Source: Glaucostegus cemiculus
Lineage: Eukaryota
Reading direction: 5' to 3'
Length of the DNA: 64,000 nucleotides
Assembly (NCBI GenBank): GCA_976551045.1
Contig: CDPCPM010000060.1
Coordinates: 10,664,001-10,728,000 of the forward strand
A model generated the notes under the pieces. It ran no database searches. It saw nothing but the letters and a program-made list of their open reading frames with translations, and was not told the origin of the DNA. A program made the translations under genes and the position numbers. Each line of letters starts with the position of its first letter. Positions within the stretch are counted from its first letter, which is position 1. This document shows, one piece after another, positions 1 through 64,000 of this stretch.

Positions 1-30
1 CTGGGAAAGTAGAACATGCTTAGTTTTAAT
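1..30 (-). other. Minus-strand 3' splice acceptor ending at window base 1; possibly the acceptor of the RAG2 coding exon lying just outside the window
   Basis: Reverse complement reads ...AAACTAAGCATGTTCTACTTTCCCAG: branch-like CTAAG, pyrimidine tract and terminal AG. The RAG2 assignment is inferred only from the known NWC/RAG2 arrangement. Confidence 0.35.
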
Positions 31-993
31 TATCTTTAAGTTTCCTCCCTCACAGAACTTTTTGAATCATAGATGACTCTGTTCATGTTTTTTTTTTACT
101 AATATTGTCCTGAATTGGAAATTTTTTATCAACTTTGCTCAATTTGTGCCTTTTTGTCATGTTCACATGATTCAGTTCCATCTCGTTTCTTCCCTTCCTC
201 AAGTTCTCTATCTGAAGATAGTTGATTAGTATGTACACTTTCCTGTAGCTACAAGGGCGGTAGTTGCTCTTGATCTGCTACTTGAAAGCTCTCTATTTCA
301 TTTTTTTTAGGTTTTCCTTCTCTAATGCATGTATTCTGATGACATAATTTTCCATGCTCTCTATATGATTTCCTTATCCCTCAGCTGAGGATTCCATTCA
401 ACATGATGGGCAGGATCCCCACTTACGTCAATTATAATTTCCTATATTTCTGTTTTCACTGCTTCTTCTCCTACCTAGAGCCATTATATAGTTTCACATC
501 CTTTGCAGATGGCTTCACTTTCAACAGATTACTATTTAACAACACTGCCATCTCCAGCAAAACACTACCTTCTTCTTAGATTGTCCCTTAGGACTGAGGG
601 TGATTTATTTCCACTCCGAATTTATGGTTCTGAGGTGGTTAATGAGGCCAATTTTGGAACTGCAGACTCATTCACAGATGGGACAAGTGGCGGTTGATGG
701 TGTAGATAGGTGGCTATGCTCTGTAATCCTATTTAAACATTTCATCTCTCCTACCTTCCCCATCACGGGCCTTTCCTTTTGTTCCTTCCACCCTCCTCTT
801 CATTTTTCTCACCTTCATTAGTTGCTTAAAGCTGATGCCATTTATATCTTTTTTCTAGTTATTACAAATATCAATTTGAAATGTTAATTTTGTTTCTCCC
901 TTCATTCGTGGAAAATCATGACCTGGTGATCATTTCCAGTTTCTTCTATTCTTGTTTTTATTTTCAACTTCACTTTCCTGTTACTCCTTTTAC

Positions 994-1095
994 AGATACT
1001 GCAGGTACTGGAATTTGGAAATCTGAAAAGGTAGACAATACTGGAAATACTCGGTAAACCAGATGACATTTCTGGAAAGCGTTTTTGGTCGACTT
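994..1095 (+). repeat. Degenerate short Penelope-associated terminal repeat
   Basis: ACTGCAGGTACTGGAATTTGG...ATACTGGAAATACTC resembles the ACTGCAGATGCTGGAATCTGG repeat at 23788 and, inverted, at 27365. Confidence 0.45.
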
Positions 1096-1285
1096 CCAGG
1101 GCTTTCTGTTCTAATTTTTCATTTAGTCTCTATAGAGTATTTTAACAAATAGTTTTGGATACAAATAATGTCACATGGACTCAAACTGACACCTCAGGTT
1201 TCCTTCTCTTCCATACATTTGCTTCTGGAACTCAGCCTGACGGTGTATTTTTCTTGGCGGACCCATTTCCAACGAAAGGAAGGAC

Positions 1286-1311
1286 CACGATACCTGATGG
1301 GACTTGCAGTT
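1286..1311 (-). promoter_or_regulatory. ZNF143/Staf binding site (ACTACA-extended type), inverted copy
   Basis: Minus strand reads AACTGCAAGTCCCATCAGGTATCGTG versus consensus ACTACAnnTCCCAnnATGCnnnGCG. Confidence 0.6.
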
Positions 1312-1340
1312 TATTGCTGCGTTGCTTCAGTGGGGAGCAG

Positions 1341-1365
1341 ACTACATCTCCCAGCGGGCACTGCG
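1341..1365 (+). promoter_or_regulatory. ZNF143/Staf binding site (ACTACA-extended type)
   Basis: ACTACATCTCCCAGCGGGCACTGCG is a near-consensus ACTACAnnTCCCAnnnnGCnnnGCG. Confidence 0.8.
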
Positions 1366-1369
1366 CCAC

Positions 1370-1426
1370 GACTTGGCGTTGCCAGGGCCACAGGGGCAGG
1401 GAAGGGACGCCGTGATTGTCGGACGA
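1370..1426 (+). other. IFTAP: Putative non-coding first exon of IFTAP (5' end approximate)
   Basis: Donor CGA|GTGAGT at 1426/1427 just downstream of the promoter motifs; no ATG in the exon. Confidence 0.6.
1378..1391. promoter_or_regulatory. RFX X-box-like motif
   Basis: GTTGCCAGGGCCAC versus X-box GTTGCCATGGCAAC, near the presumed TSS of a ciliary (IFT-A associated) gene. Confidence 0.5.
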
Positions 1427-4400
1427 GTGAGTAAAACCTGGTTAAAGTGGCGGCTCTGAAATTGGTCAGCACTGTTTAAGCAGTTTTGAATGCTTAAAAT
1501 TGACCGTTTGATTCACTCGAGGAACGCAGTGTAGTTTGGTTGATTTTCTGACGAGGACCCGCTTCTCGCCAGGGTTGAGCGACCTGTGGCCTGTGATGCT
1601 GCCGACCTCGCGTCTCCTCGTCCACCCCAACCCATGCACACTGACCCACAGCGTGTATGGGTGGCACTCTGCTAGTTTAACCAGTGGCACTGTGCCCTGG
1701 AGAGGGGAGGGTGAAGTGTGATTACAACCAAACGCTCTACTGTTCATATATTTGCAAAAAAAACCCCGACGGATTCCTTAATATTTTGAAAGTGCTTATG
1801 GTAATGGAAAAATCAATGACAGAAGTACAATAAGAGGATTTTGACAGCTTTTTAAAGATGAATATTACCTAAAAACAATGCTTGTTTATTTACTTTTTTT
1901 TAAAGAAAAGGATTGTTAGAAAACCTGAAGTGCTAGAAGATTTTAGTTGAATAGATGTACTTGCATATTTGTATGTAGAAGTCAATTATGAGAAGTCTGC
2001 AGGAGTTTTAATGATATTGGCAATACGGCTTTTCTGTGTAATTCTTTTTATTAGGCCTCTGTCTTGGTTCAGCTGTGCATGCTCCTTTCTGAATCAGGGT
2101 TGTGAGTTCAAGTACCTCTCCTGACACTTGAGCATGTGGTCTGGGCTGGAACCTCAGTGTTGCTCTCAGTTTTAATATTTGAATTTGTAGGATCCAACTA
2201 GCTGAATCAGTTATATGTTCCACTTTCAGCTGTTACTGACCTCTGAGCAATGTTGTTTACTTACTGCTTATAAATCCTTCAGTAATTTGAAGTTGGGACA
2301 GAAAGTATTGGAAGTTAATGTTTTTCATTTAGTATTTACATTTATCCAATAGTTGTTTAGTGCATTAGAAGCAAAAGCATTCAATGTTGCCCTCTCAATA
2401 TTGGCACTTGATTTATGTGATATTAAAATAGTTGTAACCTTAAATCAAATGTGAATACTTAAGCAGAGTTATATCACAATGCACAAGCATATTGTTAATT
2501 TTAGTTTCACAGTTAACCTTATGCTGTTAAAGCAGAATTTACAAAGTTCTTTTTACATGATTCTTGTGTTCAATGAAGTTGATATGCAGTGCCTTTTAAA
2601 GTAATTCTATTCAGTGACACCTGATATCTTATTATGCCAAACTGATACTTGCTCTGGAGTCAACAATGAGAAATTACTGCAGCATAAAGATATTATTTTT
2701 ATTTTAAATTCAGTTGTTGGTATTTTGTCCTGTGGTTTTGGATGGGGCCTTTAGTCCTAATTGTATCTATTTGTTACTTTTTTAACATCTATACTTGAAC
2801 AAAGTAACACTATATTGATAATCAAAGAAATATTGAAATTGGTTTTGCCATTTTTATGGTTATTGATAAATGAGGCAAATTTAGTATCATTTTCACCCAG
2901 TTAAATTGTAATGCTTATTTTTGATGTGAAATAGAATTTGACACTAACATTTAATCTTAACATTATTTATGCTTAGAATAGTTTTTACTTAAATTTATAT
3001 CTAATTTGGTTTCTACTTACAGACAGTTAGGCTACTTTTTCTAAGAAATCTTTCAGGGTTTTTGTTTTTTCCTTACAGAAAATCAACTGCTAGTTAGTCA
3101 ACTGTGGTTGTGATATAAACCAATGTAAGTTTTAGGCACTACTTCTTTATTCTTGCTAGATGTCTTTGTTTTGCCTTGATTTAGATGCAGTTTGATGTTC
3201 AAGTTGCCCATTAGCCCTATGTATCCTGTTTGTTTGACCATTCTTTGTATAATTGATGTGTACAAAATTAAGAGAGGGTTTGGCAGGGTGAGGAGCAGGT
3301 CAATTTCTTTGCACAGGTGGGTTCAGCCAGGGAAAAGTAATTGGGCAAAGGATTAGAAATGAATTGAAGGAAGATTTTTCCATCAAAAGAATCATGATGA
3401 CAAAAACTTTAATTACATTAAAAAAATATACCTGGAAGAAGACCTCCAGGTACATTTAAAAATATATATACCTGCAGCCACAACAAGTAAGATTACAGAC
3501 TGAACTGGAAGCTGAGATTGAAGTAATTAACCTATTTTGGCTGGCCTGGACATATTGAGCCCATTTCTGATTTGTTAATTTCTATGTTTCAATGAACAAT
3601 GACTGCATTGCCCAAGTAATACTCCAGATGTAAATAACTTCTGGACTTCATAAAAGGAATGTGAAAAGCCCTGCCGAAATGCAATTAGTTATTTTCTTTA
3701 ACCTTTTGTCTGTTTCATCTTTACTTTTTTTCAAGTTTTACTTATTTCAAATTACCTTCTGCTTTCTATCAATAAGATGACAATTGGGAATTACAGACTT
3801 TCATTCTGCACTTTCTTACAATAAAGCTACCATTGGTCCATTTGCACTTTATTATTATAACCTATTATATTTTTAACATGTAGACCTTCATTGCCTTTAG
3901 ATGTAGATATACTGAATACTTACTGCTGCTATGATGCTCAGCTTTAATTACCTGCAAAATAAATTGCTTCTCCGCAACACATGATAATTATTTGAATTGT
4001 CTAATTTTCTTTTCAGTTTATAGCTTTGCAGACGTACAATATAATGTTGGCAATGTCATTTAACCTTAAAATTAACAGATATAATTAATTACTATTTTTC
4101 TATATTGTAGTCAGTTAACCTTAAAGAGACTGGCTGTTATTTAAATTACTTGGTGTCACTTAGCACCTTTTGTAAACCTCAAACGGTTGTAACAAATAAG
4201 TCAACAAGAATTAGGTTCCTTGAAAATATTTGGTCTGCATTAAGTACTGTAAGTCTATTTTACATACAAGACAGCTGTTACTTAGAACGATCACTGTGAC
4301 AATAGTGTATGCTTGCCTTTAATATGAGCATAATACTGAAATAATCTTACCTGTACAGTGCAAAGAGTTGAAGAGACTGGAATTGCTTGCAGAATTCAAA

Positions 4401-4715
4401 GTTGCAGAACTTGGTAAATATGTAGCATACAGTCAATGGAGGATGTATCTGAGAGCATTTACAGCTGGTGCAGATGATACTGAGCACTTCCTTGATGAGA
4501 GCAAATGGTGGTGCACAGCAGATGCTTCAATGACGTGGTGTGTTTCAGATATGCAAGATATTGAATATGTTTATGTATACATTACTGTATAACTAATATT
4601 TAATTTTGTTCATTATTAGCACTTGTTATCTCCTGTACAGTTATGAATTCCTCCAAAACAAATTCCCTTTGTGCAACTGTCTTGGTCTTTATCTTAATCT
4701 TAGTCTTAGTCTTAA

Positions 4716-4971
4716 GGGCAGCACAATAGCTTAGTGGTTAGCGAGACGCTGTTACAGCGCCAGCAATCAGGGTTTGATTCCCATTGCTGACTGTAAGGAG
4801 TTTGTACGTTCTCCCGTGTTTGTGTGGGTTTCCTCCGGGTGCTCCGGTTTCCTCCCACATTCTGAAAGACGTACGGGTAGGTTAATTTGGGGGTTTAAAA
4901 TGGGCAGCGTGGACTCGTTAGGCCGAAAGGGCCTGTTACCACACTGTAAATAAAATGTAATTTAATTTAAT
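4716..4971 (+). mobile_element. tRNA-derived SINE (V-SINE type)
   Basis: A-box TAGCTTAGTGG, B-box-like GGTTTGATTCC, core GGGTTTCCTCCGGGTGCTCCGGTTTCCTCCCACA, AT-rich tail. Confidence 0.9.
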
Positions 4972-4984
4972 TCAGAATGAGATT

Positions 4985-5024
4985 TAACATTGAGTCTTAA
5001 ACATTGAGTCTTAAACATTGAGTG
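4985..5024. repeat. 15-bp tandem repeat, about 3 copies
   Basis: AACATTGAGTCTTA-containing unit repeated. Confidence 0.85.
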
Positions 5025-6479
5025 TTGAAGTTCTGTGTGCTTATGCCTATAACACCTGTGCAAACGGTGAAGAATTAGTTAAATCAGCACAACACAACTG
5101 ATGACTTTTAAAACTGAATTATGGCCATGAACATTTACACTGGTTTAATACTCAATTTGCCCAGTTCAGGTGTCACCCACAACAGTGGTTCTGCTCCCTT
5201 CAATGCTGACTCTGGTTTAGCAGCCTCATCAAATAGAAGGCATATTTTAAAAGTTTTTCTTCAGTGATCTTAATTCTGCTTACTCAAAGATGGAGGACAG
5301 AAAAGCCTTATTAAATAATACTTATTTTTGGTAATAAAGCATATTTCAGCAATGTACTCTGCTCCAAGCTACCGCTGCTGAAAAGATCAAAAAGTACTTT
5401 TTATAGGAAAAAAGAATGCTGATTACTTGTGCTATGGTTTGTGATTATTGCAAAGTAATTAAGAATTACTTGAAATGAAAGGTTAGTTGCACAATATGGA
5501 ACAAATTGTGTGCCATTTTCTTGGTTATGACCAAAGCCGAATGTCTCTGGTAATTTAAAATGGTTTTTGCAAAATACTTCCCCCACCTCCTTCCAAAATG
5601 GTCTGCCGGTGTTGTATTTTACAACAACTACAGCTGGCTTGCTACTGATCTCAGTAGTATTGTAACAAACTTAACTTGGATGATCCTCCCAGCATTAGCT
5701 TGAGGAAACTGCTGGGAGGATTTACGACATTGAGGGCCTAAATGTTTAAGGGTCTTCTGTGTCGTCAGCATCATGTGGGGTTTAATATTTAAAGCAAACA
5801 GCTGGTATGTCACACCTCCAGACTTAGCCAGAACTTTCAAATTCAAATCTTTTAAAACATCCTGAGTGTCTTTAAGACATTTTTGCATGTTGAACTTCAA
5901 GAGGAATCCAGTATTGGAGCGCACTCAACTTCCCAGTAGTGAATTGTTGATGCTCCTTTGGGATTTCCACATTTGTACATGATTTTTGGCAATCCCAAAG
6001 TTCCTCTGTTATGTATGTAATGATGTCAGATGCTGACAGTTTTGCTGTTATAATCCTGAAAAATTGAGTCCATATTTTAACTGACAAAAATGTGGAGTAA
6101 TAATTTTTAATATGTTTAGCAAAAATCTTTTCCTCATGTATTACAGGTGCATCCAGTTTTAATATGTTCAGGTCCAATTTTAATATGTTTAGGTAGTAAC
6201 GGGTGAAACTCTGAAGAAGGAATGATGGGTGAGTGAAACACTTAGAATTAGACCTTGCTCTGTTTTTACTGTTGGAATCACCATTCTGTAACCACCATTG
6301 TTTCTGGCTTTTGTAGTACTGTGATAAGTCTATCAGTCCTTAGTTAACAGTTGCACTGTGGTTAATTATAATAGAAATAAAAATGTCCCTCTCCTGTACA
6401 GCAGTTCCAAAATTACCATTTGCATGAAATGAAGCATTGAGATGTAATATGGATTCTTCAAATTATGAAGCAATTGGAT

Positions 6480-6860
6480 ATAAAACAGGAGTGGGAGAAG
6501 GCTGTATGGGCCCTCATTCTTCCTCAGCCATTCCATAACATCATGGCTGATCTGCTTTTTGGCCTCAGCTCCGCCTTCCTGTCTGATATTTCCCCATTGC
6601 TGTTTTTTTATCCATGTGGCTAAATATGCATCTGTCACAAACTTTGAATGCATTTATTAACTCAGCATTTACAGCTCTTTGAAGAAGTGGAAAATTCCAA
6701 AGGTTTTCAACTATTCAGAAGAAATTCGGCTTCATTTCAAGGGCATTCATTACCCTGAGGCTGTGCTCCTTAATTCTAGATTCCCCTTGAAGGGAAACAA
6801 CTTAGCGGTAGTCACCTTGTAAACCGCTTCCCCCCCCCAACCCCCGAATCTTATATTTCC
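6480..6860 (-). mobile_element. Degenerate CR1 LINE 3' fragment
   Basis: Resembles the CR1 3' ends at 37910 and 56020 (CATGGCTGATC...GAATTCCA...CTGAGGCTGTGC). Confidence 0.6.
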
Positions 6861-8885
6861 TTTCTAAGGAAAAAATGATTCATTGGTGCTTGCAGTTTAA
6901 TGAAAGAAAATAGGGCAGAATATTTGTGGGATCTTCACCCTACATTGCAGCTTGTCATGCTTTTTTGAGAATCCTGTATATTAAAAAAAAGTAGACTAGC
7001 TGAATAGAGGAGGAGCATGTGAGTGAGGAGGGAGACAGAACTCCTGTCACAATTTCCTCTGACTACAATCATTGCCAGACCAATGGAGAGATGTTTGAAG
7101 AAGCATGACATAAGGACTTCTTTCAAAACTCCACTTCACTGAAGATTTTGAGATTCAAGGGATTATGTGGAATAGTCCAAAGGTGTTGCAGCAAGATAAT
7201 TCTTTTTTCGCGCTCTAACCAGCCTCTCAGTTCTGCAAATGTTTAATGCTTGATTTTCAGGAATAGAGTTCAGCCATAAGTTAGGCTTGTGCTGAGCATC
7301 CTGGGCTTGAGCCCATTGGCTTTTTGTGGAGGGAAGTTGGGCTGTACTTCCACAGGCTGCTACATTAGTAAGAGTGATCAATTTAAAACTGTTTGGAGAG
7401 TGAGGACAAAGGTTGGAAGAAATTGTTTCAGGAAAGGGTTGCTGAAATATGCAGTTTTTAAGCATGGGAAGTATCTGACACAGGATATTGTAAACTATCC
7501 AGAAAGCTTGATAAACATTTGAAGCAGGTGAAAATGTAGAACTATGGAAAGAGAGAAAGTAGGGAAGAGAACAGTTGTCCAAATATTTTCTGCCTTGGAT
7601 TCAAAGATTTTAAAAGAGACAAAAGCAAAGATAATTTAAATTGCTTACCTTTTTTCCTTACGATGTCTTACAATTATTCAAAATATGATTTTTTTTTAGT
7701 AGAATGTTGTTTCTCTGGTTCATTTAGAAATGAGCATGCCTTGTTTGATCTGGTGTCTGGCTTTACAAAAAGTATCAGAACTGTATACTGCTATAGTGAA
7801 GAATTTGACATTGCATCAGACTGAACTTGCTTCTGTGAATTACCTCAAATGTACCCACAAAAAATGAAGAAATACAATTTTTAAATGTCCTGGTTTGTAC
7901 TATATAATATTTGGTGAACTCATCACTAGGTTGAGGAATAGAAGATTTACTATTCTGTGATATTATGACTGGAAAGAACATGCACTGACTTTTTTCTAAT
8001 TACCCCACCTTCTGTGTATTGTACTTTGCCAAACATTTCATTTTATTGTGGTTGTCACTGTATAAAACTTTTTCCAAGAAAAGGAGTTGACATATGCCTA
8101 TGTTTCATCAGTTCAAACCACAGAATAAAGAGAAGCTCTATGCTCTCTTTAATTTATCATTTACTAAGCCCCTTTCCAGAGATTTTATTTAGTATGTTTG
8201 TCGCTTATAGTTGTTTTATTTGCTTTTAAATATTATTTCTATTACAAATTATTCCTTATATGGTAAAGGTAATATGACTGCTGTTCAAGTGTAAGTTACA
8301 ATGTGAGATAAATTCATTGTAAGAAATATTTTGTTCCCAAAATAATCCAAAGGATCACCATAGGCTAAGGGACAAAAAGGGCTAGAAATGTATCCCTGCT
8401 GGAAACCACATGCTAAAATGGTGATGTGCTGGTTTGACTTAATGCTGCTTTTACCTTCTGCAATCATGCAATTCTTTTAGCATTAGTTCATAATAGAGAG
8501 CAGTACAGTTTTTAAGAGAAAGGTGGTTAAGCAAGCAGAGGAAGGTATAATTTAATGAAAGGAGATTGGCCACTTAGCTCTGTATTCACTGTACCAGAAT
8601 TTGATGAAAAAGTAATGATGCACATGCTATTAATGAATTTGGTTGAACATGACCTGTATTTTTTAACAACATGCTCATGTTGCTTGCAATCCATTGGTAA
8701 GGAATTGATATGTAAGAGTGATCAAATAAAAAGGCAGAGTTTTGAGGTGTAAAACTTAGAGTGACATAGTAAGTGAAGATCCAAATCAAAATTACCTTGA
8801 TATCTATCGAGTTGACAAAGTGGTCATGCCATTTGTAAAATAGATATAGAATATTTGTAAAAAGAACATTGTCAGTGGTAGGGAA

Positions 8886-9184
8886 GATAGCATGGTAGCA
8901 TAGTGGTTAGCATAATGCTTTATAGCGTCAGTGACCCAGGTTCAAATCCAGCCACTGTCTGTAAGTTTGTACATTCTCCCCATGTCTGTATGGGTTTCCT
9001 CTGGGTGCTCCAGTTTTCTCCCACATTCCAAAGACGTACAGGTTAGGAAGTTAATGGGCATGCTATGTTGGCGCCAGAAGCGTGGCGACACTTGTGGGCT
9101 GCCCCCCAAAATCACAACACAAAAGATGTACTTCACTGTGTGTATCGATGTACATGTGACTAATAAAGATCTTATCTTATCTTA
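8886..9184 (+). mobile_element. tRNA-derived SINE (V-SINE type)
   Basis: A/B boxes, V-SINE core and (CTTAT)n tail; paralogous to 24327-24615 and 46492-46800. Confidence 0.9.
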
Positions 9185-9699
9185 CCGTGATTTCGCTGGT
9201 TTTTGTCAGCAGTTTCGACAATCTATAACAATCCTTGAATTTGCAAACTTGCTGGCCAGACTCTGAAGGCTATTTCCTGGCTGCACTCTGCTGTTAGACT
9301 GCCATGAAATCTACTGATGGGGAAATTTGCATTTGGATCATGCCCAGGCTAGATTGGGTACAGGATCTGTAAGTCTGTTCATTTGAAAGGGGATTTTAGG
9401 TCTGTAAGAAAGAAAGGAAGGAATAAAGTTTATTTGGAAATAAAGTTGAAATAATTTCTGAATTCCAGTGATATTTGAAGCCATTGAAAATCTTGGCATC
9501 CTTGACAGTTGACAGATCTGTGTGCAATGGTTCTGAAGGAGCTTTCTGACCAGGGTTGTTCTGGTACTCCAGTATCATCCCATTAGGTGATTTGAGGCCC
9601 GTCCATCACTGTGGGCTTCACTGCTCAGTCCAAGACCAGGGGATTTGGCTTTCTAGATCCAGTGAAGGTATGATTTGTGTAATGAAGAAAGCAGACAGT

Positions 9700-10380
9700 C
9701 AGTTCAGGCTGTAGACTCTATTCAAAGACCCAGATCATTGGTTGATACAGTAGCATAAAGTTGAATTATTATTATGGCATTATAGGGAAAAATTAGCTAT
9801 GTAGATACAGAACTTAGTGACAGGAAGCAAAGGTTGAAGGCAGATGGATGTTTTTCAGAAAGGGAGATATAATGTTCTTTAATGGTACATTTTGTATGTA
9901 TTGGATTATGCATTATGGTCTTAAATGACTTTGTGTTGACTATAGCAAAAGTTACAAAACTTGGCAACATAGATGTTCTTGAAGAAAGTGGAAACGTTAG
10001 GATGACATTGACAAAATAGTGAAATGGATAGAAATAAGGCAGAGCTCAGTGTAGAGAAATGGGAAGACGATATAAGAATGGTTCAATATTATTGAATGAT
10101 TTTAAAAACCATAAGAGTTAGAGACCTTTAAGATATATACACAGATTCTTAAAGGTGGCAGGATAAGATGATATGGGGCAAAAAAAGCATATGGGTTATT
10201 TAGATTTAAAAACATCAATCACTTACTTAGTTTCAGTTTATGGGTAGTTCTGGGCATCACCAAGAAACTTGGAAAAGCCCTTAAAAGCCTACAGAGGAGG
10301 CTTATCATTGTGTTTTGCAGTAAGGGACTTAACAAAGATGGAAATGTTGATTGGAATTTAGTGTATGCTACTTGGAAAAG
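9700..10380 (+). mobile_element. Old degenerate CR1-like LINE fragment
   Basis: Decayed similarity to the CR1 RT C-terminal region seen elsewhere in the window. Confidence 0.45.
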
Positions 10381-11034
10381 GTAACATTGATGACCATTAT
10401 CTGTTTCCAAAATTGTATTAAGAGTAACCAGCACAGACTTCAGAACAGAGAATCATGCTTGAATAATCTTGAAGAAGCAATAAAATAAGTGGACATGTTA
10501 TAATGTTATTGGGTCAGTTAGGTCCTGGCCTGTTGCATGCCGTGGTCTCAGTGTAATTCACTGATGTAATCTGCTATTGATCTAATTGCACTTTAGTGAG
10601 TGAAGTGCAATATGCAGCATTCTTGTGTGTAATCATACGAAACTGATGTTTGCCTTGGTTCACTAGTTGCCTTTGAGTTAGAAGATCAAAAGTTAAAGCA
10701 ACATTGCTGATATTACGTTGATAGTACCATGCAATTTTAAAGGAATGATACATATTTATACCCTCTCAGGTTGACACAAAAGATTCAATGCCACTATTTA
10801 ATGGGGAGAAAGTTGTGCTGATATCATCTCCAGTCTTTGTCACTTGTCCATTGTAATTAAAACTGTTTATCTGTTGCTATTCATGGCATCTGGCTGTATA
10901 TGAGATCCTCATCCTGTGTGTAGGAGTGGCGCAAACAGACAGGAAAATATTGTGGGGTGTAGAGATGACTGTGAGGACTTGATGAAGGGAAAAATGTATT
11001 AATATTTTCCAAATTATAATATATTCTTTTATAT

Positions 11035-11310
11035 TCAAGGGATATGGGCTTTGCAGGCTCGGCCAGAATTTAATTGCCCATCCTTAGTTGCTGTTGAAAA
11101 AGTGGTGGTGAGCTGCCTTTTGAACTGCTGCAGTCCTTGAGGTGTGGGTATATACACAAAGCTGTTAAGGAGAGAGTTCCAGGATTTTGACCCTGTGATA
11201 ATGAAGAAACAGCGATATAGTTCCAAATCAGAATGGTGTGTGGCTTGGAGGGCAGCTTCCAAGTTCCCATGCTTTTGCTTCCTTTGTCCTTCTAGCTGAT
11301 GTTGGGAATT
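11035..11310 (-). mobile_element. LINE 3' fragment (CR1/L2 group)
   Basis: HHSDLELYRCFFIITGSKSWNSL...PTPQGLQQFK is a typical LINE ORF2 C-terminus; related copies at about 32050-32230 and 36800. Confidence 0.7.
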
Positions 11311-11346
11311 AAGAGGAATTGTGGGTCAATAATATCCCACCTTTGT

Positions 11347-11657
11347 GGGTGGCACAGTGACACAGCTGGTAGAGCTGCTGCCTTGCAGTTTCAGCAACCC
11401 AGGTTCAATTCAGATTCCCAGTGCTGTCTGTATGGAGTTTACATGTTCTCCATGTGACTGTGTGGGTTTCCTCCAGGTGCTCCAGTTTCTTCCCACATCC
11501 CAAAGATGCTCATGCCGGTAGGTTAATTGGCCCAAGTTTATAGTGAGTGGTAGATTCTGGTGGGAGTTGATAGGGCGAGGAGGGCAAATAAAACCAAGAT
11601 TTGAGTAGGATTAGTGTCAACGGGTACTAGATGGTTGATGTGGACTCAGTGGGCCAC
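11347..11657 (+). mobile_element. tRNA-derived SINE (HE1/V-SINE-like)
   Basis: tRNA-like head CAGCTGGTAGAGC...AGGTTCAATTC, core GGGTTTCCTCCAGGTGCTCCAGTTTC, CR1-like tail. Confidence 0.85.
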
Positions 11658-12576
11658 ATGACTACATAGACCTGAAAGTTACCATGGCACTTTTCTGAAG
11701 AGGAGTAACAAGTCCTCCCAGTTTCCTAACCAGTATTTTTCCTCCTCAATGAGTAGCACTAAAGCAGGTTACTGCATCTCAATTGCTGTTTGTGGCATCT
11801 ATACTTCTTTGGCAGAGACACCTTTTAGGATATCATAGTGGACGAAAAGCACAATTATAACTGCAAGTTCTTCATTCCTTTAGAGGAAAATTGCTCTTGT
11901 ATAAAAATAGCACAATAAAACATCATCAAATAAGCTGAATTAGCTTAGTTTGCATTCCCACACAATTAGTCACACTGCAAAAAATAATTTGATCACTTAC
12001 TTGATTACATATATGTTCTCCAGGGGATCATTTTCACTTCCGGATGACAGTTACTACATCAACAAATAAATTGTACAATTAATCAAGAGGTATTACCCAC
12101 AACTTTTTCAGACAAGTTTTAAAAATACTGCAGCAGTTTGTATGCATCCCAACTTAGTTATCAATGGTGGAAGTCAGAACAATTGATATGAATGTTTCCT
12201 GTTGCCAAACCACCAAGTTTTGCATAAATCATTGAGATTGCCTTGTGTAAACATTTTGTACTGGTTCATTCATGATCCCCCAGAGAACACATTTGCAGAA
12301 GTTGGATACCTGCACTTACAGATTTTAACTGTTTTGTTTTTAAATGCTTTGTGATATAGCATCCTGGTTTCATTGTTAAAAAGCAATTAATTTTGAAAAC
12401 ATCAGCTATATTTAAATTCATGACTTTCCTTGTGAGTTTTTTTCCAATTAAAACACTGGAAATTTGTTTTATTAACTATCTGATTTTATCTCTTTTAGGA
12501 AATCATAATTACAAAACCAGACAACAAATAATATTTTCAATAAAAATTCTGTAAGTATTATTTTCAGCAAGATAAT

Positions 12577-14450
12577 AAATTGGTTTATTATTGTCACATG
12601 TACTGAGGTACAGTGAAAAACTGGTCTTGCATACTGTTCATACAGATCAATTCATTACAACAGTGCTTTGAAGTAGTAAAAGGTAAAACAATAACAATAC
12701 AGAATAAAGTGTTACAGGTACAGAGAAAGTGCAGCACAGATAGACAGTAAGGTGTAAGGTCATTATGAGGTTGATTGTGTGGTTAAGAGTTCACCTGATT
12801 GGACTAGGGGACTGTTCAATAGTCTTATAACTGCAGGATAGAAGCTGTCCTTGAGCTTGGTAGTACATGATTTCAGGCTTTTATACCTTCTGCCTGATGG
12901 GAGAGAGGAGAAGAGAGAATGTCCGGGCTGGGTGAGGTCTTTGATTATGCTGGCTGCTTTACTGAGGCAGTGAGAGGTGAAAACAGAGTCCATGGAGGGG
13001 AGGCTAGTTTCTGCAATGTGCTGAGCTGTGTCCACGATTCTCTGAAATTTCTTGTGGTGATGGGCAGAGCAGTTACCATACCAAACTGTGATGCAGTTGG
13101 ATAGGATGCTTTCTATGGTTCATCGATTAAAAGTTGGTGAAGGTCAAAGGGGACATGCCAAATTTCTTTAGCCTCCCGAGGATGTAGAGACACTAGTGAG
13201 CTTTCTTGGCTGTGACACCAATGTAGTTAGACCAGGACAGACTATTGGTGATATTCACTAATGGGATCATGTGCACTGCCCCATGAAATCAATGACCAGT
13301 CTTTTGTTTTGCTGACATTGAGGGAAATGTTGTTATCATGACACCATGTCAGTAAGCGCTCTATCTCCTTCCTGTACTCTGACTCATCATTTGAGATATG
13401 GTCTACTACAGTGGTATCATCTGCAAACTTGTAGATGGAATTAGAGTAGAATCTGGCCACACAGTTGTGAATGTATAGGGAGTAGAGTAGGGGGCTGAGG
13501 ACCTAGCGTTGTGGAGCACCAGTGTTGAGAATAACCACGGCGGAGGTTTTGCTGCCTATCCTTACTGATTGTGGTCTGTTGGTCAGCAAGTCAACGATCC
13601 AGTTGCAAAGGGAGGTGTTGAATCCCAGATCTTGGAGTTTGGAGATGAGTTTGCTTGGAATTACAGTATTGAAGGCAGAGCTGCAGTTAATAAATAATAG
13701 TCTAATGTAGGTGTCCTTATTGTCCAGATGTTCCAGAGCTGAGCGTAGGGCCAGGGAGGTGGCATCTGCTGTAGAGCTGTTTCAATGGTACACAAATTGT
13801 AGTAGGTCAAGGTTGTCTGGGAGGCTGGAGTTAATGTGTGCTGTGACCAGCCTTTGGAAGTACTTCATGATGGTGGATGTCAGAGCCACTGGGCAGTAGT
13901 CATTAAGGTATGTAACCTTATTTTTCTTAAGTACTGAGACAGTGGTCTTCTTAAAGCAGGTGGGAACTACAGATTGAAGCAAGAAGATGTTAAAAATGTC
14001 TGCGAATACCCCCCTCAGCTGATCTGCATGGGGATCTAAAGACACCGCTAGCAACACCATCTGGGCCAGATGATTTCCATGGGTTCACTCTCTGGAAGAC
14101 TGAACTTGCGTCTGCATCAGTGATCGTGGGTTTAGGTGCACTGGAGGCTGTCGGGGCAGGTGGTGACATTCCAATCCCCTTCTGTTCAACATGGGATAGA
14201 ATGTGTTAAGCTCATTGGGAAGGTATGCGCTATTGTCGGCAATGCTGCCCGACTTTGTTTTGTAGCCCATTATAGCATGTAAGCTCTGCCACAACTGATG
14301 GCTGGTCTGGACTCTATTTTGAATTGGTGTTGTCTAATGGCATGTCTGATAGCTTTATAGAGGTCATATCGCAATTTCTTGTAAAGGTCAGAGTCACCTG
14401 ATTTGAATGCCGCAGTCATAGTCTTCAGTTGGGAGTGGATCTACTGGTTC
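12577..14450 (-). mobile_element. Rex1/Babar-like LINE, 5'-truncated, disrupted RT
   Basis: [55 protein letters not shown]...SFYPAVIRLLN; tail ACAATAATAAACCAAT. Confidence 0.9.
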
Positions 14451-14454
14451 TTCC

Positions 14455-16165
14455 TTAACAGATGAGACTGGGGAATTAATAATGGAAAATAGAGACACTT
14501 CAGAGATTCTGAATAATTATTTTGGATCACTCTTCACGGTAGAACAATAAAATCATCCCAATAACAATGGATAATCAAGGGGCTTTAGGGACAGAGGAAC
14601 TTCAACAATCTTTGTCACTAATGAGAAAAGTATTAGGCAAGCTAATGGGGTTAAAGGTTAACAAGTCTCTGGACTGGATAGCTTGTATCCTGGGGACCTT
14701 AAGGAAATAGTTGCAGAGAAATATGATGTGTTGTTTGTAATATACCAAAATACCCTGGATTTGGGAGAGGTCCAAGAGGATTAGAAAACTGCAAATCTGA
14801 TGCCACCATTTCAAGAAAGAGGGAAGTAGAAAGCAGGAAAGCCTATAGTTTACTAACATCTGTCTTTGGGAAAATATTGGAATCCATTATCAAGGAGGTA
14901 ACAGCAGGGCATTTAGAAAATCATAAGACCAATCAATCAGCCGTAATGGTTTTATGAAAGGGAAATTATGCTTGATAAACTTGCTGGATTTCTTTGAAAA
15001 TGTAATAAGCAGAGTGGATGAATGGGAATCAGAAAATGTATTTTCAGAATGCATCCAATAAAGTACTACTTAAGATGTTACAGAACAAGATAAAGAGTGC
15101 ATAGGGTTAAGGATAATATTATTGGCATTGACAATGAACAGAAAACAGAGAGTGGGATAAGTGGATCATTTTTGGGTTGATAATCCATAACTAGCTGGAT
15201 GCCACAGGGGTCAGATGTGAAACCTCAACTATTTATGTTAATGATTTAGATGAAGGGACCAAGTGTAGCCAAATTTGCTAATGATTCAAAGATAGTTCAG
15301 TTAGCAAATTGTGAGGCTGACACACCAGAGCTTGCAAAATAGTGTATATGCAGTATAGGTTAAGTGAGTGGGCAAGAAGTTAGCAGATGGAATATAACGT
15401 GGGGAATTCTGAGGTTATTCACTTTGGAAGAAAGAATGAAAATAATCAAATCATTACTTAAATGGACTGAGACTACAAAATGCCATGGTGCTAACGGATC
15501 TGGGGGTCCTAGTGCATGTAACACAAAGGCAGACAGGTGCAGTAAGTAATTAGGAAGGCTAATGGTGTGTTGGGTCATTGGAATAATGGAAAATGGAGTT
15601 TTGATGTCAGCTTATAAGATCCCGCTGCTACTTCACACTGCACTTGGAGCACTGCATATATATTTGGTATCCTTATTTAAGGAAGGATATACATGCATTG
15701 GAGACAGTAAAGAGAATGTTCACTAGGTTGATTCGTGGAATTGTGGGGTTGGTTTATGAAAAGAGGTTAAGCAGGTTGGGCCGTGCTCATTGGAATTTGG
15801 AGAATGAGTGGAAAGTTTCTTGAAATATATCAAATTTTTAAGGGGGATTAACAGGGTAGATACTGAGAGGTTGTTCCTTTTAGCGCAGATATCAAGAACG
15901 GGGGGCACAGTTTCAGATAAGGCATCACCCATTTAAGATCAAGATAATGTGTTGTGAATCTTTGGAATTCTGTACCACAGAGAGCTGTAGGGACAAAGTC
16001 AAGTTGGAATCTGACAGACACTTGAACTTTAAGGATGCCAGCAGGTTTGTGGAGAGAGTGGGAAAGTGGTGTGGGGGCCAAGATTGGATCAACTGTAATC
16101 TCATTGAAGGTGACGGCTTGAGGAACCAATTGGCTTAGTCCTGCTCCTGCTTCTTGTGTTCTTAT
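14455..16165 (+). mobile_element. CR1 LINE ORF2 fragment, degenerate
   Basis: RT-region remnants collinear with the better-preserved copy at 56020-58160. Confidence 0.85.
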
Positions 16166-16559
16166 TTTGCATTTGTAGCAATGTTTATAAATTAGACCTT
16201 TTTATTTCTCAAAAATTATCCTTAGCCTGTGTATCTAATGTACAAGTTATTCAAATTAATCACAAATTTGTTTACTCCTTTGTTATCCCTCTTGTGCATG
16301 GTATTGGTAATAAGTTTCAGTTATATTTGGAGTAGCTTCCACTCAGTGATTATGAATTGAAAGAATATCAAATCAATAGATTGAGTTGTTAATAAGTGAA
16401 TTACTCATAGTCTGTGCAAGTGTCAGCCTTGTTTAGTCGGTGGCACCTTTGAGTCTTTAAAGCTCTGGTTTAAGGTGATGTAAGCTTGGCACTATCCATT
16501 TAGAAAGTGCTGTAGTGTTGGAAGTATTATTTCTTAGAAAGCCCAGAGCTTGTTGCTCT

Positions 16560-17340
16560 ATTCGGTTTGATCATGGCTGAACTATATCTTTAGTCCAGTG
16601 CCATTGATCTATTATTACTTATAATAACTTACTTAACAAAAATTTAATTATCTCAGTTTTGAAATTTTCAATTAAGCTAATTTTAGTAGTGTTTTGGTGC
16701 CAAGGTGTCCAATATCTGAGAGAGGAAAGTAAAGTTGATGTAAAAGTTCAACCACGATTTATCAAATGAAGAAACAGGCTCTTTGAAGTGTATGCCCTAT
16801 CATTTTCTGACTTCCTTTCCTGACATCACCTTTGATTGGCACAACTCTAATTTTAAAGTTATGCCCCTCTGGAGTTTCCCACTGGAGGAAGCACAGTATC
16901 TACACCTTTAAATACCTCAGACACATCAAGCAGATCACCCTCCCAATCTTTACTCAAGGAAGATGAGCTTGAGCTGTGCAATCCATCTATATCTTTCTGG
17001 TAAATCTGTATTCACTACCATTGTGCCCCCTCTCCCTCTCAACTCTCCCAAGTCCAACATTGCTTAATATTTCCTTCCTGAGATAGAGTGCCTAGAACTT
17101 GACTTGATACTCTAAATCTGATTTTATCCATACTTTCACGTAACTGTCACATATAATTCCTTTCCTTTACCCTCCAGCTCTCTGGAGATTCTGAAGATAA
17201 AGGTTTTCAATAGATCAGACTGTTTTGTATTTATTCAGTAGTTTTCATTCAGTTGTGTACTTCAACATACCTGTAATATTTCCCCATAATTCCTGAATTC
17301 TCACCATTTAGAAAATAAGTCCCGAATGGATTGCCCACAT
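16560..17340 (-). mobile_element. Old CR1 LINE 3' fragment
   Basis: TTTGATCATGGCTGA 3' motif and decayed ORF2 end. Confidence 0.5.
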
Positions 17341-17632
17341 ATCCAGTTGGATGTAAATTTTGGAGGAGCAGTATGTTCTTCTGCAAGAATAGCATCAAAA
17401 AGGGACCAACTAATCATTCATTGAATTTGCAGTTTGTGAGACCTTATTGTATCTAAATTGACTCTATATTTGCTCAATAAAAGTGACTGGAATATAGTCA
17501 TAATGTATTCATTCTTGCCTCATGTTAGGTTTACTTAAAATATCTTTTTGTTTATTTTTATATGAAATTGTTGTGTGTTATATCTTGTACTACACTTTCT
17601 TTTTATTTCAGAATAATGCACAAGATGTACTG

Positions 17633-17756
17633 ATGTTTATGATCCTGACAACAATGGAGAAGGAAGGAATAACCTGTGATGCTCTGGAAAAGTTTTGCAG
17701 GAGTCATGAACAAACGTATGAGGAATTTCTGGAATCATTTATGCACCTTGGAAGAG
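17633..17756 (+). CDS. IFTAP: IFTAP/NWC (C11orf74) first coding exon; exon starts at 17612, start ATG at 17633 or 17654
   Basis: MFMILTTMEKEGITCDALEKFCRSHEQTYEEFLESFMHLGR matches the recalled IFTAP N-terminus (..LDKF.NCHEQTY.EFL.TF.HL). Acceptor TTTCAG at 17611, donor AG|GTAAGC, phase 1. Confidence 0.92.
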
Positions 17757-18041
17757 GTAAGCAGCTCTGTCGAATTGGATAAAAACTAGAATTTATTTTA
17801 TTCATTTACGGGATGTGGGTATCACTGTCTATGCCAACATTTATTGTGCATCCTTAACTGCTTCTGAACAGAGTGGCTAATGAAGACTGTGGACTGGAAT
17901 CTCAAATAGGCCAGATAGTGGGACTTGGGCCTGTAAATGTATTGGGCTTGCTTCTTGATACAACATAATGCCAAGCTTTGACTTATGAACAAAAGTAGTT
18001 TTTAAATTTCTCTATAAATATGATGGCCTTTTTATTTCCAG

Positions 18042-18178
18042 AGGACATGAAGAAACAAAATGCAGCACCTCCTGACATTGCGGAGGTATCAGAAGATGCT
18101 GGAAAATACCTAGAAATGAAGGATGTACTGACATACTCTCTTGAGAAGGGAGGACAGTCACTTAAGGATAATGAAGAG
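18042..18178 (+). CDS. IFTAP: IFTAP coding exon 2
   Basis: Acceptor TTTCCAG; a phase-1 join gives EDMKKQNAAPP...KDNEE. Ends at a GC donor GAG|GCAAGT (phase 0), compatible with the next exon. Confidence 0.8.
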
Positions 18179-18289
18179 GCAAGTTTTGAGCCAGAGATGC
18201 AGTCCGTAGGAGTTATCTCAACTTATCATGTTATATCGCTACTGATTTCTATCAAATATTTTCTGCAGAGGCAGTTCATTGGCGTATAG

Positions 18290-20390
18290 GAGAACATAAG
18301 AACATGGGCAATAGGAGCATGAGTAGGCCATTCAGCCCTTTGAGGCTGCTCCACCATTCATCAAGATCATGGCTGATCTTCTACCTCAGTGCCGTTTCTT
18401 GCACTATCCCCATACTCCTTGATTGCCTTACTATTCAGACATCTGTTAGTCTCAATTCTGAATGATCTCAAAGACTGAGCTTCCACAGTTTCTTGGTGTG
18501 GAGAATTCCAAAGATTCACCACTCCATGAAGAAACTTTGCTTCATCTCAGTTCTAACTAACCCTCCTTATTCTGAGAATGTGATCCCTGGTTCTAGACTC
18601 CTTGGTCAGGGAACAACCCTTCTTGCATCTAGCCTCTCATGCTGTGCAGGAAATTTCTAAGTTTTAGTGAGAACTCCTTTCATTCTTATAAACTTGAAAA
18701 CACAGGCCTAATCTATTCAGTCTCTCTTCTAATGGCAAATTTACCATCCCTGGAAGCAGTCTAGTGAATCTGCGTTGCACACTCTCAATGGCAAGCACAC
18801 AGCTTCACATGTAAGGAACCCAAAACTCCAGGTCCAGCCTCATCAAAGCCCTATAGAATTGCAGTAAAACTTCCTCACTTCTGCATTCGAACCATTGCTT
18901 AATAGAAGTCTTCCTAACTGTGTGCTACATCTGCATGTTAGCTTTCAATGATGTGTTCAAGCATGCCTTAATCACTTTGGAGACCAATGCTACTCAGTCT
19001 CTCACCATATAAAAATTGAATTGCTTTTCTGTTTTGTGCATTAAGTAGATGATACCATGTTTTTCCATATTATGTTCCATTTGCCATGTTCTTGCCAGTC
19101 ACTCAGATTGTCTTTATCCCTTATATCCTCTTCACAATCCCACTTAGTTTATCATTGACAACCTTGAAAAAATGGCTTTTAATTCCCCCAGCCAAATCAT
19201 TGATACACATTGTGAAAGCTGGGACCCAAGCACCAGTCTTTGCAGCACACCACTAGTCACAGTTTGCCAACCTGAAAAGGATCTGTTTATTTCTATACTT
19301 TGCTTTCTGTATAATTGCCAATTCTCATTTCTGTGCTCATTGTGGACCAGCCCCTTTATAGGACTTTATCAAAAGCCATGTGAAAATCCAAATACATCAA
19401 ATATAGGTAAGTTTCCAATTAACTATTCAACTTGTCACATTCTCAAAGAATTCCAGCAGATTAGTCAAATGTGATTTTACTTTCATTGGTCCATCCTGAC
19501 TCTGCTCAACCCTTTTATTCTTTCCGAGGTGTTCTGTTAAGGTATCTTCTCTTATAGATTCCAGTATTTTTACAACTATTGACATTATTGGTCTAATGGT
19601 GAGCCCCTGCTTTATCATCCCCTCCCTTTTGTTAAATCGTGAGACCACATTTGCTGTTCTCCAGTCTACAGGAACAATTCCAGAATTAGTAGAACCTTAG
19701 ATAATGATAATCAGAGCACCGACTTCTCTATAACCACCTCCTTCAAAGCTCTGGGAAGTACATTATCAATTCCTCGAGATTTATTGACTTTTAAACTCAG
19801 CAACTTTTCTAGTATGATTTCTTGATTTATACTTATTTCCTTCAATTCCTCATTCTTGTTATACTTTTGGTTCTCTAATATTTTTGGCAGTAGTTTTGTG
19901 TCTCCTGTGAAGACAGACACAGAGTAGTTATTTGACTTCTCTGGCAGTTCCTTATTCCCTCTTATAAATTCTCCCTTCTCTAATGGCCATACATTTGCCC
20001 TTATTGGCCTTTTCCTTTACATAGATTTTAGAGTCCGTTTTTGTTTCTTACTAGTCTGCTCATATATTTTAGCTTATCTTTTTTAATCAGTTTCTTGGGT
20101 CCAAACTGTGTTCTAAAGTGGTCCCAATTTGCAGGCCTACTGCTATTTCTGGCAATTTTATAAACCTCTTCCTTTGATTTAATGCCAATTTTAAATTCTC
20201 TTCTTAGCCATGAATGAATAACATTTCCTTCTGGTTTTTGTGTCAAAGGAATTTTTTTAAAATTTATGCATTATTTCCTTAAATGCCAGTCATTGCCTGC
20301 CAAACCTTTCTATTTGTTTTCCCAGTCATCCATAGACAACTCTCCCCTCATACTTTCATAGTTTCCTTTGCTAAGATTTAAACCTCTAGT
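18290..20390 (-). mobile_element. CR1 LINE fragment (resumes at about 20870 after a nested insertion)
   Basis: [54 protein letters not shown]; (AGAACATA)n tail. Confidence 0.88.
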
Positions 20391-20394
20391 CTTG

Positions 20395-20866
20395 GAGAGA
20401 AACTGCAGAGAGCGTATCACAGACACCAGCCTCCCTTCTGTGGACTCTGTCTTTACCTCTTGTTTTCTTGGCGAAGCAGCCAGCATAATCAAAGACCCCG
20501 CCCACCCAGGACATATTCTCTTCTCTCCCATCAGGTAGGAGATACAGGAGTCTGAGGGTACGAACCACCAGACTTAAGGACAGCTTCTACCCCACTGTGA
20601 TAAGACTATTGGAACGGTTCCTCTATACAATGAGATGGACTATGACTTCATGATCTACACCTTGTTGTGACCTTGCATTTTATTGCATTTTACTTTCTCT
20701 GTGACACTTTAGTCTGTACTGTTATTGTTGTTACTTGTGCTACATCAATGCACTCTGTACTAACTCAATGTAACTGCACTGTATAATGAATTGACCTGTA
20801 TGACTAGTATGCGAGTTAAGTTTTTCATTACCTCAGCACAAGTGACAATGATAAACCAATACCAAT
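20395..20866 (+). mobile_element. Rex1/Babar-like LINE 3' fragment nested in CR1
   Basis: Same 3' end as 12577-13030 and 30195-30570, ending GACAATGATAAACCAATACCAAT. Confidence 0.88.
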
Positions 20867-20939
20867 ACATCATTTTCAAACATAATACAAAATTCTGTTT
20901 TGTTATTGTCACTCTTCTCCAAATATCCCTGTACAACAA

Positions 20940-21080
20940 ATCAATGACTTTTCATCAAGTCATTGACTTGAAATGTTAAACTTTGTTTCTCTCTCCATAG
21001 AGGCTGCCTGACTTGCTGGGTATTTCCAACATTTTCTGTTCTTTATTTCAGATTTCAAGCATTTGTAGTATATTGCTTTT
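20940..21080. repeat. Degenerate short Penelope-associated terminal repeat
   Basis: GAAATGTTAA...GCTGCCTGACTTGCTGGGTATTTCCAACATTTTCTG, like 27270-27400. Confidence 0.55.
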
Positions 21081-21460
21081 TGACTTGTGCATACTAATTA
21101 TTTTAAAGAATTTATTCCCAATCATTGATCCACGTTATTCAGCAAGTTGACATTTCCCCAACCCTAACTTACCACAGTCTGTTTTTGATTCAATGACTGC
21201 ATTAAATTCTAGTTCATAGCTAGATGACAGGACTCTCTTGAAGTTTCCTTTCCATCACAATGGTACTTTGAAAGTAATAAGTAGTAACAGGGTGATTAGA
21301 AAACAGTAATAGAATTGAGCTGAGTCATCATCATTTCTTAATAGTAGATCATGTCTAATAAATCTGTTGGAATTTTTGAGGTTGTAACTAACAGTTTAAA
21401 TAAGGGTGAACTAGTTAATGTGTATTTGGACTTTTAGAGGCCTCTGACAAAATGCCACAT

Positions 21461-22430
21461 CAGAATCAGAATCAGAATCAGTTTTATTGTCACAACCACA
21501 TACATACAAAGTATGCAGAGGAGCGATATACCGTCCTCCTCAGGTGCTCGTCCCATACAAAAATAACATAACAACCAACAGAGAGACACATACACACTTG
21601 GCAGAATGCATAGTACAGATCATTACACCTTAAAAGCTAAGGGGATTGAACTTAAATTCAGGATCAATTTATCGATTTTCACTTACACGTATACATGTGC
21701 AAAAGACATCAAAGACAATAAAGGACACCGGGACAAAAACATCAAAACATTAACAGCCCCCCTGCCTCACCCCGCACCGACGACCACCTCCAACCCCCGC
21801 AGTCCTACAACCTCAGGGCCCACAGACCATCAACAACCTCCGGCCACAGTCCGACAGTCCGACCACCTCCGGCCCCGCAGGCCGACAACCCCCGGCTCCT
21901 TCGCCTCCGACTCCGCAGTCCGGCGGCCTCCGGCCCCGAATTCCGGCCCCGCAGTCCGGCGGCCTCCGGCCCCGAATTCCGGCCCCGCAGTCCGGCGGCC
22001 TCCGGCCCCGAATTCCGGCCCCGCAGTCCGGCGGCCTCCGGCCCCGAATTCCGGCCCCGCAGTCCGACGGCCTCCGGCCCCGAATTCCGGCCCCGCAGTC
22101 CGACGGCCTCCGGCCCCGAATTCCGGCCCCGCAGTCCGACGGCCTCGAGCCCCGCAGGCCGACCACCTCCGGCCCGAGCAGCCCCCTCACTGCCCGCATC
22201 CCGATGCCACCACGAGGCTCCCGGGCCTTCAAGACGCTGCCGCCTCTGATGAGCTCCGACGAGCCGTCGGAGCCGACAGTACCGACAACGACTCCATAAA
22301 ACGGCACACAAACATCAAGAACAAAGAACACACAAGAAAAAAACACAGAAAAACACTAGAAGACTAACAAAAAAAGACAAGGACTACAGACCTGGGAGAG
22401 GCCGCTGCAACCAGGTGCACCGCCATCTTC
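21461..22430 (-). mobile_element. Young non-autonomous retroelement (LINE-derived 5' end plus (GATTCT)n tail)
   Basis: Minus strand begins GAAGATGGCGGTGCACCTGG and ends ACAATAAAACTGATTCTGATTCTGATTCTG. Its 3' ~130 bp matches 52780-52920. CpGs are intact. Confidence 0.75.
21913..22146. repeat. GC-rich 36-bp minisatellite, 6.5 copies
   Basis: Unit CCGCAGTCCGRCGGCCTCCGGCCCCGAATTCCGGCC, head-to-tail with no spacers. Confidence 0.97.
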
Positions 22431-23775
22431 ATATAAGAGAGTCCACGGTATTTGGGTAATATTGAGGACAAAACCTAAAGAGCAGGGCTGAACAGGTTGT
22501 AAGCTGTGACCAGTGTGGTGTGACAGGGTTCCGTGCTGGGATCCCAGCTATTTACATTTTATTGTCAGTGACTTGGATGAGGGTTATAGAGTGTAATATT
22601 TCCAACCTTGCTGGTGACACAAAGCCAGTTGGCAGTGTGGGCCGTGAGGAAAATGCAAAGAGGACTTCAGAGGGATGTAGACAGGTATGTGAATGGGCAA
22701 GGATATGTTAGATAGAATATATAGTGGAAAAGGTAACTTAATTTTGAGTGAAAAAGTAGACTATTTTGTAAATGTCAGAGATTGGAATGTGTAGATGTTT
22801 AGAGGGATGTGGGTGACCTTGTACACAAAGTTAACATAGAGGTATAGCAAGCAATTAAGAAGGCATATGCTATATAAGTCTTTACTACAGGAAGATTGGA
22901 ATACAGAGATGTTTTTCTCCATTTATATAAGGACCTGGTGAGACTGTATTGTATTGTGTACAGCTCTGGTCTTCCTTACAAAGGATCTACTTGTGATTGA
23001 GGCAGTGCATATTTTCATCAGATTCATTCTTGGGCTGGCAGGTTTTATGGATGAGGAGAGTTTACACAGACTGGGCCTACTCCCTTGAGCTTAGAAGAAT
23101 GAGAGATGATCTCACTGAAATGTTCAACTTTCTTCAGGGGCTGAACTGTGTCTTTGTGGGACTGATGTTTACTTGACAGATGTGTCTAGAACTAGGAGTT
23201 AGAATCTCACAAAAAGAAGTTGGCCATTCAGGACATGGATGAGATGTAATTTCTTCAACAGAAGGTAGTGAGGACTGTGGAAGCTCAACTATGTTCAAGA
23301 TAGAAAATACATTTTTAAATGTTAGGAGAATCCAGAAAATGGAATTATTACATGAAAATAACACTGTCTTATTGAATGGTATAACTAATGGCCTACTCCT
23401 GCTATTTCTTATATTATTACCTATCTTAAATGTTGAACTGCTCCAATGTTAAGGTTAGTGTCAGCTGTCAGCTGGGTACTTGAACACCTGCTAAAGTGAG
23501 ATCATTATGATCTTCCTTGTATTATCAGTTAGGGTTTGTGGCTGTCATCACTAACCTTGACTAGATTAGAGCGATAAAGAACTTCTTTCACCAATGAGAC
23601 CAGGTCTGTTCTGCCTCAGTTCTGGCTTTTATCACTCATGGCACATCCCAACACTGTTTGATTAGGGTCCCCTTGAGATTCCTGAAGGTCAGCTTTTATG
23701 TACCTGGGAGCTATTCCCATCTACATGCTAGCAGCTATACCACATTTGAGATGTTGTGCAGTGTCGCCTAGAATT

Positions 23776-23990
23776 GGAGACACAAGAGACTGCAGATGCT
23801 GGAATCTGGAGCTGCACACAGAGGAACTCACTGGCTCAGGCAGCATCTAGGGAGGGAAATGGGCAGTTGATGTTTCAGGTCAAAACCTTTCAGCTCATCT
23901 GGCAATCCAGATGAAGAGTCTTGACCCAAAACATTGACTGTCCAATTCCCTCCATAGATGCTGCCTGATTTGCTGAGTTCCTCCAGAAGT
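23776..23990. repeat. Penelope-associated short element, two copies in inverted orientation
   Basis: GAGGAACTCA...CAGGCAGCATCTAGGGAGGGAA is mirrored by TTCCCTCCATAGATGCTGCCTG...TGAGTTCCTC. Confidence 0.8.
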
Positions 23991-24326
23991 ATTTGATTCA
24001 ATATTGAGGTCCTCTTTAAGAGCTAGAGCCTTGGTATTAGTTGGAGCTAGTGGATTCCCAGGTTATGAAAGGTATTTATGAAGTTACTAATGCATGTGCC
24101 TTAGTAGATCCTTGTGATGTGTGATTCAAGTCTGCACATGTTTTTGTGAGGTGTGATGAAGGCTTTTGCCTTTTCTGCTGTTTCGGGTTGTTCCAATCAA
24201 TTCTCCCATTTAACTTAAATCTCTGTCCTCTTGTTACTGTCATGTCTACTAAAGAAAATGGGTCCTTTTTGTTTACCCTATTAAAACTCGTGTGATTTTA
24301 CACACCTCAATTAAATCTCCCCTTTA

Positions 24327-24615
24327 GGCACGGTAGTGTAGCGGTTAGTGTAACACTATTACAGCACCAGCGACCTGGGTTCAATTCTGGCCGCTCTCTG
24401 CACGTAGTTTGTACGTTCTCCCCGTGTCTGCATGGGTTTCCTCTAGGTGCTCCGGTCTCCTCCCACATTCCAAGGATGTACGGGTTAGGAAGTTTTGGGC
24501 ATGCTATTTTGGCGGCGGAAGTGTGGCGACACTTGTGGGCTGCCCCCAGAACACTCCACACAAAAGATGCATTTCACTGTGTATTTTGATGTACATGTGA
24601 CTAATAAGGATATAA
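24327..24615 (+). mobile_element. tRNA-derived SINE (V-SINE type)
   Basis: TAGCGGTTAG A box, GGTTCAATTC B box, V-SINE core. Confidence 0.92.
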
Positions 24616-26119
24616 AAACAGCCCCAGTCTTTCCAGTCCATACAGTATCTGCTAAACAGACCAACTGCAATGGGATCAAATTCTAATTTTAACTGGAAAA
24701 TGTATCTGTGCCCTAATGTCTGAAATAACAATTTCAAACGTATGCATGTCAATAATTTTGCTAACAATTCATTAGATCTGGATAAAAATAAATATGTTCT
24801 TATTTTTCTTAATTTTACTCCTGAGAAATTGAGACACCAATAAGACAATATTTTCCCAACAATTTTAGCATTCACCTAAATATTTTTCAAATTTGGTTTG
24901 GTAATATGGCATCAATGTGAAGGACAAAATATTCATGTAATTTCCTAAAGACACTGACGCATTATCAAAGTATATTATCTTTAACCATGAAATTAATTTT
25001 CACCCAGGTGGTGGTGAGGTCTGAAACTTGCTGCCTTAAACGGGGTAGAGTTGTAAACCCCTCACTGCACTTTTTTAGAAAGTATTTGAAGAGCTGTAAC
25101 CTGCAATGAGTTGCCTCCTTTCTCAATATAATTTTACTGTGATTCTGCACAATAAGTGCTCTAAGTATTGATTTCAATGAAATATAGCCTGGCTGTTAAA
25201 GGTATTATGTTGATTCTTTTAAAAAGTGAAGCATTGCATATGACAGAAAAAATACTATTTTTAATGGAATTTAATGATCGCAGTCCAACCAAGTGACTAT
25301 TCAGGCTTACCTCGTGACATGCTACATACTAGCTTGTGTTACTTGTAACAAATGTTTCCTGTTTTTGCTAACCACATAGAACAGTTGTTATTTTGTTAAT
25401 GGTTGAGTGAACAGAATGTATTCCTTATTGTATTTTTATTAGCATTTTGCAGAACTTATTAGAAATATTAAATGTTTAAATTAAGTAGGCTTAAGAGAGA
25501 ATTTTGAAGTATTCCTTTCTGCCCACCATATGTATTTTTCTTCCCATAATGTGAGTAATATTTTATTCCAGAAACAATCATTGCAAAGGACAATGTCAAC
25601 CTACTTGCCAAATGAGCTGTTCCCTTTGTATTTTTTGATCTTTCACTTTACTCATTCATTACCCCTTACTCATTCATTACCCCAGGACAAACTGGCCACC
25701 TAGGCTGCTTGTTCAGGGTTAGTGATGAAAAGTCACCTACAGCTTAGCTAGTACAGTCATGCCCCCTACAGGCAGATCCATAGCATTGTGTGGCTTGAAG
25801 TAGGCTGCTTTGGTCAGTTAAGCAGCACAGTGCGATACATTCTGAACAACTTGTGACCTCGTTTGACTAAACCTACTGGCAATAAGATTAGTGTCTTTCA
25901 GTAATGAGTTTGATTTTTAAAGGTTACAATTTGCTGATGAAAGCAGTTGCAAAATAATTGCTAAATTATGATTTTATATCTATTATTTATCACAGTCCAT
26001 AAAATATTACAATTTTTTTCCTTCGAAAATAACTATGAAGCTAAAAAAATTGGTTTTCTGGTTATCTGTGAGAATTTTTTCCAGTTTCTACCATTTTTGA
26101 TAGTTCTAACACTTTGTGT

Positions 26120-27095
26120 CATAGGGCACTACAGCACAGAAACTGGCCCTTTGGCCCATCTAGTCCATGCCACCTGATCTTCTGCCTAGTCCCATCTACC
26201 TGCACCCGGACCATATCCCTCCAAACCCCTCCCATCCAAGTACCTATCCAAACTTCTCTTAAATGTTGCAATTGAACCCACATCTACTACTTCTGCTGGC
26301 AGCACGCTCACACCACCCTCTGAGTGAAGAACTTTCCTCTCAGATTCTCCTTAAATATTTCACCTTTCACTCTAAACCAATGTCCACTAGTTCTAGTCTC
26401 ACCCAATTTGAGGGGAAAAAGCCTGCATGCATTCACCCTACCTATACCCCTCATAATTTTGTATACCTCTGTGAGATCTCCCCTCACTCTCCTGTGCTCC
26501 AGGGAATAAAGTCCTAACATATTCATCCTTTCCCTATAACTCAACTCCAAGCAACATCCTTGTAAATTTTCTCTGCGCCCTTTCAAGCTTATTGATTGAT
26601 ATCTTTCCTGTAGGTAGGTGACCAGAACTGTACACAATATTCTAAGTTCGGCCTCACCAGCATCTGGTACAACTTCAACATAACATCTCAACTCCTGTAC
26701 TCAATGCCCTGATTTATGAAGGCAAAAGTGCTAGAAGCTCTCTTTACGACCCTATCTATCTGTGATGCCACATTCAAGGAACTGTGGATCTGTATTCCCA
26801 ATTCCCCTTGTTCTACCGCATGCCTCAGAGCCCTACCATTCATTGTATATGTCTTACCCTAGTTTGTCTTCCCAAAGTGCAAAACCTCACACCTGTCTGC
26901 ATTAAATTCCATCTGCCATTTTTCAGTCCATTTACCTAGCTAGTCAAGATCATATTGCAAGCTTTGATAGTCTTCCTTGCTGTCCACTATGCGCGCGCCC
27001 CCCCCCCCCCCCCCCCCCCCAATCTTGGTGTCATCTGCAAATTTGCTGATCCAGTTTACCAAATCATTAAAATAGATGATGATTGACAACAACCT
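26120..27095 (-). mobile_element. CR1 LINE 3' fragment
   Basis: LGLYSLEHRRVRGDLTEVYKIMRGI...RTSGHWFRVKG...FFTQRVV; internal C23 run at 26998-27020. Confidence 0.92.
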
Positions 27096-27269
27096 ATAGA
27101 AATGTGGTGGAATCTAAAACATATGAATGAACTAGAAGGCCTAAGAGTTCTTCCATCATGCTGTAAGGTGCTACTAATTGCCTGTTGCATACTTTTCTTA
27201 TGGAGTTTACAAAGAAAAATAGGGTGAGCCCAGGACCAAGTTCTAGTCCTGGTGTTGGGATAGGGAAGG

Positions 27270-27400
27270 ATCCTGATGCAGGATTTCGACCTGAAACATT
27301 GACAGTTTCTTTCTTCCTACAGGTGCTGCATGACTTGCTGAGTACCTCCAGCACATTGTTGCTCCAGATTCCAGCATCTGCAGTCTCTTGTGTCTCCAGG
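27270..27400. repeat. Short Penelope-associated terminal repeat with degenerate hammerhead-like core
   Basis: CTGATGCAGGATTTCGACCTGAAAC followed by GCTCCAGATTCCAGCATCTGCAGTCTCTTGTGTCTC, the reverse complement of 23776-23812. Confidence 0.75.
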
Positions 27401-28991
27401 CCTGATTAAATCAGGGCTTGATCAGCTGGAGATGGGAGTGGTAGCTGGAGATTGGAGCTTGTGGCAGTGAGGGAAGGTGGTGGCCTCTGGAAATTGGAGA
27501 GGGCAGTAGGAAATTCTTTGGGGGTCTTTAGGGGCCTTGTGCAGTGTTGCCTGCAGGTGTGAACCTGATGGAGGTGGAAGTTGGCAATTGGAGCCTTGGA
27601 GCATGAGAAAGACTGACAAGGAAGCATGGGGAGCCATGTGGTGGTGGGTGTGAACAATCTGAGGTCTGAGGGGAGAAGGTAGGGCTTAAGGTAGATTAAA
27701 GGGAACCTACCTGTATTGGGTTCCCTATGCTGGGGTGGCATCTGTTTAATAGACATCCTTTAAGTTACAGAAAAAAATCAGTGCTATGCTGCTGTATTCC
27801 AGATCAAACATTTTTCTTTACTGCATTGTTATGTGCGTCAGAATAAATTAAATTTTACAAATGATTCTCATCAATTTGGCAGTTTCAGTCCCTCATTTCC
27901 ATTTTGTTAAGAAGTCCAAGTGAATGGGTTTAACAGATACAGGAGTGTGATGCCTACATTTTATCTCCCACATATGGCAGATGAACAGATGTTACAAAAT
28001 GTGAAACCCAATCTGCTAGTATTATTTCCAGTTTAATCATAAAAGATCCCACTAGAGATGTGAATAAGAGGTTATAATATTTAAATCAGGCTCTTTTCCT
28101 TGGATTTTGAGATCCATTTGAGCTTAATGGGCATGAGCTTTATTTCCCAGGGCCTTGGAATGCCAGCAACTGAAGTGAGATGGTGGCTGCCAGCTCCAGC
28201 TGTTTGAGTGTTTTTCTAATATTGTTTATGGGCCAGGACGTGTGTAGAGCTATTTCCTGCCTCCTCAAGCAAACCTATTATAATTTCTCCTTCTCTGCAA
28301 TCTTCCAATTTTCCCCTGCAATGTCTGGGCCTTCTGAAATGGCCTCCTCTATTCCTCATATCTGTGCTTCAAATTCCTCACCCCTTCTAACACCCATTGC
28401 TGGATATCATCTGCAATGAACGCTGGCTCTGGCCTTTTACACATGTTTTATTGTCAGGCTATTGGCCACCTTGCCAACCTACCCAGCTGCCAGGAATGAA
28501 AAATACTCTTTTGAAGTGCTGAATCGCAACATCTTCCAAACATTTCATAGTCTTGTTGTCACTCCTTCCATCTCCCAGTAAAATATAAGAACTCAACTTT
28601 CAGGAAATAATCATATTTTTAACATTGTTTAAATGGCTCTTTTAATATTGTTTAAATAGCCTTTGGTATTTGCAGAAGAAGGGAAATGTTTTATTTGTTT
28701 ACCCCTTGCCTCTCAACCTCTGTTCCTATTCTTTTTGGGAATTTATCTTTCTTGGAACATTGTAGAGTAAATGCTGGCTACTTCATAATATGATGTAGTA
28801 ATGCTTTCTTATCAGGTTTCCTGTGTTTTGCAAATGTTATGCTGTAAGTGCTTAATTTATGGTACTGTACAGCGAGAAGAAATTTTAATAGTTGATTCCA
28901 AATGAATTTAACAAGTTTATAGTTTGCTTTTAAAGATGTCCATCACTAAAGTTTTTTAATTAACATTTTGTTTATCTTTAACTCATTTAAG

Positions 28992-29058
28992 GTAGAGAAT
29001 TGTATTGACATTGAAGACACAGACAGTGGCAAAGGGAGTGAACAGCAAAGTAGCACTG
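28992..29058 (+). CDS. IFTAP: IFTAP coding exon 3
   Basis: TTTAAG|GTA...; VENCIDIEDTDSGKGSEQQSST matches the IFTAP VDNFLDLEDLD motif. 67 bp, donor CTG|GTAGGT, phase 1. Confidence 0.85.
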
Positions 29059-29329
29059 GTAGGTACTCAGTGTAAACTGTAATAATTTAAACTGGATAAA
29101 TGAATTTAGCAGAATGGAGACTATTTTCTGGTGCTTATAGTCTATTCAATTCTTGCTATTTTTTAGCATACATTTTCAGGTTCATTTCTCAATTTTATAC
29201 TTGTTGAAATAGTTTCCAGTCGCTGTGGAACAATTTGCCTAGAATAATTTCAAATCCAGTATCTGGCAGTTCAACTTTACAAGTCAACAATATTGTAATT
29301 TATCATTCATTACTGAGAATTTAAGTATT

Positions 29330-30090
29330 GTTATTGGTTTATCATTGTCACATGTACCGAGATGCAGTGAAAATTTTTTGTTTGTGTGCCATTCTGTCAG
29401 ATCATGCCATATATAAATATATTGAAGTAGCAAAAAGAAAAACAGAATGCAGAATATAGTGTTGTAGCTACAGAAGTGCAGTGCAGGTAAACAAATAAAA
29501 TGCAAAGGCCACAATGAGGTAGATTGGGAGATCAAGAGTTCATCTTGAGCATATGAGAGGTCTGTTCAAGAGTCTGATAATAGCTGGATAGAAGCTGTCC
29601 TAGAGTCTGGTGGTACATGTCTCCAAGCTTTGTATCTTCTGCTTGACGGGAGAGGGGAGAATGACTGAGGTGGGAGGGGTCCTTGATTACTTTGCCTGTT
29701 TTCAGTCTACACTTCTTGGTGCCTTGTGAATCGATGGAAGGGATGCTGGTCTGTTTGATGCACTGGGCTGAGTTCACAACTCTCTGCAACTTCTTGCAGT
29801 CTTGAGCAGAGCAGTTACTATACCAAGCTGTGGTGCATTAGGATAGGATGCTTTCTGTGGTGCATCTGTAAAATTTGCTAAGTGTCATTGAGGTAAGTGT
29901 CACGCTGAATTTCTTTAGCCTTCTGAGCAAGTGGAGGCATTGGTGTGCATTCTTAGCTGTGGTGTCCACATGGCTGGACCAGGACAAATTGTTGGTGATA
30001 CTTATACCTAGGAACTTGAAACTCTCAACCATCTCCACCTCAGCACTATTGATACAGACTGGGGAGTGTTCTCCATTGTGTCCACTCAAC
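29330..30090 (-). mobile_element. Rex1/Babar-like LINE 3' fragment
   Basis: VEMVESFKFLGISITNNLSWSSH...LHLLRRLKKF...FYRCTTESILS. Confidence 0.9.
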
Positions 30091-30194
30091 TAATATAACC
30101 ACCCATAACTAGTTAGAATCATGTTACTTTGAAGGAGGACATTTGGGCTATTTTGCGTGCAAAAATTGACTTTCATTTCGTAGTCTATACTTTA

Positions 30195-30570
30195 TTGGTA
30201 TTGGTTTATTATTGTCACTTGTACTGAGGTACAGTGAACAGCTTATCTTACAAACTGATCGTACAGGTCAATTCATTACACGGTGCAGTTACACTGAGTC
30301 AGTACAGAGTGCATTGATGTAGTACAGGTAAAAACAATAACAGTACAGAGTAAAGTGTCACAGCTACAGAGAAAGTGCAGTGCAATAAGGTGCAAGGTCA
30401 CAACAAGGTAGATAGTGAGGTCATACTCCATCTCATTGTATAAGGTAACCATTCAGTAGTCTTATCACAGTGGGGTAGAAGTTGTCCTTGAGTCTGGTGG
30501 TACGTGCCCTCAGGCTCCTGTATCTTCTACCCGATGGAAGAAGAGAGAATGTCCCGGGTGGCTGGGGTAG
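30195..30570 (-). mobile_element. Rex1/Babar-like LINE 3' fragment
   Basis: Close inverted match to about 20500-20866. Confidence 0.88.
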
Positions 30571-31749
30571 CTACAACACTATATTCTGTATTCTGTTTTT
30601 CTTTTTACTACCTCAATATATTTATATATGGTATGTTCTGATAGAATGGCACACCACAAAAAATTTATAAAATACCAAATAATTTTTTCTTGAACCATTG
30701 TCTCAAAATGCATTCTGACCATTGGTGCGTGTTTCATTCTTTTCTGTTTTTAAACAGGGCTGTAATACTAAGAAGAAACATAAGAATAGGAACAGGGCAT
30801 TTAGCCCCTATTGCCTTTTCTACCACTTAATGATAGTTGTGATGTAATTTTCTGTATTGACCTTTGTTTCTGGTCTGTGTCTTTTGATTAACAAGAATTA
30901 AATACAAAACTCTTATTTCTTTATCATAGCCAGATCAGCTGTACAGTATGAAATGAATTTGGTATAACATTGTTCTTAATACTTATATTAGACCTAATTC
31001 AATCTGGTACCAGTGCAAAATACTGTCATTGATCACTAACCATTTTCACATATTTGCTTGCAAATTCTTCTCTTTAAATCGTGTGCATTTGAGGCCTTCC
31101 ATTTGCAATTATGAATATTTAGGGACTTAGTTCATATATTTTAAAACATTATGGACTTGTTTTATTTACTGAGCTAAGTATGGTTATGTCTTTATTTTTC
31201 AACTGCAGAATGTATTTTATTGACCTTTGTATTTGAATGCAAGTTATTCATGATAAGATTAATCATGATTCTAGCAACTGCTACCCAGGGACAGTCCCTG
31301 CTGTGCCACAGTTGCCTTAGACAGGCTGTTCTGCTTCAGTGCAGCTCATTAAACTGCAGCTGGGCAGATAAGTAGCAAAACAGCAGACACCGATAATGAA
31401 TACACTTAATGGCTCAGGAATTGAGGTAATACTTTAGTTGGGGCATTATGATAAAAGCATTGTTTCAAATAAAAGCAGGAAACAAAATAAATATCAATAC
31501 TGCATTGGATTTATGTAATACTTCCTTCGTTGAGAACTTTTGCTGGTTAGACCTTGAAAACTGCAGCCTTTTCCAATTAATACAAGAGTAATTTATTGAA
31601 TGAACAAATTAAAAGAATTTCTAGAAAATGGGCAGTCATGTCATAGCTGAAATTTATTGTCATTGTCTAATAGTGGCCTTTTTTTCTTGAACTATTGTTG
31701 TCTATTATGTCATGGTGGTCTACAACAGTGATAAGTAGATATTTCCATG

Positions 31750-33560
31750 ACTTTGGTCTAGTGATATTGAAGGAATAATATATTCCCAAGGCAGGGTGTT
31801 GAGCAATTTGGAAGGTGACTTGAAGGTCTTTCCACCACCCATAAGGGGTAAGTCAGAAACATGATGGAATTCTCTAAATTGCCTGGATGAGTGCACTCCC
31901 AACAAATCTCAAGAAGCTTTACTCCATCTAGGACAAAGTAGTGGCACTGGGCTTCAAAACGACTGTTACTCACCCAAACTACCTTGACACACCTTCCAAA
32001 CCCACAACCTCTACTACAAGAAAGAAAAGGGCACTGAGTGCATGAGAAATCAGTCACCTGCAGGTTTCTCTCCTGACCATCCTGATTTGTAAATATATCG
32101 CTAGTTGGGCTTAAGTCCTGTCCAGCAGCCCTGCCTGAGTACCTTCTTCGTAAGTACTACATCAGTTGAAGAAGGCAGCTCACCCCCATCTCTTTGTGGG
32201 CAGTTAGGAATAGGCAATAAAAATGATAACTTCACGTCTGCTGTCCTTGAACTTCTAGTTGAAGTATAGGAAGAGCTGTCAAAGAAACTCCTTGGTGAGT
32301 CACCTGCAGAGCACATAGTAGATATTACCCATTACAGCCATAATAGAAATGGTGGTTTTTGGATGGCTATAATCCTGGTCAAGAAATCTGCCTTATGCTG
32401 GATGAAAATGAGCTTCTTGAATGGTGCTGCATCTGTACACATTCAAGCAAGTGAAGACTATTCCATTAAATTCCAGACATCTGCCTTGTACATAATGAAG
32501 TCAGAAGTTGAACCAGTTGTGGCAGTATATCACCTGATCTAGTAGCCAGAGCACTTATGTGGCTGATCTGTTGAATTTCTGTTCAGTGCTGATGTCTAGA
32601 AGGTTGGGTGTTTTTTGCGATTGTTTTTTGCGGGGAAATAATGAGGATCTCTTGTTGGAGTTGGTCGTTGTGTAACATGAATATTACTAGGTACTTATCA
32701 GCCTGATGTTCTTCAGGTCCTGGTCTATATGCTCAAGGACCATTTACCCCCGAACACTACGCACTACAACTTCACTCCGATCTAATAGTGGAAGGAATGC
32801 CTTGAACGCTGCCCTCGTCTAGAATGTTCAATCTCACACAGTTGGGTACTTGGTACTTTGAGTGTGTTTGCTTTCTGCTTGGTGACCTGCTGTGTGTAGA
32901 TGCTACCTTGAAGAAACCCTTTATATCTGCAAAGTGTCAATTTCTCAGTTGGTGGCTGAAGGTGTTGAATCCTGTAACAAGTGTCATTTTCCTTCTTAGC
33001 CACTGTTACCTGACTGAATAGATATTCTTGGCTATCAGAAAGAAGAAAACCACAAAGATAAGATCATAATGAGAGTAAACAAGCTAGAGATATGTGTGTG
33101 CGTTGTCAGCAGTTTCTAAATTTGATAGAAAGGGCAAATAAGATCCAAGAAGGAATATTGGGTCTGTCTGTATTTTGTCTTCAATGACCTCTGCACCATT
33201 GCTGAGAATGCTCAATGGCAGTTGCATCAATAATTCTAGCAGTATCTCCTCCAAGCTAGTTTGACCTCTTCACTTGTGGGTAGCTGTTTCACTAGAGGGA
33301 GAGGCTGAGAGGGGCAAAGAGAGTGAGATGTGTACAAGCTGTAAAATGCAGGTGTATTTAAATTTTAAAGTTGTGATTGAAGCAGATTGTTAGGTGAGTG
33401 ATGAGGGTGTATACATTGAAGGTGTAAATTAGGGAGAATTGTTGAGAATTGGGATTTGATCACTGACCTTGATAGCATCCATGAGATCATTAAACATTGT
33501 GCACTATGTCCATGTCCTTTGGGCCCCTCTCCTAGCATTGATCTCAAGTGCCGACTTCTG
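31750..33560. mobile_element. Old degenerate LINE fragments (CR1/L2 group), both orientations
   Basis: AWMSALP...LKKL.SI.DK-like remnants on +, decayed RT remnants on -. Confidence 0.55.
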
Positions 33561-34798
33561 TAGCTTCACTATTTTTATTTAGATTTGGACCTGTGGGGTA
33601 TCCTGGTAAACGTATGACTCAAGTACCTTTCTCTTTCTCTTCATCTCGTCAATAAGGGTGTTCAGAGTCTTCAGTGTCTTCACTCTCTTTGATGTGCCCT
33701 CATCTTGCCCAGTCTTTGAATTGACTCTCACCAGCTGTTGCAGATGTCACTTCACTTAAAGTAGCTTTCTTCAAATTGGTGCCAGCCACTCATTAAGTTT
33801 CACATGGTGGCTGTAAACAAAGCTATTATAACATGTTTAAACAGTTTGTTGAAATCTTGATGAAATGGTGGGAGCAAAGATTTTGTATTCACCTTGCACT
33901 GGGTCATAGATGTAAAGATATCTTTCTATTGTTTGAGGAAGAGCAGGGCACTTTCCTGGCATCAGTTGAGACACACCACTTAAACTAATCTTTCTCCCAT
34001 TGCTATTTATGGGGCTTATGTATAGTGGTTTCCATGTTTTCTTAATTTCTTACATACAATTTAATTTTTTAGCAGTGAAGAACTTTGAGATATGATGGAG
34101 GTGGGCATGTTCATTCTTTATTAATATTATCTTGTAGTTAACTGTGACTATCTCTTCACATAACCTGCCTATAATTTTTTCCTCAATCTATATTGGAAGA
34201 TGCTGCACATTTGCTGATTAGTAAGACTAATAAATGGCCAATAATTGAGACTAATGTACTAATGTTGTGGGGGACTATGACAGTGAGTAGAGTCCTACTA
34301 CTTTAGAGAACAAATGTGATTGATATTGGCACTATTCTGTGGCTTGCACACCATGACACAGTAAAACTCATTCAACAAAATTCTGTTGCTAAATATTATA
34401 ATGTGGTATTGAAGGAATATCAGGTAGTTCAAAATCAAACTTAAAACTGAGATGCTGGTTACTTTCATAATTTGAAGGCACTGTATTTGGCAAATTCAAA
34501 GTCTAAAAATAATCTGTGCAGGGGTATTGCTAGTAATTCCACATATATTGTGCAAGGAAGTTGATGATGGGCATTTTCTATGATATGTCTGTGATGCTCA
34601 CAATGCAGGGATAGTTGTGAGTTCATAGGCTTTAATAAAATATTTATTACGAAATAGTCTTCAAAATATTCCAGTAATGCACAGACTAAGTTTGCCTAGA
34701 CATTTTCACTCCCATCTCGGTATAGCCACATTTTGGCTGCTCAAATATTTATAAATATTATTAGCATGTTATTAATTGCCACTGTCCATTGAATCTAG

Positions 34799-34932
34799 GA
34801 GGAGAAGTACTCCCAGGTAAAATAGAAGAGGAGATTCCTGCAAATTATTCTCATTGTGAATATAAATACACAACCCTTGACTTCAAACTGTATCCATGTG
34901 TTGAAGAGTTTAATAACAAAGCACATGACCAG
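34799..34932 (+). CDS. IFTAP: IFTAP coding exon 4
   Basis: CTAG|GA phase-1 join gives GGEVLPGKIEEEIPANYSHC...KAHDQ (IFTAP LPGEVE motif); donor CAG|GTACGC, phase 0. Confidence 0.82.
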
Positions 34933-35284
34933 GTACGCTGATTATTTAAGACATTTGAAAAATATTTTGGAGGCTTTACGCTGCTGCAAAGTAGCTACAT
35001 TGCTGATGCCCATAGATTGTATTTTCTGTGATCTGCTGATTACTGGTATGATGCTCAATTTGGACATTGTTCAAATCCAAAATGCATTTACTTTTGTTTA
35101 CTTGAACACATCAAATCCAAAATACTTTGTAGATGATTGTCCTATATTCCCAAGATCTTTCAAGGATTTTATTTCTTGCTGGCTCATTGACACTTTAGTT
35201 TTCAAATCAGATAGTTTCTTGTAATTTGTAATGTAAGAGAAAAATAAGAGGAAAAGCAGCCTTTGTGTTTCTGTTTGCACTCTT

Positions 35285-35465
35285 ATGTGTTGCCTGATAG
35301 GGTGGTGGAGGCAAATTCATTGGGGGCTTTTAAGAGGGGCTTGGATGGACACATGAATGAGAGGAAAATGGAGGTATATGGGCATTTTGTAGGTAGGAAG
35401 GATTAGCTATGTCAGCACAATATGATGGGCTGAAGGGCCTGTTCTGTGCTATACTGTTCTATATT
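35285..35465 (+). mobile_element. CR1 LINE extreme 3' end
   Basis: GGTGGTGGAGGCA...GGGCTGAAGGGCCTGTTCTGTGCTATACTGTTCTAT tail. Confidence 0.8.
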
Positions 35466-35709
35466 CTTTATCTATTTCGATATGAGTGTTGTAGTCGGCA
35501 AAAATATATAGACATCAGTGTGATTCCTAGAAAGTTTCAGTCATCAATTTAAAAACAAGGAGGACTTTTGAGCAGGTTTTAATTTCATAAATTTATCTTT
35601 TCTTTACTGTAAGTACTGAGCATTGTTTTACATAGATTCAGAGCGTAGCAGATATTTATGCATCCATATTTTCCACTTTGCCACATGATATAAAATCCTG
35701 TGGCAGGTA

Positions 35710-36200
35710 AATTGGTTTATTATTATCACATGTACTGAGGTACAGTGAAAAACTTGTCTTGCATACTGGCTATACAGATCATTCCATTACAACAGTACAT
35801 TGAGGTAGTACAAGGTAAAACAATAACAGAATTCAGAATAAAGTGTTGCAGCTACAGAGGAAGTGCAATGCAGGAAGACAATAAGGTGCAAGGCCATAAT
35901 GAGGTCAAGAGTCCATCCTATCATACTAGGGGACTGTTCAATAGTCTTATAACAGCAGGATAGAAGCTGTCTTTGAGCCTGGTTGTACGTGCTTTCAGAC
36001 TTTTGTATCTTCTGCCTGAAGGGAGGGGGGAGAAGAGAGAATGTCTAGGGTGGGAGGGGGCTTTGATTATGTTGGCTGTTTCACCAAGGCAACGTGTAGT
36101 GTAGAACATGTCCATGGGGGGGAGGCTGGTTTCTGTGATGTGCTGAGCTGTGTCCACAACTCTCTGCAGTTTCTTTTGGTCATGGGCTGAGCAGTTACCA
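35710..36200 (-). mobile_element. Rex1/Babar-like LINE 3' fragment, ending about 75 bp before the last IFTAP exon
   Basis: KKLQRVVDTAQHITETSLP...HSLFSPLPSGRRYKSLKARTTRLKDSFYPAVIRLLN. Confidence 0.9.
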
Positions 36201-36276
36201 GAGTAAGTGAAATTAGAGGAGGGCCATTTTTCCAACCATAATTTGCCAGCATGAAATCTGCTTTATTTTTCATTAG

Positions 36277-36450
36277 GTATTGACAGATGAAGTCCAGCCT
36301 TTCACATTGGATGAAGAATTTGATTATAACTGTGTTCATTTCAAACCCAAGTATACCGAGGCTGAACTTAAAACTCTTTCTGCCTTGTCACAACAGCGAA
36401 GAGAAAGTGGAGAATATAATGCAGCAAAATTGAATGATTCTGTCTTGTAA
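36277..36450 (+). CDS. IFTAP: IFTAP last coding exon
   Basis: TTTCATTAG|GTA; VLTDEVQPFTLDEEFDYNCVHFKPKYTEAELKTL...NDSVL* contains the hallmark DEVQ.F.LDEEFDY motif. Total spliced CDS is 636 nt in frame. Confidence 0.93.
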   Translation, partial: VLTDEVQPFTLDEEFDYNCVHFKPKYTEAELKTLSALSQQRRESGEYNAAKLNDSVL

Positions 36451-36640
36451 TGCAGTTGTCATTTTCTGGTGCAGTCTACCGGGCAGCATGACTTTCTGTT
36501 ACAAACAGTTGTTACATTTGAAATAGAATATGGGAAGGAGAACTTTCTAATCCCACAAAAACTTCTACTAATTGAAATCATGCAGTGAAATGTTAACAAA
36601 TTTCACATTTTTTAAATGACATTTGTTCTTATTTTAAATA

Positions 36641-36690
36641 ATTAAATTAGATAAAGATATAAAGTGACTGATTTGTTTGTGTTATTTTTT
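36641..36690 (+). terminator. Candidate IFTAP polyadenylation signal
   Basis: ATTAAA at 36641, about 190 nt after the stop, followed by a GT/T-rich element TTTGTTTGTGTTATTTTTT. Confidence 0.5.
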
Positions 36691-36799
36691 ACCTGTATTA
36701 CAAAGCATTATTTCATCCCATCAGAGATGTGAGTTATTATAAAATACAATAGATATCAGTCCACTTTCACTCATACTCAATAATCGGGATTCATGTATA

Positions 36800-37870
36800 G
36801 CATGAGGGCATGTTTCCCCATCTCTAATTGTCTGTGAGAAGATTGTGGAGCTACTGCCTTGAATTGCCATAGTGAAGGTCCACCATTGGTGCTGATATGA
36901 AGTAACAGGATTTTAACACAGTTTTGATTAAGAAACAGCCTGCTGCCCTTGCCTTTATACGTGGTAGAACTTCAGAGTTTAGAAGATGCCACTGAAGAAA
37001 TCTTAGTGATATATACTGTTGTTATCACAATGGTGATGAGAATAGTGACTGTTTAAGGTGCTTTGTGCATACTAATCAAGGAGACTTTTTTGTTCTGGAT
37101 GGCTTCAAGCTTTATTTTGCAGCACTCATCTAGGCATGTCTGGAGTTTACTGTCACATTCCTGACATACCTTGCAATGTGGAAAGGCTTTGACAAATCTG
37201 GATGTGAATCACAGATTAGAATATTTGTTTCTGCCCTGATCCTGTAGCCATGGTATCTTAATACATCAATTTTCTTGTCTGTCGTGGCTCCCATGACATT
37301 GATGATGGTGGATTCAATGACAGAAGTGCTGTTGAGTGTCACAGGGAAATAGTTAGATATCCTTATGCTGGAAGTGATCATTGCCCTGTGTGCCCTGGAT
37401 TTAGTTTGCAACTCAGTAGTGTTGCATGTGACACAAACTATTTCTTCGTCAATGCTCTTGGAAATGGAACTGTGAATATTCCTATTTCTGATACAATGGA
37501 AGGAGAGTCACTGATGAAGCAGTTGGAAATTGTTGGATGTTAGATATTGCCATGAGCACTAATGTCCAGGGGCTGGGATGATTGGTCTCTGTCAACTATA
37601 ACAACCTTCCTGTGAGCTAAATGAAGCTCCATCTAGCAGAGAGATTTCTCCCAATCCCCAATGATTTCAATATTATTTGCTTTCATTAGTAATTGGAAGG
37701 GTATTTTGTCTGTTCCAAAGTTATATTGCGGTTTGGAGCTAAGTGATCCTGATAGAATGCAACCTAAGTAATGATTTATTGATCACATGGTGATACTTTT
37801 GCTGAAATCTTCTATTAAATTGCCTTTGATTGAGAGTAGACTGATTGGGTTGAAATTAAACAGATTAGAA
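36800..37870 (-). mobile_element. Old degenerate LINE (CR1/L2 group)
   Basis: Same family as 11035-11310 and 32240-33560; appears to continue at about 39290-39520 beyond the CR1 insertion. Confidence 0.55.
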
Positions 37871-37909
37871 CTTTCCCAAATACGCCATAATCATACAAAT
37901 TTTAACTTT

Positions 37910-39285
37910 GACCATAAGATATAGGAGCAGAATTAGGCCATTTGGCCTTTGAGTCTACTCTGCCATTTGATCCTGGCTGATTTATTTTTCTCTCTCAACC
38001 CCATTCTCCTGCCTTCTCTTTGATGCTCTTACTAATCAAGAACCTACCATCCTCCGCTTTAAATATACCTGGTAACTTGGCCTCCGTAGCTGTCTGTGGC
38101 AATGAATTCCATAGATTCACCACCTTCTGGATAAAGAAATACCTCCTCATCTCTGTTCTAAAGGGATGTCCTTCTATTTTGAGGCTGTGCCCTCTGGTCC
38201 TAGACTCTGCCGGTATTGGAAACATCCTCTCCACGTCCACTCTATCCAGGCCTTTGACTATTCAGTAGGTTTCAATGAGATTCCTCCTGATCCTTCTAAA
38301 CTCGAGTGAGTACAAGCCCAGAGCCATCAAACACTCCTCATCCGTTAACCCTTTCATTCCTAGGATCTTTCATGTAAACCTCCTCTGGACCCCCTACAAC
38401 GCCAGCACATCCCTCCTTAGATACGGGGTCCAAAACTGCTCTCAATACTCCAAATGTGGTTCGACCTATGCCTTATAAAGCATTATATTCTTGCTTTTAT
38501 TATTCTTGTCCTCTTGAAGTTAATATTAACATTGCATTTGCCTTCCTTACTACCTACTCAACCTGCACGTTAGCCTTTAGGGAATCCTGCACTAGGACTC
38601 CCAAGTCCCTTTGCACCTCCAATTTCTGAATTCTCTCCCTGTTTAGAAAACAGTCTATGCCTTTATTCCTTCTACCAAAGTGCATGACAGTACACTTCCC
38701 TACGCTGTATTCCATCTGTCACTTTACCCGTTCTCCCAACCTGTCCAAGTTCTTCTGCAGATTCCCTGCTTCCTCAACACTACCTGCCCCTCTACCTATC
38801 TTTGTATCATCCACAAACTTGGTCACAAAGCCCTCAATTCATCATTCAGATCATTAACATATAACGTGGAAAGTAGCAGACCCACCACTGACCCCTGAAG
38901 AACAATAGTAATCACCGGCAGCCAACCAGAAAAGACTCCCTTTATTCCCACTCTTTGTCTTCTGCCAGTACCTTGCTAGTACCTTTCCTTTAATACCATT
39001 GTCTCCCATCTTGTTTAGCAGCATCATGTGCTGCACCTTGTCAAAGGCCTTCTGAAAATTCAAGTAAACAACATCCACTGACTCTCCTTTGTCTATCTTG
39101 CCTGTTACTTCTTCAAAGAAGTCCAACAGATTCGTCAGACAAGATCTCCCCTTAAGGAAACCATACTGACTCAGCCTATTTTATCATCTGCTTCCAAGTA
39201 CCCCTTAATAATGGATTCTAACATCTTACCAATCAATGAAGTCAGGCTAACTGGCCTATAATTTCCTGTCTTTTGCCTCCTTTGT
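37910..39285 (-). mobile_element. CR1 LINE 3' fragment
   Basis: DVVYLNFQKAFDKV, RTRGHSLKIEG...FFIQKVVNLWNSLP; paralog of 56020-57430. Confidence 0.93.
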
Positions 39286-41169
39286 TGAGTTCATGCCAAT
39301 GCAGATGCTGGACTGGAATAGTCTGATTAGAAATGTGCCTGTTTTTAGGGCATAAATCTTAAAATACTATTGAATGTTACAGCTCACAGGATTTATTGTA
39401 TTTGGGCATTTTTTGATATTAAGTGGCATGAATCAAACTTCTGTGATGATAGCAAATTCAAGCAGAGGCTGAGATACAATATCCATCTGATATTTCTGGC
39501 TGGAGATGGTTCCAAAAGCTTCAATCTTTTGTACTTGTGCCAGCTGTTATTGAGAATAGAGAGGTTTGCAAAATTCCTCCTCTTCAAATTTGATTAGGTG
39601 TTTAATTATCTACCAATGAAAAGATTCCTTTATTTTGCCATTGTACAATGTCTACAATAAAGTGAGTTGACTAATGGAACTTTACAGTATATTAGTAAGA
39701 CTTGTCTTACACTATTTTGTATGTTGCTGAATATTCAGAAAATTATGGAATTGTACAGCACAGAAACAGGCCCTAAAGGTCATCATGTCCATGCTCACCA
39801 TTGTATTTATCTATACTGGTCCCATATACTGGTGTTTGATCTTTAGCGTTCTATGCTTTGGCAATTCAAGCGCAGCTTCCTTCAAACTAGATAGAAACAG
39901 CAGGTGGATAATGTGCCACATAGAACTTGAGCTTTGTTGATCAGTATTGCTTTTGTTGCAAATTATTATTTATTCTTAATCTTAGGCAAGTTTCAATTGG
40001 GTTTACTTCTAATTTGCTCATTCACTTTTCCTTTTTTTGTTCTTAAGATTAATTATTTGTTCTGTTCACTTTTATTCACTATCAGCTTGGTAAATAATTT
40101 TTTTTCTTGTTTGTCTGTATTTCAAACTCAAAACAACATTTAAGAATGGCAACTTAATTGGATGAACAAAGTGGATAATTCTTATTCTGGAGTTTTAGAT
40201 AAGTCAAAATATATTTGCATCTTTGTTTGTGCTTGATAGCATACTGAGGGAAGGCAACTTTGTGCTAATGCACATGAAGGTTTGCTTGTGCTAAAGAAAT
40301 TTCTAGTAGCTCATAATATTTTCTTTAATTGGAGGACATCAAAAATAGTAAAGCATCATGTTCATTCTTTATGCATTATTTTTATTTGAAATGTATTTTC
40401 ACAACTTTTTTGTAAATCATATCCTCAGGTTTTCAATGGTTTATTTGTTGACCATTATATATATTAAAAAAATCACTGTAGATCATTTCCATGTGTGGTT
40501 GCATTTGCCAACAAGTGGGATTTGGACCACCTTGATTCAATTAAAGAAAATGAGAAGGAGGTATTTATAGAAATGCTATTCATTCCAAGAGTAGTTGCCA
40601 GCTCATTCTTCTAGAAGTTAGAATCTAGTCTTCATTTCAAATATTTGTTGGATTAATTTGTAGAAGCATTTGCCTGTGATTTCCAGCACTGTTGTCCTTG
40701 ACTCTGTTAGATCTGTTGAAGGCTGACTCAGATCTCATAGGTCAAATAGTAATTAAAGGATTAAAATTTTGGAGATGAAATTTGGCAAAGGGTGTTGAGA
40801 AATGTAGAAATTTTAAATGTGATTCATTGACGTTTGTTTAGGTTTTGGCTTCTGAAAATAGCCTTTTGTTAATGTTCCAATGAAGTTATTTGAACATACC
40901 TCTGTGGGGCTGTATTTCCTGTGTTGAAAGTGCAGTGCTTTTGGAACTCGCATCAGAGAAGTGATGTCACCATGTGAACCTCAGTTCACAAGTTATCTTT
41001 AACTGTTAAGGCATGGTTATCATGTGTTGCACTGCAATCTTGATTGGAACTTGTTTATCTTCTGTCATTTATTTTTCTCACTTTTACATGCCTAACTCGA
41101 GAAATTCAGTGATTAAATGGTATCATTTGTGCAAAGCTGAGAGTTTTGGCGAGCTGAAGACATGGCAGC

Positions 41170-41440
41170 CAGTGATAAAACTGTACATTCATATAGCACA
41201 GAAACAGGTTTCTTGAGTCCATGCCGACCATCAAGCACCTATTTACTCTAATATCACACTAATATCTTTTTATTCTTCCGACTTTCTGATCACCCCACCC
41301 CTTGTATGCCTTTGGCTTATGGAAGGAAAACAGAGCACCTGGAGAATTACATGTAACCTCCACACAGACAACACCAGAAGTCGGGGTTGAACCTGGATAG
41401 CTAAATGTGAGGCAGCAGCTCTGTTGGCTGAACCGTGATA
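41170..41440 (-). mobile_element. Degenerate SINE (HE1/V-SINE-like)
   Basis: GGAAAACAGAGCACCTGGAG...GGGGTTGAACCTGG...GAGGCAGCAGCTCT. Confidence 0.65.
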
Positions 41441-43074
41441 CTGCCCCTTTCATACGGGTTTGGATAGCGTTGTGACTAAGGTAGAGCTGAGACAAACATC
41501 ATTTCAGAGCCAGAAGTAAGTCATCTTGACACTGGTCAGGAAAAGGGATTTGAAGCTCATCTGTGCTCTGGATTGAAAAAGAAATCTCAGTTTCCAGCCT
41601 CAGAGCTAGCATCCAGTGATGGAGAATTGACCACATGCCATTTTATGGGATTTGCCAGCAGCTGACATTAACAGTTATGGCCTACCCCATAGGGAATTGT
41701 CTGATCCAGAACCTAATACCATTCAGACAAGCTGACAACATGGAAAGGGGTATGGAGTTGAGATGTAGTTGTGTGTTGTTTGCATTTGTGCTGAAGCTGA
41801 TCCTCTGTCTACAGGTATCATCACATAGAGGTGCACACCAGCCCAGTTATTTGATTTTAAAATGAGGTTACACAAACTGATTAACAAATTTAAGATGGTT
41901 AATAGCTTTTGTCCAATTAATTCTCAAAGGTGGTAATTAATCCTCAGACAGTGGAAAATGTGAAACAGGGAACTGGTACTTTGTTCATTAAGTCCACAAC
42001 TTGCAGACAGATCCTACCATAAATTCTACCCTATTCCAGCAGGAAATCAGTCCTTGATTCCCAGTATTCAAGAAATGATGCAATAATTAAAATTGTTAAT
42101 GTTTAAGAAGAGAGGATTCAAGGAGTGCAGATATTTAGGAGACTTGTAAGGTTGGAAGGATTGCAAAGTTAGGGAGGGTCAAGACCATGGAATGATTAGA
42201 AAACAAATAATATTCTTATAATCATGGCATTGGTTAACAAGGAGCTAAGATTTAAAATGTAATATTTTAAATCTTTATTTTATTTTACCACAGTTCACTT
42301 TCATGAGCAGCTGCTACAACAGCATGTATTTTGATTACAAAGCATAATTTTATTCTGACTGCAAGCAGAATACCAGATAGAAAAGAATTTGCAGTTAAAA
42401 GCATTGTGGCTAAGACTTTTGTACCCCTGATAGTTTGTGCTGTTAAATTTTGCAGTTTTTCTTTAAATTGCATTCAGAGTTGTAAGGTAATTACAGATGG
42501 TTCAAGTTTGTATTTGAAACAAAGAAGCCTAAAGCCAAAGAAAAGACCACATGAGTTTCAGTTAAGTGCACCGCAAAGATGTATATGTGATTATGGGCTT
42601 TCCCACTCCAAGCAGCTCAGAAGTGGGTTTCAGTGACAGTTGCCACAGGTGGGCGAAGGTATAGCACATGTGGTAAGAAGTACCTCAAAATGAGGGTGCT
42701 CCAAAGTGATTGGATCTTTTCTAGGCCATTCAAAAAAAAACTGCGTCCAGCAATGTCAGGTGCTCACTGTTTTGCATGTTAAAGCTTAGCATTACCTTTT
42801 CCAGCATTGTTAGCTTTTTGCAAAAGTATTTCTTGAGTCGAACAAAATCATCTAAAATATTAACATAGATCCTTTGCAAATTCACATCCTCAAGCCTTTA
42901 GTAGGTGCAAAGTAGCATCCATCAATTTGTGAGATTTGGTTTTTAATAGGGTTGGAATGGTTGCAGTTCCTGGGATATCATGCAAATGTTCCCAAAATTC
43001 CCACAGTGAAATCTGGACATGGGCAGTCTGTTAGAATCTTATTAGTAAATTCAGCAATGGAATCATGAAGTGTA

Positions 43075-44465
43075 GATGGGTATGGGGCCACAGGAATGAG
43101 GGAAAACAAAAGGAGGGGGAGGGGGGAAGAGAGGGGAGGGGTTACTAGAAGTTAGAGAAATTGATGTTGATGCTGTCAGGTTGGAGACTACCAAAGTGGA
43201 TTATGAGGGGTTACGCCCCCAACCTGCATCTGGCCTCAATGTGGCAGCAGAGGAGGCCATGGATGGACATATAAGTGTGGGAATGGGAAGTGGAACTGAA
43301 GTGGCTGGCCACCAGGAGATCCTGGCTGTTGTGGCAGATGGAACAAAGGTGCGCGACAAAGCAGTCACTCAATCTGCATTGGGTCTCCCGATGTAGAGGA
43401 GGCTGCACCGGATGCAATAAATGACACCCTTGGGTTCACAGGTGAAGCACTGCCTCATCTGGAAGGATTGTCTGGGCCCCTGAATAGTGGTGAGGGAGGA
43501 GGTGTAGGGACAGGTGTAACACTTTGCATGGTTGCAGGGATAAGTGCCTGGAAGGTCATTGGTGGGGAGGGACGAGTGGACAAGGGAGTTGCAGAGAGAG
43601 CAATCCTTGAGGAAAGTGGGGCGAGGGGATGGGGAGGGGGGAGGATGCACCTGGTGGTGGGATCCCATTGGAGGTGGTGGAAGTTGTGGAGAATAATGTT
43701 CTGGAATGCTAGGTTCGTGTGGTGATAGGTGAGGACAAGGGGAACCCTGTCCCTGTTATGGCAGGAGTGGGGGGATGGGGTGAGGGCAGACATATGGGAA
43801 GTGGAAGTGATGTAGGTGAGGGCTGCATTGATGGTGTGGAAGAGAAACCCTGTTTACTGCAAAAAAAAGAGGACCTCTCCAATGTCCTGGAATGGAAAGC
43901 CTCATCATGGGAACAGACATAGCGGAGGAACTCGGAGAAGGGGATGGCATCCTTACAAGTGACAGGGTGGGAAGAGGTGTAGTCAAGGTAACTATGGGAG
44001 TCAATGGGTTTGTAAAAGATGTCGGTGGATAATCTGTCTCCGGAGGTGGAGACAGAGAGATTAAGAAAGGGGAGAGGGGTGTCAGATGGACCAAGTAAAT
44101 TTGAGGGCAGGTGGAAGTTAGAGGCAAAGTTGATGAAATTGATGAGCTCAGCATGGGTGCAGAAAGCAGCACCAGTGCAGTCGTCAATGTAGCAGATAAT
44201 GAGTTAGGGAGCGTTGCTAGTGTAGGCTTGGAACATAGCCACTGAAAAAGCAGGCATAGCTGGGGCCCATGCGAATGCCCATGGCTACACCTTTGGTTGG
44301 AGAAAGTGGGAGGAGCTGAAAGAGAAGTTGTTGAGGGTGAATAGCAGTTCTGCCAGATGGAGGAGGGTGGCAGTGGAGGGGAACTGGTTGGCTCTGTTGT
44401 TGAGAAAGAAGCGGAGAAGGCCTTCCTGATGGGGGATGGAAGTGTAAATGAAGAAGGGTTCATGA
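43075..44465 (-). mobile_element. Penelope-like retroelement (RT plus GIY-YIG endonuclease), disrupted
   Basis: LAELLFTLNNFSF, GVAMG.RMGPSYA-like and YIDDC RT motifs, RVPLVLTYH, CNHAKCYTC, FTCEPKGVIYCIRCSLLYIG, ETQCRLSDCFVAHL. Confidence 0.9.
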
Positions 44466-45190
44466 TTACAATTAAGTCCCAAACAATGTTCAGTTAATCT
44501 AAGGAGTGACTAATTTTGTTGATTGAGATTAGTTACAGTATTTAAAAGCCTCCTTGAATTGTGTAATCTTACTTTCCCCTGAAGAAGTTATTTTCTAAAG
44601 GACAACTTTGCTAGGTAATATATGGAAATTTGAGGTAGGATAGCATTTATTATAACCTGTTTTTTTTTCACTGAATTTGCATAATCACTCAAGACAGACA
44701 ATAAAATACTGAGAAAATATATGATGAATTTATATTACATTGCTTTGTTTCTGACTTGATATTGAAAATGGAGAGTACTATCTTTAGAATAAGGCCCTCT
44801 TGCATGTTAAGGACACCATGTGTAGAAAAGACTGAAAACAGGCCCTTGAGCAGTTATGATAACAGATAGGAAGAGGGGTCCAATGTTGATCTCTCAAGCA
44901 AGCAGTAGAGGAACTACTGAAATAGTACTGAAAAAGTAGGAGATCAGAGAAGCAATGAGTTTTGATGAATAAGCTATTTTATGTACAGGCTGCTCTGCAA
45001 TTGTGCGACTGTATTGTACTTAAATATTCACATGACATTTTACCAGACTCCAGCATAAAGTATTTAAACAGTTAAAGAGACTCAGAGAAGATGATGAGAG
45101 AGAAAAGAGAAGGAAAACAGAGTCAGCCATTTTCGAGAGATAATCACACAGAGGTTCTAACTCCTTTGCCAGTGCTGGGATGACGTGTAG

Positions 45191-45640
45191 TTAATCTGTT
45201 AAAACTCATGCTCTGTAAATTTTTGCTTAAAAAGATACCGTTAGAATATCGCAGTATGACATTTAAGAATTCCTATCCTTTGCAGCAGGTATGCAGGTAT
45301 GGTTTATTATTATTATATCATGTTTTAGCACACCTAGCAGCTTTTGTGAAATTCTTCCCAACAATTTCCACAGTCTTCTAAACAATATTTGAATATATGA
45401 CTAATTTTCCATATTTTTACAACCTTTTGTCACCTGATTGTGATTCCACATTTCATAAACATTACTGCAAAATGATTAGATTATTCTTTGGGCTTCAACT
45501 TGGGTTCAGATTACTCAAAACAAGATGCCCTTGGGATCACTACAATGTGCACAGTGACACTTTCATCCTATTTGATTAATTCTGTTAAAACTCGTGCTCT
45601 GTAAATTTTTGCTCAATAAGATACAGTTATAATATTGCAG
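45191..45640. repeat. About 64-bp direct repeat pair (45191-45254 and 45576-45640)
   Basis: TTAAT(T)CTGTTAAAACTCRTGCTCTGTAAATTTTTGCT...AAGATAC.GTTA.AATAT.GCAG occurs twice. Confidence 0.9.
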
Positions 45641-46491
45641 ATGCCATTGTTAACTGCTTGTTGAATATCAATATTAGCAAAATCCTGAATTAAACAAATC
45701 TTGTACTGTGACTAACTACATTCCAAAGCAGTTGTAAAGACAGACAAATGACTTGTTTGAAATCTTCCCCCTTTTCCTTTGATCAAGCATAAATGTCTCC
45801 TGCAGCCCATTATTTGATTGCATCACATGTCCAAAATACATCAATTTCTTTTTGAAGATCATGGCCCTAAAGGAACAAATAAGAATAACAAGAAATTTAG
45901 TGAACATCACTTAGGGAATGACCAGCCTTAGTAAATGGAGGTTGAGTAAGTAATGATGATCATAATGAGTACATTTCAAGAATGTCACTGGTCAATTATA
46001 TTCAGCACTTGGGTGTCAGGCAATTGCATTATGGGCATCTGCAGTTTTGTTTCCTTTGTACCTTTAGCAGTTGTACTTAATTTCACTATGCACATTTTTA
46101 TCTGTGATTTGAATTGCTGATGTTTTTAAGAGGCCAGTTTTTACACAGTATAATTAAGATTTGCAAATACAGATGCAAATTTACTTTGAAAGTATCCTGA
46201 AGGGGTTATGATTAAAAGTTGCAGCATGGTTTTCCATTGTTCATATGAGTTTTAGTTTTACAAATCCATATTAAACGTGACATTGATTTTGACATGACTA
46301 TCACATTTTCAAGACATTGTACTGTCAGTATTGTTTATTATCATTAAAGAAAAACAATAATGAAGTTGTATTTTTTCTCTTGTACCTTTCTTATGCTCAC
46401 CTGCACCAAAACCTTCCATTCTTCCCTCAGTACAGGCTGTTTACTACCATAAAATCTTTGTTACCGTTTGGTAGGGAATAGCTAGCTTAAT

Positions 46492-46800
46492 TATTTTGAT
46501 GATGATGATATATCTTTATTGGTCACATGTACATTGAAACACAGAGTGAAATGCACCTTTTGCGAAGAGTGTTCTGGGGAGCAGCCGGCAAGTATCGCCA
46601 CGCTTCTGGCATCAACATAGCATGCCCACAATTTCCTAACCCGTACATCTTTGGAATATGGGAGGAAACTGGAGCACCTGGAAGAAACCCATGCAGACAC
46701 TGGGAGAACGTTCAAACTCCTTACAGACAGCGGCAGGAATTGAACCCGGGTCGCTGGTGCTGTGATAATGTTACGCTAACCGTTATACTACCGAGCCTAC
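46492..46800 (-). mobile_element. tRNA-derived SINE (V-SINE type)
   Basis: Reverse complement of the 24327-24615 family; (ATC)n tail. Confidence 0.92.
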
Positions 46801-47789
46801 CCTTTTGTCTCTGCTCAATGGTTATTGACAAAACTCACAAATTGATACCCTCCATCTAGTGGCATGGAAGAGAACTGAAAAAACTTGTGTATTTCTCAAT
46901 GTTGCATTCAGATTCTTAGATATTCATTAATATCTTATTGGTTTCTGATTCTGTGCATTAATTGGAAATGCATTACTTCATAAAAATGTTCATTATAAAC
47001 ATTAGTCAAAGATGATGTTTTCAACTTTTATAATCCAATGTTGCTTGTTATCGTTCTTGGCCATGACACTTGATCGTTGTGATTTACTTCCTCCACTGCT
47101 GTCCATGTGCATTGTTCCCTCTAGGTTCCATTCACAGCCATTATGATGCAAACATTCCATCATATCCAATGGCTTTTCTTCTGCTTGCGGTGTATTTTTC
47201 ATTGGTTATTTCACCGATTATCTGCTTTCCTTTTATAATATTATGAATCTGTTTTTATGTGTGTGTCGATGACCATTAACCCTGAGTGCTAAGGATACTA
47301 CAGTACTTTGCTCCAACCTAACTGACTTGGTGATGTACTAAAAATTAATCTTAATACAATTCGTCTTTTATTGGTTTCTTTCTAAACTTCAAACTACTGC
47401 CTGAACAGATCTAAATTTCCTTGCCAGCAATCAGTCTTCTATTAGGATTAAGTTCTTCCACATTATTACTCTATTTTTTGCTTTCCTGCTTCTTGTTCAA
47501 GTCAAGCCCAGGACTACATAACCACAAAATGTCTCATCCCAAACAGCCTACTGATTTGTGTCTTTTGTTGTAACTCTCCAAAAGTTAAAGGACTTTGAAA
47601 ATGCTTACATTCTTTTTATGGTGTTATTTTTGCTGCCTTCAATCCGACTGCCTTCCACAGTTCTGTAAAAAAAAAAACCTTGCATTGACAATCTTCACAC
47701 ACCTTATCTGAGTAATTGCCTCAATTCTTGTGTGCCAACCACACATATATTTAATATTATGTTATTCCTTGTTTCTATGGCGCTGATAC

Positions 47790-48680
47790 TCCAGAACCAA
47801 GGTCACTGAAATCCCCTTATTCAAACTGCAGTGTGCAAGTAACGTTGGCATTTGTGTGTGTGCTTATGGGCTGACCTTCAAGCTGTGATTGACTCACTCA
47901 CTATGGTATCTCAGAGAATGTGTCTTACGCTCAACATCTGCAAGACAGAAGTCTTCTACCAATTTGTTCCACTATACAACGCTGCCCTCCAACAATTAAG
48001 GTTCACTGGGAGATGTTAAAAATGTGGATAACCTCCCATATTTCTGGAAGCAACTTTTGGCAAAGCCAGATGTTGCTGATGAAATTTACCACCAACTTTA
48101 ATGTTCTAGCACAGATTTTGATTGATTGAGAAAAACAGTGATGAAGATCAAGACCTTGAACCTAGAATATAGCTCATGGTAAGTCAGCAGCAGTGATCAT
48201 TGCAATGTGCTTTTGAGAGATGGACTACCTACAGTAGGCACCACAATGCACTGGAAAGATACCACCAACACAAATTATCTTTGTAGTGACTTTTGAAGAT
48301 TTTGCAGAGACAACATTCGTGTCCTCTTCCAATCCAATTCCCCCAGCACAGAGACTCTAATTATGCTAAATTGGCTCCATTGGGCAGGCCAGATTCCCAA
48401 AATGGATGCTATTCTGCGCTCTGTCACAGGAATAGATTACTAGGCAGACAGATGAAAAGATTCAAGGATGTGCTGAAAAAAATACAACATCCCCAGTGAC
48501 TGTGATAATCTCTGGCACATGGCATTCAGTATGATGTTAAGAATCTTGAGTACATGCACTGGAAGAAAATACAAGCTCTGAGCAAATGAGAGAAGGAGCC
48601 CACCTCCTTGCCAGTCTTTTATCTGTGGAAGACTCCACATTTCTCACATTAGCCTCAGAACCTACAAAATTGGAATGGAC
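47790..48680 (+). mobile_element. RTE-clade LINE 3' fragment, degenerate
   Basis: PPTIKVH.E.L.NVD..PY.GS, WTTY.RH..ALERYHQ and GRQMKRFKDVLK-like remnants. Confidence 0.75.
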
Positions 48681-49719
48681 TGGCAAAATACTTTGAGATT
48701 GTGCTTTTAATCTCATTGACCTAACTCTGTTGAGTTTTTTTTACACGTTGTCCATGTCTTCTCAATACAAGTGCTTTGTTATTTCTTCAACATGCAAGGA
48801 ATGTAACATAAATGCAAGTTGTAATCTTTTTGACTGGAATGCATAACTGTAATATAGTTCATTGCCACATTCAATAGGTTCAAAAATCAGCACCTGTCTT
48901 TCAGATTTATTTTTGAATTACATCCACTTACTGTTTTATTGTAGAAATATTGTAGCCGGGCATCTGGACAAAAGGATTTAGTTTGTGAAAACACAGGACA
49001 TAAAATGACTTGGCACATCCAATCTTTTTTCTCATTATTGGATGAAACAGCCAATTGAATGGAAATCAGTGTTTCATGTGTTTCATAGATCCAACATTCA
49101 TGAATATAGGTAGGACAAAACTAGGAGAATTTATATTAGATAGACAAAATATTTCATAATTTAGCCTTTGCTACACCACTTGGTTTAGCGAGTGTTGGCT
49201 GCCAAGGAGCAAGATATCAGGGCATTCTTTGGAAATTAATTCAAAGCAGAAATGAACCGCTAATATTTCTTGCAGGCTCTTGCATTTAAGCAAAATGTTG
49301 AGGTGAAACACCTCTTACATAATCAGCCAAAACAGCTTCTATTGTGTGTTTCTAAACATAATCAAGGAGGGCTTAGATGCAGTTCTTTGATGTAAAAAAT
49401 GGAGGCTAGGAAGCAGTGTAGTTGTTGGTAATTAAATGTTAGATTGATAATTTCCCATTGTTGGACTATTTCCTGTGATGAACATCAATATTCAAATGAA
49501 GTTGTAGCTTTGTGAAATCATGCTGAGCATATCCTTCCCATCACTAAGTTCATATGTGCCAATATAAAAGCTGTGTATTCAAGTACTAAGACTATTATGT
49601 TGCACAATATCTAAGAAGTTGCCAAGAACAAAAGCAACATACAGCACTTTAACAGAGATGTTATAAAATAAAATTTTACTGAGTCATAAAAGGAAATGTG
49701 AGGAGCAAAAACTTATTCA

Positions 49720-50680
49720 AAACAGCAGATTTAAAGAGTGCATTAAAGGTAGAAAGCAACACAAAGGGATTGAGGAAGAGAATTCCAGAACTTAGAGCCT
49801 TATCAGCTGAAGAAATGGCCACCAATGGTACAGTTAAATTTTGAGATCAAAAATAGATCAGTTTGAGGAGTGCAAACATATTAAAGGGCAGGAAAGGCTG
49901 AAGGAAATTAGAGGTGGGAAGGATTGAGGCCATAATCATATTTGAAAATAACAGAGAATTATTAAATCAAGGCACTGCTTTACCCAGAGCCAATGTACAT
50001 TAGCAATCATAGGTGTGATGGGTGGACAGAAAATGATGTGAGTTCATCCAAGGTCACCAGAGGTTTGGCTTTATTTGTGGATACAGAAGGTGGAATAAAG
50101 GAGCTCAGTCTGGTGGTAACGGTGTCACGGCACAGGCTTTCAGCTGAAGATAAGCTGAGGTTAGGGTAAAGTCTGATGATGTTCCAATAAGCAATAAGCT
50201 GTCTGAGGAATGCTGTATATGGTCTTAGGGACCACATAGCTGCTCCTAGGGCCTCATACATCACTAAGGTTGTGAACAGTTTGCCTCAGGTGCAGACAGT
50301 TGCCAGTCAAGAGAGAATAGAATTGGTGACTGGAATAGAATTTATACTTGGGACTGAAAATAACGGCATTGGTCTTCCAATATTTAGTTGAAGAAAGTTT
50401 TGTTTGCTTCTGGATATTGGCAAAGTAAAATTACAATTTAGAGAATGTGGAGACATTAGGAGAAAAGTATACCATAATTTGAAACATGGTGCCAAGGAGC
50501 AGCATCCAAATAAGAATTTAGACCTAGGAAGGATCGAAGTGTGGGGGTGGAGGAGGCTGGCAGAAGGATATCTCAGGCTATGACTGGATAGATAAAAGTG
50601 GAGTCAGGTATTGAAGGATACTGGAAGAGATTGGTGTATCACAGGAGGCAGAAAGGCTGAGAGGGATGAGGAGGTGTGAA
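49720..50680 (-). mobile_element. Old L2-like LINE fragment
   Basis: GAATTCCAGAACTTAGAGCCT..CAGCTGAAG and TCAGCTGAAGATAAG decayed motifs. Confidence 0.45.
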
Positions 50681-50864
50681 TCAATGGATTTCTATCAATG
50701 GATTAAGATGACAATTAAATAATTATTTTAAAAATTTCATTAATGCAACATTCACCCTAATTATGGATTAGATTGCATAAAATTGCATTATTCAACACAC
50801 TGTTTTGATTTCTTTTCACACTGATAAAGAAGTAGAGCTCTCTAACTTTCTAAAATCAAATCTG

Positions 50865-51280
50865 AATGAAGAGACTGGATAGGCTAGGGCTTTTCTCCCC
50901 TGGAGTGTAACAGGCTGAGGGGTGACCTAATGGAGGCATATAAAATCATGAGGGGCATAGATAAGGTGAATGGTCACAGTCTTTTTCTCAGGTAGGGAGG
51001 TCTACAACTACTGGCATAGGTTTAAGGTGAGAGGGGGAAAAAATTAAAGGGGAGCCGAGGGGCAAGTTTTTCACACAGAGGGTGGTGGGTATATGGAATG
51101 AGCTGCCAGAGGAAGTGGTAGAGGCAGGTACATTTACAATGTTCAAAAGACATTTCGACAGGTACATGGATAGGAAAGATTTAGAGGCATATGGGCCAGA
51201 ATCAGACAAATAGGACTATATCAGGTGGGCACTTTGGTTGGCATAGACAAGTTGGGCCAAGGCAGTTTAACTCTGTGATT
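50865..51280 (+). mobile_element. CR1 LINE 3' fragment
   Basis: RLRGDL.EAYKIMRGIDKV...FFTQRVVGIWNELPEEVV. Confidence 0.9.
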
Positions 51281-51354
51281 AAATTGTCCAACGTTTAAAA
51301 GACACTGTAAGTAAATTTCTGAAAAGTGCAGAAAGCATCAAGGCAGCACGCAAG

Positions 51355-51640
51355 AACACAAGAAATTAGGAGCAGGACTAGGTCACCAGGCCCCTCAAGT
51401 CTGCCTGGCTATTCAATATGATCATGGCAGATCCATACAGATTAACTCCTCTTCTGTGTCAGTCCCCATAATGCTTACTTCCTTGAACTTCCAAATATTA
51501 ATCTATTGCTGCCATAAATATTTTGAATAATCCCCACCACTCTCTGGAGCAGAGAATTCCAGAGATTCACAGCCCTCTGAGAGAAGAAATTTCTACACAT
51601 CTCAGTTTTAAATAATTGGTCCCTTATTTCGTAACCAAGG
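51355..51640 (-). mobile_element. CR1 LINE 3' end
   Basis: CAAGAAATTAGGAGCAGG...ATCATGGC...GAATTCCAGAGATTCAC. Confidence 0.7.
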
Positions 51641-52059
51641 TCCCAAATTCCCCTTCCTAAGTGAAAACTAATGGTATTGGGAAAATTCCGTCACTCTCAC
51701 ATTTACCAGGTTTCATCAGAGTACAAGAGGGCACAAAAGTACTAAATTGCATTCAGGAGAACATTTTTTAACTAGAATGTTGCAAGCCTAACAACAGGTA
51801 AGAGAGGCTGGTATTAGTCTAGACGCAAGGAAGAAGTATTATTGGGAGAGCAGTGATCAGATGCATTTTAAAATAGTTTATATAAATACAATATTACTTT
51901 ATGTTATATGATATTCATTTATATTATTATTACTTATTATATTGTTTATATAATATAAACAATAATTAATTGTTTAAAGTTTCCCCTTACATTTTCTATC
52001 TATTTTCAAAGGAATGGGACCACGTCAGATATGCCAGCTATAGTAGGAAATGGACTGTC

Positions 52060-52150
52060 TGGTCCAGATGAAGGGTCTCGTCTCAAAATGTTGACTCCTT
52101 CCATAGATGCTGCCTGGCCTGATGAGTTCCTCCAGCTTTTTGTGTGTTGC
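52060..52150. repeat. Short Penelope-associated terminal repeat
   Basis: CCAGATGAAGGGTCTCG...AAAATGTTGAC...ATAGATGCTGCCTGGCCTGATGAGTTCCTCCAGC. Confidence 0.75.
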
Positions 52151-52169
52151 TGTGGATATCTTATTTTTG

Positions 52170-52480
52170 GTTTCTTACCAAATAGAAGAAATCCATTTGG
52201 CCAACTCTCAGTCCAATTCTGTGAGTCCCATTCTCCCACTTAGTTCCTTGCAACCTAATCTCTCTCAGCTGCCCATCAACTCAACCTTGATTCTCCTAGA
52301 CCAGGGGTAATTTACAGCAGCCAATTAACCCACCAGCTACATATTTTTAGAATGTGGGAGTAAACCAAAGCACTCGGGGAAAACTGTGGGCACAGGGATA
52401 ATGTGTACTGGAGGACAGGATTGAAGGCAGGTCACATGAGTGGTCAGGCAGCAGCACTACCTGTTGCCCAACAATGCTAC
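52170..52480 (-). mobile_element. Degenerate SINE (HE1/V-SINE-like)
   Basis: GAATGTGGGAGTAAACCAAAGCACTCGGGGAAAAC...GGCAGCAGCACTACC. Confidence 0.6.
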
Positions 52481-52679
52481 GCTAGATCGACTAGATTTTA
52501 AGTTTTCATCAGACTCTGACAAAGCCACCAAAACTTGGGATTGATGACAATTTTGCCATCAGGGAGGAGGCTTAAATGTATCAGGGCAAGAACAATAGCC
52601 ATAAGAACTGCAAACTCTCTCATCCCTCCATCTTCCTTTGTTAACACTAGGAGATGCTAGGTGCACAGAAATGCACCAG

Positions 52680-52920
52680 CACTTTAAATGCCCGACACCA
52701 GCCTGTTCACTTTAAGATCTATTTATGTAAGAACTAATGGTAATGTTTTGTACTGTGTATTCTGCCAAGTGTGTATGTGTCTCTCTGTTGGTTGTTATGT
52801 TATTCTTTTTTTTTTATGAGACGTGTTCCTGTGGAGGACGGTATCTCGCTCCTATGCGTACCATGTATGTATATGGTTGTGACAATAAAACTGATTCTGA
52901 TTCTGATTCTGATTCTGATT
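52680..52920 (+). mobile_element. LINE-type 3' end with (GATTCT)n tail
   Basis: Shares its 3' sequence with the element at 21461-21590. Confidence 0.8.
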
Positions 52921-54874
52921 AGATCTTCATCTGGATGTCACAGAGGCTGGCTGCTGTATCTTACAAAAACATAAATGTGTGAAAAATAGTAAGTAAGACT
53001 TTCTACAAAGATGTCTTTGATGCAAGTTGATAAACTTACAATTTACAATGAAATAATTTTTTCTTAAACCATGAGTTATTGGCATGCAGTTGATCTCAAA
53101 ATATACAGTACCTATATTGCAATTTGATCATATGGTCTCAAAAGTTGAGCTAATTCAGGCTATGAAATGATCGAATGCCGCATCCTTATAAAACGTCAAA
53201 TATCATGAGCACAAACAAAAATTTTTGTAATGCTTAAGTCCAGTGGGTTATTTTCTTGCTGGTATTAGGGTTGTGGACTAATTACAAATCTGTAATGTCT
53301 TGAACTGTTGGGGGAATAGTGTGAATGTAAATCTCTATCAGTAATTGTGTGAATGTGGTGAAGGTGCAGAAGTCTAATCATTGGTGTTCTATGGCAACAC
53401 ATTACCTCATTTCCGATTTGCTGTGTGGCCTCAGGTTTTCAGGTTTAAGTCAGATCAAGTTCAAAAGACCATTTGATCATGTTGTTATTTGCCACTGACT
53501 TTGTTCACAGCAAGTATTTTATCACAATGAAAGTATGAAAAGCAAATGCTTGTCTAAGAGAAAGCATGAGGGATTCGATTGATGTTTAGGCATAAATTCA
53601 ACTCATACAACACCTTAGGTGTGACAGAGCAACAAATCCTATTACAGTAAAAAAACTAAAAGCCTTCCTTGCCTTCCCAGAAACTAGCCCTAAGATAATT
53701 TCCTGTAATAATGTCTAATCTAATCTGCAGCCCTGAAGCTTCACTATAAAATGACATTGCTTTGACTGAAATGTATTATCTGATTTCAATCCCATTTCAA
53801 TTTGCCATTCAGTTATTCTCTATAATTGATTGAATGCTGCAGAATAAAGACTGCAAGGATTCATAATATAAATAGCCATGGATTTCCCATTTGAAAGTAA
53901 ACCTTCTGATAATGCCAAAAGGCACTATATATTGCCTGCTAAATTCTGGGGTGGGAGGAGGTTTGGGTAAAGGATCATCTCTTGGTTTCTCTTATCAGTT
54001 CTTGCTGAAGAAAAGCAGCTGCTTTTAAGTTACACCACATGGTGGCAATCTTGTATAATGCTGCAAGGCAGAAAAATGCAGATACTGGAAATCTGAAATA
54101 AAAATTTCAAAATGCTGGAAATATTCAGCAAGTCATGCAGCATCTGTGGAAATGGAAAGAGAATCTTCCAGATCACTGAGCTTCCATCAGAATGTTATCA
54201 AGATGAAAGTTGATCGTTATCCCAATGCATCCTTTCTTTGTGATTTGCTTCCAAGTTAGGTATTCCTGATCCATAAGTTATCTCAGAAAACTGCAACCTA
54301 CTATCCCAAATACCTGTAAAATTTAGAATGTACCATAACTAAATTGTGTTGATAACCTGGTGGAGCAAATTAGACAATCCCCAAGAACAAAAGGAGGCAT
54401 TTTGGCCTGTTATGACTGTGCCAATGTTGGGGGAATTGTCTAATTTGCTCCAACCCTCCACTTTAGAAGTCAAATAAAGATTTCTGTGAAAAAAAGTTGA
54501 TGGAAATAAATGTTCGTGTTCAGCATGCATAGGTTACTACATTTAACATGGTACTTAGAGGATGAATTGTTATCCTTTGGACTGAAATTAGGAACAGAAA
54601 GAAAGTTAAATCTATAACTGCCCTCTGATGTGAGCTACGAATGGTAGAATATGTAAATGCAGAGAATAGGTAAACCCAGAGCAAAATCTGTTTATTACAG
54701 AGGATTTTAACTTCCATAGATATTGGGATAGGCATACTAGCTCAGATTAGAAAAGTTGTGAATTTCTTGAGCATACTCAGTTTAGTTTCTAACAAGAAAT
54801 ATCCCAGAGGTCATCATTGCAGAGTGGAGCTGCTCAGCAAAATGCTCAACTAAATTGCATTGGCTTTTCCTCTT

Positions 54875-55275
54875 GTAGAGGAGACCAGATCCTCAGCTTC
54901 GAAAGCAGTACACTAGATTGGAAGAAGTGCAAGTAAGTTGTTGTTTCATTGCAAAGTGTTTGGGGCGAAGGAACAAGATTAAAGGTGAAGCGTTGCATTT
55001 CCTGTGGTTGCATGAGCGGGTGCTATGAGAAAGTGAGTGGGTGTTGGAGGCGGAAGAGGGAACCCAAATATCGTGGTCATTTTGGAATGTTGAAAGTGGA
55101 AGGGAAGATGTTTCTAGTGTGGGAACTCGTGGAGAATGATCCATTGAATATGGAGTCTGGTGGTGTGAAAGCTGCAGACAAGGGGAACCCTATCCTTGTT
55201 CTAGGTGAAAGGAGAAGGGGCGAGAGTAGAAGTGTGGGAAATGGAACAGGCACAGTGTGAGCCCTGTCAACTATA
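54875..55275 (-). mobile_element. Degenerate Penelope-like GIY-YIG fragment
   Basis: CNHRKCN...MKQQLTCTSSNLVYCFRS. Confidence 0.75.
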
Positions 55276-55299
55276 GTGAACTAATAGAAAGAGGGTAGG

Positions 55300-56015
55300 C
55301 AGAGATAATGTGAACTTCTTGAATACTGTGATTATCCATAATGTAATTGAAAATAAGCAAATGGTGAACATGCTGAATAATCAATATATACAACAGAGAA
55401 AAAGGATTACTCATTTGATATCCCAAGGAAACTAATATTGAATTAGCAAAAGAGTTGAACCAACATTAACAAAATAAAAGTAACTGTGATGTAGAAAATG
55501 AGGAAAAACAGATCCCTTGGAGAACATAATTTCCATCCTTGGATTTAAACTGAAGAAGGTTAAAATAGTGTAGGTGCCCTAACATAACCTTCCTTGTTTT
55601 GAAGACCATTGCATCTGCCATTGTTCAAGAAATGTGAATGCGGGAAACAGGGGAATTATAGCAGAGCATGTGTTGAAAGCAAATTTCTGGAGTTTATAAT
55701 TAAGTATAGGGAGACTTAAAACCTGGTAGGAGTGGGATACGCCTGATGAACCTAATTTGATTTTTTTTTTAAGCGGTGATTGAAGTATTTGACAAGGGAA
55801 TGTATATGGAAGTTATTTATGTGGACCTTAAGAAGCCCTGATAAAACCCCTTTTAAGAGATGGTAAAATGAAGCTTGAGAGATTGAACTATTAGCCTGGT
55901 AAGGGAATAGGTTGAAAGGTAGGAAACAGAGAATGGAAATCGGGGAATGTATTCCATTTGGCAGGATGCGACCAGTGGAGGTGACCACAAGGATTTTGTG
56001 TTGGGGCTGCAACCA
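55300..56015 (+). mobile_element. Old CR1 LINE, left part (continues at 58160-58990)
   Basis: Decayed RT remnants (VIYVDLKK-like) interrupted by a younger CR1. Confidence 0.6.
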
Positions 56016-56019
56016 TTCA

Positions 56020-58160
56020 TAAGAACATAAGACATAGCAACATAATTAGACCATTCGGCCCTTTGAGTCTGCTCCGCCATTTGATCATGGCTGATTTATT
56101 TTTCCCTCTCAACACCATTTTCCTGCCTTCTCCCTGTAACCTTTGACGCCCTTACCAATCTAGAACCTATCAACCTTTGCTTTAAATATACCCAATGACT
56201 TGGCCTTCACAGCCATCTGTGGCAATGAATTCCACAGATTCCCCATTCTCTGGCGAAAGAAATTCCTCCTCATCCCTGACCTAAAGGGACATCCTTCTAT
56301 TGTGAGGCTGTGCCCTCTGGTCCGAGACTCTCCCACGACTGGAAATGTCCTCTCCATGTTCACTCTATTCAGGCCTTTGAATATTCGGTAGGTTTCAATG
56401 AGGTCCCCTCTCATCCTTCTAAACTTCAGCAAGTACAGGCCCAGAACCATCAAACACTCCTCACACATTAATCCTTTCATTCCCGTGATCATTCTTGTAA
56501 ACCTCCTCTGGACCATCTCCAATGCCAGCACATCCTTCCTTACAAATGGGGCCCAAAACTGCTCACAATACTCCAAATGTGGTCTGACCAATGCCTTATA
56601 AAGCCTCAGCATTATATCCTTGCTTTTATATTCTAGTCCTCTTGAAAGGAATGCTAACATTGCATTTGCCTTTCTTACTACCGACTCAACCTGCAAGTTA
56701 ACCTTTAGGGAATCCTGCACTAGGACTCCCAAGTCCCTTTGCATCTCAGATTTATGAATTCGCTCCTCATTTAGAAAATATTCTATGCCTTTATTCCTTC
56801 TACCAAAGTGCATGACTGTACACTTCCCTATGCTGTATTCCATCTGCCACTTCTTTGCCCATTCTCCCAACCTGTCCAAGTCCTTCTGCAGACTCCCTGC
56901 TTCCTCAACACTGCCTGACCCTCCACCTATCTTTGTATCATTTGCAAACTTGGCTGCAAAGCCCTCAATTCTGTTATACAGATAATTAACATATAATGTG
57001 AAAAGTAGCTCACCCAACACTGACCCCTGCAGAACATCACTAGTCACCAGCAGAACACCAGAAAAGGCCCTCTTTATTTCCACTCTTTGCCTTCTGCCAG
57101 TTAGCCAATCTTCTATCCATGTGAGTACGTTTCCTGTAATAGAATGGGCTCCTGTCTTGTTTAGCAGCATCATGTGCCTTGTCAAAGGCCTTCTGAAAAT
57201 CCAAGTAAACAACATCCACTGACTCTCCTTTGTTTACCCTCCCTTTTACTTCCTCAAAGAATTCCAACAGATTTGTCAGGCAAGATCTCCCCTTAAGGAA
57301 ACCATGCTGACTTCAGCCTATTTTATCATGAGCTTCCAAGTACCCTGAAACTCATCCTCAATAATGGACTCTAACATCTTACCAACCACTGAAGTCAGGC
57401 TAACTGGCCTATAATTTCCTGTCTTTTGCCCCCATCCCTTCTTAAAGAGTGGAGTGACATTTGCAATTCCCCAGTCTTCTGGAACCATTCCTGACTCTAG
57501 TGATTCTTGAAAGATGACTTGTAATGCCTACACAGTCTCTTCAGCTACCTCTTTCAGAACTCTGGGGTATAGTCCATTGGTTCAGGTGACTTATTTATCT
57601 TCAGACTTTTCAGTTTCCCAAGCACCTTTTCCTTAGTAATTGCAACTACACTCACTTCTGCCCCCCCGACTCTCTCAAATTTCTGGCATGTTGCTGGTGT
57701 CTTCCACAGTGAAGTTCCACTACTTCAGTTTGTTCGCCAGTTCTTTGTTCCCCATTCCTACCTCTCCAGTGTCACTTTCCAGCGGTCCGATGTCCACACT
57801 TGCCTCTCTCTTACTCTTTATACGTATATCTGAAAAAAACTTTTGGTATCCTCTTTTATATAATTGACTAGCTTGCCTTCATATTTCATCTTTTCTCCCC
57901 AATTACGTTTTTACTTGCCTTCTGTTGGTTTTTAAAAGCTTCCCAGTCCTCTAGCTTCCCATTAATTTTTGCAATACTGTATGCCCTCTCTGTTGCTTTT
58001 ATGCTGCCTTTGACTTCCCTGGTGAGCCACAGTTGCCTCATCCTCCCTTTAGAATGCTCCTTCTTCTTTGGGATGAACTGATCCTGCGCCTTCCAAATTC
58101 CTCCCAGAAACTCCTGCCATTGCTGCTCTACCGTCATCCCTGCTAGGGTCCCCTTCCATC
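56020..58160 (-). mobile_element. CR1 LINE, 5'-truncated, best-preserved copy; 351-aa RT ORF remnant at 56160-57215
   Basis: QGSVLG, KFANDTKIGG (catalytic ADD mutated), YKALVRPHLEYCEQFWAP, RRMRGDLIETY; (AGAACATA)n tail. Confidence 0.95.
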
Positions 58161-58990
58161 ATACTTATAAACAAATTAAATGAATGGATAAAGTCCACAG
58201 ACCAAATTGGCCAATGATACAAAGACAGGATGCGTTCAGTGTGGATGGTACCATTGATCTAACAAGAAATATTCATGGACCGAGTAACTGGCGAAACTGG
58301 AAAATGTAGGCAAAGTGAGATCATATTGGCTTTCTAAATAGAGAAGAGTTAGAAGCAGTTGAGGTCTAAAGAGGCTCAGCATCATGTACAAAGATAATTG
58401 TCATGTTATCAACAGGTGTGGAAAATAATCAAATGGATAATGGAGTAGCTGGTGTTTATGTCTGTAACAGTAGAACAGAGAAGACATAATGCTACAGTTT
58501 ACTGAGCCTGGTTAGATAACATGTGGAGTATTATGTTCAGTTCCAGGCACTGGGAGATATATTGGCCTTGGAGGGAATGGACTTTAGATTCCCAGAAGTG
58601 ATTTTTAGAATCCAAGTGTTTAATTATATGGAAAGTTTACACAATTCAGATAATATGGCCTGAAATTTAAAAATCTAGTGGTTGGTTTGATTGAAGCTTT
58701 CCAAAATATTGGAACTGACAGGGTGGATAGAGAGAAACTCTTTCAAATGATGGGAAAGTGTAGGAGAAAGCAACAAATTAGAGTCGGTGTTTCAGGGGTA
58801 ATGTTTTGAAAAAACAATATATGAGGATGGTAGATGGTAGAAGTTTGAAACTTCCTTCTGCAATTGACTCTGGACCAGTTGTTAATTGTAAAACTAACTT
58901 TCATGAAATTTGATAACCAAAGGTATTGAGGCATTTGATGAAAGAGATGAGTAAGATCACAAAGCATATAATATGTCAACAGATTTGTGA
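58160..58990 (+). mobile_element. Old CR1 LINE, right part
   Basis: KLANDTK, LVR.HVEYYVQF and LIEAFQ-like remnants. Confidence 0.65.
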
Positions 58991-61874
58991 AGCTAAATGA
59001 CAGTTCTGTACCTATACTCGATGTTTCTGTGTTTTCCACTCTGTCTTTGTCTTAATGTCTTAGTGTTTCAGCTTTACATTGCTCCGTTTTGTTGGTCTAA
59101 ATTTATTTAAAAAGAGCTGAAGTGCACAATCTTCCATTGTTCAAACTCTCAGCTAATCTTTTTTATGTACTTTCTTTATGCCAAGTTTCACACCAACTCT
59201 TCTATAATAGTCAGAAACTCTTCACAATCTTTGATTTCTGGTATTGATCCAAATCTGTTTCTCAATCCTACTTGAAATTTTGTTCACCTGTCACAACTTA
59301 ATTTTGTGATTATGCTTTCACTGACTGATTCCAACGTAGACAGATCAGTTAAAATATTTATAACAAAGACTCTGATTCCCTTAACATTTAACAACATCTT
59401 TGTCTGTGGTTTTGGTTCATGAGTAATGACTGATGTTACAAAGAAGATCAAGTGGTTGTCTGAAAAGCACCATGTTGATAATCACACAGAAGGAAAATGT
59501 GCAAGAGCACAATTATATATAAGTGATTCTTTTTCAAGATTTAAGCGATGTGCTATTTCTTTGCTGAAATTATCCAACCACCAGCTGCTGAATTCAGGAT
59601 GCAGATACCCAATATACCCATATTTTTACTGAAATAAAACAGAAAATACATGTGTAGAGAGAGCAGAGTTAACATTTTACAACAATGATCTTTCATCAGT
59701 AATTTCTTTTTGAATCATATGTATACCGACTTTCATCTTCACTTATCTGATAGTATTGTGCCATACAAAGTCCTGGGCCTCACTATTCAGATCCGGCTGG
59801 ACATAGGTACCAAGTCAACATCAGTGGATTTCATAGCGGAGGTTCCATAAATGGTGTGTTTCTCAGCAGCAAGTGTGGGTGGTTTGCTGCTGGCAGCAAG
59901 TTCTGGTCATAATGGTTAGTCTGTTACTCCGCTGTGAAAATGATGGACTCACCAAATGTAGATAACCTTCCAGCTGATGCTTGACCTGTTTTTCTTATTG
60001 TACTGATACAAATAAAAATGCCAACCTAAGCAGAGAATCTGTGATCTGAGATAAGTAGTGTGATGCAGATGCCTCGATGATGCCAGATAAATTGTTGTGT
60101 TTCTGAATGATATTGACTTGAGACAAAGAAGGTTAATGTTCTGGTGAACTTCACATTGACAGGGACAACATGACTTCCAAAAGTGTTGGCTTTAAATTTT
60201 GCTTCTGAATGCCAAAACAGACTTAATACTGTATTCTACTTGCGCTTTTTCCTTTACCAAACTTGGGGGGAAGAAGGATTTCCTTTTTAACAAAGGTTGT
60301 GATTAAGGACATGTTCACTGTATCTCCCAGCAAAGGTTGAGGATGAGGAACTTGTTGACCATATATTCCATTATGAGCATTAAAACCTAGAGAAACCATG
60401 GGTGTAAATTAACAACAATGCTGTATGCTACTCATAAGTTTTGTGGGTTAATGTCAGAGTCTGGAAATTTATGAACATCAGCAGGTGTTTTGCTAATGTG
60501 AGCTCCTCTGATTCATTTATCTACCAAGTGGCAGTTGAAGATCAGTACTTTCCTGACTCGATATGAAATTTGATCAGTTTGCTTATTCACTGTATTCATT
60601 ATCAATCACTCTTCCAATCACCATTTCCTGAATCCTTCTTTTGTAACAAACCACAGCCAGCAGAAGCACACAAACACAACTGATGAATTACAACTTTGGA
60701 CAATCACTTTTTAACTCAGCTTAACTGTCTGTGAACTTAATTAAGACTGTAGCCAAGGCATAGTAAAGCATATACGGTAAATACAGAGGCACGTGATTAA
60801 GCAAGCATCTGTACTGTATGTGTTAAGAACTGAATCAATACGATGAGCTTTACATAGCATGAGTTACAATCAGTTTTGCTATTTTCAGTGAAGTGAGGTT
60901 GCTGTTTCTGTTTGATAATAATCAGTAAAATATTTTAAGGATCTGTCTTTGGTTATGAATAGGATATAATGATTAATATATTAAATTGAAGTGTTGGAAA
61001 ATGTAATTGGAAAGAAACTAATATGAATATTTCAGCTCTTCTCCATTCCTAGCCACAAAAGTCACATACTTATAAAGCATATTAATGTCTGTTATGACAC
61101 ATTTTTGATTATAATAGTTTATCGATTTCCATCCTCACTGAAGGATGATTGTGATTTTTAAACTCCACTGATCTTTCTGCACAATGAGTGAGAGTGCTCT
61201 CATGTTTGAACTTATGCTTTGTTGACTTGAAAACCTTTGTTCTGGACTGTAGTCTCTAGTCTAGTGTAGGTATTTAACAAAATGCAGTTGAGATATATGT
61301 AGAAGTTGTATATCTAATGGCTCTGAAAAGATGCTTAATGTTAATAGAAAATTTCTATGTTGCCTTAATGTAGGTTTAATATGAGTAATTTGAATCAGTC
61401 AATGCATTCTTTGGTGCAGCAAGTGTTTCTAGTGTAAGGAAAGCTTATATTGAGGAATGAAGGTAGGATTAGGGTTAGAATAGGAAGAGGACTGAAAGAA
61501 TCATCATTTAAAGAAAGGGAGAAGGTTTTGGAGAAACATAATAGGCAGACTCATTGGGAACTCCATGCCAACTCCTGAAGATCTCTCCCAGGAGTCTCAC
61601 AGTGCTGCAGACACAGAAATGAGCCTGAATGACAGGCTACAACCTTGTAAGTTTTGGGGTGGTTTGATCAGCAGGAGATAGTGAGGATAGTTGGAGGGAG
61701 GTGGGGCTTGGTTGCCTGGAGGCTGGAATTTGATGTGGAAAACTGGAAGTCATTTTTTTCCCCACACCCGTTTTGAATCTTGGACACCACATTTGTGCTT
61801 TATTTAACGGTGCAGAACCACTACCTAGAAGTAAGCCTGTTGATTAGCTTGGCATCCAATCAGTAGGTGGATTG

Positions 61875-62540
61875 AGTTAGGGTATGAGTTGTTTATAGAC
61901 TGTTATCTTGTTAAGACTCGAGAGTGAGGGGGACAGACAGGAGACTTTGTGGCCGCAGAAGAGACACCAGGATGGTGTGTTGCCTCCCGGCTGCCAGGGT
62001 CCAGGATTTCTGTGAGCGGCTGCAGAAAATCCTTGAGCAGGAGGGCGAACAGCCAGAGCTCGTTGTACATGTTGGTACAAACAACATAGGTAGAACAAGG
62101 GATGAGGTCCTGCAGAATGAGTATAGGGAGTTAGGTAAGAAGTTAGGAAGCAGGACCTCGAGGGTAGTGATTTCTGGATTACCCCTGGTGCCACGTGCTA
62201 GCAAGGTCAGAAATAGAAAGAGAGGCCGGATGAATTTGTGGCTGAGGGGTTGGTGCAGGCGGGCAGAGATTCAGGTTCTTAGACCAACAGGATCTCTTCT
62301 GGGGTAGAGGCAAACTGTACAAGAGGGATGGACTGCACTTGAACCAGAGAGGGACCAATATCTTTGCAGGGAAATTTGCCAATGCTACACAGGAGGGTTT
62401 AAGCTACATTTTCAAGGGGGTGGGACTCTGAGTAGGGGGAAGTCATGGGATTAAGTACTAGCCAGTGAGAGCAAGTTTAGTAATCAGGATAGCCGGGGTA
62501 CAGTAAAGGGAGGGAATAGAATTGCATTTAGGGAATGCTG
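61875..62540 (+). mobile_element. CR1 LINE ORF1 fragment (SGNH/GDSL esterase domain)
   Basis: RMVCCLPAARVQD...LVVHVGTNNIGR...RVVISGLPLVPRAS, followed by the DGLHLN..G motif in another frame. Confidence 0.9.
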
Positions 62541-64000
62541 GGGTTCTAACTTTTTTAACATAACACAAATGTAATTGAAATGATCGTTTTAGGGACTATG
62601 GGGCCATAAATAAAGATATAGTGTGCTTATATGGTTTTGGAGAAATTTAACCTTCCAGGAATTTAATAACAGTATTAATATAATATTCTCTAGGTTGCAT
62701 CCAGACCAGATGATGAAAGGTTTGAGTTCCACAGCTATCTGTAGCTTAATCGTTGACTAGCTTGGAAGAACAAGTGTGTTAGTATGACAGAACAACCAAT
62801 CGAATGAATGGTAAGCAAATATACAATTGTAACTTCAATTGAGTGGTTGTAGACTGTCAATAGTATACATGCAAATGTATTTTGATCCACTGTACCGCAG
62901 GGTGAATGAAAGAAAGGCACATAACAACAAATGGCTCCTTGAGGAAAATAAAGGAAAATTAAGACATGAATAAATATGAAAACTTTAAAATGTTTATAGA
63001 TCACTGCAAAATGAATAATATATTCTTCCAGACTAATATATTGTCATGAAATAGTTCTTGTTTATTTATTTATGGGTTGCAGTTTTCACTGACGAGGCCA
63101 ACCTTTATGTTTATCCCTTTTCTTGTGTATATCACTAGGTACTGCTATTTTTTTTCTTAAATAGAAAATGGAAAATTTTACAAAGCTGTTATATTTTATG
63201 AGTTTTTGTCACTATTTATAAAGGCTATCCTATAAAATCATGTTGAGTATTGGTAGAATAGTTGGTCTGGTACTGCTTTAAATCAGGACCTATGAGTCAG
63301 CTACTCAATTTTCCATAGGGCTTAGTGCTTAAGGTTGAGTTATGTTCTAGCAAGAAGCTTATTTCTAATAACTATTTGGAAAGGTAGGGCCAAAATGGGT
63401 GAGGACCTTGCTTTCTTGTCTTGCAGATGTTTATATGTGGTGGACAGGTTGAGGGGTAGGTAGGGAAATGACAGCTAAAAAATAGTTCGATGTTGAGAGG
63501 AAAATAAAGTCCAGGCAGCTGGTTCACCTTGGCCTCCTTGTGTCTTTTTCTCTAATGTTTTTGGCTGTCTGGTTGACCAAGGAAAATAATTGATGTGGTC
63601 ATTTAAATGACATATTTGAACCAATTATTAATGTTGGGAGCATTGTGTTTGAAAAAAATACTTCTGGATTTGGCATTTTTTTAATCAGTATGTTAATTTG
63701 TTGTTGATGGAGATGATTTCTTATTAAATCTTATCTGAAAGTTGCTAATTTTGTGTGGATGTCCCACTGTTCGCCATTTCCAATGAAATACCTGCAGCAT
63801 CTTTAAACACAAAACATTTGAAGAATTATCCATATCTTTAGCCACCATATTTCTGTCCCAGTTGCCTCATTGCAAGTAAGTAGAAAGAAAATCTGTCTTC
63901 TGGATGCTTTTCATTCTTCTCCAATGACCCCATGCTTTGAGAATCTTTGAGGCAGAAATTTGTTTTTGGTTGTTTGCACTAAACACACATATATATTAGT

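Follow-up and report, generated by a model that had tools for sequence, protein, structure and literature searches.

A six-exon IFTAP gene

The 64,000-nt stretch of Glaucostegus cemiculus DNA analyzed here, referred to as the window, carries what is, judged from its sequence, an intact and ordinary IFTAP (NWC/C11orf74) gene on the plus strand, with six exons, five of them coding, and a coding span of 17612-36450 (Table 1). The sixth exon is non-coding, comes first in the gene and ends at 1426. Joined from the ATG at 17633, the coding exons give 636 nt, or 211 amino acids plus a stop, without internal stop codons, and the intron phases between them are 1, 0, 1, 0. The TAA stop of this frame lies at 36448-36450, giving a last coding exon of 36277-36450, and the 3' UTR that follows has ATTAAA at 36641 and then a GU-rich stretch. 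The first-pass annotation had proposed five phase-compatible exons for a 211-aa IFTAP-like protein, three of them absent from the ORF track. Both points hold: the frame is open across all five exons with compatible phases, and exons 4, 5 and 6, in frames of only 35, 50 and 56 aa, are missing from a track built with a 60-aa start-to-stop rule.

Table 1. Features of the IFTAP locus (window positions, or protein residues where letters precede the numbers)
Feature	Position	Strand	Remarks
Candidate splice acceptor	1-20	-	Pyrimidine tract and CAG ending exactly at base 1
CpG island with IFTAP/NWC promoter and first exon	1251-1800		200-nt windows with GC at least 0.5, CpG o/e 0.63-0.94
Predicted ZNF143/Staf site, RAG2-side	1286-1312	-	1 mismatch to 15-nt consensus core (PMC3439442)
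Predicted ZNF143/Staf site, NWC-side	1339-1365	+	0 mismatches to consensus core
Exon 1, non-coding	1375-1426	+	Donor CGA/GTGAGT, top 2.4%; start estimated by mouse analogy
Exon 2, first coding	17612-17756	+	Conserved block 1; in-frame ATGs at 17633, 17639, 17654
Exon 3	18042-18178	+	GC donor at its end (GC-AG intron)
Shark-ray conserved non-coding element, intron 3	25333-25437 (105 bp)	+	tblastn E 3.5e-7
Exon 4	28992-29058	+	P. pectinata identity 83%, E 1.6e-6
Counterpart of Mobula in-frame cassette exon	34200-34282	+	Mobula residues 109-134 match 34184-34261, E 0.001
Exon 5	34799-34932	+	Conserved block 2 (LPG..E); P. pectinata identity 98%
Exon 6	36277-36670 (3' end estimated)	+	Conserved block 3; P. 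pectinata identity 96%
Conserved protein block 1	L18-L39		12 columns identical in at least 16/17 named rows
Conserved protein block 2	L114-E121		4 columns, same threshold
Conserved protein block 3	D158-E184		16 columns, same threshold

All five coding exons have an AG acceptor; three of the donors are GT and one, after 18178, is GC (GAG/GCAAGT). Splice sites were ranked with an approximate matrix of our own, scored over sites in the window. The acceptor of exon 2 falls in the top 0.19% and its donor in the top 0.12%, and the GC donor of exon 3 is in the top 0.06% of 4902 GC sites. Exons 4 and 5 have weak acceptors (top 16% and top 19%), with donors in the top 1% and top 0.55%. GT donors near 18178 were considered in place of the GC donor and rejected, as they are poor matches or disagree with the alignment. 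With the GC donor, the exon 3/4 junction aligns without gaps to P. pectinata, skates and sharks. Stingrays and mantas differ in having 6 extra residues at this junction, which match 18179-18196 of the window; their codons exclude the GC donor, those lineages having shifted to one that lies 18 nt further downstream.

The start codon at 17633 (Met1) is a Leu in P. pectinata; its context is weak, and it shares bases with the stop of an upstream ORF of 5 codons (17616-17633). Met8 (17654) has A at -3 and G at +4 and is invariant in 9/9 elasmobranch proteins. The conserved start is probably Met8, giving a protein of 204 aa, with the 211-aa product being simply the longest frame. Upstream, residues 86-96 of the P. 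pectinata model match 1394-1426 and the match then resumes at 17612, and the start of exon 1 was estimated from mouse, where the ZFP143 site ends 10 nt before the transcription start site. An additional 5' exon at 12499-12550 was rejected: its acceptor ranks in the top 2.9% and its donor in the top 9%, and homologues lend it no support.

The assignment to IFTAP draws on profile, homologue and tree evidence. The first coding exon and the last exon each pass Pfam PF17722 alone (E 6.5e-11 and 4.3e-16; 43 and 60 bits, with a gathering cut-off of 29.3), and the remaining three coding exons do not reach the cut-off when taken singly. Among the profile matches listed, 119/120 carry PF17722 and the remaining one is named iftap. 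P. pectinata IFTAP matches all five coding exons in order, with 83-98% local identity on four, and all nine named matches to the last exon are elasmobranch IFTAP. Over 211 aa, identity is 93% to Pristis pectinata, 69-76% to other batoids, 43-64% to sharks and 30% to Mus caroli. A tree of 17 named rows agrees with the species tree, placing the window with Pristis (94/91) within the batoids (100/100). Thirty-five columns are identical in at least 16/17 named rows, mostly within the three blocks of Table 1; three conserved blocks have been described for the NWC protein (PMC4939155). The first-pass identification as an elasmobranch IFTAP/NWC gene is upheld by PF17722, the named matches, of which the best are IFTAP, and the tree. 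A PDB sequence search with Hemitrygon IFTAP as query gave no match at E <= 1.

The same five coding exons are present in elasmobranch RefSeq IFTAP proteins (Pristis pectinata XP_051885637.1, Hypanus, Hemitrygon, Mobula, Leucoraja, Amblyraja and sharks). More than a dozen cartilaginous fishes already have an annotated IFTAP, and neither the gene nor its link to RAG is new. The mouse gene Nwc (B230118H07Rik; human C11orf74/IFTAP) resembles the gene in the window in its non-coding first exon, CpG island, inverted ZFP143 pair and three conserved protein blocks. It differs in having seven exons rather than six, and the window lacks a 24-codon exon.

That the locus is instead a paralogue or a decaying pseudogene is extremely improbable. 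The closest record bears the name 'IFTAP-like' and carries an unusual N-terminal extension of 103 residues, and the window has the GC donor and a frameshifting cassette exon. The cassette is in frame in Mobula, whereas its counterpart here is 83 nt long, such that inclusion would shift the frame (stop at codon 146). Against a pseudogene or paralogue, the frame is open over five exons, the promoter and poly(A) word are intact, the gene tree matches the species tree, and the matches listed include no second elasmobranch copy. Moreover, what the Pristis model takes for extra N-terminal protein is promoter DNA: the corresponding DNA is non-coding in the window, where frameshifts break it (278 nt for 96 residues).

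A predicted two-way promoter and its probable RAG2 side

Exon 1 lies in a CpG island, in a window where CpG o/e is 0.1-0.3 in most 2-kb bins elsewhere. Only two sites in the whole window come to within 1 mismatch of the ZNF143 core; both lie in this island, as a divergent pair with a gap of 26 nt, against 36 nt in mouse. Such a pair was found in 0/300 resamples, which hold on average 0.013 perfect cores per window. In the mis-predicted N-terminal extensions of P. pectinata (1/300 shuffles) and Carcharodon (0/300) the pair is again recognisable, its letters being those implied by the codons of the extensions rather than read from DNA. In the S. torazame extension the pair appears only at 2 mismatches, a level also reached by 66/300 shuffles, and it was not found in the extensions of Rhincodon and S. 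canicula X2.

In the mouse NWC promoter, the Ikaros word TGGGAA overlaps each ZFP143 site, and competition between Ikaros and ZFP143 has been described (PMC4157847). The window differs: the RAG2-side site reads TGGGAC where mouse has TGGGAA, the NWC-side site reads TGGGAG on the opposite strand, and TGGGAA does not occur within 1251-1800. In three other elasmobranch species, codons exclude the word at 5/6 ZNF143 sites and leave one undecided, such that the overlapping Ikaros word is excluded at 7/8 elasmobranch sites including the two in the window. One tentative reading is that the elasmobranch two-way promoter without overlapping Ikaros sites is the older state, and that competition by Ikaros arose later, in bony vertebrates or in mammals. 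If the missing Ikaros words hold functionally, one step of the published model for lymphocyte-specific RAG expression would not be ancestral but acquired later. The window also yields exact coordinates of a testable elasmobranch NWC promoter. No study of an elasmobranch NWC promoter or of a shark RAG enhancer was found in the literature searched; a 2018 paper by Sniezewski et al. reportedly covers, by its title, the NWC promoter across jawed vertebrates and may already report the elasmobranch promoter.

RAG2 likely lies just left of the window, as suggested by the promoter type, elephant shark accessions and a splice acceptor at base 1. RAG2, RAG1 and TRAF6 were looked for inside the window and rejected, with none in the scanned frames. 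All 239 stop-free frames of at least 62 aa (42 of at least 100 aa and 197 of 62-99 aa) gave 0 RAG matches, as did 72 minus-strand frames of 20-61 aa within 1-4700. What the frame scan did match was IFTAP (1), RVT_1 (4), GDSL/OSK at 61915 and, below threshold, ALKBH8_N at 29841. The minus-strand acceptor at base 1 is in the top 0.66% of 8447 AG sites and would be that of the RAG2 coding exon. Within 1-1300 it ties for best of 121 minus-strand AGs, with an equal acceptor at 1023. In elephant shark, RAG2 (XP_007885835) and the C11orf74 homologue (XP_007885836.1) have consecutive accessions, an order that is loose, since RAG1 (XP_007886047) is 212 numbers away. If RAG2 is adjacent, the distance from the promoter to its exon is at least about 1.4 kb, over four times the 313 nt in mouse.

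Alternatively, IFTAP may be intact and parted from RAG2 in this lineage, or RAG2 may lie much further left, with a housekeeping promoter and a chance acceptor in the window. Housekeeping promoters often carry ZNF143 pairs, and in sea urchin there is no linkage between NWC and RAG, so the promoter does not need RAG2. The window without RAG sequence, the spacing larger than in mouse and the equal-scoring acceptor at 1023 also fit separation. It is nonetheless a very doubtful reading: the RAG-NWC linkage is described as conserved in vertebrates (PMC4157847), the elephant shark accessions are consecutive, and an acceptor as strong as that at base 1 occurs at 0.00044 of positions, a value uncorrected for having looked at both ends and both strands.

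The window very probably holds a whole, intact IFTAP gene, from a batoid near to yet different from the smalltooth sawfish, with a predicted ZNF143 two-way promoter that would serve IFTAP and, most likely, an adjacent RAG2. By analogy with mouse, ZNF143 would drive transcription from this promoter both ways, to the right into IFTAP and to the left into the RAG2 coding exon. That exon most likely starts at base 1 or slightly to its left. IFTAP, with a pI of 4.4, would be a small, acidic protein that partners the IFT-A complex in ciliary transport; mouse IFTAP/NWC co-immunoprecipitates with IFT122, IFT139, IFT43 and IFT144. The 16-kb first intron of IFTAP may house, on its minus strand, a lymphoid RAG2 promoter and one or more non-coding exons, and RAG2 transcription may run through the IFTAP promoter and silence it in lymphocytes. 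A search of that intron did not locate them: minus-strand donors score strongly at 4351 and 7649, and MYB, RUNX and ETS words come together near 3103, none of these above chance; the best match of a mouse RAG2 exon-1 primer to the window still has 5 mismatches of 20.

A conserved element in intron 3 and possible RAG enhancers

Intron 3 contains a shark-ray conserved non-coding element at 25333-25437, which scores 38.1 bits in tblastn (best of 300 shuffles, 33.5) and is the best of 640 AG-anchored segments, 65 vs 34. Ray-catshark codon identity is 19/35 in the element vs 15/45 in coding exon 3. In S. torazame the orthologous sequence is annotated as the alternative last exon of iftap isoform X3; in the window the element has two in-frame stops, and conservation ends after 105 nt. 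Membership in a common repeat was rejected, since the window contains the element only once. Searched against 1.84 billion representatives, the catshark tail matched nothing but itself, though such a search is weak for non-coding repeats.

The element might be an IFTAP splicing feature, either an alternative last exon or a relic of the 24-codon exon that some other lineages have between exons 3 and 4, although this is doubtful. The S. torazame annotation and an AG at 25331-25332 in register are consistent with such a feature, and the 24-codon exon of chimaera, coelacanth and mammals is missing from the other elasmobranch alignment rows as well as from the window model. Against it, the in-frame stops and the short extent of conservation have to be set. 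Furthermore, a profile of the 24-codon exon (15 named proteins) ranks the segment only 142/640, with its score matched by 201/2000 shuffles, on which ground the relic was rejected; the catshark and sawshark inserts also fail the profile (307 and 215 of 2000). Elsewhere in intron 3, no relic of this exon was found (best profile score 2.5).

The first-pass annotation had further described the interval as the cis-regulatory landscape of RAG. This was not borne out: E2A boxes are unclustered, and the motif words of the conserved element are not kept in catshark. The 71 E2A boxes in the window never exceed 3 in 300 nt or 4 in 1 kb, densities no higher than random. For nine lymphoid motifs, the densest 300-nt window, near 42351, has 13 matches, a count reached by 49/2000 random placements (marginal). 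MYB, RUNX and ETS triples, a pattern defined after the 25.3-kb element had been seen, number 2 vs 0.82 expected, and 23/100 resamples reach 2.

It is unlikely that recognisable counterparts of the mammalian RAG enhancers Erag/R2B and ASE/R-TEn are present in the introns and 3' flank, whether as the 25.3-kb element or at 42.35-42.65 kb. The expected class of position is the same, upstream of RAG2 and within or beyond NWC, and known Rag enhancers are interspersed with mouse Nwc exons. Erag lies 23 kb upstream of Rag2 and the element 25 kb from base 1; the element contains E-box, ETS, RUNX and MYB words inside a span of 40 nt, and the motif peak near 42351 would suit the second location. However, the window lacks the E-box cluster, the motif triples are within the resampling range, and the catshark orthologue has at least 1 mismatch for each of RUNX, MYB and the two E-boxes, with only the ETS word compatible. 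In addition, ASE is 73 kb from Rag2 in mouse, beyond a window of this size, and two reviews find amniote RAG enhancers not recognisable in amphibians or fish.

That 25333-25437 is a cartilaginous-fish RAG enhancer of its own is improbable, and it is more improbable still that the locus keeps an older form of RAG control combining an Ikaros-free ZNF143 host promoter with such an enhancer. The element is nevertheless a concrete candidate, with thin support, for the still unidentified fish-type RAG control elements.

The search for transposon traces, and the rest of the window

The Discussion of PMC4157847 puts forward the hypothesis that NWC was the gene that hosted the RAG transposon. ProtoRAG and RAG-like transposons carry RAG1L-RAG2L bounded by TIRs; the window would represent host DNA flanking the proposed insertion on its RAG2 5' side, and the scanned frames hold no RAG-like coding sequence. 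Loose RSS-like matches number 14 vs 9.6 expected (maximum 22 in 100 resamples), with no perfect heptamer in the window. Relics of transposon ends were rejected, the RSS-like matches being at background. An Rfam scan of the window gave 0 matches at gathering score. Other intron DNA and the 27 kb past the gene consist of LINE/SINE relics and unexplained unique DNA.

Gene structure and identity

Exons were located by a motif scan and by reading through the sequence of the window, which is AT-rich (39% GC), CpG-depleted and of vertebrate type. The first-pass annotation had assembled an IFTAP-like protein from five coding exons, three of them missing from the ORF track, and both observations hold. 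Joined on the + strand, the five exons (table) establish the gene structure, giving an uninterrupted 636-nt frame from the ATG at 17633 (211 codons plus the stop codon); exons 4–6 fall below the 60-aa ORF track because their start-to-stop ORFs reach only 35, 50 and 56 aa. The predicted protein is acidic (pI 4.4, D+E 22%).

Sequence comparisons identify the gene as IFTAP/NWC, and the earlier gene call is correct. Searched singly, exons 2 and 6 each exceed the Pfam IFTAP cut-off, and exons 3–5 fall below it. The last exon matched nine proteins, all nine named elasmobranch IFTAP (best, Pristis pectinata, 96%), and a profile search gave 138 matches, with PF17722 in 119 of the 120 matches listed. 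Identity of the assembled protein is 93% with Pristis, 69–76% with other batoids, 43–64% with sharks, 42% with chimaera and 30–34% with coelacanth and mammals. Orthology is established by a tree of 17 named rows, excluding unnamed records and extra isoforms, where the protein pairs with Pristis (94/91) within batoids (100/100). The window therefore comes from a batoid close to sawfish but distinct from P. pectinata. Three conserved blocks agree with the published NWC description, and the gene is a further example of an already known locus type. By analogy with established mouse work, IFTAP would bind IFT-A; passages in two papers describe mild effects of NWC protein knockouts (PMC4939155, PMC6283527).

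Features of the IFTAP locus and surrounding sequence
Feature	Position	Strand	Remark
CpG island	1251-1800		promoter and first exon region
ZNF143 core match	1298-1312	-	at most one mismatch to PMC3439442 core
ZNF143 core match	1339-1353	+	at most one mismatch to PMC3439442 core
Coding exon	17612-17756	+	exon 2
Coding exon	18042-18178	+	exon 3
Coding exon	28992-29058	+	exon 4
Coding exon	34799-34932	+	exon 5
Coding exon	36277-36450	+	exon 6
Reverse-transcriptase relics	13.2-13.8, 38.9-39.2, 56.2-57.2 kb
GDSL-type fragment	61.9 kb

The start at Met1 is doubtful, and translation probably begins at Met8 (17654), giving 204 aa. Met1 has a weak context, a 5-codon upstream ORF terminates on it, its position is Leu in Pristis, and stingray models begin at Met3; Met8 is invariant in 9/9 aligned proteins, and Heptranchias IFTAP is likewise 204 aa. 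The exon 3 donor is a GC (top 0.06% of GC sites under an approximate matrix), and its position is consistent with Pristis, skates and sharks. In stingrays and mantas, six additional residues correspond to the 18 nt after exon 3 and the codons rule out GC there, so the GC donor appears to have been lost in these lineages and replaced by a later one. The counterpart of an in-frame Mobula cassette exon (34200–34282, 83 nt) is frameshifting in the window. The gene model lacks a 24-codon exon that chimaera, coelacanth and mammals have, and profile scoring of intron 3 found no relic of it. Tandem AGs lie at the exon 5 acceptor (34797–34808), and relative to Pristis, skates and sharks, the exon 5 start of stingray and manta isoforms is shifted 6 or 9 nt downstream. 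A 52-nt AG...GT small-exon look-alike in intron 1 (12499–12550) was rejected, with no homologue support.

First exon and promoter with ZNF143 sites

The gene had been called complete; its five coding exons stood, but a non-coding first exon and the promoter were missing from that list. The first 96 residues of the Pristis model map to 1149–1426 and the match resumes at 17612, placing the first-exon donor at 1426. Because its frame is broken in the window, the Pristis extension represents a conceptual translation of promoter and 5' UTR. N-terminal extensions in the public Pristis, Carcharodon and S. torazame models are apparently mistranslated promoter DNA.

According to part of PMC3439442, the mouse NWC promoter is a CpG island that lies in an intron of RAG2, at a distance of 313 nt from the coding exon, and is driven in both directions by a pair of inverted ZFP143 (ZNF143) sites; Xenopus and coelacanth have inverted sites as well. 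Similarly, the window has a CpG island and an inverted ZNF143 pair near the first exon, establishing the promoter motifs. Exactly two sites in the window lie within one mismatch of the core, 26 nt apart, and a comparable pair occurred in 0/300 composition-matched resamples. Back-translated N-termini contain the pair in Pristis (1/300 shuffles) and Carcharodon (0/300); that of S. torazame has a perfect + site and a two-mismatch - site (not significant), and those of Rhincodon and S. canicula X2 have no pair; the pairs had been spotted by eye before statistical testing. By analogy with mouse, ZNF143 would activate this promoter and drive two-way transcription.

In mouse, TGGGAA overlaps both sites and Ikaros competes with ZFP143, according to part of PMC4157847. 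The corresponding words at the two sites of the window are TGGGAC and TGGGAG, and its CpG island contains no TGGGAA (GGGAA is present at 1399). Codon reading in three other elasmobranchs rules out TGGGAA at 5/6 sites, with one undecided. As the word is thus ruled out at 7/8 elasmobranch sites including the window's, these data suggest, speculatively, that the competition is not ancestral and would not operate here, yet Ikaros may recognise variants of the word or sites close by.

Probable RAG2 adjacency and candidate regulatory sequence

The window had been taken as probably the RAG2 5'-flank. No RAG-family match was found among 239 stop-free frames of at least 62 aa or 72 shorter minus-strand frames in 1–4700. 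RAG2 very probably adjoins the left edge, with promoter anatomy, accession order and a splice acceptor as indirect signs, and a RAG2 neighbourhood is likely. Accession numbers tend to follow genomic position. Elephant shark RAG2, in the portion of bioRxiv 10.1101/100735 consulted, is XP_007885835; the C11orf74 homologue is the consecutive XP_007885836.1, although RAG1 is 212 numbers off. At base 1 the minus strand ends in CAG preceded by a pyrimidine tract; this acceptor ranks in the top 0.66% of AG sites (examined after the fact, with an equal score at 1023) and would fit a RAG2 coding exon beginning right at the edge.

Under a mouse-like arrangement, the RAG2 promoter would lie in intron 1, and read-through may silence the IFTAP promoter in lymphocytes. 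Candidates for the RAG2 promoter and first exon are minus-strand donors at 4351 and 7649 and a MYB/RUNX/ETS stretch near 3103, none of them above chance; minus-strand donors in 2980–3160 and at 4351 have MYB/RUNX/ETS words close by. The window's 71 E2A boxes are unclustered. The proposed RAG cis-regulatory landscape is an expectation rather than a finding. The sections seen of two reviews describe R-TEn and R2B as conserved in amniotes and not in amphibians or fish, and mention no sharks (PMC8007930, PMC8199221). The window's densest lymphoid factor words (RUNX x4, MYB x3, GATA x2, E2A, Ikaros, TCF) lie in unique DNA at 42300–42700, 6 kb past the gene; 49/2000 random placements reached its 13 hits.

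One conserved non-coding element was found, at 25333–25437, through its match to an alternative terminal exon in S. torazame isoform X3 (E 3.5e-7, above 300/300 shuffles); it is the best of 640 segments, in the expected intron and with the acceptor in register. In identical codons the element is more conserved against catshark (19/35) than coding exon 3 (15/45); it has two stops in the window, and conservation ends at its edge. It holds E-box, ETS, RUNX and MYB words, of which ETS alone fits the catshark codons. The element may be a splicing element, an enhancer of IFTAP or a neighbour or, speculatively, a RAG enhancer. A GAG|GTAAGC at 25311, 22 nt to its left and among the window's five strongest minus-strand donors, may belong to an antisense exon or to a distal exon in the RAG2 direction.

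That NWC was the host gene of the RAG transposon is an already published hypothesis, set out in parts of PMC3439442 and PMC4157847; the window is neutral on it, with 14 RSS-like matches where 9.6 would be expected. Deleting the mouse promoter neither derepressed Rag nor gave a phenotype (PMC3035778).

Surrounding sequence

No further genes were detected right of IFTAP in the window. Self-comparison found 15% of it multi-copy, in eight groups, an underestimate that misses repeats present once. A GC-rich 36-bp tandem array (21868–22175; 6.9 copies, 97% matches), a second CpG-rich patch, sits in a LINE relic of intron 3; it is open in all six frames and gave no Pfam match. A decayed minus-strand retroelement at 43100–44500, its frames also without a Pfam match, is by eye presumably a Penelope-type reverse transcriptase with a GIY-YIG end. 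A SINE-like family has seven copies (4721–4887, 8890–9170, 11371–11528, 24325–24614, 41324–41422, 46509–46799, 52323–52384), and a LINE 3' end forms a five-copy family (12576, 20416, 29325, 30193, 35708). Unique DNA at 45191–45263 and 45576–45648 forms a local 73-bp direct duplication.

Follow-up and report, generated by a model that had tools for sequence, protein, structure and literature searches.

Does a cartilaginous fish carry the two-way promoter that in the mouse serves both NWC (IFTAP/C11orf74) and RAG2, and would it fire towards both genes? This question is raised by a pair of ZNF143-type sites near the left end of a 64-kb stretch of DNA from the ray Glaucostegus cemiculus, called the window here. 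In the account of Laszkiewicz et al. (2012, PMC3439442), the mouse promoter lies in the RAG2 intron and is strongest in testis; its inverted pair of sites is bound by ZFP143, is required for transcription either way and, in testis, drives the production of RAG2 RNA. The RAG2-side site is required for both directions, and the other site mainly for NWC (PMC3439442). The same pair has been published for human, mouse, dog, Xenopus and the coelacanth Latimeria, together with the proposal that the promoter aided the survival or domestication of the RAG transposon (PMC3439442), an idea repeated in 2014 (PMC4157847) and carried in the title of Sniezewski et al. (2018, Dev Comp Immunol 81:105, PMID 29175053). 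A preliminary description of the ray DNA had pointed out its likeness to the mammalian NWC promoter; this likeness is real, but it belongs to a pattern that was already in print, the RAG-domestication idea included (PMC3439442).

The divergent sites and their CpG island

Two ZNF143/Staf-type strings occupy exactly the positions at which they had been described, 1341-1365 on the plus strand and 1311-1286 on the minus strand. They point outward with 29 nt between them, in agreement with the divergent spacing of about 30 bp given in that description. Scoring was done by consensus string, with no position-weight matrix, using RRACTACANNTCCCR-N5-C-N3-GCG with 17 specified bases. This consensus has one N more, before the final GCG, than the form printed in PMC3439442, and the extra N agrees with the SBS2 probe printed in PMC3627581. 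The right, IFTAP-side site follows the consensus throughout, and the left, RAG2-side site departs from it once in ACTACA and twice in the 3′ half, leaving 12 of 13 bases in its 5′ half (Table 1). No other position in the 64 kb matches at three mismatches or fewer; shuffled windows scanned with the same consensus give a mean of 0.19 matches, and one in 100 reaches two. With the consensus exactly as printed in PMC3439442, the plus-strand site has three mismatches and the minus-strand site is absent from the six matches that the 64 kb contain at up to four mismatches. Searched with only the 5′ half, which has 13 specified bases in the printed form, the window returns the same two sites, at zero and one mismatch. 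A pattern for the pair, built after viewing the window, matches once in the window and in none of 100 shuffles.

The right site also fits ACTACAN plus the 18-bp core (25 nt in total) fully. Each site shares 18 of 25 bases with the SBS2 probe as printed in PMC3627581. Right and left sites have 16 of 25 bases in common, which is too few for the repeat finder to report an inverted repeat at this position. The motif pair is real, and its left site is the weaker.

ACTACAN followed by a TCCCA-type core in CpG-island promoters is the generic ZNF143/Staf SBS2 motif, described at thousands of promoters (PMC3082894, PMC3627581), and the ray sites share both the motif and the CpG-island setting with it. 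The right site has no exact match in the metagenome contigs scanned, and the divergent-pair pattern occurs in these contigs at 11 loci. None of the 11 has a tblastn match to nine IFTAP proteins, and 13 open reading frames from five of them belong to no Pfam family. Divergent ZNF143-type pairs, judged by their strings, are not peculiar to the NWC locus. Three of these loci (L001, L008 and L009) are near-identical, and in L001 and L008 the pair overlaps a frame exceeding 1,200 codons; two others, L002 and L007, resemble animal promoter DNA, and the spacer of L007 holds a GC box.

Within the window, the island that surrounds the ray sites is the CpG-richest stretch except for a GC tandem repeat at 21.6-22.3 kb, and no TATA box was matched in 1200-1700. 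The surroundings of the first coding exon of IFTAP (15.5-18.5 kb) have no CpG-rich stretch, their observed/expected CpG ratio being 0.08-0.37. A bacterial promoter scan, which is not relevant to ray DNA, gave no hit. The ray locus thus resembles the mouse NWC promoter in lying upstream of IFTAP, in being a TATA-less CpG island, in its two inverted ZNF143 sites and in a likely non-coding exon 1.

Table 1. Features at the putative promoter and along IFTAP, in window coordinates (a point marks features given without strand).
Feature	Position	Strand	Detail
Path of a predicted leftward transcript, without RAG2 coding sequence	1-1285	-	Pfam and ORF scan
Dispersed-repeat remnants, between promoter and left window end	876-1098	.	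Matches elsewhere in the window, E 1.7e-6 and 3.4e-5
CpG island	1250-1720	.	GC 55% (0.554); CpG o/e 0.70 vs 0.21 window-wide
Left (RAG2-side) ZNF143 SBS2-type site, degenerate	1286-1312	-	14/17 specified bases, TCCC core intact
Spacer, 26 nt	1313-1338	.	Measured between consensus-site ends; core-to-core 47 nt
Right (IFTAP-side) ZNF143 SBS2-type site	1339-1365	+	17/17 specified bases, 0 mismatches
Likely non-coding IFTAP exon 1	1375-1426	+	Start projected from mouse; end set by donor GTGAGT at 1427
IFTAP first coding exon, first ATG 17633	17612-17756	+	Pfam PF17722, E 4.9e-11
IFTAP coding exon, followed by GC donor	18042-18178	+	tblastn alignment
IFTAP coding exon	28992-29058	+	tblastn alignment
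IFTAP coding exon	34799-34932	+	tblastn alignment
IFTAP last coding exon, with stop	36277-36450	+	Pfam PF17722, E 1.3e-15

IFTAP on one side, a predicted RAG2 on the other

The five IFTAP coding exons join in frame with a sole stop at the end, and the gene is intact. Its last exon is 96% identical to IFTAP of Pristis pectinata, the best match, and all nine homologs of this exon are elasmobranch IFTAP proteins. The second coding exon is followed by a GC donor (18178-18184), so that a GC-AG intron is likely. Between the third and fourth coding exons, 34184-34261 matches residues 109-134 of the Mobula IFTAP isoform P0002 (54%, E 0.001) and is possibly an alternative IFTAP exon.

Upstream of these exons, the donor at 1427 is the only strong one found on the plus strand in 1340-1900. 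It is joined to 17612 in an IFTAP-like model of Pristis at NCBI (XP_051885637.1, hereafter P0001), which is a gene model and not an RNA, and whose 5′ part maps to 1149-1426. The start of exon 1 is a projection from the mouse and falls 10 nt 3′ of the right site. The IFTAP side of the promoter that had been claimed here is supported by the CpG island, by the intact IFTAP gene on the plus strand and by an outside model that splices from the island.

The RAG2 reading frame is about 520 codons long, and the longest stop-to-stop frame in the 64 kb, a reverse transcriptase piece, has 357 aa. RAG reading frames are described as lying within single exons (PMC3439442). A six-frame Pfam scan of 1-1502 detected no RAG2 family. 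In the three plus frames of 17.8-36.1 kb, the same scan did not pick up the three middle exons of IFTAP, which tblastn had located; it can thus miss short, variable exons, but a long RAG2 exon should score. By these searches RAG2 was not found in the 64-kb window, including the 1,285 nt that precede the sites. The mouse locus is arranged differently, its NWC start site and RAG2 coding exon being 313 nt apart (PMC3439442); in the ray, any corresponding exon would be separated from the projected plus-strand start by more than 1,374 nt, and so would not lie within 1.37 kb of it. The relatives' contigs X1 and X8, introduced below, extend only about 660 nt to the left of 1110 and show no RAG2.

On the minus strand, 1-27 forms an acceptor-like pyrimidine run with a CAG that ends at the first base of the window. 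This AG ties for the best score among the 120 AGs in 1-1300. It may mark where the RAG2 coding exon is spliced, a weak, post hoc lead that we consider unlikely to hold. Another acceptor-like AG, at 1023 on the minus strand, was rejected as a RAG2 acceptor: it is located inside a repeat and no long open reading frame follows it.

Conservation, spacing and the Ikaros core

Relatives were obtained from a sequencing-run search with 1100-2000, which returned 10 rows from three organisms and four studies, each with 0.06 of the words and none recorded as RNA. Contigs X1 and X3, from organism A, and X8, from organism C, were aligned; X7 gave no cover. Since X1 and X3 come from one organism and carry identical differences, they amount to one comparison, with no neutral control. 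In organism A, the 54 site positions show no listed substitution and no indel, where the list holds 21 of 22 substitutions and all 14 gap letters over 1110-1513. The probability of observing no change in the sites is 0.045 over 1110-1513 and 0.025 over 1110-1742 for this one comparison, and it rises to 0.12 should the single unlisted letter be a site position. In organism A, the longest stretch of 1110-1513 without a change measures 42 nt (1271-1312) and contains the left site; the donor at 1427 is likewise without listed change. In organism C, none of the 30 listed substitutions falls in a site, with 17 of 47 substitutions and 20 of 39 gap letters unlisted. The comparison with organism A lends modest support to conservation of the sites. 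The residues of P0001 are also identical across both of them, a comparison that was not counted as independent because this model may stem from the same species as organism A or C.

The spacer, in contrast, carries three substitutions and three indels in 26 nt in organism A. Organisms A and C both have 12 extra letters here, which form a GGGCGG box and widen the gap to 37-38 nt; P0001 has four extra residues at the same position. In the mouse, the sites span -10/-37 and -74/-100, with a gap of 36 nt (Laszkiewicz et al. 2014, PMC4157847), and the distance published between the sites of the NWC promoter is about 40-50 bp. The ray gap of 26 nt is shorter than that of the mouse by 10 nt, about one helical turn, whereas the gap in organisms A and C is close to it, and the ray's spacer lacks the GC box of these relatives. 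Agreement of the relatives with the mouse suggests that the ray lineage lost about one turn of the helix. Such a loss would leave both sites on the same helix faces.

A further difference concerns Ikaros. In mouse and human, its TGGGAA motif overlaps both ZNF143 sites and Ikaros represses the promoter in lymphocytes (PMC4157847); an Ikaros-blind mutant of the mouse promoter is reported with normal activity and no repression. Neither strand of 1200-1700 in the ray contains TGGGAA. In place of this Ikaros-switched mammalian form, the ray cores read TGGGAC and TGGGAG, at 1298-1303 on the plus strand and 1348-1353 on the minus strand, and organism A has no listed change in them.

A probable IFTAP promoter, possibly shared with RAG2, and the alternatives

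We consider it probable that the pair represents the ZNF143 sites of the ray IFTAP (NWC) promoter, orthologous to that of the mouse, and that this promoter would be strong towards IFTAP and weak leftward, in the direction of a RAG2 gene predicted beyond the window. By analogy with the mouse, ZNF143 would bind both sites. Projection of the mouse start sites would place the main start near 1375 on the plus strand, with weaker initiation near 1243 on the minus strand. An exon 1 of about 50 nt, non-coding as in the mouse, would be spliced over a 16.2-kb intron to the first coding exon. Leftward RNA would have to cross the repeat remnants and extend for more than 1.2 kb before entering the RAG2 coding exon, which is the least certain step; firing towards RAG2 we only infer. 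The opposite orientation of the sites, which the preliminary description had linked to a bidirectional architecture, is not the cause of bidirectionality, since one ZNF143 site suffices for two-way activity in a reporter (PMC3082894) and both directions in the mouse depend on the RAG2-side site (PMC3439442).

The orthologous IFTAP promoter could instead be effectively one-way, its leftward starts yielding short, unstable RNA that stops before RAG2 owing to the distance and the repeats. We regard this reading as possible, though rather unlikely. It would fit the 1,285 nt without RAG2, the repeat remnants in between and the degenerate left site. According to PMC3082894, about 10% of unidirectional promoters have ZNF143 sites too, and transcription that initiates divergently often fails to elongate; in mouse testis, NWC RNA stands 9-fold above RAG2 RNA, and RAG2 protein was undetected (PMC3439442). 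However, organism A shows no listed change in the left site, and the position of this site in the 42-nt change-free run suggests, together with that, that it is used. The acceptor-like AG at the first base of the window could start a leftward exon, a weak and after-the-fact argument against a one-way promoter.

That the right site alone works for ZNF143, with the left one decaying or read by THAP11, ZNF76 or RBPJ sharing the ACTACANNTCCCA half, seems improbable to us. The left site keeps nearly all of its 5′ half and has both of its remaining mismatches in the 3′ ZNF143 half, as such a reading would have it, and THAP11, RBPJ and ZNF76 are reported to bind overlapping motifs (PMC3627581); yet the two sites agree equally well with the printed SBS2 probe, and the 3′ half of the left site has no listed change in organism A. 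Least credible of all is that the pair arose by chance, or that the stretch is conserved as the longer IFTAP N terminus drawn in P0001. Two matches to the 5′-half pattern are reached in 14 of 100 window shuffles, but in shuffles of the island (1200-1800) one such match occurs in 22 of 5000 and matches on both strands in none of 5000. Residues 1-96 of P0001 do read through both sites. In the window, however, ATA replaces the ATG of this model and its frame is broken into three, and none of the other eight elasmobranch IFTAP proteins aligns to 1149-1426. The 96-codon N terminus is therefore likely an annotation artefact, and coding constraint as the cause of site conservation was rejected on account of the frameshifts, which largely refute this alternative.

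If the pair is indeed the ray IFTAP promoter, its phylogenetic position is of interest. The 2018 study of Sniezewski and colleagues reportedly tested human, Xenopus and Latimeria. As presented in PMC3439442 and PMC4157847, the case for an ancient bidirectional promoter at the site of RAG insertion draws on bony vertebrates. With an example from cartilaginous fish, the arrangement of paired ZNF143 sites would date back to the last ancestor shared by all living jawed vertebrates, which lies near the point of RAG domestication; the extension is useful but expected. Among the literature matches listed, which are mostly outside subscription papers, none deals with an NWC promoter of cartilaginous fish, and such a case may already be in print, for instance in the vertebrate locus figure of PMC4157847. 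A promoter with no Ikaros core and a shorter spacer without GC box offers natural variants for dating lymphocyte-specific silencing and for testing these features.

A more far-reaching idea, to which we assign a low probability, is that the germ cells of cartilaginous fish would obtain their RAG2 RNA from this promoter, which, without the mammalian Ikaros sites, would preserve the RAG-locus switch in an older form. If so, the promoter would account for one of the two halves of the recombinase that gave rise to the germline-joined immunoglobulin genes of sharks and rays (PMC2193156). The idea requires that leftward RNA reaches RAG2 and is translated, and that RAG1 is present in the same cells.

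Some further features of the window lie apart from the promoter. The tandem repeat at 21600-22300, rich in GC and CpG and built of a 36-nt unit, is located inside an IFTAP intron; at a guess, it is the 5′ part of a retroelement. The 357-aa open frame at 56160-57233 on the minus strand contains a reverse transcriptase domain (PF00078, E 5.2e-7) and is a piece of a LINE. Also on the minus strand, 626-688 gives a weak C2H2 zinc-finger match below the cut-off (E 0.049), presumably resembling the end of an RTE-type LINE.
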